A stretch of 61,704 nucleotides of DNA from Carcharhinus longimanus (taxonomy: Eukaryota), in contig JASCQW010000119.1 in assembly GCA_030264375.1 (NCBI GenBank), positions 6,700,277-6,761,980 on the forward strand, in the 5' to 3' direction. The position numbers were made by a program, and so were the translations under genes. Under the pieces are notes generated by a model. The model saw only the letters and a list, made by a program, of their open reading frames with translations, did no database searches and was not told the DNA's origin. The first letter of the stretch is position 1; the number at the start of each line of letters is the position of its first letter. Positions 1 through 61,704 of the stretch are shown here, in pieces.

Positions 1-1095
1 TGGGAGCGAGCATGTCCAGGATGCGGGGGGTTGGGGGGGGGGTGCAATTTCTCTGACTGCTTTGCCGAGACAGCAGGAAGTGTAGACAGAATCAGAGGGA
101 TTCTGGTTTTCATGCTGGATTGGGCGACGTTCACAGCATTTGAAATTTCTTATGCCCTCGGAGAGAGCAGGAGCCATATCAGGCTGTGATTCAAGTGTAA
201 AGACAATGTTTTCTATGTTGCATCTGCAAAAGTTAGTAGGAGTTGTAGCGACATGCCAAATGTATTTATTCTTCTGAGAAATTAGAAGTAGTGGTGTTTT
301 TTTTTAAATTGTAGTATCGGCATGAGGGGACCAAGAAAGATTGTTGGTGATCTGGACACCTAAACATTTGAAATTTTCGACCTTTCCTGCAAGATGCCCA
401 TTGATGTAGGCAGGGACATGTTCTCCTCTGCCTTTCCTGAATACGATGACAATCTCATTCGTTGTGCTGACATTGAGGGAGGGATTAATGTCGCTGCACC
501 AGATCACCGTATTATCTATTTCATACCAGTACACTGCCTCGTGTTGTTTAAGATCCAAGCCACTAGTGTGGTGTCGTTGGCAAACTTAAACAAATCAAAT
601 TGGCGGGGAACTTACTTGCACAGTTATAGGTGTATAAGGAGTATAGGATGGGGCTAACAATACATCAATCCTCTACATGGTTACTGAGGATGATCGTGGA
701 GGAGGTGTTGTTACTATCCTTATTGATTGTGGTCTGTGTGTTAAGGAAATCCGGATTCAATCACAGAGGAATGAGCCCAGGCCCTGGCCACGGAGTTAGG
801 AAATGAGTTTTGTGGGAATAATGGAGGTTGAGCTACCATATGTACATAGGATTCTGACATAGTTGTCTTCGTGATCGAGGTGTTCCAGATTTCAGTTCCA
901 GGGCCAGGGAGATGGCATCTCCTGAAGACCCATTGTAACAGTAGGCTAACTGTAGTGGATCCAGTCAGTCCGGGAGAATAAAATAAATTCGTGCCAGGAC
1001 GAGCTTTTCTAAGTACTTCATAATGATGAATGTCAGTGCCACCAGACTGCAGTCATTAAGGCACGCTACTTTGCGTTTCTTTAGCATTGGGATGA
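1..1095 (-). mobile_element. Rex1/Babar-like LINE, decayed RT C-terminal region
   Basis: ORF 304-558 reads LNVSTTNEIVIVFRK...INGHLAGKVENFKCLGVQITNNLSWSPH, the typical RT C-terminus; the left end is antisense to the copies at 43206 and 55715. Confidence 0.8.
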
Positions 1096-1689
1096 TGTTC
1101 CACTCCCTTTCACAGCCTTCATATTCAAATCAGACTGTCTTCACTTCCCGCCACTCCAGAGATCATCCTTCCCCTGATTTGTGTCTGTGGAGGAAAATAT
1201 TCGCTCCAAGCAAAGTTAAGAATTGCAAATCCATGACCCCATACTAACTATACTGGTATTTTGTCATGTTTCCCATGACAACATGTCCGATACATTTTGG
1301 TCATGCAGCCCGGTCCAACTGTTTGTTTCACCCTATCTGTCCTATTACTTTCAAACTCAAAACACTGTTACAACACTAGAAAAAAGGGTTCCGTTTCTGC
1401 GAGAAAAAAAAGTTGCAGCATTCTAACCGAACATATCTCAAGTGCACTGTAAGACTTCCTTAATAAATATTTTGTTGTTATTCAACAACTAATGCATTTC
1501 TTCCCCTCCTTTCTTAGAAGTTGTGATACCTTAGGCACCAACACTTCTCACTGAATTTACATAAAATCCAAGTCGCTCTGGAACACGAAATACACATCTT
1601 TTATTTGCAGCTCAATATTTAAGCCAACGAGACTCAATTCCACCATACCTCCTTTGGCAAATTTTAAATATTTCATTACAGTTACGAAG

Positions 1690-2280
1690 CAAATTAGATC
1701 ACAGAACGCCCCCATTCATCCTATTACGCCTACGCTAGTCAAGAACGACTGTACCACTCTGCCCCTTTTTCCACGAGTTGACCAATAGCCTTGGATAATA
1801 GTGCAAGTGAATATCTAAATGTTTCACAGCAACTTTATTGCAGTGTTAGTGTAAGGCTGCTCGTGACACTATCAAATCAGCTTCAAATAAAACGTCTTCA
1901 TTGCTTGCAGGAGTTCCGAATCATCCATGTGCAGACAATTAGATTCTCACGGCCACCCCATACACGTGTAAAATGTTACTCGTAAGTGTTATATTACCCG
2001 TCATCCAGTTCAGAATTGTATGGCACTTAGTATTGACCCACTACCTCACTATTAATGAAAATTGTGCCTTCTCATTCACTATACCTAAATTAGTCATGGA
2101 GCCGGCTTCTCTATTGGACAAACTGATAGTTAACCTGTTTGTAAAAGATTTCAGTCTTTGCTTCAAAAAAGTATCTTTAAACCATGTGATGCTATACTTT
2201 GTCAAGGTTTCTATTCATCACGTAAGACAAAACGAAAAGAAAATGCTTATTTTGGTCCAGTGTTCCCACATCCGAGCAGT
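1690..2280 (-). mobile_element. Highly decayed CR1-type LINE 3' fragment
   Basis: Weak resemblance to antisense CR1 3' ends elsewhere in the window. Confidence 0.35.
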
Positions 2281-2606
2281 TTTAAATAATTTTTTAGCTT
2301 TCCCTGCCATTACGACGATTGATCTTTCATCGTGCAGAAGTATGCATGGATATAAATATAGAGATGTATGCAAATGTAGACATGAATTTCTATTAAAAGA
2401 AAAATGAAATTAATTTTGACAATTCATCTCGTAGAAGCTACAAAGCAGAACATAATTTTTCGAACTTTTTTTTCACTTAGTGCTTTCCTTCCATTAAATG
2501 CACTTTTGTCATTGATGTTTTACAATCCAGTTTATTGTAATTGTGCACACTATATCCTTAAAGGTGTCGCACAGAATGTATATTTCACTCTTAACAGATT
2601 GTATAG

Positions 2607-2692
2607 TTACATCACATAAGTGATACAGGTGCAAAACATGATTAAACATAAATACGCTTGCCAGATGATGGCGATAGCGAGATACTTTTTGT
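2607..2692 (-). CDS. Candidate terminal exon (D)[27 protein letters not shown] (hydrophobic tail)
   Basis: Strong acceptor ccttttcttcgctttag, in frame with the preceding microexon; TAA at 2607-2609; minus-strand AATAAA at 2531-2536. Confidence 0.45.
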
Positions 2693-5600
2693 CTAAAGCG
2701 AAGAAAAGGTAGATAATCTACCTGAGCAATTATATTCGCTATATATTTCGGTCATGTATGACATGTCGCAGAATTCAGTTTACTACTGTTACCTCTAATC
2801 ATTAACAATTTGCAGGAAAACTTGCTTGCAAAATTTTCGGATTCAATTATGAATACCTCTCTTTGCTTCAAAAAACATTTATTGGAAACTAAAGTATGAA
2901 CCCGATTGACAAGCAAATTGATATATCATGCTTACCCAATTTTTCGCGAAGGGCTTGGAGTTCTGAAATAAAACATAAGTGTTTTGGAATCATTGTCTTA
3001 AAAAAAAGACCCAGTTGTATCGAATTGTTCAGTCTGGAATCACAGCTAACATAATTAGCAAATTGACCTAACTACGAATCATTAAATGNNNNNNNNNNNN
3101 NNNNNNNNNNNNNNNNNNNNNNNNNNNNNNNNNNNNNNNNNNNNNNNNNNNNNNNNNNNNNNNNNNNNNNNNNNNNNNNNNNNNNNNNCAGGGCATAGAA
3201 TTATTCGATTTCCGAGCTCGCGGTCTCTGCAGCAGATGGGCTTTCCTCGAATCGCGTAGCTTTGAAATTTGATGATGTACAATGGGGCACATATGAATGG
3301 CATTGAGATGCCAGCCAAAGGAACAATACAACTTGTCTGTCTTTTATTTTTAACCTAAGTTTCCCTCTGATCTATCTGATATCCTAACAGATTAAAATTC
3401 ATTTTTTATTTATTTAATTTTATTGATTAAATTTATTTTGACTGGCTGGTCTCGCTGGCTAGACCAGTATTGTTGACCATCTCGAATTTCACCCGATGAA
3501 GGAGTGAAATCTCCGAAAATTCACGATTCCAAATAAACCAGCTTACTTTAACCTTGTGTTGTAAAACTTCTTATTCTGCCCACAGAAATGTAACGCAGGT
3601 ATCTTCACGTCATTTCTATTTTCGTTTTAAAATGTGTGCCATTCTTGTTATTGAAAAAAAAAGTGCCATTATGTTCTGCCAGCCATCACTTCAACGGTTG
3701 ACATCACAACACATCTGCCGTGATGGGACCCGGCTTTAATGTGGACTAGAAGAAATGTGGCTCTGCTGATATCAGCGTAGAACGTCACTGCGCAGGTTCG
3801 TGCTAATGAAGTGTCATTGGGCGCATTGTTGATTTAATCACAGTTATTATTATCGAGATTTTTTTTCTAATAATCCTGTTGGTATTGCCCACAAAACTGT
3901 TTTTTTTCCCCCTCTATTGTATCTAAACTTGAAAGTTTGTTTAGGCACACTGGATTTTTGAAACACTGGAATGTTGCCCGGGTATTAGCAGGATGGATGC
4001 CTTTCGTCACCCCCAGTGCCTTCACCCGTTTCTTAGTATCACGTGGAGTGCATCTAACTCGTGGAAAAACTAGTATGAATGATGCTGGGTATCTCTAAAT
4101 CAGAAAAGGTTTGATTGACTAATCGTCCATTACGGCTGAATATGGTAGCAAATGACATTTTTTTTTACCTATCTGTTGAGGGACCTGTGTGTCGGGCTTC
4201 ACAGACAGATAAGCTGATATGCAGGTTCTGCATTTATTAGGTGGTTTAATATATTGGCATTTCTTTAGCATAAGTAGGGGCGTTATGCTTCAGTTATACG
4301 GAACAGTTGTGTCTGTTATTTGGACCAACCCAAGTCAAGTTATTTAAAGAAGGATGGTAATACATTGCACATATTTCAGAGATTGTTAACAACATTAGTA
4401 CCTGGAAGGATGGATTGGATTGGCTTTTGTGGAAAGACTGTTTCTGATAGGTTTGCATTTGCAGAAATTTAGACAAGTAAATGAAGAATTGATTAAAGAT
4501 GTTGCGGTCATGAGAGGAACTTTCAAAGGAATGGCATTTGCTCCACAAATAAAAAAGGTTGCCAACTTAGAAGGAAAGAGAGGAAACTTTATTTCCTGCC
4601 AGAGGATCTGAAAACTTTGTAGTTATCGCCCTGCGAAGGCACGGGAAACAAGTGCCTTGAATGATACAAAAGCAGAGTTCGATAGATTGTTAGTTATCAA
4701 GTGCTTGACGGGTCGTTCCGCTCTTGCAGAATGAAAACATGTGGTTTTAATAAAATCAGACCTGATCTTATTAACTAGCATATAAAGTTTGCGGCAGGGG
4801 AGAGCTAGCTCCAGTTTCTTAGCCGTGTGTTTGTGTGTCAGGGGGTTTTCAGTATGATATGTGTGTGTACGTATACTGTCGTTTTCCTCCAGTGTATACT
4901 TTAATTGCACAGCAGCGTTCACGGTTTTATCTGGCATGATTGTAGTGAACGGGTGGCAAATATTATCTGTGCGCCCTATATTCTTCTTTCTGTGTTCGCC
5001 ACGCAGAAAAAAGAAAAATCCTGTATTATAGCTTAAACATACGAACACATCATTTGCCCATGTACCTGGTGCTGTTACTGATATGCTGCCAATTAGGGAA
5101 GTACAGAATATATTACACTTAATAACGGTTATTATGTGACGGAAAACGGCGAGTGTGATACATTCTGTATGCATGCAGCCCAAGGCCAGCGCACAACACG
5201 TGGATGACTTTGATGGAAAACATAGATGGCGTACAATCGGAAAGTAATAGTTGTTCGAAACTTCATAGCGTGAGGGGCGAGAAGCAGATCTACTGCTGTG
5301 ACACATTGGTGGCCTCCTGCCTCTGCAGTGCGAGGGTGACAGATGTTACTGAACAGCGGATCAGATAATGAGGGGGAAGCCGGATATTCAGAGATCGCGG
5401 TTTAAATTTGTACCAACGACTAACGCATAAAGAGGGATATACTCCTGCAGCAAGAGGATTGCGATCTAAGTAGCAGATTTAAACTTAGCACCTCATATTA
5501 TATAATTGCTGAATTCTGTTTTGCCACCAGCTACTGGGTATCAGAATAACAGGATCGAGTAGATGAACGTATGACCGAAATGGTTATGCGGGAGGAAGGG

Positions 5601-8600
5601 ATATATTTTCATGTATCAATGGACCCATTTCTGCGGAAGGAAGAGCTGTAGAAGTAGGAAAGAATACACCTAAATCGGAATGGAACCACCATCGCTGAAG
5701 GGCGTTTGCTCCTATTGTTGCGGAGTTAAGAACTTTCAAAAGAGGGCACATATTTTAACACGCACGGTCATCTATTTGAGGCTAATTACCTTTGGTCATT
5801 GATTAACACAATAACCTTGATAATTGCATAACACCACTATGCTGGTGGAGGTATAGTATCTTCACACGTGATTGATGTGGGCCAGGGGTGGATGTTGTGG
5901 GCAAAAAGATGTGTAGTAATGGAGGCAAGGTTGCAATCTTGATCAATGTATAATTAAAGCAATATGTGGGGTATTAGCAGACAACTCAAAATACTCGATA
6001 TAGATTGAACGCAAAATAAACACGGGGAAATCACTTTGCGAGATGTGTGCTGAACCCTGTTAGAGTTTGATTCATTTCCCTTTGGAAATAGGGCTCATGG
6101 AATGTGAGGCAGAATGAAAGAATCCTGTTTTAAAACAACCTCCAATGTTTTATTATCGGCAGAAATGGTTGGAACTATTCAACAGCGCTAATTGTGTGAT
6201 ATGCCTCAGTCATAGGAACAAAGGAACATAGGAATTGGTAATTCAGACTTTCCAGCCCGCTCCACCATTCAATCCGATCGTGGCTGATCTCTTCCTGGTT
6301 TCAAACACATCATCACAGCAGCTGGTCAGATTACCTTATCATTTTCTTAAATTATAAGACAGAGCCATCGTTGAAAATTTCACTCCTACCAATCTCCTAA
6401 ACAGACCAACAATGAGTTGACATTGATCTTCAGTCAGTGCTGAGTTGACATTTGCATTGAAGTTCCCACAGATTGAAATGCAACAGTAGCTGATGGTGAC
6501 TTGTTCCATCATCCTAATGCTGAACGATTGTTCTAATTCGAGCTCCATCTTCAGCAGAATGGTGGGTGGTAATGGATGCGCCTTCAAACTCCTTGGATGT
6601 TTGTCTGATTTCAGGTAAAGTTTAGTCCACCCTTTCCTTTCGCTCAGTGTCCATTTGGATAACTCCTCATATGTATATGGAACATTCTTTTCTATGTATT
6701 TTCGAATCTACCATTCTATATAAAACTCTCCAGTTTAATTCTAATTTCTGCTGCCAGGGGCTTCCAAAAATGGCAGGGGGAATGCACATCAGTACAACCA
6801 CGCAGTGGTACCTGAGATGCACATTCGTGAATACATGTTCCCTCATCGACACCGTCTTCTTCACATATGCGAGAAGCATGATTTGGAAGGGTTCAATGGC
6901 AATGCTTTCAATATGACTCTGAACACTGATTCTAGAATCCGTGACAGCGCTGTTCCTAAATCCACTTCCTTCTTTATCTTCACTTGGGAAATATCCAGAA
7001 TCTATTTGGTTCACCTCAGACTGATAATGCATTAGCCTAGAATTCTATACACCAGGCCTTCTTCTGCTTGGTGTACAGATTCGACCGTCTCCCTAACAAA
7101 AAGTCCATTGGTGGCATGTATACATTTGCCTACTGCTCAGATTTCCCTCTCTCCGAATCCACTTTCCTGTTTTCGGTTTTCCCTGCAATTTGGGGGAATG
7201 TGCCCCAAATGGTGATAGCCACATCACTGAGCTTCACATGTGCAACATTTCAGCTCTTTGAAGACAAACTTGGCAGATCGGCGGCATATTGTCGTTGGCA
7301 TGAATTTCTGCAGTTCTTTAGCTACTTATTTTCTTGGGAACTGACCGCTGTCTTGCTTGATTTGCAGTCAAATCCATAGAAGTAGCTATGAAATAATTAA
7401 ATTAACTTTGTAAATAGGAAGCTTTGGTCAAATTTTTCCGTTAGATCACTTCATTGGGTAGCCCACAAACCAAATGGCCCCACAGAGCATTTTGCAGAGA
7501 CCCGCCGCAACATAGTGTTTTGGCTGTCGTTTTGTCACAACCAGAAATTGCAGAATGTGAACTCCCTCGAACTAAATGATTTTATTAAATAGAAGGTTTG
7601 TTCCTGTTGTATGTGTGTGCGAGATAATGGTTTATTTAGTACTTTGTAAAACTCTACCAGTTTTTTTTTCCTCTGCCGGTCTTTCAAATTTTCAATGACT
7701 CCGCAACTTTGCAAACTTGTTAGTCCCTTTTCATACGCCTGAAGCCTTCCACTCCAGTCTCTTCATTTACCTTATTGACGCTTAATTATGAGTGGAAACG
7801 CTCCGACTATAGTGTCCAGTCCTTCTTGTCTTCAGTAAATGATCTTATTACCCTGAACTGGCCCGTTATTTTTTCTGTTCGCGCTGATTATAAATTTACC
7901 CGCCGTTTTTTTTTGCATGGTTCACACCGCTGAACGTTCGCCGAGCTCTCCTAATCTTCTCGCTGAATACAGCCCAAGTACCCTTAATGCGGCATCCCAC
8001 ACGATGAATAGTGGAAAATTCGCTCTCTCATTCCTGCTCTTCGAACATGACCCGAATCCCTCGCATCCATTGCCTTTATTCCATTGCCCGGCGAGCACCT
8101 CGTTCTCAGCATTAAATATGGTCTGACTTACCACGTGACTGCTTCGGTGATACATAGCCTGTGNNNNNNNNNNCTGTGATTCAGCTGAGTCGCCAGTTTT
8201 TATGTATTACGTGTAATATCTTCTAAAACATGACCACGGACTAAGTGGGAGTAAGCTAACTTGGACTGTTTATTTGCACGTTGAAGCCCTATCACAGCAC
8301 AATACGTGATTGACAAGAACCACGCAGAGCGGAGCTTCTGTTTCGCGTTACCTGACCAGCTCTTTTATAAGGGCATTCCCGAAAACAAAAAAAAACACAA
8401 CCTGCTTTTTCTCAGCACTACGGATGCGCGCTGAAAAAAAAACTACCATTTATCCAATGTTAAGTTGAATGTTTCAGATCCATGACCTGCCTTCCGTGGC
8501 ATAAGTAGTTGTCTAATGATAGGATTTTTTTTTACTTTTGTTCTTATTTTCTGATTGTGTCTATTTAATTCTGTGGTTACTATTTACACCATTCGTTCAT

Positions 8601-11600
8601 ATCCTATAGCTTTAGTTACGATTTACATTATATGCGACCATATGGTTGGAAACATGGTGGAGCACTAAAACATCTAAAGGCATACAGGGATTATAAATTC
8701 TCAATTGCTACTTGAAATGTCTAAAACATCTGTATTATCTAAATTGAATAATAAACATTCATTTTAGTTTATTCACCATTGATTTGTTTCAACAAATCGT
8801 CATTTGTGAGCAACGATCGTTACTAGAATGCATGCAGTCCGATTATAAGACATAGCGAACTAAATGGAAACATTTCTGTGCTTTAAAACCAAAAATAAGC
8901 AAATTCCGACAAAATAATGTTCAGTCGGTTACCTGTTTCACAGTGGCTCAGTTTACTCGCTGGAAAAAATTATAATGCGTGCATCTAATTAGAATTTGAT
9001 TAAATAACATTTCACGGACGTATCCTTCAATTGGTCTGTGCTGCTGAATAATAGCGTTTGCCTTAAATAGTTACGGTCAGTGACATACGCTGAGTTAAAT
9101 TTGTGATATCCGCATATTGACGTGTTCAATGTTATTTTCTGGAGTTGATAATATTGTCACGTTGACATTTTTATAATTTTTATATCTGCATTATCTAATC
9201 TGACACTACTTTAATAAACGTATCTTAATTTATTTGCCAGTTGTTTTATTTGTACAAGTAAAAAATCTAATCATGCAATCCGAAAACAATTTAAATCTAG
9301 TAAAATATAAGGCGAAATCAGAAGCGACAAAGGTAAACTTGTATCAAAAATAGAAATTGATGAGGGAGGGAGGTTAAATGTAAAAGTTGAATTAAATTAA
9401 GAGTCAAGAGATAATATAAAAAGACGATGCGGAACTGGAAAGTTAATTGTTCACATGGGATGGGTATTAATTGGTGGTACACCAATGAAAATCACAAACA
9501 GCAGTGTTTCACTGCTGTTTGTGTTTTAGCAAAGCATATTCCCTTGCCAAATGTATTAAGGAAAGCTTACAATTGTTCCTAATCTGATTTGCGAAGCATC
9601 CCTTAAATCTTAACTGTTTTAAACACAATGTTTTATTTTAAATAATAAATTTGAATATAATAAAATTGGGATATAATCACGGCCCTTTCAGCAACTAGAG
9701 CAAATCAAAATCTAGTGCTGCCGATGTGTGCGAAGTGCTGCGATAGGCTGAAAATAAGTGGGATTGAATAAACTCATTCACACGGTCCCGGGGAAATGGT
9801 TATTTGTTAATCAATCTTTGTCTCTACGAGCTTAGTTCCGTACTTGATGTTCGATCGTCTGGACTCTGATTACATTTGTCACTTGATGATTTTCTGGTAA
9901 CTACATTTGATCTCAGCAGCGTTTCTTCCTTTAGCCATCCACTATTTTTATTTCCACCTGAAATTCAAAATAATACTTCGTTCCAATTTCAGGAATTATA
10001 ACATCATTCACGCTTGACCGAGCTTCACGTTATCCATTCTATATCTGCTCAGGTAGTGACATACATGCTGACCTCGATTTACCTAACGAAACTGAATTTT
10101 GCAGTATAAAATCAGCAGAAGTCACTGTTACTCGTGATTAGCAACATCTGACTGTGCGACGAGTTGTTGTTCATTCCAATTCCTCTGATAGTCCTCCACC
10201 GATTTTGACCAGCTAAGTTCTTCTCCTGTCCCAACTAGCATCTATTTTTTGTAAACGATCAGGAGGATAGCAGGAAAGTGGGAAGCGCGTGGAGTTGCAG
10301 GAGAATTGCTTGGACCCATCGAGGTAAAGCCTGTGGGGGCACTCATGGGAAGCATTCCTTCACCAATTGTGTCATGTGAAGGATCAGCGTAGTTGAAGTT
10401 CCTTTATACTTGTCAAAAATGATCCACGCCTCATGATGTCATGTTGTATACTCCTGCCAACTCTTAGACAAGGAAGAGCTACGTTGGCGCTGGTATGTGG
10501 ATACTCAGAATGTTAAAACCACCCTTGTTTCCTCCTCTAACCATGTATGCTGCTTGGACTCCTTGCACCAACGGTCGGGCAAAAAATTAGATTAATTCGT
10601 GGCATTCAGAAGATTAGCAGCGTGCTAAATAAAGGATGGAGCTCTAACTCCTTGTATTCACCTCACTACAGTACTTTAGTTGCCTCTGCACTCTCAAATA
10701 TCAGCACAAATTCGTTCCCCAATGACTCGATTTTATGTGGGGAAATTCCCAGGGCTTTACCGAGATTTCAGCGAAAAGCTAAGCTCAATCAGCTTTAACA
10801 GAGGATCGTTTTTGAAGAAATTGATGGAATTGAAGGTGGAAAATCTCAGTCTCCTTATCTTCACCCTGAGTACTTAAATAATTGGCCCCCGGAATTGTAG
10901 AGCCATTGATAGCTAATTTGCAAAATTATTTGTACTCTGGACTGGATCCTACAAATTGGAGTGTAGCCGATTTAAGTGCACTATTCAAAAAGCAAAGTAT
11001 TATGAAACCAGGGAATTATAGAGCAATGAATCTCACATCGGTACTGGGGAAGTTCCTGGAGTCCCTTATCAAAGATTTCATGCAACAGCTTTTGGATGGC
11101 AGTGGTGTCATCACACAAAGTAATCATGGGCTTTCAAGGGTGATATCATGGTAGACGAATCTCTTGAAATTATTTGTCGATGTAACTTGTCGAGTTGACC
11201 GATGAGAATGAGTGGAACCGGTTTATTTAAACTTTAAGACGGTTTTCGAAAAGATCTATCACCAGGGAATAATAAGATTAAAGAACATGGGATTGCAGAT
11301 AATGTCTGGAGGTTCGTAGAAACCTGGTTAGCAGGTGAGGAGAAAATAAATTGCATTAATTCTTTCCGAATTGGCGGTCAGTAACTCGTGGGTTTCCGCA
11401 AGTATCTGAACTACCGGCCGAAATGATTGCATTATATATTGATGATTCAGAAGAGGAAACAAAATGTATCATTCCTAAATTTGCAGATGATGCAAAGTTG
11501 GATGTGAGGGTGAGGAGTGAAGAGGTTGCAGAGATGTTTCAGCTTCATGTAGACAGATTAATTGATTGAACATTTGCATGGTAGATGCGGATAAATATAA

Positions 11601-14600
11601 AGTTATCCAAAGGAAAACAAAATCTTATTTGAATGGTTGAGAGTTGACAGAGCTAGTTCTTCAGCGAGAGAATGGTACATATGCACTTTTACTGACAGCA
11701 AGTGTGAAGGTGCAGTGGCACAGTAGATAAACAAAGCTGCCCCATAGCGCGGGTGTCCTAGGTTTAATTCCAACCTAGGGCTATCGACTGTGTGGTGTTT
11801 ACATTGTCTCCCTGTATCCGAGTGGTTTTCCTCTGAGTGGTCCGATTTCCTCCCACAGTTCAAAGATTTGTGGATTAGGTTGATTGACCATGCTAAAATG
11901 AACCTTGTCTCAGGGGAATAAGCAGGGTAGGTATGTAGGATTATGGAATAGAGCCTAAGATTGTAGTCGGAACAGGCTTGATTGGCCGAATGGACTGCCT
12001 CTGGATTATGGGAATTCCATGATTCTCTGTCCAGCGACAGGTAGAGAAGGCTAATTGTATATTTCATAGCGAGAGCATTTAAGTACAGGAAGAAAAAATG
12101 TTTTACTGTAACCATATGTGACATTGTTGTGGGAACACCTGTGTTGTAGATAAAATAATTCCTCTGAGACAGTGAGTCAAAATACAATGCGTCTTATTCC
12201 AAAGCTTTAGGGAGAACCTGCCTCCGATTAAGGCTTACCAGACTTCTCATAGAACACAAGCACAAGTGGACATTTATACATTATGAGCTCCAGCAGGAAT
12301 CACGATTCAAAGTTCCAATTCATGCCAGGCCTCCAGNNNNNNNNNNTACAGTCCTGCAGGCAGGACGCAGAAAATTCCTTCTGCAGTAAAACCGGCATCC
12401 CTTCTTTGAAGTTACATGTGCGATCGTGGCTGTCCCTGCAGGACTCTTCCTGTTAAAAGCCGGTATCGTGATCTACCATCAGCAGCTGTTAAAAGCCGGT
12501 ATCGTAAACTACCATCTGTGTAACGATTTCCACTAATACAAACAGGTAAGATTTGCAAAGTCTGCAAAATAACTGTCACGTTTAACTGTGAGCTGTTATA
12601 AAAGTTTCACATATTTTAACATGAACAAATGACTTATATTACTGCCAGGAACAGTATAAGCTTAAGGAGATCAGTCTTGAGGAAGGGTTATGTCTGTGAC
12701 ATATTCTAGATACAAAATCCATTAACCCTTTCTCTTCAGGAACAAAATGCATTCATCCTTTTCCCTACTTCACCTGGATTACCGTGCAGTTTTTGTGTCA
12801 TCATCAGAGGAAGGATATGTTGGCTATAGTGTGAATGAATCGATGGTTCAATAGGCTGATTCGTAGCATGTAGATCTGTCATACGAGGAAAAACTTACCC
12901 GGTTAGAATTATGTTCAATGGATGTTTTAAGGGTGAAAACGGATTTCATTGAAAATTAGAAATTTCGAACAGTGTTCGAAAGGGTAGATTCTAAAAAGAA
13001 TATTCCCAATGGTGTGTGAGTACAGAACTCGAAATTTACATTTGCGGAGACGTTAGAACTGATGTGAGTAGAAATGCCTTCACCGACAGGGTGGTGAATG
13101 AATCGAGCCCACTACCACATGAAGTAGTTGAGGCGACAGCGTTGTCTCATTTTAAGAAGAAACTAGGCTTAGATTTTGGGGTTAAATGGACCAAGGGATA
13201 TCGGGGGAAGAGAGAATCATAACCTCCAATTCGATGATCAGCTGTGCTCAAATTAGTTGGGAAGCAGGCTCAAGGGGCCTCAAAAGCTCAAACGGCCGAA
13301 CGGTATACTCCAACTTTAGTTTCTACCTTTCTGTGTTTAGATTTTTACCTTTACTCATGCCACTAACTGCGAAAATCATTTGTCAATATTTTGCATAGTC
13401 AGGCGCCAGCCAGGTTTAATCGACAATCCTTTGTGCAGAATTCACCGTTGATGTACGAATTTGCAATCGGTTTTCAATGTTTCTATCGTCTTGAGCAAAT
13501 AACGATAAAGCTTCATCACCCTGAGTTGTATCATGAGTTTGTTAAATTCAGGTCCAATTCTTAAATGTTGTCCGGCATACAAGCTGTTACCTACTCTCCA
13601 CTGCCTCCCCCACCCCAACTCTGCGCCCCACCACCCGGCCCTTCCTCTGATCGCCCCAAGAACACAATGCCTGGCCAGCTCGCGCCACTGCATCTCCATG
13701 GCCCCCAACACGCTGAAGGAATTACAGCAGAGAATCAGTGTCACTATTGACTAAGCGTTATTCTGAAGAATGTCCTCGGCAAGAAGTGCAGAAACCTATT
13801 GCCATTATGTGTACAGTAATATCTCACTGGAAAAAATGGCGAACTGCTACAGGCAGTATTGAGTTGTGTGTGTGTGTGGCTGCTGACTTGAGGCCGGGAG
13901 GGCAGTGGATGTAATGGCCTGGAACACGCAGTTTGCGCTCTTGACATGCCCACAACTTGCCATGCACATTTTTGTAAATATGGCATCAGTACATGTTGAT
14001 ATGACAGGCTAGGCAAGAAATTTTAGATCCAACGCTAAATACTCAATTAAAAACGTCATCTTTTATTGTCCGCGGCTCGGGTAAAGGTTAAACAAAACAC
14101 ATCTACTCGTCCACTGTTTTGGAATTCCACAGGCACCCTCATTTCCACTCAACACTGAGTTAATTTAACTATTAATCTAAATCTATCTGCTGCATATTTG
14201 GCACATCAGCAAACAGTCTGCGTTAATGCAGTAATATTCGGATGAAATCTTTGGCAGTAATTATCAACATCACGTGCAACATGGATAAACTCTTTCCCCA
14301 ATGTTTCTCGGATCAGAGGGCATTTGTTTTGGCTTCCAAAATTACAGTACTGATGTCATCTAATTTTAAAAAATAAATAATACAATTGCGCTGCAAATTT
14401 TATTTCCATTCCATAAACAGAACAAACGGGAGTGTCATGTCAGTCAGTACATATATTTGTGACACACATTGCACCATTTGGTTGCATCGAAAGTTACCTG
14501 TTTCTAAATTGTTGTTTCACAGCTTAACGTACGGAGGCAAGTTTCGATTTGCTGAACCCCTCAAGTTTCATAGATGAAATGTATGGAAATAAAATGTTTT

Positions 14601-17600
14601 TTTAAACACGTATGTCTGTGCGTAAGTCTGTTCTTGCATGAATATGTGAGCTTGTGAGCATGGACGTATGTGTTGATTTATATGTGTGCGCGTATTTCTG
14701 AACGTGCACGACTGTATCAGGCAACAATAAAGAGATATGGTGAGATACAGAAGGAGACTGAGAGACAGTTGCGAGTTTACTATTTGCAGGTTTATCAAGT
14801 GGTATTTGTTTCACTTTAGAGTTAAATTATTTTCAGTTATTACATTAATTTTAATCACTGCCGAGTTTACCGATGTATGCGATGTTTTTTTTTTACCTTA
14901 ATTTGTCGTCCCCTCAATGTTTGCATTATGTCTTTTTTCGAGTACTATTTTAGAAATACGCTGTTACTTAATATAAAAAATATTGATTTCTGAAGCAAAA
15001 TGTCTACCTCAGACATAGGTTCACTCTTTCTGCGCGCGCATGTATTTGTGTATGAGTGCACGCACGCACGCACACACACACACACAGGGACGAAAATAAT
15101 TTATCAACAATGAGTGATTTGACGTGTTGATTTGCCAAACATTTCAGGAGATGAAGTGCAAAACGAAGTAACATATAAAAGAACGCTGCAATATAAATGT
15201 TAACATTGTAATTTGTGAGTCGCTTTTGGAATTGCGCAAGAAGACTCACGCAGGTAGACATTTCAGAATTTCTTTTCCGTCTCGGCACAATGTTCTTTTT
15301 CAAAGATCAATGCACTGAATTGTATTCAGCTAATTCAAATATGCACTTAAATGCGTTTTACCTGATCTGTTCATTTTATCTAGTAGAAGTTCGAATTGTA
15401 ACTCATTACTTGAAAGAATACATCATGTCTTACTGCGAATTATCCACATATATCGTTCCCAATGTATTTCAATTATTTTTGTTGAGAATTGACTTCGTGA
15501 AAATCATTCTGTAAGGTTGTGGCAAAAGAATCATCACCATAGTCATTGATTGAAACAACACAGGAAAACGTGATCGAGTTAATTTCACTTCAACCATGTG
15601 AATGCATAATACAAGGTCGCCTCTAATACAAGGTCAGGTAAAAGCAACTAATGTTCCAAATTCCGATCACACTCTTTTTAGCTTGAATGAATTTTCGCGG
15701 AATAGTTATCATCACCACGTTAAGAGCACAGTAGCAGACACCGTTAGTTTACGGTATCTAATCTTAGTGATGTCCATTATAATTTAAATGACAATGACTT
15801 CCCAATCTAGTGGACAGCCGACAAACACATGCCTGAGCGTGAATCCACGGCTGTCTTTTGGTTTTTACTTTTCCATAAAATGTTCAGAATCTCTGCCCAG
15901 GCAGAGGATCCAGACATGGAGGAGCAATAGCGACAGGAGCAAATGGCGATGCAAAGTTGAGCTGCAGACCTATTCAATTTCACGTCAGCAGTTGAAGGAT
16001 GCCGACCAGTGAATTGTAACATGCGAGATGGAAATGGTATGTTACTATGTGTGTTTGAACGAAACAGTTCATTGTTTTAATAATAAAAAAAGTTTAATTA
16101 AATGCACAAGAATATGGAAAAAATGGAATCCGATCAAAGAAAACCAGGATGGATTACATGGTAACGATATGTGTTTGCTGATTTTGTTTCTTTCGCGAAC
16201 GTAAAATTGCAGAAAACGCGATTGCTACGCTTTCATAAAAATGATTCAGCTCTGATGTGTTCAGAAAGCAAATAACTGGAACTAAGGTGAAGGTTAACGC
16301 CACATTTGAAGATTGATGCGGTCAGTCTTCGTAGTTCTGCTTTTGGAGATTTCAATATCGGATTTGTTGCGTGATTGTGAGTTTGTTGCGGTTGCATTTT
16401 CTGCATCAGTAGCTCACGATGCAGTATCCGATATGAATTACTTTCAATCATCATCCTACGTTGTGAGTAAAAAAAAAATCCAGGCAATGTTTTACAATGT
16501 CAAAACCAAGATTGCACAGAAAACACGTGACAGAACATCACACGCAACGATGAAGACATCCAGGAAGCATATAATCTGTCTTGTGGAATTTCAAATTCCG
16601 AATTTGCAATGGTGTGTCATATTATGGCGAATGCAGCTGTCACTTCCTGATACATTGTCAAAAAAACACAAGCCACAATTGAGTTGTCTTCTGTAAAGTC
16701 ATTAAAAAAAATCATGATTTGTACAGCGTTGTATCCACCAAGTCCATATGCTTTGCTCTTGCTTACAATTGATATTGGTTTTTCTTCCTGTCCTATGTCA
16801 ATTAATAATGTCTAAAGACACATATGGGGTGAAGTGGACCACTCAATAAAAATCTGCCCTGAGCGCAGTTCCAATAACAAACAGAACAATTCGAGAACGT
16901 CCATAAAACAAAAAAAAAATCAGCAGTCTTCTAGAATCATCACACCTCCTTTAAATGATATTGTATGCATCATACATTGATGCAGGATGCAGACACGTGG
17001 AAATTGGCTCAGCTCCACAATTCCAAGGAAAAATAGAGATGGACAACAAATGTTGATCGAATTATTAACACAAATCCACAGAAAAATGACAATATAATTT
17101 AGAACCTGCTACAATTATGATAAATCATAGATCCCTTCATAGGATACCCGTTTTGGAACCCGCAAATGAGAAATGCCATGTCACATTTGCTCTCCAAGTA
17201 TATCTGCTTCCGCAAATAGATCTGATTAACGGAATCGTAAAAGTTCTGGAGGATGCGTAAAGTATTTCGCAACTACATAACGTAACATACATGCCTGAAA
17301 TATAGTCATAGCATGATACCTGCGAATTGCATCAGGTTATATTAACTGCGCACACGAGAATTCCTCAATGAGATGGTTATATGAGCACACAAAGAAAGAC
17401 GCTGACATACAAAGGAAAGGACATCATCTGAATTCTATTTTACTTTGGGTAGAATGTGCGCATCGTTGGTCAGTTCCGTTATTATCCACTATGAAAGCAC
17501 TTAGTATTGGTCGCTGGTAGGAACCATTTTGAAACGCGTGGTTTAAGTACAACCTTAGAATAGAAATTTCAGTATTCGGACTGAGTGACAGTAAAGGAGT

Positions 17601-20600
17601 GTAAAGAAACCTCGAATTCATNNNNNNNNNNNNNNNNNNNNNNNNNNNNNNNNNNNNNNNNNNNNNNNNNNNNNNNNNNNNNNNNNNNNNNNNNNNNNNN
17701 NNNNNNNNNNNNNNNNNNNNNNNNNNNNNNNNNNNNNNNNNNNNNNNNNNNNNNNNNNNNNNNNNNNNNNNNNNNNNNNNNNNNNNNNNNNNNNNNNNNN
17801 NNNNNNNNNNNNNNNNNNNNNNNNNNNNNNNNNNNNNNNNNNNNNNNNNNNNNNNNNNNNNNNNNNNNNNNNNNNNNNNNNNNNNNNNNNNNNNNNNNNN
17901 NNNNNNNNNNNNNNNNNNNNNNNNNNNNNNNNNNNNNNNNNNNNNNNNNNNNNNNNNNNNNNNNNNNNNNNNNNNNNNNNNNNNATCCTGCTGCAACGGA
18001 AAGGCAAGCAGTGCCAGAACACAGAATTGTTCTCTTCCATCTTCTCCCCACGGCAAAAAAAAGTACAGAAGGGTAAGGGCACATCCCAAACAACTCAAAA
18101 TCGCTTCTTCCTTGCTGCCATCAGAATGTTGAATGGAATTACCTCGCATTCAGTTGCTATAACTCAGCACGTCAAATACGACTATCACCCTACATTCTGC
18201 ACTCGTTTCCGTCCCTATGTTTCGTAAGTTTTGTCTGCACAACACACAAGAAACGAAAATTTTCATTGCATAGCCTCCTCCCGGGAAGCTGCTCGGAGAG
18301 GTTGTGGTAGCAGAAACGATTCTGACATCTAAAGGGTGTCTAGAAGAAATAAACGATTAGGATGAAAATATAAATATATGACCCCTGGAAGGATAAGAGG
18401 TTTCGGTTCAGTCGGGCAGGAAGGTCGGTGCAGGCTTGAAGGACGGAAGACCCTATTCCTGTGCTGTAGTTTTCTTTGTTTTTTTTTTCATTCGTAATAT
18501 ATGTGACAAAAAAAAAACGAAAAGGTACATGGCTTCAATTTTTGTTCACTTTTTGAATGATCACCATTCTTACTATATTGTCTGTAAGTTATCATGAGTG
18601 ATACTTTCAAAGGAAGTCGACGGAATATTGCTGTAACTTTTCCATCAGGCATGGCCATTGTTTCTCACTTATGTTTCCTGTGTGTTTGCTTGCTGGGCTT
18701 GATAGAAAAAATACGGTTAATGTTTTGGGATGTGAATCAGTCTATCGGAAGTAGATTTAAACATTGGTTTGTTGGTTTTCTACAAGTCCTCTGGCAGAGA
18801 GTAGTGAATGAGAGCTCAACGAAGTTATATACGTCCAACTCTAATATTATACACCTCAGGTTGTATCTGTATATGCACCATCATCTTTCACGTATTTTTC
18901 CAATTCTTTTTGAAAGAAAAAATAAGAAAGGTGTGGAGATTAAGGCTATTTGGTCTCAACATGTGTTTGCATGGGGTACATATGTCGTGGCCAGAGTTCA
19001 GTTTTTCGTAATTGTCAATAATCTAACGGAAGGAAAATGTGATTTTGCTGAGCAGGATCAGTTTATGCGTTGGTATGGCATCTTCAATCCTCGGTTCATC
19101 TTTCTCTTTGCATCGAATCTGAATAAGTCATAATCGTTTCAAAATAAATTATCACTTTTAATTAGAGGGAGTAGGAGCAATGTATGCCATCGTGTAGTCT
19201 GAGACTTTCATATTCTCCACCCAGAAGGTCCTTGGAGGGAACATCGGCCTTGTTTACGAGGCTAAGAAACGCAGCTGCATGGCTGTCAGGAGAGGTTAAG
19301 TTTGGAGGAATGTGAATGAATTTGGAGTTGTCTCCAATTTTCAAAGGACATTGAGCCTCTTGATTATAAAAGCTTGCACATCAACCGCAAAGTATAAATG
19401 TATTGAATTTGTTTGTTCATAAATTGTAATTATGTATAATACATACAATTTCCGTTTCGAATTTTCCGTTAATGTAATGCTTTTGATTACCTGCATTCGA
19501 TGCACGTAACTCTACTTCTGAAGGAAAATAATGATGTTTTCAATACAGTTGAGAATGGCTATTTCAGAACGCAGCCTGAGCTAATGTTCGTTTCCGTAAG
19601 AACACAGGTCCCCACCCAACGGCACGGTTCATTTTATTTTCTTTAACCTTGAAAATGTGCTTTCGTCAATTTGGCGTCAAGTAATATTTAACGCTTTCAC
19701 ATTTACGCTGCATCATGCCGCATTGGGCAAGTGAGTTCTAATTTACAAAACAAAAGGTAGTCTATGACTCTTCTGCATCGCCATGTAAACACACTCCTTA
19801 GTCATGTCTCCCTCATGTGCAGGAAACAGGCAGCTTTACATAAATAAATGTTCCTAGAAGTCGTTATATTCGTAAAGGACTGTATTTTCACATTTTGCAA
19901 GGAGAAATCTTAGAAAAAAAACGAATAAACAACAGACCTCCGAACAGTTTCCTTTGCTTACTTACAAATAACGTTAACAATCAATGTTTGATTTATGACG
20001 AAAACAAATGTATATAAGATACACGTTTACAAACATTGTGTCAATGTTAAGCACTTTTGCCATGGCCTGACATCAGCTGACAGCAACATACGCAGAAACT
20101 TTAAATTATAAATTAGAGTACAATTGAAAATATTCATCACTATTTCTCATTGAGTCCGGGAGAAAACATTAAATGTGGTTAGACGTTGTTGTTAACTAAA
20201 AAACAACGTCCACAGGGCTATTTCCGAACAGAGTAAACGTTTATTTTTTTTTAGAATGAAAGGATAAACATTGCATTAATAGATACAACCAACCAGAAAT
20301 TATTGCAAATTCACGGGATATTTTGGCAGGAGATCGCAGTGATTAGCACAATAGTCTCACAGTGCCATGTACCCGGTTTCGATTCCTGGCTTGGATCACT
20401 GCCAGTGCAGAGTTTGCACATTCTCCCCATGTTTGCGTAAGTTTCCTGCACATTTTCGGGTTTCCTCCCACAGAAAGACCGGCTTGTTAGCTGCAATGGC
20501 CACGCTAAATTCTCCCTCGGTGTAGCCGAACAGGCGCCACAGTGCGGCGAACAGTGGACTTTAACAGTAACGTCATTGTTGTGTAAATGTAAGTCGAGTT

Positions 20601-23600
20601 GTGGCATTAGTAAACAAACTTAAGTAAAACAATTTCATGTAGGGGATATTTTGCCAGAGGGAGAGGCAAAGGGGAAATTATGACTTTGTTATTGATTTTA
20701 TGAATATTCAGCGTTTTGCTGTTAACAGTCATAGATAAAGTTTTCACCAAGGGGGAAATAATGTTTACCAATATTAAAATTGTATCTGCTGTTCACAATT
20801 GAAAATAAATGGAGGGTACACGGCGTCCATTGCAGAGCCTTGTGGACAAATAAAAAAAATGCAGGGAACGCATTTTTAGTTGGAGAGGTCACTCCAAATG
20901 CTGTGATTGTAAACAAATCTACTGGACTTTAAACTAGTGTCCTGAGAGCTCTTACTGTACCCATCCCAGTTCAAGGCTGACAACTCCACATCTATTCCAG
21001 AGGAACAAAGCCGACCTGCACTTTTCCTATAACTCTTAACGAAACAGATTGACAGAATTAATCAGAAACATTCACCCATGCCAATCATTCATCCATGTTG
21101 TTATCAAACTTTCAACATAGTGCTCCTTTTTTTCAAAACTCGGTCATCCATTGGAAGTATATGGCTTGGCAAGATTCGTCCATATTATTTTGGGACAATG
21201 CTCCAAAAACACATTGCATCCATGCTTGCACTTTTCTTTGAGCTTGGTGCGAAGTGTGATTACTGGCATAGCAATTACGAAGGGTGCAGCAGACATTTAC
21301 TAAAGAGGTTAAAGTGAGGGTCGGAAATCCAGGAATTGAAATATGAAATAATGATTATCCATTGTATTCAGTGAATGAAAATAATGTTTTCTGAAGACAA
21401 ACCATTGCTTTGATATGTTCCGCCAAAATTCTGGTAATGCAGCTTTTACACCCGGCTGTTGTAGGTTCAGAGTATGCATTGGGGAAATATATCTCAGTTT
21501 TACTGAAATAGACAGGCACACCTCGTTTGAAATTCATCTCGTGCGATTGATATTCTTATCAAATTCAACAGGATGAATCATCACTTAAATAATAAAAAAG
21601 TGGCAGATTAGTCATTAAATACTATGCTCCAAAGGAGACTTTCCCCATCACAACCTGAGTCACTTCAACTTGAAATATATTAAATAATGTGCTAAGCATG
21701 ACGAAAACATCATCTCGCTCAATGATTTCTTTTACCCGCATATTTCAGGTCTGCTTTCAGACTGCCAATTTCTGAAATGAAATTTCATGCGTAAAAGTAT
21801 CAGATCGTGAAAATGTATTCCATGTAAACAATTGAGCAATTGGTACAGTTCGTCGCTGTCAAAACAAAGGGATTGTAATTCGCATTCCAATACAACACCA
21901 CCCGGTTGCGTGCATTTGCAATAGCATCAAAAATACGTAATGTTCAGCTAACGCGATGGTTTGCAATTTCCCAGCAAGGAAAAATATCTCCCTCAGTGCA
22001 TTAATTAAAATATTTTCACAACACTGTTTTCGAAACTTAGTGGAAACACGATTTTGGAGGAGACTGTCGGGCCTTTGACGCATGGTTACCAAATGACTTT
22101 ACTGTTCTTTAAATGTGATACTTTATACAATTTATCTGTTAATTAATCAACGAATCAGTGTGGACACAGCAACATATACATTTGTTGACCCTGGTTCTGC
22201 AGTTTGTTTTGAGAGGGTTGCCAAACATATTCATGATTTAAAGCATGACTCTCCATTTTATTTTCAAATACCTGCCAAACATTTTTTGAATGAATCTATA
22301 AGTGTCATCAAAAATCTTCCAGTCAATATATGCTGGAACATGATAAACGCGATATTAATATTAAGTAAATGCCTTCCTCCTATTAGTTTTGAAATTAATA
22401 TCATTATGCATTTGCTAAATATTATTCTCCGAATGGAATGAATAAACATCCGTTTATGCAGCCAAACATGATTGGTGCTGCGCAGCTCTTTTAATTCGCA
22501 GCTTGTTTTTTTTTTAAGATACAAACACAGATATTGGAGTTTCTCCGCCTAATTTGAACTCACAAATCAGTGGTTCAATTCAAATCATTCCCTTGCTGCT
22601 TCTATAATGCATTCTTCATTTTGCATAGAACTAATGAAAAATCAAAACTCACTAAAATCTAAATTGCATATCTTATTATTTTTGGTTGTCTTATTTCTAT
22701 TTCAAATGGTATTGCTATATTGACATTGCACGTAAATACATAAAATAGCATTTATGCAATGGTGGAATAGAATCAGCATGTTATAGTTTTGTACATCGAT
22801 TAATAGAATATTGTTGGCCTTTTGGGCCAACACTGAAATTATCTCATTGATTTTAGTGATTTCATATTTATTCTTGCGTTTATATTTCATCAACACAATT
22901 TCCGTCATTAGTCATGCACATAAGTTCAGCAATTGCACATTTGTGAGTATATGTAACGACAAAAAAGTTCAGGGGCATGCTTCTGAGAACGCATCATAAT
23001 TAATGTATTATTCTTCTACCGAATTACAGTCATATACTTAACTGAATGGCATTGACTGACATGCAAATAAATCGCATCCATCGAGCAGTATATTATCCTG
23101 GAAAATGTAAGCCCTGATAACATACACCAATAAAATACGTAATGCCCTGAAAAGACACTTCATACTTTGCTTACCTGCTAATGACCTAAATTATGGAAAT
23201 TGTGCCTTCATCACCAATATTTGTGGTTGGCACGGTGGCACAGTAGTTGGCAATGCTGCTTCACAGCTCCTGGGTCCTGGGTTTGATTTCCGGCTCGGGT
23301 TACTGTCTGGGTGGAGTTTGCACATTCTCCTCGTGTCTGCGTGGGTTTCCTCTGGGTACTCCAGTTTCCTACCACAGTCCAAAGATGTGCAGTTTGGCTT
23401 GATTGCCCTTGCTAAGAAATTGTTCCTTAGTGCCCAAGGATGTGTAGGTTAGGGGGATTAGTGGGTATAATATGTAGGGACATGATGCTAGGGCCTAGGT
23501 GGGCCCTATTGTTTGTGTTGGGTGCAGACGTGATGGGACGAATGGCCTCTTTCTGCACTGTAGTGTTCTATGGTTCGCAATCTAAATTATGTTCAAGAGT

Positions 23601-26600
23601 ATGTTGTTAACCTTATATTTAATAGAGATCCATGAATTTTGTGCGTAAGTGTGAATTACCTTTATCATTTTCAACGAGAGATTTCACTGCGGATAGATAT
23701 AAAGGTTATTAATGTTGGTCATATCCATGCAGCGTTGTTTTTTTTTGCAAAACAGTTCTTTTTCACGACTTGAATACGATTGCTGATAGTTATTTCAATC
23801 AAATAAATCTTATACCAACGTGCAATTGCAACGAAGGATCAAACTACATTATTAGTACAGATCAGGTAAGGAATAACAAACTTGATTGTTAACAAAAGAA
23901 GAAAAAGATAGAAGGGAGAAGAAGAAGAAGAAGAAGAAGAAGAAGAAGAAGAAGAAGAAGAAGAAGAAGACGCTGATAAGGCGAAGAAAACTCAGAAGAA
24001 AGGAATCAACAATATCAAAACAAAAACAACAGTGAAATGTATTATCTACAGGATGCCTGCAAGATCAATTTCCATATTTAGAACACATTCGTTTGTACCT
24101 AATTCCAATACACGTCTGCTAACATTTGTGATTGACTTTACTGATGCACAGCGAAGAGCAAAGAAAAATACACGATCGGCAGTTCGAAGACAGGTTGACA
24201 TCATATAATGCACTTCCGTCGTTAAACACCTTGAATGTGCCTATCATGAAACTATACTTGCTCGAGCCCGGCCCAAATCATGAGTAGTTAATAATACTTA
24301 ATGTTGACGTCTACTGTCGGAATCGATTTCCCATGCCAGGTATTCAGTTAGTGTTTGTTTTCAGCCTTGACTCCAGACAGAATAATTTGTTGTGCCGCAA
24401 GATTTAAAATTAACTTCCTTCGGGTGGATGCATTTGAGGTTTTCAGTGGACTGCATTTCCAGTTGGAAGAAACAGCAATAATATGAGCCGGATTGATACT
24501 CTAAAGGTATACAGTTCTGGTCACCCTAATATCGAATTGATATTATTGAACCGGAAAGACTACAGAAAAGATTTGCTAGGATGCTATCGGGACTTGATGG
24601 ATCGAGTTTTGAGAGTTTGAATAGAGCTGGACTTTTTCTCTAGGGCGCAGAATGCTTTGTGATGATTGTATCGCAGTCAATAGAATTAGGGGACACAGAT
24701 CAGCAAATTAGTCAGTATAGTTTCCAAAAGGTAGGGGAGTTTAAAATTAGAGGGTATAGGTTTAAGGTGAGATGGGAGAGATACAAAAGGATCCAGAGTG
24801 GCGGGTTTTTTTTCACATAGACTGTGGTGAGTGTCTGGAACAAGCTGCCGAAATTCGAAATTAGAAGAGTTGGCGGGTACAATTTTCACTTAAAAAAAAC
24901 AGTTAGATAGTTACATGGACATGATGGGTGCAGACGGATGTGGGCCAAATACGGGCAATTGACACGAGCTTAGAAGTTAAGGGAAGGAGCAGCATGAACA
25001 AATTGGGCCGAAGGGCCTGTTTCCCTTCTGTAAACCTCCACAATTTGATGTTTGAACAATTTTTATGTAATGCGCACGAAGCAAGATAACGAGAATGACC
25101 TTCACTACTTAGCAAATCGGACATTTCGTTACATATGAAATGCTCAATTGAATGCGTCAGTTGGCTTTCCAGCTAATATCATGAGGATATGAACAATTCT
25201 TGTTGTTACTGATGGAAATATTTTTCAACACGTCGTTCTCAACGTATCCATTAAAATGTTGTGTTTCTGTTACAAATATTGCATATAATTATTTGTTTGA
25301 CAACAGCAAAAAAAAAGTTGTAGGAAGCATACGCCAGTAGGGAGTATTAGAGCCCTAATATCCCTACTGGCATATGCTTTCTACAACTTTACAATACCCA
25401 TACCCCTCCCTTCCCCCCCCCCTACCACCACCAGCACCACCAGCCACCACCAGCCACCTCCCCCCCCCCCCCCCCCCCCCCCCCAATCCTCACTACCACG
25501 CTACGCAAATTAGTGGCTGGTGGCCTTACAGTTCTACAAGGACGAAAATGCTGTTTAACAAGCTATGCCACAACGGGAAACTTAAGGACTGCTTATGTGT
25601 TTTTTTTGTTCACGTCATTAGCATTAGGAACAGTCAATCGATGAGGATGACAATGATCCGTTCAATAATAAACCAACATCATAATTTTATTTTTTGGCTA
25701 TTTCTGTGGGGCATGACTTTTTCGACCTGAAGAACGTGATAAAGTTGCCTTGCTCTTCTAAGTAATATGACATGAGACAAACTGTTACATCTGAGTTTTT
25801 GAATCCAAAAGATGGCCTTTTTTTCCAGATTGAGATATTGAAGTCTCTTACACACTTGCATTTAGCTCAACTAATATCAGAAACAGATAATTTTATGCAA
25901 AACAATACATCTATTCTTCGTTATTGGGAAATGGGAAAATCATCTGCGACCCCACAAACTAAATGAGTCTGTTTGGAAAAGGGAAGTCTGGGACTCCCAT
26001 GCCATGGGCAGCACGGTCGCACAGGGATCAGCAGTGTTGCTTCAGAGCTCCAGGCAACTGGTTTTGATTCCCTGTCTGGTTCACTGTCTGTGTGGAATTT
26101 GCACGTTCTCCTCATGGCTGTGTGGGTTTCTTCCTGGTGCTCCGGTTTCCTTCCACAGTCCAAGGATGTGTGAGTTAAGTTGATTGGCTATGCTTAAAAA
26201 AAGACCTTTAGTGTTCTGAGATGTGTAGTTTAGAGGGATTAGTAGGTAGATATGGGGTAGGGCCTGGGTGGAATTGTGGTTGGTGCAGACTCAATGAGCC
26301 AAATGATCTCTTTCTGCATTCTAGGGTATCTATTTATGTTCCATTCAATTAAATGTCCATTAATCCAGAGCTATAGCATTTCGATTATAACTTCTACTTC
26401 TTTGGCGAAATAGAATAAGCAAAACAAACTGGAGCTGAGATAAACTATATTTCACAGGCATTCAACGGTGTGCGTCGGCTTACGAATTGTACCTACAGTC
26501 TATTGGATTTGATTTCTATGTTCTGAACATCTGAAAGTAAATTGGCCCAATATCTGCTGAAGACTAGAGTCTTTCACAAAGTCATTTCCACCAATTTCCT

Positions 26601-29600
26601 CTAAAACCCTGCATTAATTTGTCTTGCCCTGCGTTCGTCCATCTATTCTCAGTATTAGAATTAAATACTCACCCCTTGCTTGTAATGGATCAGACAGCAT
26701 AATTCCCAGAAATGCATGAAAATAAACCAATTGTTCACCTAGCAATTCGCCACACATATCGGAAGTTTTGCCACTTTTCATTTTATCATGTCAGTTCATC
26801 AAACTCATGCCCAATTTTAAATCATATACTCCTTAAGGGAATTATCATCCAGTGATTCTGGATTCCAGTGCAACACTTGATCGTATATTCCAACTTCTCA
26901 TCACATTCTGAGTGAACAAGATCCAACTCAAATCAATTTTAATGATGTACCAGTGTTTCTGAAGATGGGTTAAGGTTGCACATGTTCACATTACTCAACG
27001 GAACTACTGAAACAGTGAAGGTCCGAATAATTTCCCCAAAATTCCTCGAAATTTCATGATAAGAGGAAACCACCCAGAAAATAAATAGCAATGTCTTGGT
27101 CTTTCAGGTTGAAAGAATAGGGGAGGGTTTATTTTGGCATTTAACTTAATATTCAGATATTCTACTGTACAAATTCAGTCGGCCAGTGACTGGATGTAGA
27201 ACATTGAAACACTTGCGTAAAAGCCGCGCTCCTTTCAGGTTAATCCCTCCAAATTTCTCTTTTCTGCAGTCCGTATTCTGTTCAGGCTTTGCAAGCACCA
27301 TGTTGAAAAAGTCAAAGAGAAAAGTGTTCTCAGATGGTTATATGCTCTTGTCTCTTGTTATTCTCTTACAAATGCTTTCATGTTTCTGCTGTGAGAAAAT
27401 TGATCACAAGGTACTTTAAAACATATTTTGCTTACCCATTTCTTCAATAATTTTGCCGGGATCTAAAATAAGTTTAAAGATAGCAAAAATAGTTAAAACG
27501 ATTTCCATTGAATCTCTTGCATAACCGTAGTTGTTCGTGCACATTGTGATCGTTGCTCGTTCATCAGTTTCACTTTTGTGCACATTTTAGTAACAATACT
27601 TTTTGGAATTAATTGTATTTTTAGGCAAACTCAGGCAAACATGGATTTTTTTTCCCCCTGGAACATAAGATTAAGCCTGATATCAACATTTGAAAACCGT
27701 TTCTATCATTTGAGTTTCGACAGAGAGAAAACATGACACAGCGATCGCTGGGCAAAGGCATATTAGGAATAATTTTATCTTACATTCAAGAAGATATTTG
27801 CAAGAACAACACATATGATTAGAGTCTAACTGCACCATTCATGGGAAGCGAAAGCACTCTGCAAGTGTCCTCTGATTGTTAGAGACATCGAGAATGCATC
27901 AGTAAACAGAGAAATGACACGTAACCAAGCTTTGCTCAAATTCATGTCAGGCATTTTGACCCTGATTATTGTCTAAACATTTTTTCAGTCGCAGAATCGG
28001 TTCTAATGCTGTGCTCTTTGTTCTGAGTTTTGTAAAATCGGGCTCGTTTCGGCCAACCAAAGCTTTGTCTGCTTTCGACATCAGACGTGAACTTTGCTTT
28101 GAAAGGATTTGTAAGTCTGCTTTACATATAGAAAACATTGCTCACATTTCAGACATAGAACCTCGGATATCATGTAACCCGTTTACACGATGCGCAGAAA
28201 GCATGTTCGGTTTGATGGCAGTATTCTGGTTGTAGCAAAACAATACATGCTACTAGTTATTTGCCTCAGCGTGAAACTGCTGCCTACAATTGTGTCTGCA
28301 ATTTGTTTAAATGCCTTAACGATTCAGAATAAAATATGATAGACTGAGCATTTACCACGTTCCTTCAGTACAGGTTGATGTTTGCCTCAACACCACTCTG
28401 TTATGAAAAGTTTTAGAGATCCGATAACTTTACAACCTATTTTACTTTGATTTTTCTGATGAGTGAAATGTGAAATATTTGTTTTTNNNNNNNNNNTAAA
28501 TTGCTCAAATAAAACTCAGTGGAGACGTTCTGACGTCCAAACAGTTTTTCAGATTCGAATTCGGTTACACGTATACTTCGGAATATCAAGCCATTGTTTA
28601 GCTTTCTAAAGCAACAATGAACAAAAAATAAAGATCACTATTTTCCCTTTCCGAAGAAATTCTGTTTTCCTTATGTGGACTCTCTAGCTTTAGGTCAGCA
28701 GTGATGCCCTCAGATGCTAACATCCATAAGTCCTTCAGCCAGCAGCACATTTGAATGGAAATCATGCATAGCCACACACAATATGACTGTATAAACAAAT
28801 CTAGTAAATCAATGCATATGGAGAGGTAAACGTCGAAACTCGTGGTCTGTCAAAGACTCATAGTCAAGGAGAGAACCTGATTTGTCTATTCAGATATTTC
28901 TGACGAGAACAGTTCTTGAAATAAATATTGAAATAGATTCAAGCTTACACTTTTCCATACCATTAAAAACATCACCTCTGTGTTATTATTCAATCGGTAC
29001 ACCATAACGTTATCGGTGCATTCTGGAATATTCTAATGTTGTAAACTCCAGATCATTGCACAACGACACAAGCGCAAATGCACGCACACACACACACACG
29101 CATATACATATATATAAAATGTCATTTTGTTTAAAATAGTTGGGATAAACGAAATGTTCAGTTTCTGTGTTGAATTATTTTAATATTTTATGGTCGTGAG
29201 ATTGCAAAATAAAACCGAAAAGAAACGTGTCAAAATAATGCATTGGACATTTTATTTACCCGAAACTGCGTCTTCGACTTTTGCATCTAAAGAAATATAA
29301 TGATGGAAACACCTTCATCTTCATTTGACCACGAGCTTTCGAGTAACTTTTATAACATAGAATGTGGATACAAACGACAACTATGGGGTATGGAAAAGAA
29401 ACACGTGCTGGAAATATCAAGCACGGGGAAACAATAATGAAGTAATTAATGATAATGAAGTAATTGAACGCCAAGAAAATAGGGTGCATGCAATGCTGTA
29501 AGGGCTTTGTGGAAATGGTGAGATACTCAGCGGTTTATTCCAAAAGATAGGTCCCAATCAGCGAAAAGTGCATATGCCAAGAAAAGTGTGATAAAACGTT

Positions 29601-32337
29601 GAATACACAAGGGTCAGCACTCAAGTGATGCAATGTTGTTAATCTGCAGTCTACGTCCCTGAAGTTTGAAGTTACTTGCTAGTTTAGCCGTCCAACATCA
29701 AGCATTCACTCTCATTGTCACCAAAGAGAAAAAAAAGCTGAAGCATCACCATTTAACAATATCCAAAGAAAAACGTCAACATAGGTACTGAGGCAAATCC
29801 TTCCAAACAGATGGCAACAACTATCGAAAATAACAAGGTCAGCAGATACATGGGAATGCAAACTCTTATTTTTTTTTTCCCCTGCAAAACATTCAACATT
29901 CTGATCTAATAACATGACTGTTGTTGGGTTAAGATTTGACATGTTTTTCAAAAGAACAACATTGTTGTACCTGAACCTGTAGACTACAGGACTGAAATGA
30001 GTCATTTCATCACCATACTCGTAAGGATAAGTCGGGGTGACCATTAATTGCTAGCCAATCCATCGAATACTCATGGATAAATAATAAAAAAAAAAGTTTT
30101 CGCTCATCATAAGGGCCTGACCCTACAGAGATTGGTGATCGAGTTTCGATATTTTCATAACTAGCTTTTAGTGAACCAACTGTCATATGCTAGGGAGAAC
30201 ATAGTGATTGCTTATTCGAATATTCTGCTTTGTCGATACAGAGAGCAGATATAAAAAAAAAATCTGACATGTCCATGTCAACCGACATGGAATGTTAGTT
30301 CGGAGAAAGTTCGAATCTTCATACGTGGAAAGAAAAAAAAATGGTCTGATGTGTAAAATAATTCGAACACCAGATGTTTTTGCCTTAGAATCCAACGAAT
30401 GCAGGGAGATTTGATGGCAATTATTGGCCGTTGTATTGCCACTATATGCCTCTGGAAATGTTTGAATGAACGAAACATTAACAATATGTTTGTTAATATT
30501 TGAAATATGAATCACTTGATACACCAAGAGTGCATTGCCTTGTGGAAATGTCAGACTTGCATTGCCCATTTGCGATATCCTTAATAAAGAAGATGCATGA
30601 AACCTCATTTCAAATTAAATCGACCAACGAGACGGCAACGGTGTCCAAGTGACCTTCCGACATGTTCTTTGTCGTGCCTCCCTTGTCTTGAGCTTTTGTG
30701 CGTTTAGGGAGCTCGTACTAGTTTATCTTGATGCACATCGTTACATAGTGCGCGGGTTTATTTTTGTAGCCTTGGAATTATATTTTCTGCTGATGTAAGA
30801 TTTGTAAAATTATCCTGTTGATAATGATCCCTTGGAGTACACAGACTTTCACTGAATGAACCTCACACACCCTCCTTGTCCACTCGACTTGTGCTGCGCG
30901 TATAGGTGGTGAACTTGGCCNNNNNNNNNNNNNNNNNNNNNNNNNNNNNNNNNNNNNNNNNNNNNNNNNNNNNNNNNNNNNNNNNNNNNNNNNNNNNNNN
31001 NNNNNNNNNNNNNNNNNNNNGTGAAGTGAGGAATTATGTTCCTGTATCAGTCTTAGGTGGCCCATCGAACATAAATGTATTAGATATTTCGACACGTTCC
31101 ACACCCTATTCAAAGATATATCCTGAGAACTCTTGCACTTCTGTGCACATTTGTTGTTCTTTGTAATATTAAGTTGATGTTTCTTTTTACAATTTGAGGT
31201 CAATTTCTCAATCTACATCGCCTCTTAAATTATTATAGAGTGAATATATTACTCTTTATTCATTTTATAACTTTTCCAGATGAAAAATGACAATGCCTTA
31301 CATTGAAATTATACTGTGGGAAAGATCCTCTTCACTATGCGTATCGTCCCTGTCGGGACATTATATTGCAAATTCTTTCCTAAACACTGAGGGGGAAAAA
31401 ATGGCTGAAATAAATTACCCTGGAGAAGATTTCCCCGCAATTATTTTGTGGCAAAGAAAAGTAGAAAGATTCGTCACAGATACTTGAAACATTATATTGA
31501 AATAAAACATTGCGGGACGTGAGAGGTTTAATAACGGGACACGATATTTAGACCTGCAATGATCGCTATGGACAACCGTCAATAGATGTACCCGTAGGTT
31601 ACATAAAATACGAGCTGTGCTAGTAGGCGAGTCGCGAATCGCCTCATAGACAAGGAGGAGCGGGAGGCTCCAAATACTCTCTTTCTACGCAGGCTGATTG
31701 TCAATGGGGCTGCCCAATGACACTTTGAGTACGTTGCAATTCAAGACTAATGAGAAGAATGAACTGGGTAAACTTATTACACTGGCAATGATGAATGAAT
31801 ATTGCTTTGCCTCCTAATAATTTATTGTTGAGACAAATACATTTTCGTTAAGAAACATCTTCTTATTTTGGAAACTAGAAGGTCATAGCTGGCTGGGCCT
31901 AATAGGCAGAGTGCATTAATTAGTTTTTAGGGCACAATACTGAAAAGGTGAGAATAGAATTTATTGTAATGGCGGCATTCGGGTTACATTCCCGTGAGGT
32001 TTGCATTCTTTCAACAACTGTTGCAAGCTGGCTATATTATCATGTATTGGAAATTAAGTCAACTACAAGTTTCACAGCGACATGCGATGAAATGTAAATT
32101 AAAGTTGACAGATTAAAAACAAACATAGATGCTGGTACATTTCCTCCAGCAAAATGACCCATTTTTGTGTTACCATTTTTAACTACTTGCTAACAGCTGC
32201 ATAATAATTCTGCGATGTATTTATTTTAATATTAACCAGATATTTATTCATTCTTTACCTTGGAAAATTTCGCTCCAGTTCACGCCTGAATATGTAGAAA
32301 TATTTTGGAAGTATTAAATCTGTTATTATTATTATTA

Positions 32338-32378
<41 letters not shown>

Positions 32379-35300
32379 GCCATTATTAAGTACAAACTTG
32401 TTTTGTATAACTTGCTTCACGCAAAATTGACAAGCAATCGCATCTAACATTGCATTAAAGATACATTTACGGAGAACGAGGGGAATCTATTTTGCCGTAA
32501 CTTCAATGTTGCCAATGTTGGATTTGCTGGGACGCAAGTAAAAATGCTTTGGAAGTTCGGACTTGAGAGGTATGGTGGGGTGTATGTGGCGGGGTAATTT
32601 CCCAGAATTGCAAACATTCTACCGACAGTTGAACTGCATTGCAAATAATGCGGCAATGCAACTAGTCACTGGTGTAGTTGGATAGTTCTTCTATAGTTGC
32701 GCAGATACATACGAAGGAAATGGTAAAAGGAAACGTTTTTGAATCTATAGGGAACAATTATAAAGACCGAGAATGGCAAGACAATAACTATTCTTATTTT
32801 TTTTCTCAAATTACTGATCACAAGATTCCGGTGACAACTACTTCAAAACACACCAAGCTGCATGTTCCCCGCCGGTTGACACCACGAGAATTTGCGAACT
32901 CATGGTTCTCCGCAAATCTATGCTTTTAGTAAAGATGTTTGCATGTTCCCTGACCAGACAACGACCTTTGAACATTGCTTGTTTACGCCAACGAACATAT
33001 GAAAAATAAGCGTGGCGCTCGTGCCTCGACCAGAAGTCAACTGCTCAATTAGCTGCGCGGCATCTTTTTTTGCATTGCCTAAGCACGCCTGGTGTTCGGT
33101 TTTTTTTAGTGCAATTAGCAGGAGACGATAAATACCCCGGGAACTGTTCTGTATTTGGAATGAGTTCATGTCTGGTACCTAAATCATTAGACCAACATGA
33201 TGGATTTAAAGAAAACAGNNNNNNNNNNNNNNNNNNNNNNNNNNNNNNNNNNNNNNNNNNNNNNNNNNNNNNNNNNNNNNNNNNNNNNNNNNNNNNNNNN
33301 NNNNNNNNNNNNNNNNNNNNNNNNNNNNNNNTGTTGGTCACAAAAAAAGAGTCGACAGTGAGTTTAAGGAAAGTAAGAACTCTGTTATTAAAATAATCTT
33401 TCAATATTTTGATTATTTTTTAGCACACCAAATCTGTTAGTGCGTTCAATTTCACAATTTTAACGGGATTGCATAGTCGAAATTTGAAGTACCAGATGTA
33501 TGGCTGATCTGCCATCGAATAAAATTCATTGGCATCATTGTTTTTCTTCACAAGCGGAGGAACTGCAACATCCAATCATACAGTGTGGCCTAAACGTCGT
33601 GATACAGAATTGGACAGTTCAGCCCATTGCAACTTCCAGGAAAATAACACAAAAAGTCAGTTATTTACTTTCAGCTCAATTAAATACTTAAATACTACAG
33701 AACAGCACGACTTAGATCTTAACTGGGATCAGCGCTTCATTCCCAAACAGCTGTTTAAGCTGTGAATCGCGGAAATCCACAGATATCTGGCTGACACTAA
33801 TTGTTCTTTCGTCTATATTCTAATCCACCTACTAACCACAGAAAACCAATAGCTTCCTGCAATTGACTCTTGAGCTATGGGAAAACATTTTTTTTCTATT
33901 TCTGCCATCAACGGTTCTCCTACTATTCGCAAACGAATATGTATCACCTCCCTAAATTCCATTCCAAAAAAGCATCGATAATCCCAAACTCTTTTGATAT
34001 CTGTAACTTCCAACTCCGGGACAGTCCGTATAAAACTGCAATGCAATCTCTCCAGAAGAGGTACACCTCCTTGTCATGTGCTGATCAGAATTGTGCCTTG
34101 ATACACGTTAGAATTTGTAACTTCCAACATGTTTGATCTGAGATAAAGCAAAACACTGAAATACTGGAAATCTCAAACAAAAACAGAAAATGCTGGAAAG
34201 TCTCAACTTTGACAAAAGGCAATCAAGCCTCAAAACTAAGGCTCTATTCTCTGTCCACAGATGCTGTGAGACGTGGAAGATTTCCTGTATTGTTATTTTT
34301 TTTGCATGTTATTTCTAAGCCTAAATACTGCTAATGTGTTCAACAATCTTCTTCACTTTCAGCAAACAGGCATCGTGACACTTTTCGGACAATTGTTCAG
34401 CTGCAAACATTGCTGGATGACAATATGAAGCAGAGTGAAAATGAACAATGAGAAGTATTAATCATGATTATCTTCATTTTTTTACCGCTCTGTATCAGTT
34501 CTTGTTTCATTTTTTCATTTTCTGTCATACAGAAGCAGACATGAAACATTAGGTATTAAAATAGAAATTTCAGGTAATTCACGACAAAACAAAAACGGAT
34601 ATCTAACATCTTCAGATGATGTTGAGTCGAAGATTTTCATGAGGAACACATTAATTTGAATAATCTTATTGTGCTAAATGTGCTGTTTCATTTGCAGGTC
34701 ATTTTTTAAATTCCAAATTAGTGGCGAGATATTTGGTTCGTGTTTCTTATCTACATTGCCCAATAACTTTAATCCACGAAAAAAAAGATTCAGTACACGG
34801 AAATGAACAGATCTTCCCCCCACCCCGTTTATTCCTAATAAAACTTTTAAGGCCATTTGGAGTCTTGTTTTTTGCTACCTTATTGACATTAAATAGGTGA
34901 GCAAACATTCATTAGTGGCAGTTGGGGTATGGAAGGGATTATTAATGACATTTAAACATCAATATTTATTTTGTATTTATCATTTAAATGACAGCTGCAG
35001 CTTTNNNNNNNNNNNNNNNNNNNNNNNNNNNNNNNNNNNNNNNNNNNNNNNNNNNNNNNNNNNNNNNNNNNNNNNNNNNNNNNNNNNNNNNNNNNNNNNN
35101 NNNNGGCTGTGGGAGTGTGGGTGATGGGGGGGGGGGGGGGATGGAGTTTAAAAATTGGCAAATCATGTTGCAGCCTTATAGCACCTTAGTTAGAACGTGC
35201 CTGGAATATAGTATTCAATTCTGGTCGCCGCCCTACTGGAAGGGTGTGGAGGTTTTGGAGAGGGTACAGAAAAGGATTAGAACGATGCTGTCTCGTATGG

Positions 35301-38300
35301 AAGACGATATTAGCTATAGGGAGAGTTTTCACAAACCTGTTTTGTTCTCACTCGATCAATGGAATAGTGATAGAAGTCTACAAGAACATGAAGGACATGG
35401 ACTGAGTGGATAGTTTTTTTCCCAGGGTAGGAGATCCAGTTACTAGAGAGCATAGGTTTAAGCTGTGAGAGGCGATATTTCAAGATGTGCGAGACATTTT
35501 TTTTACACAAAGAAAGTTGGGTGCCTGGGACTCGCTGCCGAGGGAGTTAGTGGATCAGATGCGATAGTGAAATTTCAGGGTCATTATGACAATTTCAAAA
35601 GTAGGATGGGAATAGAGGGATATGGTCCGCAGAAGAGTAGGTGGTCTTAGGTCAATCGGCAGCATGGGTATTTCAGGTTCCGAAGGCTGGAGGTCCTCTC
35701 CCTGTGTTGTAATTTCCCCTGTCTTTTGCTCTTTGTTTTTGTACATCGTTTGGCCTGAGTTTATAAGGAGAAAAGAAGTGAAGCTGTCTTTTAATGATCA
35801 TGTTTCATTTTTTCCTCCTAGGAATGATGTGTTGCGACGTTGTTGTTTGTAAAATTATCTTTTAAAAGGATGATGCCTGTTGTATTTAGAGTTGTCTGTT
35901 TTCTGTAAAGTACATGAACCCAGAGAGCTTGGAGTGAAACATTGACATCAGGAGGCCAGGTTGAAGTATTGCCAAGACAACAGGCTTAAACAATATATCC
36001 TGGTTTAAACTGTACTAACGGCAGCCTATCAGATTTGAGGTTGATGTTTTTGTAACCTGATGTTGATGTGACATAAGATGTAACAAAGAGATATTTCAGC
36101 TCAAGAGACAAAAATAACTGGTCTCTGTTATCAACTACTCTCTTTGCCACAATTAATTTATTTTAGAGCAAAACTCATATGAATTGAAAACATATTGAAG
36201 GAAGCCAAAGATACCATGCAGAAGAAACAAGAATGACATTAGAATATCTCTGGATGTAAAATCTGATTATATGTTTAGTGTGGTTGTAAATAATCTACTC
36301 CTTGCGAAAAAGTGGATTTGTACTGATCTAAACAGCATTCTATTTGAATAGCGCTTTATGTGGTATGTTAATTGTTTAGTCAACCTGTTCAGTGTTAGTT
36401 AAATAAAAAAAGTGTTACTTGTATGTTTTACAGCTAAAGTTTCATGTAGTTATTTTGAGCTGATCACCAAAAGTTGCTGAAGAGCAGATCACACTACTTC
36501 TCACTCACGTTTAAAAGCATATAAAGTAACATCCTCTCCTCTAAGTGGTTACATGAGAGCGGTGGGTCAATCTCCCGTTTGTACCAATACGGAAATTGTC
36601 GGGTCAGTAAACGACGGTGGGGGGAATTTATTTGTTGAGCCAGATGAGGCAGGCGAGGTCCCTAACGAGTACATTGCATCCGTATTCACAAAGGAGAACA
36701 ATGAGGTGGATGGTAAGTGTAGAACTGAGGTTGTTATCATTGGAAGACGTTTTGAGATGAAAAGGAAGGAGATACTGAATGTTTTAAAAAATGAGGGGGT
36801 GAGGGGTATTTACAGTCAAATAGGATCTATTCCAGAATACTGAGAGTGAGGCGGGAAAAATCTGTTGAGGACTTGGGCAACATTTTTGTATCCTTTTTAG
36901 TCACGGGTGAACGACCAGAAGATTTCAGAGCAGCAAACATATACAAGACAGACGAGGAAATCCGGGAAATTCCGGACCTTTGAGTCTTACACCAGTGATG
37001 GGGAACTGAATTGGACAGATTCTTTCGGACAGGATGTGCAAGCGTCCAGAAGTGAAAAGGCTTAATCGAGGCAGGCAGCAAGGTTTTCTGGAGGGGAGGT
37101 CGTGATGCATTAACGTGGCTGATGCATTTGAGGAAGTGAGAAGAAACAATGACCAGTACAGGGCTGTGGATGCTGCATGCATGGGTTTTCGTACGGCCTT
37201 CCATCAGGCGCATGGCAGCTGATACAGAAAGTGAAGCAATATGGGATCCGTGTTGAGCTGGTAAGATGGATACAAAACTCGTTTGTATTTTGAAAGCAGA
37301 CAGTCTCAGTGCAAGGGTAGTTTTCCGAATGGAGGTCTTTGACAAACCGTCTTCCAAAATGATCACTGCTGGAGATTATGTTGCTTGTGATCACGTACAT
37401 AAATTATTCAGAAGTAGTCTCATTAGCAAATGTATGTAGCCTGATTAGCAAATTTGCAGACAACACAAAACTTGGGTGAGTAGCGGAAAGTGAGAATGAC
37501 TTGTAGAGGATTCAGTAAGATATATTCGGGTGGAAAACTGACTAGAAATATAGCAGATGGAGTTTCACCCGGACAAATGAACGGTTTTGCGATTTGGAAG
37601 CCTTATTGCAGAATGAAAGTATGCAGTGAATTGTGGAACCCTTACAAATAATACAGATGGATCGAGGCCGACAGATCCACATTTCCAGAGAGTATATCAG
37701 CTGAGGTACAGGTGGTACCTCAGCTGAGCATGTTGACCAAAATGGCACATTGATTGCAACGTGATGAATATCGGTAAATCGATAGATGCGCTCTTCTTGG
37801 AGGTAATCATTTATGTCAGACATATATGACATAAATATTAAACTTTCCCTTTCCAGTTCACGTCGAAATACAGTCCAACCCTTCCTCAAAGAGTCTTAGA
37901 TCGCTTAACATCTCAGCAATGGTGAGGCGTTTTGAATATTCTGCAACAAACCTCATTTTCAACTTGGGACTCACAGGGATTCGTTGATGAAAGAGCTGAT
38001 GTTGTTTGGATCTAACCATTTCGAAGAGGATTGTCAACAAGGGATGTGTGGAGGCAATTCAGAATGACCTGTAGCAATCTCAATCATCTCTACATACTTA
38101 GTTTGTGCCATGAATTGCTCCAGTCAAAGTAAAACTTTACAACTGGGCTCCATAGATATATGATTTTCGATGCATGGTTGAGTTGAGAATCAGTCAATTT
38201 TGGGGTTGTTAGCGTGAACGCTTTTCAACAGAACTCTTGGATTCAGCTCTTTTTCTCCTTGTTTGGACAATGATAACATTATTGGCCCCTGGAAGATGCA

Positions 38301-41300
38301 ACTCAATGTCAGTCGGTTGATTATTAATTAATAAATGATTACTGTAAGTTGAGTTTATGAAAGTCCCCATCAACTTGCTGAGAACCGAGAATTAAACAAT
38401 TGTGTTATAGTTTGGGATGCGTTTTTTTTTTCCACTGAAATGCCATAATTATTCTCCACAAAGTCTTCTAATGTTCCGGATACGATGGAAAAAAATAAAC
38501 TTGCCTAATGTTGCAGCTAAGTCTGGAGGAGTGGTCATCAATAATGATGCCGGAAAGTTCTCAATTGCCGTCACATTTGAGTTATCTAGTGCCTCCAGTT
38601 TTATCTTCAATTAACGTAGACTTATTCAAATTTGCCCCGCTATATCTGCAATTATTATGGGAATTCAGATCACTATTCGAATTATATCTGTCTTTATCAT
38701 ACATTTCTAACGTTTTAGTCTCTTCAACTTTAGATTCAGAAGAAAGATCATGACTAACGTACTCTGTTCATCGTTTGCTTATATGGGAACATTAAACTGA
38801 TTGTTAGAAATACGATTGTTAGAAATACGATTGTAATAAAATGCTGAGCGATTATCTAACTGCAACCGTCATCCTATTACACATGACAACATCATTCATA
38901 CTACTGAAATAATTTCCCTTCTACGGGATCCAATAATTGAACAGAAATGTAATCAAAATTTGATGCATACTAAGCAAATCTAACGCATAACAGTGCACGG
39001 TATTTCTTGCATATCTGAAAAGCATTTTGCGCAAAGAAAAAAATCAAAATTTGGAAAAAAAAAACAGATTGTTGTACATGCTTGTCAGAACTATCATGGC
39101 ATTTGTAACGATTGTTGTGAAATCAAGTACGGCACTGTCCACTGGAGGGGAGGAGGGCCCACTTCACATTGTGGAAACATAAAATCCCCACAGTACAGAG
39201 AAGGCCATTCGACACTTCGATTCTACGGCGACCATGATCCCATACAGGTCCTATCCCCGTAACCCCATTTACTCTGCCAGTCCCCCTGACACTAAGGAGC
39301 AATTTAGCATGCCCGATTAACCTAACCCACATATCTTCGGACTGTGGCAGGAAACCGGAGCACCCGGAGGCAATCGACGCAAACAAATTGTAAACGTCAC
39401 ACAGGCAGTGACTCAAGCCAGGAATTGAACCTCGAACCCTGGCATTTTGTGGCAGCAGTGCTAACCGATGCGCCACAATGCCGCTTATAACTTTCTCCTT
39501 TTTTGAGTTGATGTTTCGTAAAGGAGTGAAATTCATTCCTCTATTGCAACATTGCTATGCACATAAAAATGGTGTATTGTTGATATGTACTACCGTATCT
39601 TGAGGTAGAAAATACTCAAAATAAAATAGTTACCCAATTGGCATTTAATCAGGTCAGTTTCTAGGGAAACAAGTGTGAAATAATTAGAAACATTATAGAT
39701 AAAAAAAAAACTGGAGGACTGCGATTTCAAATTTTCGAGAGAAACACATCTGTTGCCCGCGCAGTCAAAAATAAAACATGTTTGCCGTGGAGAATCCTGT
39801 CATTCAATTTGCACTTAGTTCAAAAATGGTTAGAGGGATTGAACAAGGAAAATGCATAGAAAAGAGCAGGAGACCTAGACGGGAAAAGGATGGAGGCACG
39901 CTGGTGGTGGATGCTGGGTGAAAAGCTCTTAGAGAGTCTCTGCAGGTTATTGGGACGGATCAGCCTACTTCGGCGCACTAGTTATTCTATGGATCCAAGG
40001 TCATGCAAAAATNNNNNNNNNNNNNNNNNNNNNNNNNNNNNNNNNNNNNNNNNNNNNNNNNNNNNNNNNNNNNNNNNNNNNNNNNNNNNNNNNNNNNNNN
40101 NNNNNNNNNNNNTGTAGTTCGTGTAATCAGCGCACGTTTCAACTTCAGACAATGTTTTATTATTTGAAAAACACCTGCGTGCCGATGGACGATCTGATTT
40201 TTTCCCCAAATTCTTGAGTCTCAATACTGCAATTTCAAATTGTCCGCCCATTAATTCGAACGTCAAAACGGGGGGAAATTCAAACAATCTTATGCACATT
40301 GTCTTCGTATTAAAATTAATTAAAATGAGTGTATATAAACGAACATCATGAATCAGATAAGAAAACAATGCAGAAGTAGTAAAAAATCTAATGAGCGTTC
40401 GTAAATTGCATTGGTCAACTGCAGTGGAAAACTCCAATGATTGGCAAAGTATTGCCTTCAGCAGATATGCTCTCGTTTCATTATTGAAAAAAAGTGATAG
40501 CGTTATGCGAGTGCAGTCACACCCTCGATTTTGTTCACCAACAGCGCTATAATGGAGAATCAGACAGTTTTTTTTTCTGTTCCTTTTCGGGGCGACTGTA
40601 AAACGTTTGTTTACATCATTATTATAGCCGGAAATGCTACAAACTTGTGTCTGGACCATACTCCATGCTTGAATGTAGCAAGGCAACATCATCAGCACCA
40701 AGCAAATATCCCTGGGCGCCGGCGTCAATAATTCGAACATTTCTAACATTTGTAATCGGGACCAAGTTTAGTTGAATATTACCGGAACTGTGCTTAAAAA
40801 AAAACAAACGGGCAACGAAGCAGAAACAAACTTTCACCGCGTGTTTGGGCATTTTGCCCTTTTCAGCTAACTATACGTGAGGGTCCTGGACCCCAGATAT
40901 ATTTTGCAGCCAGATTGGGNNNNNNNNNNNNNNNNNNNNNNNNNNNNNNNNNNNNNNNNNNNNNNNNNNNNNNNNNNNNNNNNNNNNNNNNNNNNNNNNN
41001 NNNNNNNNNNNNNNNNNNNAGCCAGATTGGGCATCCAGTTTGTTGCTAACATAGAGACGATGGCATGGTTAAACCAACAGAAACTGCGAAAATAAATTCC
41101 AAATATTTTATCAAGACAAGCTTTATTCGTTAAACAGTTTAAGAATCTCTAACAAAATTAGCTTAAAGGTTAAAACAAAAGGGCGGCGAGGACAATTTGG
41201 GCCGAAGGGCCTGTTTCCATCCTCTAAACTTCTATGATTCTAGAATGAAGCATCACAAATTATAACAGTCGAACAATGGTTTGAAGAAAATGAAATGTAT

Positions 41301-44300
41301 CAATTTAAATTGTTAACTTAACACAGTCTCAATTCCAAAGAAACAATTGTCCACCTAAGATCAACTGACATTTTCAATACAGTTAACAAGCACAACCAGA
41401 TCGATAATATTGATAGATTGTGGAGTAGACTTTCGAATGCTTTTGGCGCATTTTTTTTTTCATTTCAAGTCGCGTAAGTTTAAACTGCTGCTACGTATCT
41501 GATGTCATAATAGCCGAAAGGACTTTCACCCCTTCTGATAAAGTTACTTCAAACTATTTAAGTAAATCAAATTCGGTAATACAACTTGCTTGCCCCGCCT
41601 TCCCAATGCAGCCTTCCAATTGAATAATTTGACTTTATAACCGCAGTGAAGTTGCTAGAATCCACGTGTACTCCTTCGGAACCGTTTGGCCCCAACGAGT
41701 GTGTCCAATTGAGTTGCAATGAAAAACAAAATGTAACCCTCGTAAATCTTTTCCACATTCACTTTTCTTCATGAGGCAAACATATATCCGAGGAAAACTC
41801 ATTTTCGTTGACCATATGTTTGCTTTTTTTTACCAGTTTGATCATTTACAGATTGAAATTTACGTCCGAATCCAAACTTTATTTTACAAACTAATTTGAA
41901 AGCATCGGCCTTTTCGCTGCCGATTCGACAGTGCGCACCATTCATATTTTAAGTTGAGTTTTCTTTATTTGGTGAAGTGATTTTTAGATGCCTCCAAAAA
42001 TAACGGTGTATCATTCCAGATATTTTACGGATCATTCCCACCTATCAATGTCAGTTTATTCATGTGTTCAAAATTTGTGTACGTCTGACGTGGTTCCTCC
42101 CTCAGACTTTTCATATTCAGACTCCAGGTTTCTGGAACTAGTTCATACGCAGTCGTGTTTTATTTTCAAGCTCTTAAGAAGCCTTCTGTCACTTAAGTCA
42201 CAATTTATTTTTTCAACTACTTTGTCAATAGAAATGAAACAGAATTATCTTTCCTTCGCAAAAAACCTTGGAATTTCTTGAATGAATTTAAAACTATCCC
42301 GAATAGGGGTTTGCTGAATCACGTGTTAATTCCTCCTGTGGACAGAAGGGCGATAGAAAATGGTGATTTGTAAAATGCTCTGGGACAATTGGGCAAGAAC
42401 TAAAACGACAGGCTGCAGTTTAAAGACAGAGACAAACAGGCTGCAACCCAGACGAGTGAATATACAGGATATGGATGATCCCCAAGATGAAAGAGACGTC
42501 ATTGTCACACTGGGTTGTTCCATCTCCAGAATAAAAGACTCTTTCTGTTAACACTGGGTTGTGTACCAGTCATAAGGGCTCCATGACCAGTTCTTTAGGG
42601 GGGAGGTATGTGACCTATGTGCCCCGAACAACTACAGACATGGCCGTTGTGGAACACCCGGAGATCGGCGTGACAGTGCGTGATTGGACTTTTATCGATC
42701 ACGGGGATCATGTCCTGATCGAATGATTGGCAATGGCCAAATGGGGCGTGAAACCCAATGGAGTATAAAGAATGCTGCGCAACAAGGACACTCTCTCTCT
42801 CTCTGACCCCAAGAACGAGCTACAACAATGGTGACCATTGCCAGCGACGAGCAGCACGATGAGAGCGACCACACCCGAGAAGAAAGGAAGGGACACCAGA
42901 TCCAGAGTGCCAGGCCACATCGAAGGGCCAGACTGTGCAGAGAATGACTGTTAACGATGTACAGGTAAAGGTCAATATCTGCTTGGGCACTTGTCACTCA
43001 CGCAATTGTAAGTCAAGTTGTGGCATTGGACTTGAATTCTAGTATTTTCTGTAAGATAACATTGTTAGTCGGGTGATTATTAATTGTGTGCGTTTAAATA
43101 AATATTGCTTGTACTAATAAGACCTCTACTCGAAGTTATTTGTCCACCGCATAAGGGTTAAAGCAGACTGCGCGGCAGGCAAAACCCCTCACTTTCATCG
43201 TTACATTTCTCAGCATTGCCATTTTCCTCTAACATCATGTTAGCTACGACTCCCACCAACGTTTTTTGCAGATGCACCTTAGAAAGCATATTTTCTGGTT
43301 GTATCAAGCTTTTCATGACTCCTGTTCTGCCAAAGACCGCAAGGAACTACAAAACTCGTGACTGTAGCCCAAACCATCACGGAAACCAGTCTCCCATCCA
43401 TTTGCTTTGTCAACGCTTTCTGCTGTCTCGGCAAAGCAGCCCGTATACTTAAGGAGCCTACGCCCCTGGACATTCTCTCTTCACCTTCTTCCTTCGGGAA
43501 AAGTATACAAACGTCTGAGGTCACGTCCCAACCGACTCAAGAAACGCTTCTTTCTTGCTGCTGTTAGACTTTTGAGTCAATTGACTTTGCACTAAGTTGA
43601 TCTTTCTCTGCACCCTAGCTATGTAACACTACATCCTGCACTCTCTCGCTAGGATTGCTATGTTGTGTCTGTATAGCGTGCCAGAAACAATACTTTGCAC
43701 TTTAGTTTAATACATGTGACAATGTAAAATCAAATCAAATCAAAATCGAATCAACAACATTTTAAGTACCATTTCCCTCAGTTCAAAACTCCATCTCACT
43801 ATCTTCCTTTTGTTTCTAATTAAGTTGCCTCTTTTTCATATCGAATTGTCGTAAATGTCCATGATTCAGACTAGGTTGCTTGCAATTCAAGGGCTGGTCT
43901 ATCACTAAATTCGTCTATGGATTCCGCGTCCATTCAGTAACAGTTAATTTTCGCTTGCTCGTCAAGTGTAAGCTTGTTTTGCAAAGCACTCAGTGACCTC
44001 CACCACACTCATAAATGCGACAGTCACTTGAACACATATTCTCCAATGTTTTCCTTATCTGGCCTAACCAAATACGACACATGTAAGAAGGAACCAACCT
44101 TTATTCACGCACTGTCTTTGAGTTCAACATTCCAAAAGCAAACTACTTTTCCCGGAAAGAAAGTACAAAAATAACCTACTATTCTGAAGATCGCAACATT
44201 TGTTCTGCACCCATTAGCAAAGCGGAGGGCATTATTAGTTCGGAACCAATTGAAAATCGTCATGAAGATTCATCTAACACTCCTTCAGTGCTGCAAATTC

Positions 44301-47075
44301 TCGCTGCTGAGATTGTGTATTCCTCGCTTATGTCGTGAACTTACAACACAATACTTTCTGACACAATACGGGTTCTGAGCCCAAGTCCAAACTGTTTTAT
44401 CAATTGGTTTATATTCACTCACCCTAACTATCCGAGTTTTTGGCGGAAGGGATACTTCTGTAAACGACATTCGCCTCGCTTCTCAGAATTATTATTGTAC
44501 CTCTAGTTATAGATAGAACAAAATAGTTGCTTCATATCATTTTTGGTGTTTGATTACAGCTTACTTATTCCAATGTCTCCACTGCATGCTTACATGAATG
44601 ACACGTGTACCCCAAAAAGAAAGTTTTTTTTATTATTTGAACATTTGTGGTATTTGCTTTAAAGGATGTATTGTTTTATTCTAAGATCTGAATGTTTCAC
44701 CATTACGTTTGCATGAGCTGTTCATGTAAGTTCGATTTTTTTTTTAGTTAGCATTCAGAAGCATTTCCATGTCCAAAGTCAAGTTAGAATATGCCGAATT
44801 GACTGAATATGTTATCGATTATATTGCTCTGTGAACAGTTGGCTGGTTGGGCCACATTTTCTGTTTTTTTTAAAGAGAGTTATGACCTTGGAATTACATT
44901 AAATTACTTAATTCTAAAAGAGATAATACCAACTCATTTGCCTGGCAGCTCTTTTGCAGCCAACATTACTACTCACCTGTATCATTCAGAAGTTGATTCA
45001 GATCAGCAACATTTTACATGAAGAAAATCGAACAGTGCTTTCGTGCTGAATTTGCAAAGCAGATAAATGCCGATGTAACATTAGAGGCACATCAACAGGC
45101 AAAAGCGTGTCTGGAGACTTGTGAATGTCGTCAAGTAATTGTGCATTTCTCTCGATTTATGTAATCATTTTGATTAACTTCCCACAATCTTTTGCATACA
45201 CTTTATAGTATTGCTTTTCCAGTAGCAATCTGTGTATTTACCTGAAGAGGGAGCAATCATTTATTTTCAGGTAAGTAATGCCTATGCTTTTCTCAGTGAA
45301 CTTACAGAAGAATAGTCATGCACTCACGGCCACTTGTTTTGCAGGCTTTCAGCTCTGAGATTACAAACAATAAGAATTCAAAAGTTATCCGAAAAACAGA
45401 ACAAGTGTTTTCAAGTGTTACTGTGTCTGAGGGAGGCTTTGCTTACCATTTTGACAGGCCTTCAATTTATCTTCTGTAATTGTAGAAACAAAAATAGCAT
45501 TGGGGCAGTGTCATATTATTTCGAGGTAAACAATGAGTTTCAATCCCTGCTTTGCATAGGTCGTTGCATAACCGCTACAATATCAAACAGTATGAGCATT
45601 ACATACAGATGAATAATTTGTCATGCAACACAAGTGCAGTTGTCAACATAAAACATTTCACGACCCTTGTTTAATACTGTACTACGTTGTATCAATAAGA
45701 TGATATTTTCTTTCTTGAAAGGGTGTAATATGATCTTAAATGCCGACATAGCATGTCAGGATAATCCATTAGGCAAATGAAAGAACAACTCAGACTGCAC
45801 AAATTTCGCCGCTACGTATTATCTTGAAATGAATTTTATTAATTCAGGACATTCGTCCTAACCACAAGCACAATATAACCTGCACTACAGGACAAGAAAA
45901 CGTATTGGAAAAGACGCGAAATTATTTCTGACCAAAATCTATACTGAGGTGAAAGAAGGAGAATTATTTAAATTTAACGTTTATCTATAAGTCAAAAATA
46001 GGTTAACATTCGCTCTGCAATTAAGTTACTTTGAAAGTACCCGAATTCAACACTTTGGCACCTGTACGGCTGTATTGATGGATAATTTAAAATGTCCAAT
46101 TCATCTCACCTGCACATTGACAATGGTATGAAACCGGAGGAAATCCATTGAGACACAGGGAACACATGCAAGCTTCGCACCGACAGTGACCAAAGGTTGG
46201 AATCGAACTTGGATACCTGGTGCTTTGAGGCAGCAGTGCTCACCGCTGAGCATAAATGCAGTTCTCTTTTTTTGATATGAAACGTTAAAAGCAAGAATGC
46301 CTACAACATGTAATTGTAAAGGCACTTCTTTTTTTCCTGGTTAAACGCTAGGGTGTTTGTAAAGAAGACAATAACCAACTATGGGATAGTTGTGCAGAGT
46401 AATAACGATTTCATAAGAATTAATATGATTGAAAGGTAAAATCAACAGGCAATTATGGTACAACCAAATTCGCAACATGTCCAAAAGTTAACTGTGAGCT
46501 TATCTACGCACCTGCATCGATGAGGCGCATCAGCAGTTTGTTCCTTTCTGAAAGCGCATACATTATTTTTGAGATTAGAATACATCAACTTTTTGTAACA
46601 CATTGTATTTTATGTTCGTTCACAAAGGAAGGCAGCCAGACTGCCCAAAATTCCGGTGCCGCCTACATGTTCCATAATATTAATGCTTTGTTTGCCAATC
46701 AAGCCGTTTGTGTTCGAAACTCTGTAAATTTAGGCACGTTTTCCTTGGTACAAAAACGCGCTTCATGGACGTGTAAGAGACTCCAGGATGGGACGTGTAT
46801 CAAATGGTGCCAGGTTGCCGGATGTTCTGAATAGGCAGAAAGCATTTTAAAGTTAGAGGCTGAACAACCACAAGTCGTGGTACATATCGGAATTAACGAC
46901 GTAGGGAGGAAGAGTGACTACATACTGTAGCAGCAGTTTACAGGTTTAGAGAGAAAGATGAAAACAGGATCTATATGGTTGTAACCTCAGGATTACTCTC
47001 TGTACCACTTGTCAATGAAGCTAGAAATAGATAAATAGTACAATTCCAGCAGTAGCTAAACAGGTGGCAGGTGGT

Positions 47076-47114
<39 letters not shown>

Positions 47115-50100
47115 GGGGGTTTTTTGGTGGGGGGGAAGCGTTGGGTTCAGATATCTGCGTCACCGGGATCTCTTCTCAGGCATAAGGGACCTGTACAATA
47201 CGAATGTGTTGCATCTAAACTGGAAGGGCATAAACATTCTGGCCGAGAAATTTTCTACTGTGACACTGGAAGATTGAAATTAGTTTGGCAGGGGATGGGA
47301 GCAAAACCAAAGGTGATTTAACTGAAGGGGAACTAGAGAGTAGGGCCAGCGCTGGTAACACTCTGTGAAATATCTAGCAGGGTATGGTTAGCAATTAAAG
47401 AGGGACTTGTGGACTGCAGTACATTTGTTTTAATGCAAGAGTGTCACGGTAATGCAGATGAATTGAGACATTGGATTATTATAGAACATACAACACAGAA
47501 CAGTACAGCTCAGCACAGATCATTCGGACCCCGATGTTGTGCCGAGCTATGCCCAAACCCAAGATTAAGCTATCCCACTCCCTGTCATTATGGTGTGCTC
47601 CATGTGCCTATACAATAACGCTTGAAACTTGTTAAAGTGTCCGACTCCACTATCACAGCAAGGAGTCCATTCCACACACCAACCAATCCCTGAGTAAAGA
47701 ATCTACCACGGGCATCTCTCCTATACCTCCCACCATAAACCATATAGTTATGCCCCCTAGCAACAGTTACATCCACCCGAGGAAATAGTCTCTGAACGCC
47801 CACTCTATCTATCCCCCGACCATCGTATAAACCTCGATTACGTCGCCTCTCATCGTCCACCGTTCTGAAGAGAGAGAGAAAAAAAGACAGCTCCCTTAAC
47901 CGTTTCCAGATAAGGCCTACACTCCAGAACATACAGCATTCTGGTATATCTCATCTGCACTCCCTCCAATGCTTTTATATCCTTCTTACAGTGAGGTGAC
48001 CAGAACTGCACACAGTATTTCAAATGTGGTCTCACCAAGGTCCTCTATAGTTGCAGCATAACTGCATGGCTCTTAAACTCAAACCCACTCTTAATAATCA
48101 CTAACATACTATAAGCCGTCTTCACGGCTCTACCCACTTGAGTGGCAACCTTCAGAGATCTGTGGATATGGACCCCAAGATCTATCTGTTCCTCCACATT
48201 CCTTAGACCAGCCTTTGACCCAGTAATCCTCATTAAAATTGTCCTATCAAAATGAATCACCTCGCACTTGTCAGGGTAAAACTCTATCTGCCAATTTTCT
48301 GCCCAGCTCTGCATCTTATCAATGACTCTTTGAATCCTACAAGAGCCGTCTACCTTATCCACTACTCCACCAATCTTGGTGTCATCAGCAAATCAACTTA
48401 CCCACCAGTTACCCCCCTCTTCCATTCATTGATAAGGATCACTTTTAGCAGAGGACCCAGCTCTGATGCCTATGGTAAATCGTTGGTAACTGGCCTCCAG
48501 TCTGAAAATTTTCCCTCCACAACCACGCTTTGTATTCTATGAGACAGCCAGTTACTTATCCAATCGGCGAAATTTCCTGCTTTCCCACACCTCCTCACTT
48601 TCTTCATGAGCCTACCATGAGTGACCTTATCAAACACCATACTAAAATCCATATATACAACATCAACTGTTCTGCCTTAGTCTGCACATTTAGGTACTTC
48701 CTCAAATAATTCAATCACATTTGTGAGGCAGGACTTAGACCCCTCGCGAAACCGTGCTGATTATCCCACATTAAACTACATCATTCCAAATGGTGATAAA
48801 TCCTATCTCTCAGGGCCCTTTCCATTAACTTACCGACCACTGAAGTAAGACTAACTGTCCTATAATTATCTGGGTCATTCCTATTTCCTTTCTTGAAGAG
48901 TGGAGCAGCATTCACCACTCTGCAGTCTTCTGGCGCAATCCCCGTGGATAGTGAAGACCCAAAGATCAAAGCTAAAGGCTCACATTACTTGCCTCCCCTC
49001 CCCCAAAGTATCTTAGGATGCATCCCATCTGGCCTAGGGGACTTACCGACTCTCAGTTTTTTTTTTCAAAATTACGAACACATCTTCCCTCAGAACATCT
49101 ACCACCTCCATTCTATCAGCCTGTACCACGCACTCATCCTCAAAGCATGGTCACCTTCTTCAGTGAACACTGAGGAAAAGTATTCATTCAACACCTCGGC
49201 TCTCTCTTCTGACTCCATGCACAAGTTCCCACTACTATCATTCACTGAGCCTAACCTCACCCTTGTCATTCTTTTATTTCTCACATAAGAGTAAAAAGTC
49301 TTGTGGTTTTCCTTCAACTGACGCGCCAAGGAATTCCCATGCCCACTTCTAGCTCTCCTAAGCCATTTTAACTCATTCCTAGCTACCACGTAACCCTCAA
49401 GCGACCCAACTGACCCTTGTTCTTTTTTTTCTTCTTCCTTACATACACTTCCTTTTTCCTCTTGGCAAGACAGTCAGCATCGTTTGTGAACCATTCAAGC
49501 TCGCTTGATATTACTTTATTTTATGATGTTGTCGCTACTACAGTGATTTGGTAAAGGGAAGGGTATGATTGGTACCTTAACGTCCAAAGATGCAGATGCT
49601 TCAAGCAGGAGCGATGGGGGTGTCAAACGGTTGGGGAAGTGGCAATACTTGTTCAGGAGGACGTCATTTCTGTACTACGAGATGACACGTCGGAGGGCTC
49701 ATACAACAAAGTAATATGTGTAAAGCTCTGGAATAGGAGGGGTGCAGTCGCAATGTTTGCGGTTTACTATCGGCCACCCAACAGTCAGCAGGAAATAGGG
49801 GAACGGATATGAGGCAGATTTTGGCAAAGTGTAAAAGTAACAGATTTGCCGTTGTGAGAGATATTAAATTCTTCAATGTCGACTGAGACTCAATTAGTGC
49901 TAGAGCCACGGATGAGGCGAAATTGTAAGGAACATCCAGAAGGACTTCCTGAAACAATATGTAGATAGTCCACCTCGGGAACGGACCACATTGGACCTTG
50001 AACTGGGAAATGAGCCCGGCCAAGTAGTCGAGATGTTAATAGAGGAGCAGTTCGGGAAGTATGACCAAAATTCAGTAAGCTTTTATGCACTGATGGATAA

Positions 50101-53100
50101 AGATAAGTCAGTCCTCAAGTGAATGTGTGAAAGTGACAGGCGGCAAAGCAGACCAATATTAGGCAGGAACTGAAGAATGTGGATTGGTGTAGATGCTTGA
50201 GAGCAAATCAACATCTCAGATGAGGGGAGCTTTCAAGTCTATGTTGATAGGGATTCAGTGTAGGCACGCATCTATAAGGATGAAGGAAATATATAACACG
50301 TTTCCAGAATCATGGACAATGAAAGTTATGTGGGACCAGTCAAAGAGAGAAGGAAAGCACCTGTCAAAGCGAAGAGGTGGACAACACAAGAATCAAATAC
50401 AGAATGCAACGGATGTAGAAATGCACTTAAGCAATGATTAAGGAGGACTTAACGGTATCATGAAAAATCATTGGGCACCAGGGACTAAGGAAAATCCCAA
50501 AGATTCTTATACATATATAAATGCAAGAGGGTAGCCAAGAAGAGCGTTGGCCTAAAGAAGGGCATTGGAGGGAATCTATGCATGGAGCCAGAGGAAGTGG
50601 TTGCGCTATCAGATCAGTATTTGGCATCAGTATTCAACAAATCTAATGGCTTGGTGGATGCTGAGTCTGTGCGAGGTTGGGTGGTGAGGTCGGGTTATGT
50701 TAAGATTGAAACGGAGGAGGTACTGAGGTTCTTGAGAAAGATGAAGCTAGACAAGTCCCCAGGGCCTGATACGATATACCCTAGAAACTGAAATACGCAA
50801 GGGACGTAGTTGCGTGGGCCTTGAGAGAACTTCTTGTTTCCTAACTAGCTACAGAGGAAGTCCCTGATGATTGGAGTACAGCCAATGTTGTTCCTTTGCT
50901 GAAGACGGATAGCAGGATAATCCAGGTAAGTAGAGGCCGGCGAAGGTTATGTCAGCATAGGGAAGTAACAGGAGAAGATCCTTCGAGACAGGATTCACTC
51001 CCCCACTTGGAAATAAGTGGACATATGAATGGGAGGCAACATGGTTTTTCGTTGTCTCCTAACTTAATGGAGTTTTTCGAAGAAATGAAGAAGGTGATTG
51101 ATGAGGGTAGAGTAGTGGATGTTGTGGACATGGATATCAGTAACGAGGTTGACAAGATCCCTCATGGCAGACTGGTGCAGATGTAAGGTTGCACAAGATC
51201 TGCGGTGAGCTGCCAAGATGCACATGTAACTCTTTCGTTAATAAAAGAGAGTGGGAACACTTAAGAGTATTGATAGACATAGAGGTGTATTTGCAGAGGT
51301 ACACAGGTCTCTGAAGGTGGAAACACGCATGACTAAGGTAGTCAATGAAGCATACGACATGCTTGTCTTCATTGGCCGGGATATTGAGATCAAAACTTGG
51401 CAACTCATGTTACGGCTTTATATGAACTCATTTTGGCTGCACTTGGAATGTAGTGTTGAATTCGGCTCGCCAAACTACCAGAAGGATATGGAGGCTTTTG
51501 ATAGGGTTCGGAAAATACATACCAGCATGTTCCCCAGTATGGAGGGCATCAGCTATGGGGAGATGTCAGGATAAATTGGTTTGTTCTATGACGACGAGGG
51601 TTGTGTGGCTGCCTGATAGATTGGGTAGTCAGAAGTTTTTTTGACCGGGTGGAAGAGTCAATTACAGGAAGGAGGGGTGGGGAATGGGGTGGGGGGGGGG
51701 TGCAATGGTTTAAAGTGCGAGGGGCAAGGTTTAAATGAGATTTATGAGGCAAGTTGTTTACACAGAGGCTGGCGGATACCTGGAATTCGCTGCTGGGGGA
51801 AGCGGTGGGAACAGATGTGGTAGTGAATGTTAAAGGGCGTCCTGACAAAAACATGAATCGGATGGGAATAGAGGGATATGTTCTCCGGGACGAGACCGGT
51901 TTTCTGATAGGCAGCATGATTGTTGCAGGCGCGGGAGGCCGAACGCTGCAATTTTCTTTGTTCTCTGTTCTTCGTTCTTTGACTCACGGCACCAGAGAAA
52001 AACATCTACAGGTTGACAGCATGTTGAAGGTCATTGACATATTCGGCTGCATAGAGAGAAAAAAAAAACAAAGCAGTCAGATTTTCCTGCTCTCATTTTC
52101 AGCTCTGAATGTCATTTCACTTCTGTGGCATTTGCCTGCCTTCAATCAATGTCATAAGGATTTCCGTCTCACAAAACATGAACATGTTTTTAACAGCTTT
52201 GACAAAAGGGTCATCTGAATTCGAAAGGTGAGTTTTTTTTTCTCTTTATAGACGCTGCCAGACCTGTTGGGATTTTCCATCATTTCTCGTTAGGACTCAT
52301 ATTCCAGCATCCGCACTAATTTGCTTGTATAGCGTGTTTTTGATTATTTCTATACACAGAGAAATATTGTCCTCCAAGGTCAAACCAGCTCGTCAATAAT
52401 ATCACGAATATTTGTTGGCAAGTATATTGAAAACATCGGTCGCATTTTTGGAATGCATTTTTGGAAAGCTCAGACCTTTGCTCTGAGCACTGGGGACTTA
52501 AGGTAAGGGGAGATCAGAATATTTTAAACAAAATTTACTTTAGAATTAAATTGTTGTTCTTTAGTCTAAAATATTTTGCTGGCAAATTGTTTAATTTACG
52601 AACTGCTGGTGGAAAAAAAGACCCTTTAGATCCAAGTTGGAAACCAAGACCCCTCAGTGGACTTGCCAGCTGATTGATTTGGAGGAGTTGTGAGACCGGT
52701 CCAGACTACTTTATTTAGACATGGGAAACAAAGACTAAATAACATGATTGCGAGCGCCCTTTCACGGAACACATACTTTCTCTGAGTGCGTGGGGGGCAA
52801 GGTAAATGTGGGAGTTGAGAGAAGTCGGAGAGACACTCTTGTTTTGTCCTGTCTTTTTTGTTGTGTACACGGTTCAGTAGGAAGAGTTGCAGGTCACGGC
52901 AGAAGGGGAAAACATATTTCTGTCATATCATATTTCAACGGTATTTAATTTAGCAACGGAATAAAATAAAACGAAGTCATTAATGTAAATATGCTGGTCC
53001 ATGCTGCACTGTCGCAGCATCATGTGAGAGGTGATGGACCCCATTGTGGTTCCAAGGGATCACATCTGCAGCCAGAGTTGGTTGCTGGAAGAACGCCGGA

Positions 53101-56100
53101 TTAACGTTGATGAGCTGGAATCAGATTTTTAAACACTGCGGCGGATAACGGGGGAGAGGTGGGGGGTGGGGTGTGGGCGGGGGATGGGGGGCGTGGATAA
53201 TTACCTGGACAAGTAATTAAGTTATTTAGGAACTGTTCGTCAATAATAAAGGGTAATTTATCCTGTTCCGAATTGTTTCATCCTTATCTTGTCCCAATAA
53301 CGCTTAGTAAAATTACAAATGTTAACTTATCCATTTTTCATGATAATTATTGAATTGAATTTGTTCTTTTCTTTGTGGGCACAACTTGTCATGGTACCTT
53401 TCCACATTGCCTTGTCAATTATATTGTGAGGAAGTCATAGACTCGTATAGCTCAGGATAACCCCTTTGGCCCATCCAGACTGCAATCCAGAGATCATCAT
53501 TATTAACCTCATTACCTTATTNNNNNNNNNNNNNNNNNNNNNNNNNNNNNNNNNNNNNNNNNNNNNNNNNNNNNNNNNNNNNNNNNNNNNNNNNNNNNNN
53601 NNNNNNNNNNNNNNNNNNNNNNNNNNNNNNNNNNNNNNNNNNNNNNNNNNNNNNNNNNNNNNNNNNNNNNNNNNNNNNNNNNNNNNNNNNNNNNNNNNNN
53701 NNNNNNNNNNNNNNNNNNNNNNNNNNNNNNNNNNNNNNNNNNNNNNNNNNNNNNNNNNNNNNNNNNNNNNNNNNNNNNNNNNNNNNNNNNNNNNNNNNNN
53801 NNNNNNNNNNNNNNNNNNNNNNNNNNNNNNNNNNNNNNNNNNNNNNNNNNNNNNNNNNNNNNNNNNNNNNNNNNNNNNNNNNNNNNNNNNNNNNNNNNNN
53901 NNNNNNNNNNNNNNNNNNNNNNNNNNNNNNNNNNNNNNNNNNNNNNNNNNNNNNNNNNNNNNNNNNNNNNNNNNNNNNNNNNNNNNNNNNNNNNNNNNNN
54001 NNNNNNNNNNNNNCCCACGTGGATGCGAACGATATTGATAGAAAGGAAAATATTTCTCTTGAGGGGATGTGAAGAGTTTGATAAATAAGGTAATGCAGTT
54101 GATAATAATGATCTCTGGATTGCAGACTGGATGGGCCAAAGGAGTTATCCTGTGCTGCATGAGTCTATGACTCCCTGACAATATGACTGACATGGCAATG
54201 TGGAAATTTATCATGGCAAGTTGTTCCCACAAAGAAAAGAACACATTCAATTCAATATTTATCAAGGAAAATGGATACGTTAACGTACTCAATTCTACTA
54301 AGCGTTATTGGGACACGGCATGGATGAAAAAAAAAATCGGATTGGGATAAATTAACTGTGATATTATTGACGAACTGTTCCCGAATGTCTTATTTACTTG
54401 TCCAAGTTTTTTTCTTTACATTTTATCAGTAGTGCTATGAATTTACAAATACTCAGCAAGAGTCTGTTGAATGAAGACCGTTGGAGTTCAGAGGGACAAT
54501 CCTTCCTACTTTAATTTCATACTTGGAGAAAACATAAAGAATAACAGGAGCTGAGATGAGAGTGTCATCTCAAGCCATCAGGTCAGGTTTAGACAAAATA
54601 TGGCTTCAATTAACCGAGAAAGAAGTGGAAATCAATGCGATTCAGACGTAAACGGTCACTTAATTTGATTCTTAACTTGAACAAAACATCAAATATGCTC
54701 GATCCCTACGATCCCAATTCATCGCTGCAGAATCCCTGGCTTGATTACTCAGCCCATCCTTGGCTATCGCATCAGCTTTCTTCAATTGTTTCGTCAAACA
54801 CAGGGATGTACGCTAATTGTAGCACAACGATGAGCGACATTCTTTTCCTCTCAGACAGGGCCGAATTATATATTATGACTCAAACGATGGTAAGCGATAG
54901 ATGAGAACTGTCACATGCCACTTATACAATTGCCCCATTCTATAAGAAAGAAACTAAATACTCCCAACTGAGGTTCAAATGACCAATGCTGACTACAAAA
55001 CATAAACATCCTGTGGCCAAAACTGAGAAGAATTTGAAGAAGGCTAACTGCATGCATACAATGTCTAATGACATCAGTCCGATTTTAGAATTACAGCTGA
55101 TTTTTTTTTATTTATCCGATTCCTGAATCTGGCTACTGAACGTATAATTTGTTACTTATTTGTTGAATTACTAAATTTAGATTCAATTGTTGGAAATCGA
55201 TCAACTGGACTACAACATTCCAGATGCCTGGAATCGCAGGCAACAATGTCTTCGGGAAGGTGCATTGCATAGTTTTGAAATGCTGCATAGGCTAGCTAGT
55301 CAGTTAAAGAATTTACCCATGAAAGTGAATGTACCCAGGCTTATCAGGAAATTGTATTGAACATAAATTTCACGTTATGCCACATCTGATTTCCCATTTG
55401 ATTGAAAGAAAAAGGGCAGCAGTGATAACGGTTGTATTACTGTATTCAATTGTGCAAACTGCCGCATACTGACCGAAACTGTCTGTAATCTTTGAAGAAT
55501 CTAACAAGAGGGACATATATGTCAGAGAGACTCGGTTCATAACAAATGCCACGATGCAGCAGTACATACTATTGTTCAATTCAGCCTGCATAAGTAAATA
55601 CATTTGTTCAAAAACACAAGATTTTAGTCGTCCAGCTCACCAACAACCTGTCATGCCTCCTCATCCCCAGCACCCGCACCACCCAACTCCCCCACCCCCC
55701 CAGCCCATGCCACCATTATAGTTAAGACAGCCCACCAGTGCCTCTACTTTCTCAGGAGATTAAGAAAATTTGGCATGTCAGCTACAACTCTAACTAACCT
55801 TTACAGATGCACACAAGTTGAATCACGACTTGGCATGGCTCCTGGTCTGTCCAGAATCGCAACGCATCGCAGTAGCTCAACCTATTCTGCACACAAGCAT
55901 CCCATCCATTGACTCTGTCTACACTTCTGTCTGCCTCGGCAAAGCAGTCAGCATAATTAAGGATCCGAAGCACCCGGGACATTCTCTCCTCCATCTTCTT
56001 CCTTAGGGAAAAAGATACAAGAAAAACAATGAGATCACGTACTAACCGACTCAAGAGCAGCTTCTTCCCTGCTGCTGTCAGACTTTTGAGTGGACTTACC

Positions 56101-59100
56101 TTGCATTAAGTTGATCTTTCTCCACACCCTAGCTATGAGTATAACGCTACTTTCTGCATTCTCACGTTTCCTTCTCTATTAACGGTCTGCTTTGTCTGTA
56201 TAACGCTCATTGAACAATACTTTTCACTGTATGTTAATGCATGTGACAATAATAAATCAAATCAAGTCAAATCAAAATCAAAGTTGGTTGGAAGCAACAT
56301 GCATTTGAGGTGCTCTTTGCCGATAATAATCATTCATGCATTGCAGCAGTACAGATTGAACAGAATGGTGCCGATTAAACAATGGGTTATAGAAACAGAT
56401 AACATCACAAACCATAAATCCGTAAGGTATAACCACTTTGTATTCATACGTTCAATATCAATCATTTATTACAGTGACGCGTGCAAGAATCTGTCGTGTA
56501 TCTTCCACGCGAAAGATAATAAATGACAGCTGAAAATGCAAATACTGCCAGTTGTTATTGGGTTCTGCCCATGTAAAACAAAATGAGGGCAAGTTTACAT
56601 CATGTAATACCTTGCAAAATGAATGCTGTTTTTTCTGCCCACCAATATTGATATAAGTAGTGAGTATTCCAACATTTTCATTTCTCATTTTATCTTTAAA
56701 TGATTCAACGTATTTTGCTGGAGGAAATTACCTTCTTCAGTCTTCCTGGGCATCCCGCCGTTATGGCACACACGGATGTTTCATTTTTAGTCCCTGCTGT
56801 GAGCATATCTTATAACGGCGCCATCAAGGCGGCTAAAGTCGTGACGTTGTCATCGAAGTGGATCACGTGATTGAATGGGTTGAACGGCCAAATCAGTGTT
56901 AAATTCCTGAGCTTTTCTTGTGCAACTTCATCAAGAATAATATTTGTTGCCATGATGATCGGACACAGACCACCGGGGACGTGGAGGATAAGGTAGAACA
57001 AAGAACAAAGAACAACACAGCACAGGAAACAGGCCCTTCAGCCCAACAAGCCTGCACCGCCATTTTAACACTGTGAGTGCCCTCTTCTACCTATGACCTT
57101 TGTCCACACCTATTGGACTCCACAATAAAGGAACCATAACCAGATTGAGGGGCAACTAATTTAGGGACAATTTGTTAACACCAATCAGCCTAAGAGAGAA
57201 ATGACTAGTGTGGGTTACAAACTTTTGGCATACACGCATCGATTAATTTGTGGTGGATTTTCTTGAAAGACAGCCTCCTACCTGAGTCAATAATATTTAT
57301 GTTTGCCCGTCACGCCAGACAGAGCACATGTTTATTTATACTGAAAAAATAATCTGTGGCACTTTGTGTGAAATGAATTTCTTCAGTATCACATAGATTT
57401 TTTGGCACAATGATATATCGGTAGCGCATAAAATTTGGTATCCCAAGCAGACAGTCAAAAATGAAGCATGAGTTGTAACTTCTCACCTGTTGGTGGGAAA
57501 TGTGGGCTCTTTTCTGGAAATTAAATTAGAAGCAATGTTTGAGTCAGAATTAGATTTGAAACTCGAATAGATAGTAATCCCTGAAGGATGGATCTCGGTC
57601 TATATTACTCGTCATAAAACCAGTCTAATACACTGTATTTTCACGTTTTCCGAATAGCAATACAGTATCTATTTTTCAGTTAGAAAGTTATCTGGCAACA
57701 TGACTTACTCTCTAGAAACGAACAACTTATTGTAGAATCTGTTACATTATATCCTCTCAATTCATTACGTTAAAGTGGGAGACTATTGAATTTGAATCAC
57801 TTGTTCAAACACGTTTCTAAATGTTTATCCTGAAGCATAACATGACCTTTACATTCAGCGTTAACTGGTCTTTTTATTCGCCGAAAATTCTCATCATGTT
57901 ATATCTTCATTTCTGTTCTGTGACATGCAGGTGTAGACAATCAAGTAAGGTGAACATGAGTAAAGGCACATATTATAGTCAATCTCCATGTCAAAACTTT
58001 AATTGAATACAAACATTCTGAAAGAATGAGAGTTTTAGAGGCTAAGAAGTTTTGGCCTACTCTGTTCTCGAATATTAGCACTGCAAATTGGGTTGCAAAA
58101 TACACCACTTTCATGGATAGCTTGGACCGAGGTTTTAGACTTCAATCATACGCTGATAGCAATAGCACTGCCAACCAAGAACTTCAAAGCGTGCTTTGTC
58201 ATTGTTTACTGAACATTTTGCCAGAAACATTACTTAACTGCTAATGTGCCGGTTACATTGACGTGCGAAAAACGCTGTGCGTTCCATGAAATACATTTGC
58301 TATTTCAACGACTAAAAATGTTGTCAGAACACATAAGGCTCATTTGCGCCACCTCAACGCTTGTCTTACCCGTAGCTAATCTCTTGTTCTTCATTTTCTC
58401 TAAGTCTATAGAAAGAGATATTTAAATTTCTCCATTTTCTTCCCTGATCGCTTTTATTGAAAGCAATTTCAAATGCAATGTGTTCAGCATGTAATCGTGG
58501 CAGTGCACACGAGAATGATGTTATCATGCTTGCTGTATGCCTTAATTAATGAATTTAGAAAGAAAAACAGAAACCATGTTTTGTTGTGTAAGGACACTGG
58601 AGAAACGTTCTGATATCTCTTGAATTTCTTATCCTACGGCCTGAAATTAATCATGGAAAATAGAATGAGACATTTTTTTTCCTGCACATAGTAGGAATTA
58701 TCACCCTGGTGACGTATTAGACGTTCATTCTGATCATTGACTTCAGCATAACTGAACATAAAGTTTACATTCAAAAATCGACAGCGCCATCAGACTGCTT
58801 TGTAATTATGTCCGTGATAAGTTGCAAATGCATATGCTATGTTATTTATTGGCATTGAAATAAATGCATGCTCGTTTAAGAGTCAGTATTTCTTTATGAG
58901 GACAGAAATCTAAATAAAAAAAAACTGTCTTGTCACTGACATACGACCCTGCCTGTGTATGATGCCATGTTTCGAATCAATTGTTCAGTAACAGAGGGTC
59001 GTTCGCAACATTACAAACAATGTCTAAAAATGAAGGCGTGTTTCAAGCACTGGGAACCCAAACAACCTGACATTATAGGAAACAGTATTGATTAGTGGAA

Positions 59101-59532
59101 TTAATTTTCTAGACGATATCTATGTAGCCTAAAACACGGTGGATTTGATTTCAAGTAATGGCGCTCAATTCATACGAGATAGATGATAGCCATTCTTTCT
59201 GATGCAATGAGTTTCGAATCGGTGGTCGTCTACAATTGCATCCCTGAAAGCATTTTCACCGAATAAATGCTGAACCTTAATTGTCATTAACGATACGCCA
59301 TGCATCGTATGAACCTGAGCATTGCAGTTCTTGTCGAAGATTGTAACTGGACCGGAAATTTGGCATTTACTCAAAATAGAGAGCACATATTTGCATCCAT
59401 TCTATGTTGGCATTCGCAATTACAGTGAAATTCTACAGCTTATTGCATTATCGACCCACATGCCAAAGATAAAACAATGGGTGCAATGTTGATTAATATA
59501 TTTACCATCTTTACTTCTTTCTATATATTGGG
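2607..59532 (-). CDS. Multi-microexon gene (5'-partial) encoding an uncharacterised Cys-containing coiled-coil protein; may be partly pseudogenised or a tandem pair
   Basis: At least 19 exons of 18-36 nt on the minus strand. Each has a pyrimidine-rich tract plus AG and a GT donor, ends in G, and has a length divisible by 3. All are open in phase 1, whereas phases 0 and 2 hit stops (e.g. phase 0 in 19491, 8933, 39634; phase 2 in 23660, 45447). Joined peptides keep the heptad register. Confidence 0.8.
2936..2962 (-). CDS. 27-nt microexon, (E)LQALREKL
   Basis: gttttatttcag|AACTCCAAGCCCTTCGCGAAAAATTGG|gtaagc; open. Confidence 0.85.
3490..3615 (+). repeat. Penelope-like terminal fragment
   Basis: ccgatgaaggag...ctccgaaa...ccaaataaacc...tttaaccttgtgttgtaaaacttctta; related copy at about 20905-20995. 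Confidence 0.5.
4169..4213 (-). CDS. Possible 45-nt exon (A)[14 protein letters not shown]
   Basis: Donor tag|gtaaaa, weak acceptor cctgcatatcag; open in phase 1-1. Confidence 0.3.
4310..4830 (+). mobile_element. CR1 LINE 3' fragment
   Basis: Decayed 'LERVQRRFT' region and 3' UTR (ttcaagg...gagttcgatagattg). Confidence 0.6.
5230..5730 (+). mobile_element. CR1 ORF1 (SGNH esterase-like) remnant
   Basis: Degenerate CLPGARVxDV and GTND motifs (tgcctctgcagtgcgagggtgacagatgtt; tgtaccaacgac). Confidence 0.65.
6210..6350 (-). mobile_element. CR1 3' tail
   Basis: cataggaacaaaggaacatagga...ccgctccaccattcaat...ggctgatct. Confidence 0.6.
6355..8400 (-). mobile_element. Decayed Gypsy-type LTR retrotransposon: 5' LTR, PBS, gag zinc knuckle, protease, start of RT
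   Basis: RT start LKAHPLPP...ELELE...[13 protein letters not shown]; protease IDSG and [12 protein letters not shown]; CCHC remnant (KELKCCTC...GH...C); PBS TGGCGAC at 8189-8195; minus-strand AATAAA 8269-8274 and TATAAAA 8363-8369. Far LTR end uncertain. Confidence 0.8.
8933..8959 (-). CDS. 27-nt microexon, (A)SKLSHCET
   Basis: attttttccag|CGAGTAAACTGAGCCACTGTGAAACAG|gtaacc; xxxLxxCxx motif. Confidence 0.82.
9493..9523. repeat. Perfect 14-bp inverted repeat with 3-nt loop
   Basis: cacaaacagcagtg-ttt-cactgctgtttgtg. Confidence 0.9.
11705..12030 (+). mobile_element. HE1-type tRNA-derived SINE inserted in CR1
   Basis: gtggcacagtag...ggtttaattcc...tccgatttcctcccacagttcaaagat...CR1-like tail. 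Confidence 0.8.
12142..12772 (-). mobile_element. Solo LTR (ERV class I or Gypsy type) with 4-bp TSD CCTG
   Basis: cctg|TGTTGTAG...CTACTTCA|cctg; removing it restores the CR1 cacctggattac; internal direct repeat of about 31 bp; TATA-like and AATAAG signals on the minus strand. Confidence 0.8.
13349..13366 (-). CDS. 18-nt microexon, (V)SGMSK
   Basis: gattttcgcag|TTAGTGGCATGAGTAAAG|gtaaaa; open. Confidence 0.55.
13695..13830 (+). mobile_element. Possible Tc1/mariner transposase C-terminal remnant
   Basis: [15 protein letters not shown] resembles the PxTLxELKxxI motif that follows the catalytic domain. Confidence 0.35.
15362..15379 (-). CDS. 18-nt microexon, (D)KMNRS
   Basis: acttctactag|ATAAAATGAACAGATCAG|gtaaaa; open. 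Confidence 0.5.
17985..18270 (+). mobile_element. Rex1-like LINE 3' fragment
   Basis: [10 protein letters not shown]...ctcaaaatcgcttcttccttgctgccatcaga; same family as 43206 and 55715. Confidence 0.75.
18280..18490 (+). mobile_element. CR1 3' end
   Basis: ggtcggtgcaggcttgaaggacggaagaccctattcctgtgctgtagttttctttgtt. Confidence 0.75.
19491..19517 (-). CDS. 27-nt microexon, (E)VELRASNA
   Basis: attttccttcag|AAGTAGAGTTACGTGCATCGAATGCAG|gtaatc; open. Confidence 0.82.
20325..20625 (+). mobile_element. tRNA-derived SINE (HE1-like head, different tail)
   Basis: ggtttcgattcc B box; gagtttgcacattctcccc core; tail differs from the CR1-tailed SINEs. Confidence 0.75.
21736..21771 (-). CDS. 36-nt microexon, (E)[11 protein letters not shown]
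   Basis: atttcatttcag|AAATTGGC...ATGCGG|gtaaaa; open. Confidence 0.8.
22272..22295 (-). CDS. 24-nt microexon, (D)SFKKCLA
   Basis: acacttatag|ATTCATTCAAAAAATGTTTGGCAG|gtattt; open; heptad register continues into the next two exons. Confidence 0.65.
22596..22630 (-). pseudogene. Decayed 36-nt-class exon VLCKMKNAL(IEA)
   Basis: Acceptor gatttttcattag; KMKN matches [12 protein letters not shown]; 35 nt with in-frame TAG and broken donor; restoring one base gives ...LIEA like LIDA/LIQS. Confidence 0.5.
23224..23575 (+). mobile_element. HE1-type SINE
   Basis: ggcacggtggcacagtagttggcaatgctgcttcacagc...gaatggcctctttctgcactgtagtgttctatg. Confidence 0.9.
23660..23686 (-). CDS. 27-nt microexon, (V)KSLVENDK
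   Basis: atctatccgcag|TGAAATCTCTCGTTGAAAATGATAAAG|gtaatt; open. Confidence 0.78.
23918..23970 (+). repeat. (GAA)n microsatellite
   Basis: Pure GAA run. Confidence 0.95.
24490..25045 (+). mobile_element. CR1 3' fragment
   Basis: cagttctggtcacc (QFWSP) through ttgggccgaagggcctgtttcc tail. Confidence 0.9.
26005..26340 (+). mobile_element. HE1-type SINE
   Basis: gggcagcacggtcgcacag...tccggtttccttccacagtccaaggatgtg. Confidence 0.9.
26493..26530 (-). pseudogene. Decayed 36-nt-class exon (D)[11 protein letters not shown]
   Basis: Strong acceptor tttactttcag; available donors give 34 or 38 nt (the latter with TAG); peptide resembles [12 protein letters not shown]. Confidence 0.35.
27436..27462 (-). 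CDS. 27-nt microexon, (D)PGKIIEEM
   Basis: cttattttag|ATCCCGGCAAAATTATTGAAGAAATGG|gtaagc; open. Confidence 0.8.
29260..29286 (-). CDS. 27-nt microexon, (D)AKVEDAVS
   Basis: tatttctttag|ATGCAAAAGTCGAAGACGCAGTTTCGG|gtaaat; open. Confidence 0.78.
31419..31445 (-). pseudogene. Dead 27-nt-class exon E*LRGNLLQ
   Basis: Long pyrimidine tract ending cacaa (not cacag), donor agg|gtaatt, in-frame TAA. Confidence 0.35.
32259..32285 (-). CDS. 27-nt microexon, (G)VNWSEIFQ
   Basis: ttctacatattcag|GCGTGAACTGGAGCGAAATTTTCCAAG|gtaaag; open. Confidence 0.78.
32323..32376 (+). repeat. (TTA)n microsatellite
   Basis: TTA run with one interruption, about 40 nt from the acceptor of exon 32259-32285. Confidence 0.95.
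33179..33205 (-). pseudogene. 27-nt-class exon (D)PSCWSNDL with non-AG acceptor
   Basis: ctgttttctttaa|27 nt|gtacca; the pyrimidine tract ends in AA; adjacent to an N gap. Confidence 0.35.
34140..34305. repeat. Penelope-derived short repeat with partly self-complementary ends
   Basis: aaacagaaaatgctggaaa...tttgacaaaagg...ccacagatgctg...; related copy at about 52190-52330. Confidence 0.55.
34486..34521 (-). CDS. 36-nt microexon, (E)[11 protein letters not shown]
   Basis: cttctgtatgacag|AAAATGAA...CAGAGCG|gtaaaa; phase 1-1, open. Confidence 0.78.
35140..35745 (+). mobile_element. CR1 3' fragment
   Basis: [38 protein letters not shown]. Confidence 0.9.
35830..36531 (+). mobile_element. Probable solo LTR
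   Basis: Begins TGTTGC, ends GTAACA (imperfect inverted termini); AATAAA near 36402; no TSD seen. Confidence 0.45.
36545..37700 (+). mobile_element. CR1 ORF2 (RT) fragment
   Basis: [14 protein letters not shown]; aaatttgcagacaacacaaaa (KFADxTK). Confidence 0.85.
39172..39485 (-). mobile_element. HE1-type SINE
   Basis: Antisense: ggactgtggcaggaaaccggagcacccggagg...gcagcagtgctaacc. Confidence 0.9.
39634..39660 (-). CDS. 27-nt microexon, (E)TDLIKCQL
   Basis: ttgtttccctag|AAACTGACCTGATTAAATGCCAATTGG|gtaact; xxxLxxCxx motif. Confidence 0.8.
42300..43205 (+). mobile_element. LTR retrotransposon 3' end: internal remnant, polypurine tract and 3' LTR (42609-43205)
   Basis: Purine tract at 42597-42606 just before TGTGAC...GTTACA; TATAAA near 42764; AATAAA near 43097. 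Confidence 0.8.
43206..43755 (+). mobile_element. Rex1-like LINE 3' end with (AAATC)n tail
   Basis: [32 protein letters not shown]; gtgacaatgtaaaatcaaatcaaatc. Confidence 0.85.
44423..44457 (-). other. 35-nt exon-like segment (E)[11 protein letters not shown], frame-shifting (phase 1 to 0)
   Basis: gtcgtttacag|...|gtgagt with strong sites, but length 35 (one short of the 36-nt class). Confidence 0.4.
44977..45012 (-). pseudogene. 36-nt-class exon (D)[11 protein letters not shown] with non-AG acceptor
   Basis: Perfect donor cag|gtgagt. The peptide continues the heptad register of the two preceding exons, but the acceptor reads ttttcttcatgtaaa (AA, not AG). Confidence 0.55.
45447..45473 (-). 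CDS. 27-nt microexon, (E)DKLKACQN
   Basis: ttctacaattacag|AAGATAAATTGAAGGCCTGTCAAAATG|gtaagc; xxxLxxCxx motif. Confidence 0.82.
46100..46250 (-). mobile_element. HE1-type SINE fragment
   Basis: aaaccggaggaaatcc...ggaatcgaacttgg...gaggcagcagtgct. Confidence 0.75.
46512..46547 (-). CDS. 36-nt microexon, (E)[11 protein letters not shown]
   Basis: tgcgctttcag|AAAGGAAC...GATGCAG|gtgcgt; phase 1-1, open; coiled-coil pattern. Confidence 0.8.
47075..47112 (+). repeat. (TG)n microsatellite
   Basis: TG run inside CR1 ORF1. Confidence 0.9.
47479..49495 (-). mobile_element. CR1 LINE ORF2 to 3' end, nested in opposite orientation
   Basis: [67 protein letters not shown]. Confidence 0.92.
52640..53212 (+). 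mobile_element. CR1 5' UTR and ORF1 N-terminus
   Basis: [23 protein letters not shown]...YLD zinc-finger/leucine-zipper remnant. Confidence 0.7.
53206..54404. repeat. Diverged inverted duplication, arms about 53206-53521 and 54084-54404, around an N gap
   Basis: Arms are reverse-complementary along their length with scattered mismatches (e.g. cccaataacgcttagta / tactaagcgttattggg). Confidence 0.9.
55474..55500 (-). CDS. 27-nt microexon, (D)SSKITDSF
   Basis: tccctcttgttag|ATTCTTCAAAGATTACAGACAGTTTCG|gtcagt; resembles DPGKIIEEM exon. Confidence 0.65.
55715..56285 (+). mobile_element. Rex1-like LINE 3' end with (AAATC)n tail
   Basis: ctctactttctcaggagattaagaaaatttggcatgtc; [24 protein letters not shown]. 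Confidence 0.88.
57487..57513 (-). CDS. 27-nt microexon, (E)KSPHFPPT
   Basis: tttaatttccag|AAAAGAGCCCACATTTCCCACCAACAG|gtgaga; phase 1-1, open. Confidence 0.78.
57709..57738 (-). CDS. Possible 30-nt microexon, (D)STISCSFLE
   Basis: Strong donor aga|gtaagt but weak acceptor aatgtaacag; open in phase 1. Confidence 0.3.
58370..58405 (-). CDS. 36-nt microexon, (D)[11 protein letters not shown]
   Basis: tctctttctatag|ACTTAGAG...GCTACGG|gtaaga; phase 1-1, open; shares EKMK with exon 34486-34521. Confidence 0.8.
59506..59532 (-). CDS. 27-nt microexon, (A)QYIERSKD
   Basis: aattttacag|CCCAATATATAGAAAGAAGTAAAGATG|gtaaat; phase 1-1, open. Confidence 0.75.
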
Positions 59533-60139
59533 CTGTAAAATTACGAAGAAAATTATTATTACCTAGCAAACACAGTGTAATAAAGATTGCATATTTAGGA
59601 TGCAATCAGTCTCAGCCCCTCTGCAGCGTAAAACTCCTGCATTTACAATTGTACCAATTACCAACGAGTTCTACACCTCTATGTCCGCGTTGAACCAATC
59701 TGAGCAATTGATGTCCAATATTTATTTTATGGTCTGTTTGTGAGCACAGTCTCACAGGAAGTTAAATGGTCCAATTTTACAACATTAGAAAAAAAGTAAA
59801 TTAAACAACAAAAAAAAACAATATTGCAGTTGGTTCTGTATGACTCTTTGCAGGAATCGCTAAATAAGTGGGTAGTACGCAGTTAAGGACACGTACTATA
59901 GATTTTTTTACAAACGAATTCAATGTAAAAGTCGGTGATGTGTAACAGCCGTGCAGTAGTTTGTTTCGATTAGAGTTCACATGTTTGCCTTTGTTTCTGT
60001 GAGATTCTGAAGTATTATAAAGTGTCAAATACAGGGAATGTGCTTTACCCGCACGGCAAATTTTAAAAATAACAGGTTTCACCTTTAACAGTGATTTGAG
60101 TCAATTTGAACTTTGGAGTTAATGAAGATTGTAATTTTC

Positions 60140-60360
60140 CAACTCAAAGAAGCAATTGCATCTATTTCACTGAATGATTTTAAGGCAGTTGTGTCGAGGG
60201 TTTTGATTAGCAAGTCAGTGGCGAGTAATATTGCAGAGCTGAGTGGGAAAACGAAGAGACATTGGTGTCGGTCCGGAAACTGATCAGCCCAAAATTTCTG
60301 AATGGTGCATGAAGATCTGAAAGCTAAACAGCCTGCTTTTGTTTCTAAGTACTCTGTTCG
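60140..60360 (+). mobile_element. Decayed CR1 3' end
   Basis: tttaaggcag...ttttgattagcaag...gatcagcc...gaatggtgc...cagcctgcttttgtttcta. Confidence 0.55.
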
Positions 60361-61704
60361 GATAATAGATGAAAATATTAAGTTTATTCGATTACCTCAT
60401 CCTGCTGCTTGAAGCTATCTGACCTTAATTTTAAAATATACTCATCAACTGAGAGGCGGATAAAGTTGTGCATGGTAATGTTACAGAGGGATCCATTAGC
60501 GTAGAAAAGCATCATTTGATTGGAATTAGGGCACTTGTGACAGATACTTTTTGAATACGATGCAAAGAAGATATGTTAAATAATACTGCAGGCCCTGATA
60601 CTGGCATAACTGTAAGATAACGGAATCGGATAAATCAGGGGAAATATCTGCCTCAGATTTATGCGAAAGAAGAACATCAGAATAAAGTGTGAATTGCGCA
60701 ATGGGGGAGGCCAAGATTTGGCCATGTACATACTGAAATAGATCGCATTGTGGGAGTGATGTTCTACATTTGGTCAACTCACAGTGAACTGCAAAATTTG
60801 GAGATATGCCACTACACTCGCTTTATCATTCGGTTACATTGGCCTTCATTGGAACATTGTAAGATGGGGAAGCCAGATATTTAGACACAACAATATGTTC
60901 AATCTGAGGAGCATCATGTGCACATCGACTGCGACCACTTTTCCTACGTATAAAAATATTGACAGATCTGTTCATTTTTTTTTATATGCTTCCTGTGTTA
61001 CTTTATTCGAAAAACGTGAACTCTGCACCCGTTATTCAGGTATACAATACATTATGCATGAACTTTTATTAGAAAGTATCAATTAAATTCGCTTTGGACT
61101 CTAGCAAGATTGATCAAATGAAACAGTTAACAAATTGTTTAACGAAATGTTCTGACTCAATTACATGTTGTGTATTGCAAAATTACACAACGAAGAAACG
61201 TTCCTCTGAAAGTGAGCCTGCGCTTTGAAGCCATTCATGTATGCCTACATTTTGCTCTCACCCTGTTTCTGACTTCAATAAGTGAAAAAAATATTCCCAG
61301 TTTTTTTTTCCTTTGAAATTGGCATTGTTGAGACTTTTCTTTTCATACTTCCTGATTACAGAAATCCATTCGCTTTAGGTTTCTCGATTTGCCTTTTCTC
61401 CACTTTAAGTTGGCTGGCCCGTGCAAGGTGCATATTTGGAACTCTTCTTGTTTCTTGCTGACTTATTTCCGAATAAGCGCCAGTATATGATATTTTATGT
61501 TATCAAAAACATTTCAGGTAGCGTTTAAGTGCAACCAGACGAAAGACTTCGAGGTGCCTTTGTGTTACATTAATTCAAAATATATATTTGATCATTCATT
61601 AACACAGACGCGGAAGCAGACGCATAAAAAAAAATATCCTATTCCTAAGGCATGACTAACAGTTACATTAGTGAAAAGATCTGAGATAATCTGTCATGTC
61701 ACTG

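Follow-up and report, generated by a model that had tools for sequence, protein, structure and literature searches.

Results

Micro-exons in the window

The window, as we call the whole stretch of DNA analyzed, comprises 61,704 nucleotides of contig JASCQW010000119.1 (C119:6,700,277-6,761,980, in a genome of 2.68 Gb) and carries on its minus strand a series of very short exons separated by introns of 500-8926 nt. The exons were located by a de novo scan of both strands for AG..GT segments, using splice matrices approximated from general knowledge rather than MaxEntScan. The scan recovered 19 of the 19 exons proposed in an earlier, sequence-only reading. Twelve measure 27 nt, four 36 nt, two 18 nt and one 24 nt, and each has AG/GT ends and a terminal G. 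When joined, they contain no stop in phase 1, compared to 17 and 16 stops in the other frames, confirming the claim of at least 19 minus-strand exons with canonical sites that are jointly open in phase 1 only. That reading had described a 57-kb array starting at position 2607, but the array begins at 2936, and position 2607 yielded no exon. The features are as follows.

1..61704, minus strand: entire window, probably inside one gene spanning at least C119:6,328,410-7,024,190 (scans and SPRY search)
59506..59532, minus strand: 27-nt phase-1 micro-exon (splice scan)
58370..58405, minus strand: 36-nt phase-1 micro-exon (splice scan)
57487..57513, minus strand: 27-nt micro-exon, proline-rich (splice scan)
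55474..55500, minus strand: 27-nt micro-exon with weaker sites (acceptor 1.4, donor 1.2)
46512..46547, minus strand: 36-nt micro-exon, acceptor weak, donor strong (splice scan)
45447..45473, minus strand: 27-nt micro-exon of the Leu4/Cys7 class (splice scan and Cys-exon pattern)
44977..45012, minus strand: doubtful 36-nt exon; frame open and coiled-coil-like, donor among the window's strongest, acceptor AG replaced by AA (45013-45014)
39634..39660, minus strand: 27-nt micro-exon, Cys at position 7 (splice scan)
34486..34521, minus strand: 36-nt micro-exon (splice scan)
32259..32285, minus strand: 27-nt micro-exon (splice scan)
29260..29286, minus strand: 27-nt micro-exon, colinear with paralog exon C119:8597566-8597592 (scan and paralog alignment)
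27436..27462, minus strand: 27-nt micro-exon, best of 46 against paralog exon C119:8602225-8602251, 19/27 nt
23660..23686, minus strand: 27-nt micro-exon, best of 46 against paralog exon C119:8603905-8603931
22272..22295, minus strand: 24-nt candidate micro-exon, weak acceptor; no paralog counterpart seen in a 10-kb sample
21736..21771, minus strand: 36-nt micro-exon, colinear with paralog exon C119:8605095-8605130, 7/12 amino acids
19491..19517, minus strand: 27-nt micro-exon (splice scan)
18879..18905, minus strand: extra 27-nt candidate, absent from the sequence-only reading; good acceptor, weak donor
15362..15379, minus strand: 18-nt candidate micro-exon, weak acceptor (splice scan)
13349..13366, minus strand: 18-nt candidate micro-exon, weak acceptor (splice scan)
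8933..8959, minus strand: 27-nt micro-exon, Cys at position 7 (splice scan)
2936..2962, minus strand: 27-nt micro-exon, last in the window; the array runs on past the window start (splice scan)

The 24-nt and both 18-nt exons, with their weak acceptors, are the least secure. The candidate at 18879..18905 is likely a twentieth exon, and by eye it resembles recurrent 9-residue blocks of P0168, a Scyliorhinus protein; the segment at 44977..45012 is possibly a dead or silenced exon, a variant or a base error. The proline-rich exon at 57487..57513 likely provides a hinge within the encoded rod. An alternative upstream acceptor would lengthen the first 27-nt exon in frame to 57 nt (59506-59562, minus strand), and two candidates with a GC donor lie outside the listed set, one of 18 nt with a good acceptor (59989-60006, minus strand) and one of the usual 36-nt class (window coordinates -19568 to -19533).

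With the splice score as the sole filter, the minus strand gave 30 candidates of 9-60 nt, 13 of them exactly 27 nt long, compared to 0 of 24 on the plus strand, and in 60 block-wise Markov shuffles of the window the 27-nt count averaged 0.72 (maximum 4), with no length bin exceeding 5. Eleven of the 13 belong to the sequence-only reading and two are probably chance (47164-47190 and 45328-45354); these two and 191070-191105 (window coordinates) were removed before the curated exons were counted. At the scan threshold the 36-nt class gave no peak within the window alone (1 of 30 minus-strand candidates), whereas over 321 kb both classes stood out, with 32 minus-strand and 1 plus-strand candidates of 27 nt, and 15 and 3, respectively, of 36 nt. 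The expected excess over the plus strand and shuffles is thus seen for 27 nt in the window, but for 36 nt only over the longer stretch. At the same threshold, none of the 181 minus-strand candidates in 321 kb had a length of 21 nt. The 47 score-only candidates of 27 or 36 nt in 321 kb are open in phase 1 in 44 cases, compared to 21 and 27 in the other phases, with a stop rate of 0.7% in phase 1 versus 7.9% and 6.2%, and their phase-1 translation contains 15% Lys, 13% Leu and 11% Glu. Strand, length and phase statistics support the earlier notion of a hidden modular gene of symmetric phase-1 micro-exons. The terminal G counts for little, since it is also found in most control candidates of different length (44/56 and 43/53).

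Repetitive DNA does not explain the exons: multi-copy repeats overlap 0 of the 19 within the DNA examined, tandem repeats were looked for and do not account for them, and an Rfam scan of the window gave no match. Read by eye, the long open reading frames of the window are transposon-like fragments or N runs, and the introns contain degenerate LINE-like reverse-transcriptase fragments and SINE-like repeats (e.g. 34988-37300 and 47588-52218). One repeat element in the introns has thousands of candidate copies genome-wide. The strongest plus-strand AG..GT pair, 48 nt long with stops in two frames (45223-45270), represents either chance or an antisense non-coding exon.

Probable extent of the gene and a terminal B30.2 exon

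The micro-exons continue on both sides of the window. Over 200 kb on the upstream side, the 119 minus-strand candidates include 18 of 27 nt and 11 of 36 nt, compared to 1 and 2, respectively, of the 75 plus-strand candidates. The Leu4/Cys7 pattern places a further exon at C119:7,024,158-7,024,190. Downstream, micro-exons run on for 51 kb, and no convincing larger exon was found in 60 kb. The 69 curated exons of the 321-kb stretch all have lengths of 18-36 nt and are symmetric, properties for which they were selected. At window coordinates 116591-116735, two 27-nt exons are separated by an intron of 91 nt; the other introns mostly measure kilobases.

A minus-strand SPRY match at C119:6,328,449 identifies a 512-nt terminal exon (C119:6,328,410-6,328,921) with a phase-1 acceptor and a stop, located about 372 kb beyond the window start on the same strand as the micro-exons. 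PF00622 (SPRY) scored above its cut-off in all six B30.2 exons of the C119 cluster described below; the PRY profile was weak or unmatched on these exons and their relatives. The B30.2 exon matches solved PDB B30.2 domains with E values down to 4e-16 and is similar to TRIM58, TRIM7 and TRIM21; separate fold matches came from a low-confidence structure model (pLDDT 59.7). Of the 372 kb that separate the window from this exon, about 80 kb were read, with N gaps, and a gene end could hide there; both 10-kb samples taken in this interval contain minus-strand micro-exons of like kind. The sample at 6.482 Mb has 27- and 36-nt exons, and 36-nt and 21-nt exons are found 6.7 and 4.4 kb before the B30.2 exon.

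Judging from the sequence, the window exons very probably belong to the gene that ends in this B30.2 exon. Considering that exons on one strand extend from C119:7.024 Mb to the phase-1 B30.2 exon at 6.328 Mb, the gene would span at least 696 kb, and extending the density of 69 curated exons per 321.7 kb over that length suggests about 150 exons. The supposed 57-kb locus thus covers less than one tenth of the 696 kb or more that the gene appears to occupy, and a domain-less orphan is not supported either, given the very probable terminal B30.2 exon and the relatives from chimaera to rays. A 10-kb stretch sampled 5' of the first exon known for a paralog contained further micro-exons but no credible first exon.

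Paralogs on the same contig

Besides the terminal exon described above, C119 carries five B30.2 exons of the same subfamily, at 8.53, 9.02, 9.09, 10.68 and 11.29 Mb (38-58% identity), and three of the five have strand-matched micro-exons upstream. A looser B30.2 relative is located on another contig, at C81:94.27 Mb (136 of 136 candidates scored).

The Cys-exon pattern has 16 of its 100 listed genome-wide matches (102 in all) in C119:6.7-10.9 Mb, all sharing the strand of the B30.2 exon that comes next downstream. Seven are in the window's gene, and three paralogs have 6, 1 and 2. The 36-nt end pattern has 6 matches on C119, 4 of them within the window's gene. Since the genome-wide totals are no higher than those of control patterns (102 versus 131 and 38 versus 40, respectively), both patterns are informative by clustering only.

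Within 10 kb sampled from the paralog that ends at 9.02 Mb, a 27-27-27-36 run aligned in order with window exons 29260, 27436, 23660 and 21736. The summed BLOSUM62 score was 70, compared to a null mean of 5.4, giving P=0.00025 against random picks, a value that is perhaps ten times higher after correction because the register of the alignment was picked by eye. Two of the four window exons were the best match among 46. Duplicated upstream exon pairs share approximately 56-74% identity in the exons versus 13-47% in the flanks.

Outside C119, the 36-nt end pattern also matches C81:92,341,908, 93,558,442 and 93,861,189 (minus strand), near same-strand SPRY exons at C81:91,991,326 and 94,266,573 in a TRIM/butyrophilin-rich region; one of these two SPRY exons is the closest relative outside C119. 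These matches and B30.2 exons are possibly further micro-exon genes. A close match to the Cys-exon class on a small unplaced contig, C271:7562-7594 (plus strand), is perhaps a displaced piece of the C119 cluster.

Relatives in other cartilaginous fishes

An HMM of the six cluster B30.2 domains was searched against 1.84 billion proteins. Among the best 150 hits, which were examined, 8 single-domain hits were assigned to the subfamily: two from Callorhinchus, two from Scyliorhinus, one each from Narcine and Cetorhinus, and two unnamed Logan proteins, one of which clusters with a Leucoraja model. A later search added P0168 (Scyliorhinus, 945 amino acids), assigned by its profile hit after the tree was made. 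The database models are listed below; they are predicted, mostly partial and auto-named by similarity, 'TRIM39-like' and 'A33-like' being among the names.

XP_042192744.1, Callorhinchus: database name 'nuclear-pore anchor-like'; B30.2 of the subfamily and similar rod blocks
XP_038671249.1 and XP_038672306-10, Scyliorhinus: B30.2 of the subfamily and similar rod blocks
XP_069775384-90, Narcine: B30.2 of the subfamily and similar rod blocks
XP_055510696.1, Leucoraja: B30.2 of the subfamily and similar rod blocks
XP_078422387.1, Cetorhinus: B30.2-only model of the same subfamily

No one-to-one ortholog of the window's gene was retrieved among database proteins. In a tree of 50 B30.2 rows, rooted at the midpoint, with 8 rows unlabelled and outgroups drawn from top hits only, a 100/100 branch separates the 14 family rows from the 9 Ig-bearing and the 19 TRIM-type ones. 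The clade joins the cluster domains with proteins of chimaera, catshark, skate, ray and basking shark, most of which have long coiled coils. P0046 (Callorhinchus, 1697 amino acids) and P0168 consist of a long coiled coil followed by B30.2, and no Ig, RING or B-box domain was found in the family models scanned, these two included. Two bony-fish proteins outside the shark clade, P0072 (Amia calva) and P0086 (Lepisosteus oculatus), carry PRY-SPRY and gave no Ig or RING hit, P0072 also having a repetitive coiled coil, so a similar build may have arisen separately in bony fish.

Predicted isoforms of the relatives differ by five internal blocks, of 9 residues in Scyliorhinus, 6 and 9 in Narcine, and 9 and 7 in Callorhinchus. 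All five start with a residue encoded by a G-starting codon and precede another, as expected of phase-1 exons ending in G. RefSeq isoforms are usually backed by RNA-seq.

The rods can be compared directly. Joined, the 69 curated exons matched the rod of P0168 (35% over 147 columns, E 3.5e-5, 38.9 bits), with shuffle controls reaching at most 37.7 bits (40 exon-order shuffles) and 25.0 bits (40 within-exon shuffles), whereas blastp of the 44 exons picked by splice score alone found nothing in the relatives. A profile of 20 curated 36-nt exons, built before P0168 was seen, found 15 sites in P0168 compared to a mean of 4.25 and a maximum of 10 in 300 shuffles. Its score-only counterpart was not significant, with 8 sites in P0168 (mean 4.4; 23 of 300 shuffles reached that number) and 16 in the remaining relatives (mean 10.6, maximum 20), and the 27-nt profile showed no excess of sites in P0168. 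Only 3 of 52 single exon peptides scored above all shuffles. The exon at 21736..21771 matched a 12-residue block of the catshark protein P0157 above every shuffle and control. As the significant rod matches rest on hand-curated exon sets, the homology to the relatives' rods appears real but modest. The motif Leu-x-x-Cys-x-x-x-Leu, picked after seeing P0046, occurs 9 times in that protein versus 0.15 times in shuffles.

A hydrophobic start of 11-13 residues is present in 2 of 7 relatives' models, with 19-residue hydropathies of 1.59 and 1.48. Two further searches gave weak negatives: none of 676 candidates from a word-based search for longer proteins with the B30.2 exon, and none of 7998 scored shorter proteins with residues 1-880 of P0046. 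When P0046 was compared with the genome, the 28 candidates scored out of 891 yielded matches to B30.2 exons and to low-complexity sequence only, and no N-terminal exon was located.

Architecture of the predicted rod

Leu, Met and Ile peak at positions 2, 5 and 9 of the 36-nt exons and at positions 2, 4 and 5 of the 27-nt exons, where Cys is concentrated at position 7 (8 of the 12 Cys in 31 exons). The recurring 36+27+27+27 unit encodes 39 residues with core positions 2, 9, 16, 23 and 34. The resulting spacing of 7-7-7-11-7 corresponds to four heptads and one hendecad, with Cys three residues past a core Leu. A parallel coiled coil rises by 0.15 nm per residue, so that with about 1,400 residues it would form a rod of approximately 200 nm, interrupted by proline-rich exons.

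Neither 9 nor 12 is a multiple of 7, so that the loss of one exon by skipping would shift the coiled-coil register while the frame is kept. The suggestion that exons can be skipped without frameshift is made plausible by the relatives' predicted isoforms, but the heptad register would not survive a single-exon skip. Judging from exon lengths, only 9+12 pairs (21 residues) or whole 39-residue units are predicted to be structurally neutral skips.

Discussion

We consider it likely that the window comes from the middle of a minus-strand gene at least 696 kb long, in which about 150 micro-exons encode a rod of about 1,400 residues with a terminal B30.2 domain, and that the product is a binding protein with clustered heads. 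The chains would oligomerize through the coiled-coil rod, the oligomerized rods possibly being stapled by the core cysteines. Clustered B30.2 heads displayed in this way could make a long-reach, high-avidity binding protein, and exon duplication, loss and skipping may tune rod length without frameshift. By analogy with other B30.2 proteins, the most likely role would be in innate immunity. For the N-terminus, a signal peptide or short anchor without an Ig domain comes close to an even prospect; a cytosolic protein is a somewhat weaker possibility, and an undetected ectodomain is doubtful.

Other explanations can be weighed against this reading. The gene could be a butyrophilin or BG membrane protein, with leader, Ig and transmembrane exons upstream of C119:7.03 Mb and the micro-exons encoding a huge cytoplasmic tail with B30.2. 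This is compatible with the available parts of two published descriptions, in which butyrophilins have heptads followed by B30.2, BG proteins have a very long tail of 21-nt exons (PMC8813856, PMC5938342) and BG tails carry cysteines too (PMC5938342). It would also suit the N-terminus of P0046, where a hydrophobic stretch is followed by basic residues. However, neither the butyrophilin IgC domain (C2-set_3; 57 of 57 candidates scored) nor a ray-butyrophilin-like IgV domain (66 of 66 scored) had a match in C119:5-11.5 Mb, and Pfam V-set had none in the cluster among 150 of 928 candidates scored, a result that leaves room for a divergent Ig exon. Together with the absence of an Ig domain from every family model scanned and the separation of the family's B30.2 clade from the 9 Ig-bearing proteins, this makes a butyrophilin or BG origin unlikely.

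A division of the array over two or more genes, the window exons being part of a rod-only gene that stops short of the 6.328-Mb B30.2 exon, seems quite unlikely. Most of the interval remains unread in an assembly with N gaps, 696 kb exceeds the room of at most 490 kb available to the paralog ending at 9.02 Mb, and short database models are common among relatives. Against this, strand, phase and exon classes are unchanged at every sampled point, the family has no further B30.2 exon on C119 from 6.33 to 8.53 Mb (136 of 136 candidates scored), and long rod-plus-B30.2 models are known in two species.

A TRIM-type E3 ligase with an expanded coiled coil is very improbable: its B30.2 resembles that of TRIM58, TRIM7 and TRIM21 and some relatives bear TRIM-type names, but RING and B-box are missing from all family models scanned, RING had no match in C119:6-11.5 Mb (150 of 312 candidates scored) and the clade leaves out the 19 TRIM-type rows. 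As the candidates scored included neither an Ig nor a RING exon in the cluster, we do not class the gene as butyrophilin, BG or TRIM. Hardly any weight falls on a decaying pseudogene or chance splice-like sites, as could be suggested by the missing acceptor AG at 44977-45012 and the weak sites of several exons, given the 27-nt peak far above plus strand and shuffles, the avoidance of stops in one phase, the intact B30.2 exon and the better conservation of exons than flanks. Collagens, triadin, elastin, C-type-lectin necks and CCDC7 were dropped, as their motifs do not match.

The reading of the window as part of one rod-plus-B30.2 gene can be compared with known systems. Enterophilins combine a long leucine-zipper region with B30.2 and are not known to carry Ig or RING; they are mammalian and heptad-based. 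The TRIM-B30.2 proteins (TRIM39/58/A33-like) likewise join a coiled coil to a terminal B30.2 exon, whereas the shark gene has no RING or B-box found, a rod many times longer and built of micro-exons, and a weak or unmatched PRY profile.

The sequence-only reading had likened the array to BG and butyrophilin tails, and this likeness holds for what appears to be a BG-tail-like rod attached to B30.2. Butyrophilins are organized as Ig-Ig-TM-short heptads-B30.2 and BG proteins as IgV-TM-very long heptad tail, according to the accessible portion of PMC8813856; that of PMC5938342 describes 21-nt exons with split first codons, cysteines and intron read-through in BG. Chicken BG and the shark gene share a very long coiled coil made from many tiny exons, split first codons, length variation and rod cysteines. 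In those descriptions, BG genes include exons for IgV and for a transmembrane segment, their heptad exons are 21 nt long and B30.2 is absent, while the shark gene has 27/36-nt exons, a 39-residue unit, an attached B30.2, no Ig exon found and a length of at least 696 kb. Skipping of a 21-nt BG exon keeps the heptad register, unlike the skipping of one 27- or 36-nt shark exon. The butyrophilins (BTN/BTNL) share the order of heptad region and C-terminal B30.2 and a similar B30.2 (PMC8813856, in part), but their heptad region is short, and the shark gene has no IgV-IgC detected and a B30.2 in a separate clade. Cartilaginous fishes have butyrophilins with variable heptad numbers, exons being unmentioned in the part of PMC12841164 that was available. 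Butyrophilin-type Ig exons of this genome are mainly on C81.

Schistosome micro-exon genes consist mostly of symmetric exons of 36 nt or less that can be skipped in frame, and are reported as schistosome-restricted and all endowed with a signal peptide (PMC8293314, as far as its text was available). The curated shark exons are likewise symmetric and no longer than 36 nt; the shark gene differs in encoding a regular coiled coil with a folded domain, and no homology is claimed.

Taken together, the micro-exon array appears to be real and part of a giant rod-plus-B30.2 gene in a family found across cartilaginous fishes that is apparently undescribed; no paper on it was found in the full-text literature searched, which covers few subscription journals and excludes supplements. 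If the structure holds, these would be unusually exon-rich, micro-exon-dominated genes among vertebrates, with six family B30.2 genes in about 5 Mb of one shark-type chromosome and database relatives that are partial and misnamed. The B30.2 repertoire would extend past TRIM, butyrophilin and similar builds, and the 39-residue unit (9+9+9+12) would be a second way to encode a coiled coil in micro-exons beside the heptad exons of chicken BG. Such genes would offer a natural test case for how the spliceosome recognizes arrays of very short exons across kilobase introns. A more far-reaching proposal, which we put forward as a tentative possibility, is that of a family of secreted or signal-anchored, disulphide-stapled rods of about 200 nm, tipped with B30.2 and without Ig or RING, each encoded by 100-150 combinatorially skipped micro-exons and more than 400 million years old, the implied age being the divergence time of these lineages. 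If true, this family would be a vertebrate counterpart of the schistosome micro-exon genes that has been missed by annotation, with skipping varying both the length and the register of the rod.

Follow-up and report, generated by a model that had tools for sequence, protein, structure and literature searches.

Introduction

According to the available excerpts of PMC5938342 and PMC8813856, chicken BG has one 21-nt exon per heptad and 27-37 exons, placed behind an IgV domain and a transmembrane (TM) segment and without B30.2, and exon number differs between genes and between alleles. In the same excerpts, butyrophilins are arranged as IgV-IgC-TM with few heptads. The butyrophilins and the heptad-exon tails of chicken BG are the closest known kinds to the shark gene analyzed here. 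As in BG, a long coiled-coil tail is predicted from many tiny split-codon exons, with the heptad crossing exon junctions. Neither of the features that mark BG, a tail of 21-nt heptad exons and the lack of B30.2, was observed: at least 167 exons are of 27 or 36 nt, 21-nt exons occur only at the 5' side, a B30.2 exon is terminal, and no Ig or TM exon was found in the searches described below. As in butyrophilins (BTN/BTNL/ERMAP), small phase-1 exons precede a B30.2 domain held in a single terminal exon, although the shark gene has vastly more of them. In the butyrophilin of this same genome (C81:100.45 Mb), two 27-nt phase-1 exons stand between a 120-nt TM exon and the B30.2 exon, so the building block of the array pre-exists. 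TRIM-B30.2 proteins likewise bear a coiled coil upstream of B30.2, and one paralogue of the shark gene lies in a TRIM/BTN cluster on C81, but no RING or B-box was found at the locus, and typical TRIM coils are many times shorter than the one predicted here. Enterophilins, mammalian cytoplasmic proteins expressed in enterocytes, combine a rod of about 43 heptads with B30.2 without Ig or RING, and would resemble the shark gene in a long heptad rod plus B30.2.

The window is a stretch of 61,704 nt (C119:6700277-6761980) from the 2.68-Gb genome of Carcharhinus longimanus. Extended coordinates carry the window numbering along the contig, the C119 position being the value plus 6,700,276. Judged from the DNA sequence, it is probable that the window lies inside one very large cartilaginous-fish gene, encoding a long coiled-coil rod with a C-terminal B30.2/SPRY head and produced by repeated duplication and loss of microexons. 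That this is one gene is suggested by the single SPRY exon and the single strand, the junctions being predicted.

Results

Extent of the microexon array

Positions 1..61704 lie wholly inside a minus-strand microexon array that continues past both ends of the window, covering ~720 kb at C119 about 6.33-7.05 Mb (extended 348,345 to about -370,480). The strict list counts 99 exons of 27 nt and 68 of 36 nt, all in phase 1, which sum to at least 167 microexons and at least 1,707 aa of coding sequence; the looser list holds 110 and 72, respectively. These counts are lower bounds, because N gaps take up 86 kb of the array. The exon score cut-off was chosen to let in two plus-strand hits per exon length (11.8 for 27 nt). 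Repeat-borne hits were removed before the final counts, two from the strict list (48071 in the window and extended 155890) and six from the loose list; the phase-1 frame test, residue-position counts and period test given below still include both strict-list exons. For exons selected purely by splice signals, the phase-1 frame is open in 72/72 (27 nt) and 49/54 (36 nt), against 36/40 and 10/25 in the other two frames, and the opposite (plus) strand supplied just 6 and 5 candidates.

A few exons of 15, 18, 24 and 42 nt are scattered among those of 27 and 36 nt. Those of 15 nt (extended -157,997, -177,462, -184,870, -227,664 and -257,974) are like the first five residues of the 27-nt type and yield 17-aa spacings (heptad plus decad) and a 35-aa spacing. 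On the 5' side of the array, single-heptad, phase-1 candidates of 21 nt were located at about C119:7.07-7.18 Mb (extended 368,488-482,339); the one at extended 396541 sits in a repeat. Beyond this zone there are strong orphan exon candidates at extended 508372, 519876 and 534314, and on the plus strand a 111-nt candidate with good splice sites and a coil-like peptide end (extended 557,433-557,543), which may belong to a neighbouring gene. At the other end, the last two microexons, both of 27 nt, precede a single terminal phase-1 exon of about 170 codons (C119:6328407-6328921, extended -371,355), which encodes B30.2/SPRY. No coding exon found but this last one is longer than about 14 codons.

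The B30.2 exon has matches in five public runs from two studies, none recorded as RNA and hence uninformative on expression, and no exon-exon joint was found in the public contigs compared with the window. A loose 36-nt exon pattern was uninformative. A reading of the array as two tandem genes was rejected: a 39-nt "exon" seen twice proved to be a dispersed repeat with 3,574 genome matches, and the two array halves, aligned exon by exon, reached a score of 36 where the null mean was 35.6.

Exons within the window

The exons and candidates of the window, a region less regular than the 3' half of the array, are collected in Table 1. Six exons quoted in an earlier note on this DNA (beginning at 46547, 45473, 39660, 34521, 21771 and 19517) have ag/gt splice sites, phase 1 and the translations given there. 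In a related organism, exon 46547 carries the conservative replacements I>V and D>E and a single silent substitution, and the differences listed include none in its splice dinucleotides.

Table 1. Exons and exon candidates of the minus-strand array in the window (window numbering)
Feature	Positions	Strand	Score
27-nt phase-1 exon AQYIERSKD	59506..59532	-	17.9
36-nt phase-1 exon, 12-aa peptide	58370..58405	-	21.0
27-nt exon EKSPHFPPT, prolines, helix break likely	57487..57513	-	12.8
36-nt exon, first of the earlier note, ag/gtgcgt, 12-aa peptide	46512..46547	-	22.6
27-nt exon EDKLKACQN, second of the earlier note, ag/gtaagc	45447..45473	-	30.5
Probable 27-nt exon ELKACKTSG, ctcag/gtgagt	45328..45354	-	10.7, borderline
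36-nt exon-like stretch, third of the earlier note, AA acceptor, probably skipped	44977..45012	-	21.3
27-nt exon ETDLIKCQL	39634..39660	-	11.2, borderline
36-nt exon, 12-aa peptide	34486..34521	-	24.2
Weak 27-nt candidate GVNWSEIFQ	32259..32285	-	6.5, under cut-off
27-nt exon DAKVEDAVS	29260..29286	-	21.4
27-nt exon DPGKIIEEM, contains proline	27436..27462	-	13.6
27-nt exon VKSLVENDK	23660..23686	-	18.4
24-nt exon candidate DSFKKCLA	22272..22295	-	
36-nt exon, 12-aa peptide	21736..21771	-	29.4
27-nt exon EVELRASNA	19491..19517	-	26.7
27-nt exon ELEKYVKDD	18879..18905	-	17.3
27-nt exon ASKLSHCET	8933..8959	-	21.6
27-nt exon ELQALREKL	2936..2962	-	22.4

Three details of the note require revision. 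The stretch 45012-44977 had been taken as a live exon; its acceptor reads tgtaaa/AT, that is, AA instead of AG. Its donor (gtgagt) is good and its body scores 21.3, against a median of 19.5 for live 36-nt exons and 11.0 for the best plus-strand one-mismatch control, making it the top-scoring acceptor-broken 36-nt exon of the array. A public contig, possibly from the assembly's own sample, is identical over 44600-46239 including the AA acceptor; for the contig of a related organism, the differences listed include a change at 45015 and none at 45013, the shared AA being deduced from row order. Since a broken acceptor is combined with an exon-like body score, this stretch is probably a former exon that is skipped, and the 14-aa junction of 45473 to 45012 that had been quoted is probably not made. 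Within the interval 46547-44977, a probable 27-nt exon at 45354 was also overlooked between the quoted second and third exons. Its score is reached by 6/2,926 plus-strand candidates in 941 kb and by 6/2,000 shuffles, and the 92-nt intron before it resembles the 91-nt intron of a like upstream pair (extended 116735/116617). Leu occupies position 4 in exon 45473, as in 27-nt exons placed directly after one of 36 nt, and position 2 in exon 45354, as in exons from the interior of 27-nt runs. The likely path predicted here is 36-27-27-27-36 (46547, 45473, 45354, 39660, 34521) with a 39-aa spacing, and not 36-27-36. Finally, DSFKKCLA is encoded by 24 nt and not by 27 nt.

Between 45327 and 45013 no exon remnant was found, and a 27-nt candidate at 45241 was discarded for its poor donor (score -7.3). 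The 36-nt candidate at 48071 is false, sitting in a decayed LINE fragment. Decayed LINE (reverse-transcriptase-like) fragments, which we take to be such from their motifs, lie at 47,500-51,600 and 35,000-37,400. A high-copy short repeat with at least dozens of other genome matches occupies 45,950-46,260 in the intron after exon 46547, and two copies of a dispersed repeat, 70-84% alike, stand 12.5 kb apart at 43,353-43,754 and 55,861-56,281.

Coiled-coil register across the array

It can be observed that L/I/V/M/F/Y occupy positions 2, 5, 9 and 12 of the 36-nt exons in 75, 62, 77 and 43%, and position 4 of the 27-nt exons in 72%. A 36+27 unit gives a 3-4-3-4-3-4 hydrophobic spacing over 21 aa, in which every third d position is polar or Cys. 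Position 7 of the 27-nt exon belongs to the core, yet it holds Lys in 45/100, Cys in 11/100 and an aliphatic or aromatic residue in 5%, which departs from a clean leucine zipper. Cys also stands at 19% of position 5 in 36-nt exons. When the exons are joined, the hydrophobic period peaks at 3.55 residues, with a power reached by 0/300 order shuffles and 2/300 within-length shuffles, and 21 aa is the top autocorrelation lag both in the array and in a catshark relative. Taken over the whole array, the 3-4 hydrophobic spacing of a coiled coil is continuous across the predicted junctions. The heptad crossing splice junctions that had been read from a quoted 33-aa triple thus holds for the array as a whole but not for that triple alone, where 6/10 a/d positions are L/I/V/M/F, a count matched by 10% of 20,000 residue shuffles and so not beyond chance.

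The spacings from one 36-nt exon to the next (n=67) are 21 aa in 30 cases, 30 aa in 10, 12 aa in 8, 39 aa in 7 and 17 aa in 3; those of 35, 47 and 48 aa occur twice each, with three singles. The 21-aa module of 36+27 nt proposed earlier is therefore the commonest spacing and not the only unit. Odd runs of 27-nt exons number 43/67, against a shuffle null mean of 25.0, a count reached by 0/10,000 shuffles. Even runs make up 24/67; gaps and missed exons explain part of them, but some are gap-free, so either the register has local breaks or exons escaped detection. A distinct pattern that fits a stutter marks the exons in the middle of 27-27-27 runs (n = 9). In the available excerpt of PMC4786415, an 18-aa insert is a stutter (18/5) absorbed by coiled coils, and a shift of two residues breaks the helix.

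In-silico removal of a pair from 15 five-exon units left the heptad contrast unimpaired (0.50 to 0.52), while removal of one 27 or one 36 from the same units lowered it to 0.35 and 0.23. The supposed difference between losing a pair and losing a single exon stands in this respect, but gap-free single losses exist. These predictions support the 36+27 = 21 aa combination as the basic in-register module of a long predicted coiled coil. Prolines are present in the exons at 57513 and 27462. For a catshark relative, single-sequence structure prediction gave a weak model (mean pLDDT 55), with long helices and B30.2 not folded.

Exon duplication and loss

Identity between nearest-neighbour exons has a median of 61%, hence most duplications are old. 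The sole exon duplication seen with intron homology is a triplicated 1.0-1.3-kb unit (extended -9,453 to -12,191, intron identity 63-66%), which contains a 36-nt exon and gives three consecutive 36-nt exons. A weak 27-nt candidate in this unit (score 4.7) has intact splice sites in the third copy and broken ones in the other two. A chimaera model also contains three near-identical 12-aa blocks. Broken exons were identified at 45012 and at extended 79664, -100357 and -144083. The last of these is a lost 27, and a 27-27 run at -136530 contains a possible broken 36, the two lying one pair apart; the losses near -136,000 to -144,000, and that at 45012, could represent compensation, each as a single case. 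The median intron is about 3 kb. The distinct internal isoform gaps in three annotated relatives, which are predicted models, measure 6, 7, 9, 9 and 9 aa, so that 0/5 equal 21 aa. Overall, the evidence on the unit of duplication and loss is mixed.

The B30.2 domain and its family

The terminal exon matches Pfam SPRY (E 6.9e-12), with PRY not detected by Pfam, and is the only SPRY match within 941 kb. The best solved-structure match of the subfamily B30.2 profile is BTN3A1 (E 1e-33, positions 2-164). Its identity to shark BTN/TRIM domains is about 25-32%, and the domain sits on a separate branch. In a midpoint-rooted tree of 44 rows picked by likeness to the query, 16 subfamily rows split from 28 TRIM/BTN/pyrin-type rows with support of 100/98, and B30.2 grouping thus places the gene apart from the TRIM/BTN rows. 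The closest relative among the rows is a paralogue of the same genome, at 58%. Among 98 matches of 136 candidates, paralogous domains lie on C119 at 8.53, 9.02, 9.09, 10.68 and 11.29 Mb with 38-58% identity, and a sixth paralogue (C81:94.27 Mb, 39%) is inside a B30.2/B-box/BTN-IgV cluster at C81 about 85-102 Mb. With the present gene, the C119 paralogues make up a cluster of six B30.2 genes at C119:6.3-11.3 Mb. Motifs of the 27-nt exons lie upstream of each gene at a distance of some 0.26-0.5 Mb, on the correct strand for all five C119 paralogues. All 12/12 genome matches of an exon-motif pattern fall on C119, six of which had built the pattern, with 0 for the control; in another search 4/7 fall there.

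All named relatives belong to cartilaginous fishes, namely skate, electric ray, catshark, basking shark and chimaera. The RefSeq members XP_042192744, XP_038671249, XP_038672306, XP_069775384, XP_055510696 and XP_078422387 share the B30.2 subfamily, and the five coil-bearing ones parsed have 9/12-aa blocks, but they are predicted, mostly short and named by similarity alone (TRIM39-like, A33-like). The spliced RefSeq models of 945 aa (catshark) and 1,697 aa (chimaera) parse as 9/12-aa blocks with scores of 146.7 and 169.8 against shuffle means of -6.3 and -21.5. Most annotated relatives have 221-945 aa and begin within the coil. The start of the model XP_038668997 (residues about 55-119) matches repeat-derived DNA near the array, and this annotation therefore looks faulty. 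In the tarpon protein XP_036374758 (Megalops cyprinoides), which is possibly a parallel invention, a signal-like start is combined with a long coiled coil and with PRY-SPRY, and no RING family was found. A word-indexed protein search scored 0/676 candidates. A profile search of proteins returned mostly ordinary TRIM/BTN plus one further protein (P0169), which as a query retrieved only itself among 255 candidates. The family seems undescribed: no description was found in titles and abstract starts, with few subscription journals, and supplements of shark genome or transcriptome studies may list it.

Search for further domains

No Ig, RING or B-box was found in 941 kb, of which about 120 kb is N, with profiles that detect controls at E down to 1e-70. 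Upstream, nothing reliable was found for a signal peptide, TM, Ig, RING or B-box exon: four hydrophobic candidates were not convincing as a TM exon, and a signal-like hit was rejected as lying in a repeat. Of the matches to a shark BTN IgV query (36 from 72 candidates), none lies past 2.2 Mb on C119. No Ig near the locus was seen among the genome-wide candidates scored (a further search scored 150/928), nor any B-box on C119 between 2.6 and 43 Mb among the 150 of 277 candidates scored. Six subfamily proteins scanned, and P0169 and P0152, contained no Ig or RING family. A cluster of V-set Ig exons is located at C119:1.1-3.6 Mb, a few Mb from the array. The IgV domain of a Mustelus asterias butyrophilin matches this genome at 92%. 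With 6 N-glycan sites seen and 9 expected, there is no enrichment.

Discussion

The single-gene reading implies a rod of at least about 1,700 aa of alpha-helical coiled coil, which at a rise of 0.15 nm per residue would be roughly 250 nm long. Genes of the butyrophilin type carry small symmetric phase-1 exons ahead of B30.2, and the rod may have grown as exons of this kind were duplicated in tandem and lost again and again. Each of them would preserve the frame, and selection on helix geometry would favour certain sums, with 36+27 = 21 aa (three heptads) as the base and 27+27 = 18 aa (a stutter) as a common insert. The chains would presumably oligomerise, the rod holding two or more B30.2 heads far from an anchor, and, like the tails of butyrophilin and BG, it would putatively serve as a spacer or scaffold. 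Rod length would be set mainly over evolutionary time; splicing may vary it, not necessarily by pairs. As for location, we favour a free rod, with the cytoplasm as first choice, held tentatively and at slightly under even chances; secretion is a possibility that we favour less, and membrane anchoring appears unlikely.

Other explanations assign the rod a different use or place. The earlier note envisaged a splice-tuned ruler, in which cells co-skip 27+36 pairs to shorten the rod in register and single skips place kinks. Geometry permits this, as heptad contrast survives removal of pairs and falls with single exons (n = 15) and all exons are symmetric phase 1; the triplicated unit, where a 36-nt exon is accompanied by a weak 27-nt candidate decayed in two copies, also suits a pair, and clusters of long SPRY proteins include isoform numbers up to X51 (Chordata, a lead only, maybe teleost proteins). 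The isoform gaps of the predicted relatives, none of 21 aa, argue against it, as do introns of such length with no coupling mechanism found and the separate single losses at -144083 and -136530, and we regard the ruler as improbable. A bolder form, to which we likewise give a low probability, supposes that in cartilaginous fishes six giant genes clustered within 5 Mb follow a two-letter code of exon geometry (9+12 as pure heptads, 9+9 as a stutter, 12+12 as a stammer, a lone 9 as a break), where coupled splicing would set the length and flexibility of a B30.2-headed rod of at least 250 nm. A butyrophilin- or BG-like membrane protein, with Ig and TM exons further upstream or in gaps and a giant cytoplasmic tail, would agree with the 5' single-heptad exons, which resemble the BG tails in the available excerpt of PMC5938342, with BTN3A as the nearest solved B30.2 structure and with the paralogue in the C81 cluster. 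It is unlikely in view of the 941 kb free of Ig, RING and B-box matches, the relatives scanned, and the IgV query unmatched on C119 beyond 2.2 Mb.

A protein secreted to form a structural fibre or gel (of mucus, egg case, sperm matrix or similar), cross-linked through core Cys and with B30.2 as an assembly or adhesion head, is doubtful, while deserving more weight than the membrane protein. Cys at core positions of both exon types, the tarpon protein and the hydrophobic stretches with which skate and chimaera models start all point in this direction. However, such starts may be intron read-through, as inferred for one Logan ORF (P0005), the N-glycan count falls below expectation, and the upstream signal-like hit lies in a repeat. 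Cys is present in the cytoplasmic tails of BG as well, according to the available excerpt of PMC5938342. Alternatively, the array could be divided among several shorter genes or transcripts, or decay could be under way in its 5' part, to which the window belongs, so that no 1,700-aa chain would be made. The four broken exons, the short relatives starting inside the coil and the irregularity of the window are consistent with this. On the other side, the frame is open in 72/72 and 49/54 of the strong exons along the whole array, exon 46547 has only silent or conservative changes in a related organism, the chimaera model reaches 1,697 aa, a short catshark model has the repeat-like start of a faulty annotation, and the repeat that hinted at two genes is a dispersed element. 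We hold this alternative to be of small probability.

If the array is one gene, it would have at least 167 coding exons over 720-850 kb and would be among the most exon-rich vertebrate genes, for which titin and nebulin are the comparison. It is nearly invisible to standard annotation because its coding exons are tiny except the last, and its RefSeq relatives are mostly short models under misleading TRIM names. The at least six paralogues in this genome, together with the chimaera, skate, ray and shark relatives, constitute a data set on how register constrains exon duplication and loss. With its exons of 27 and 36 nt, the gene would add a new exon alphabet to the microexon tails of butyrophilins and BG.
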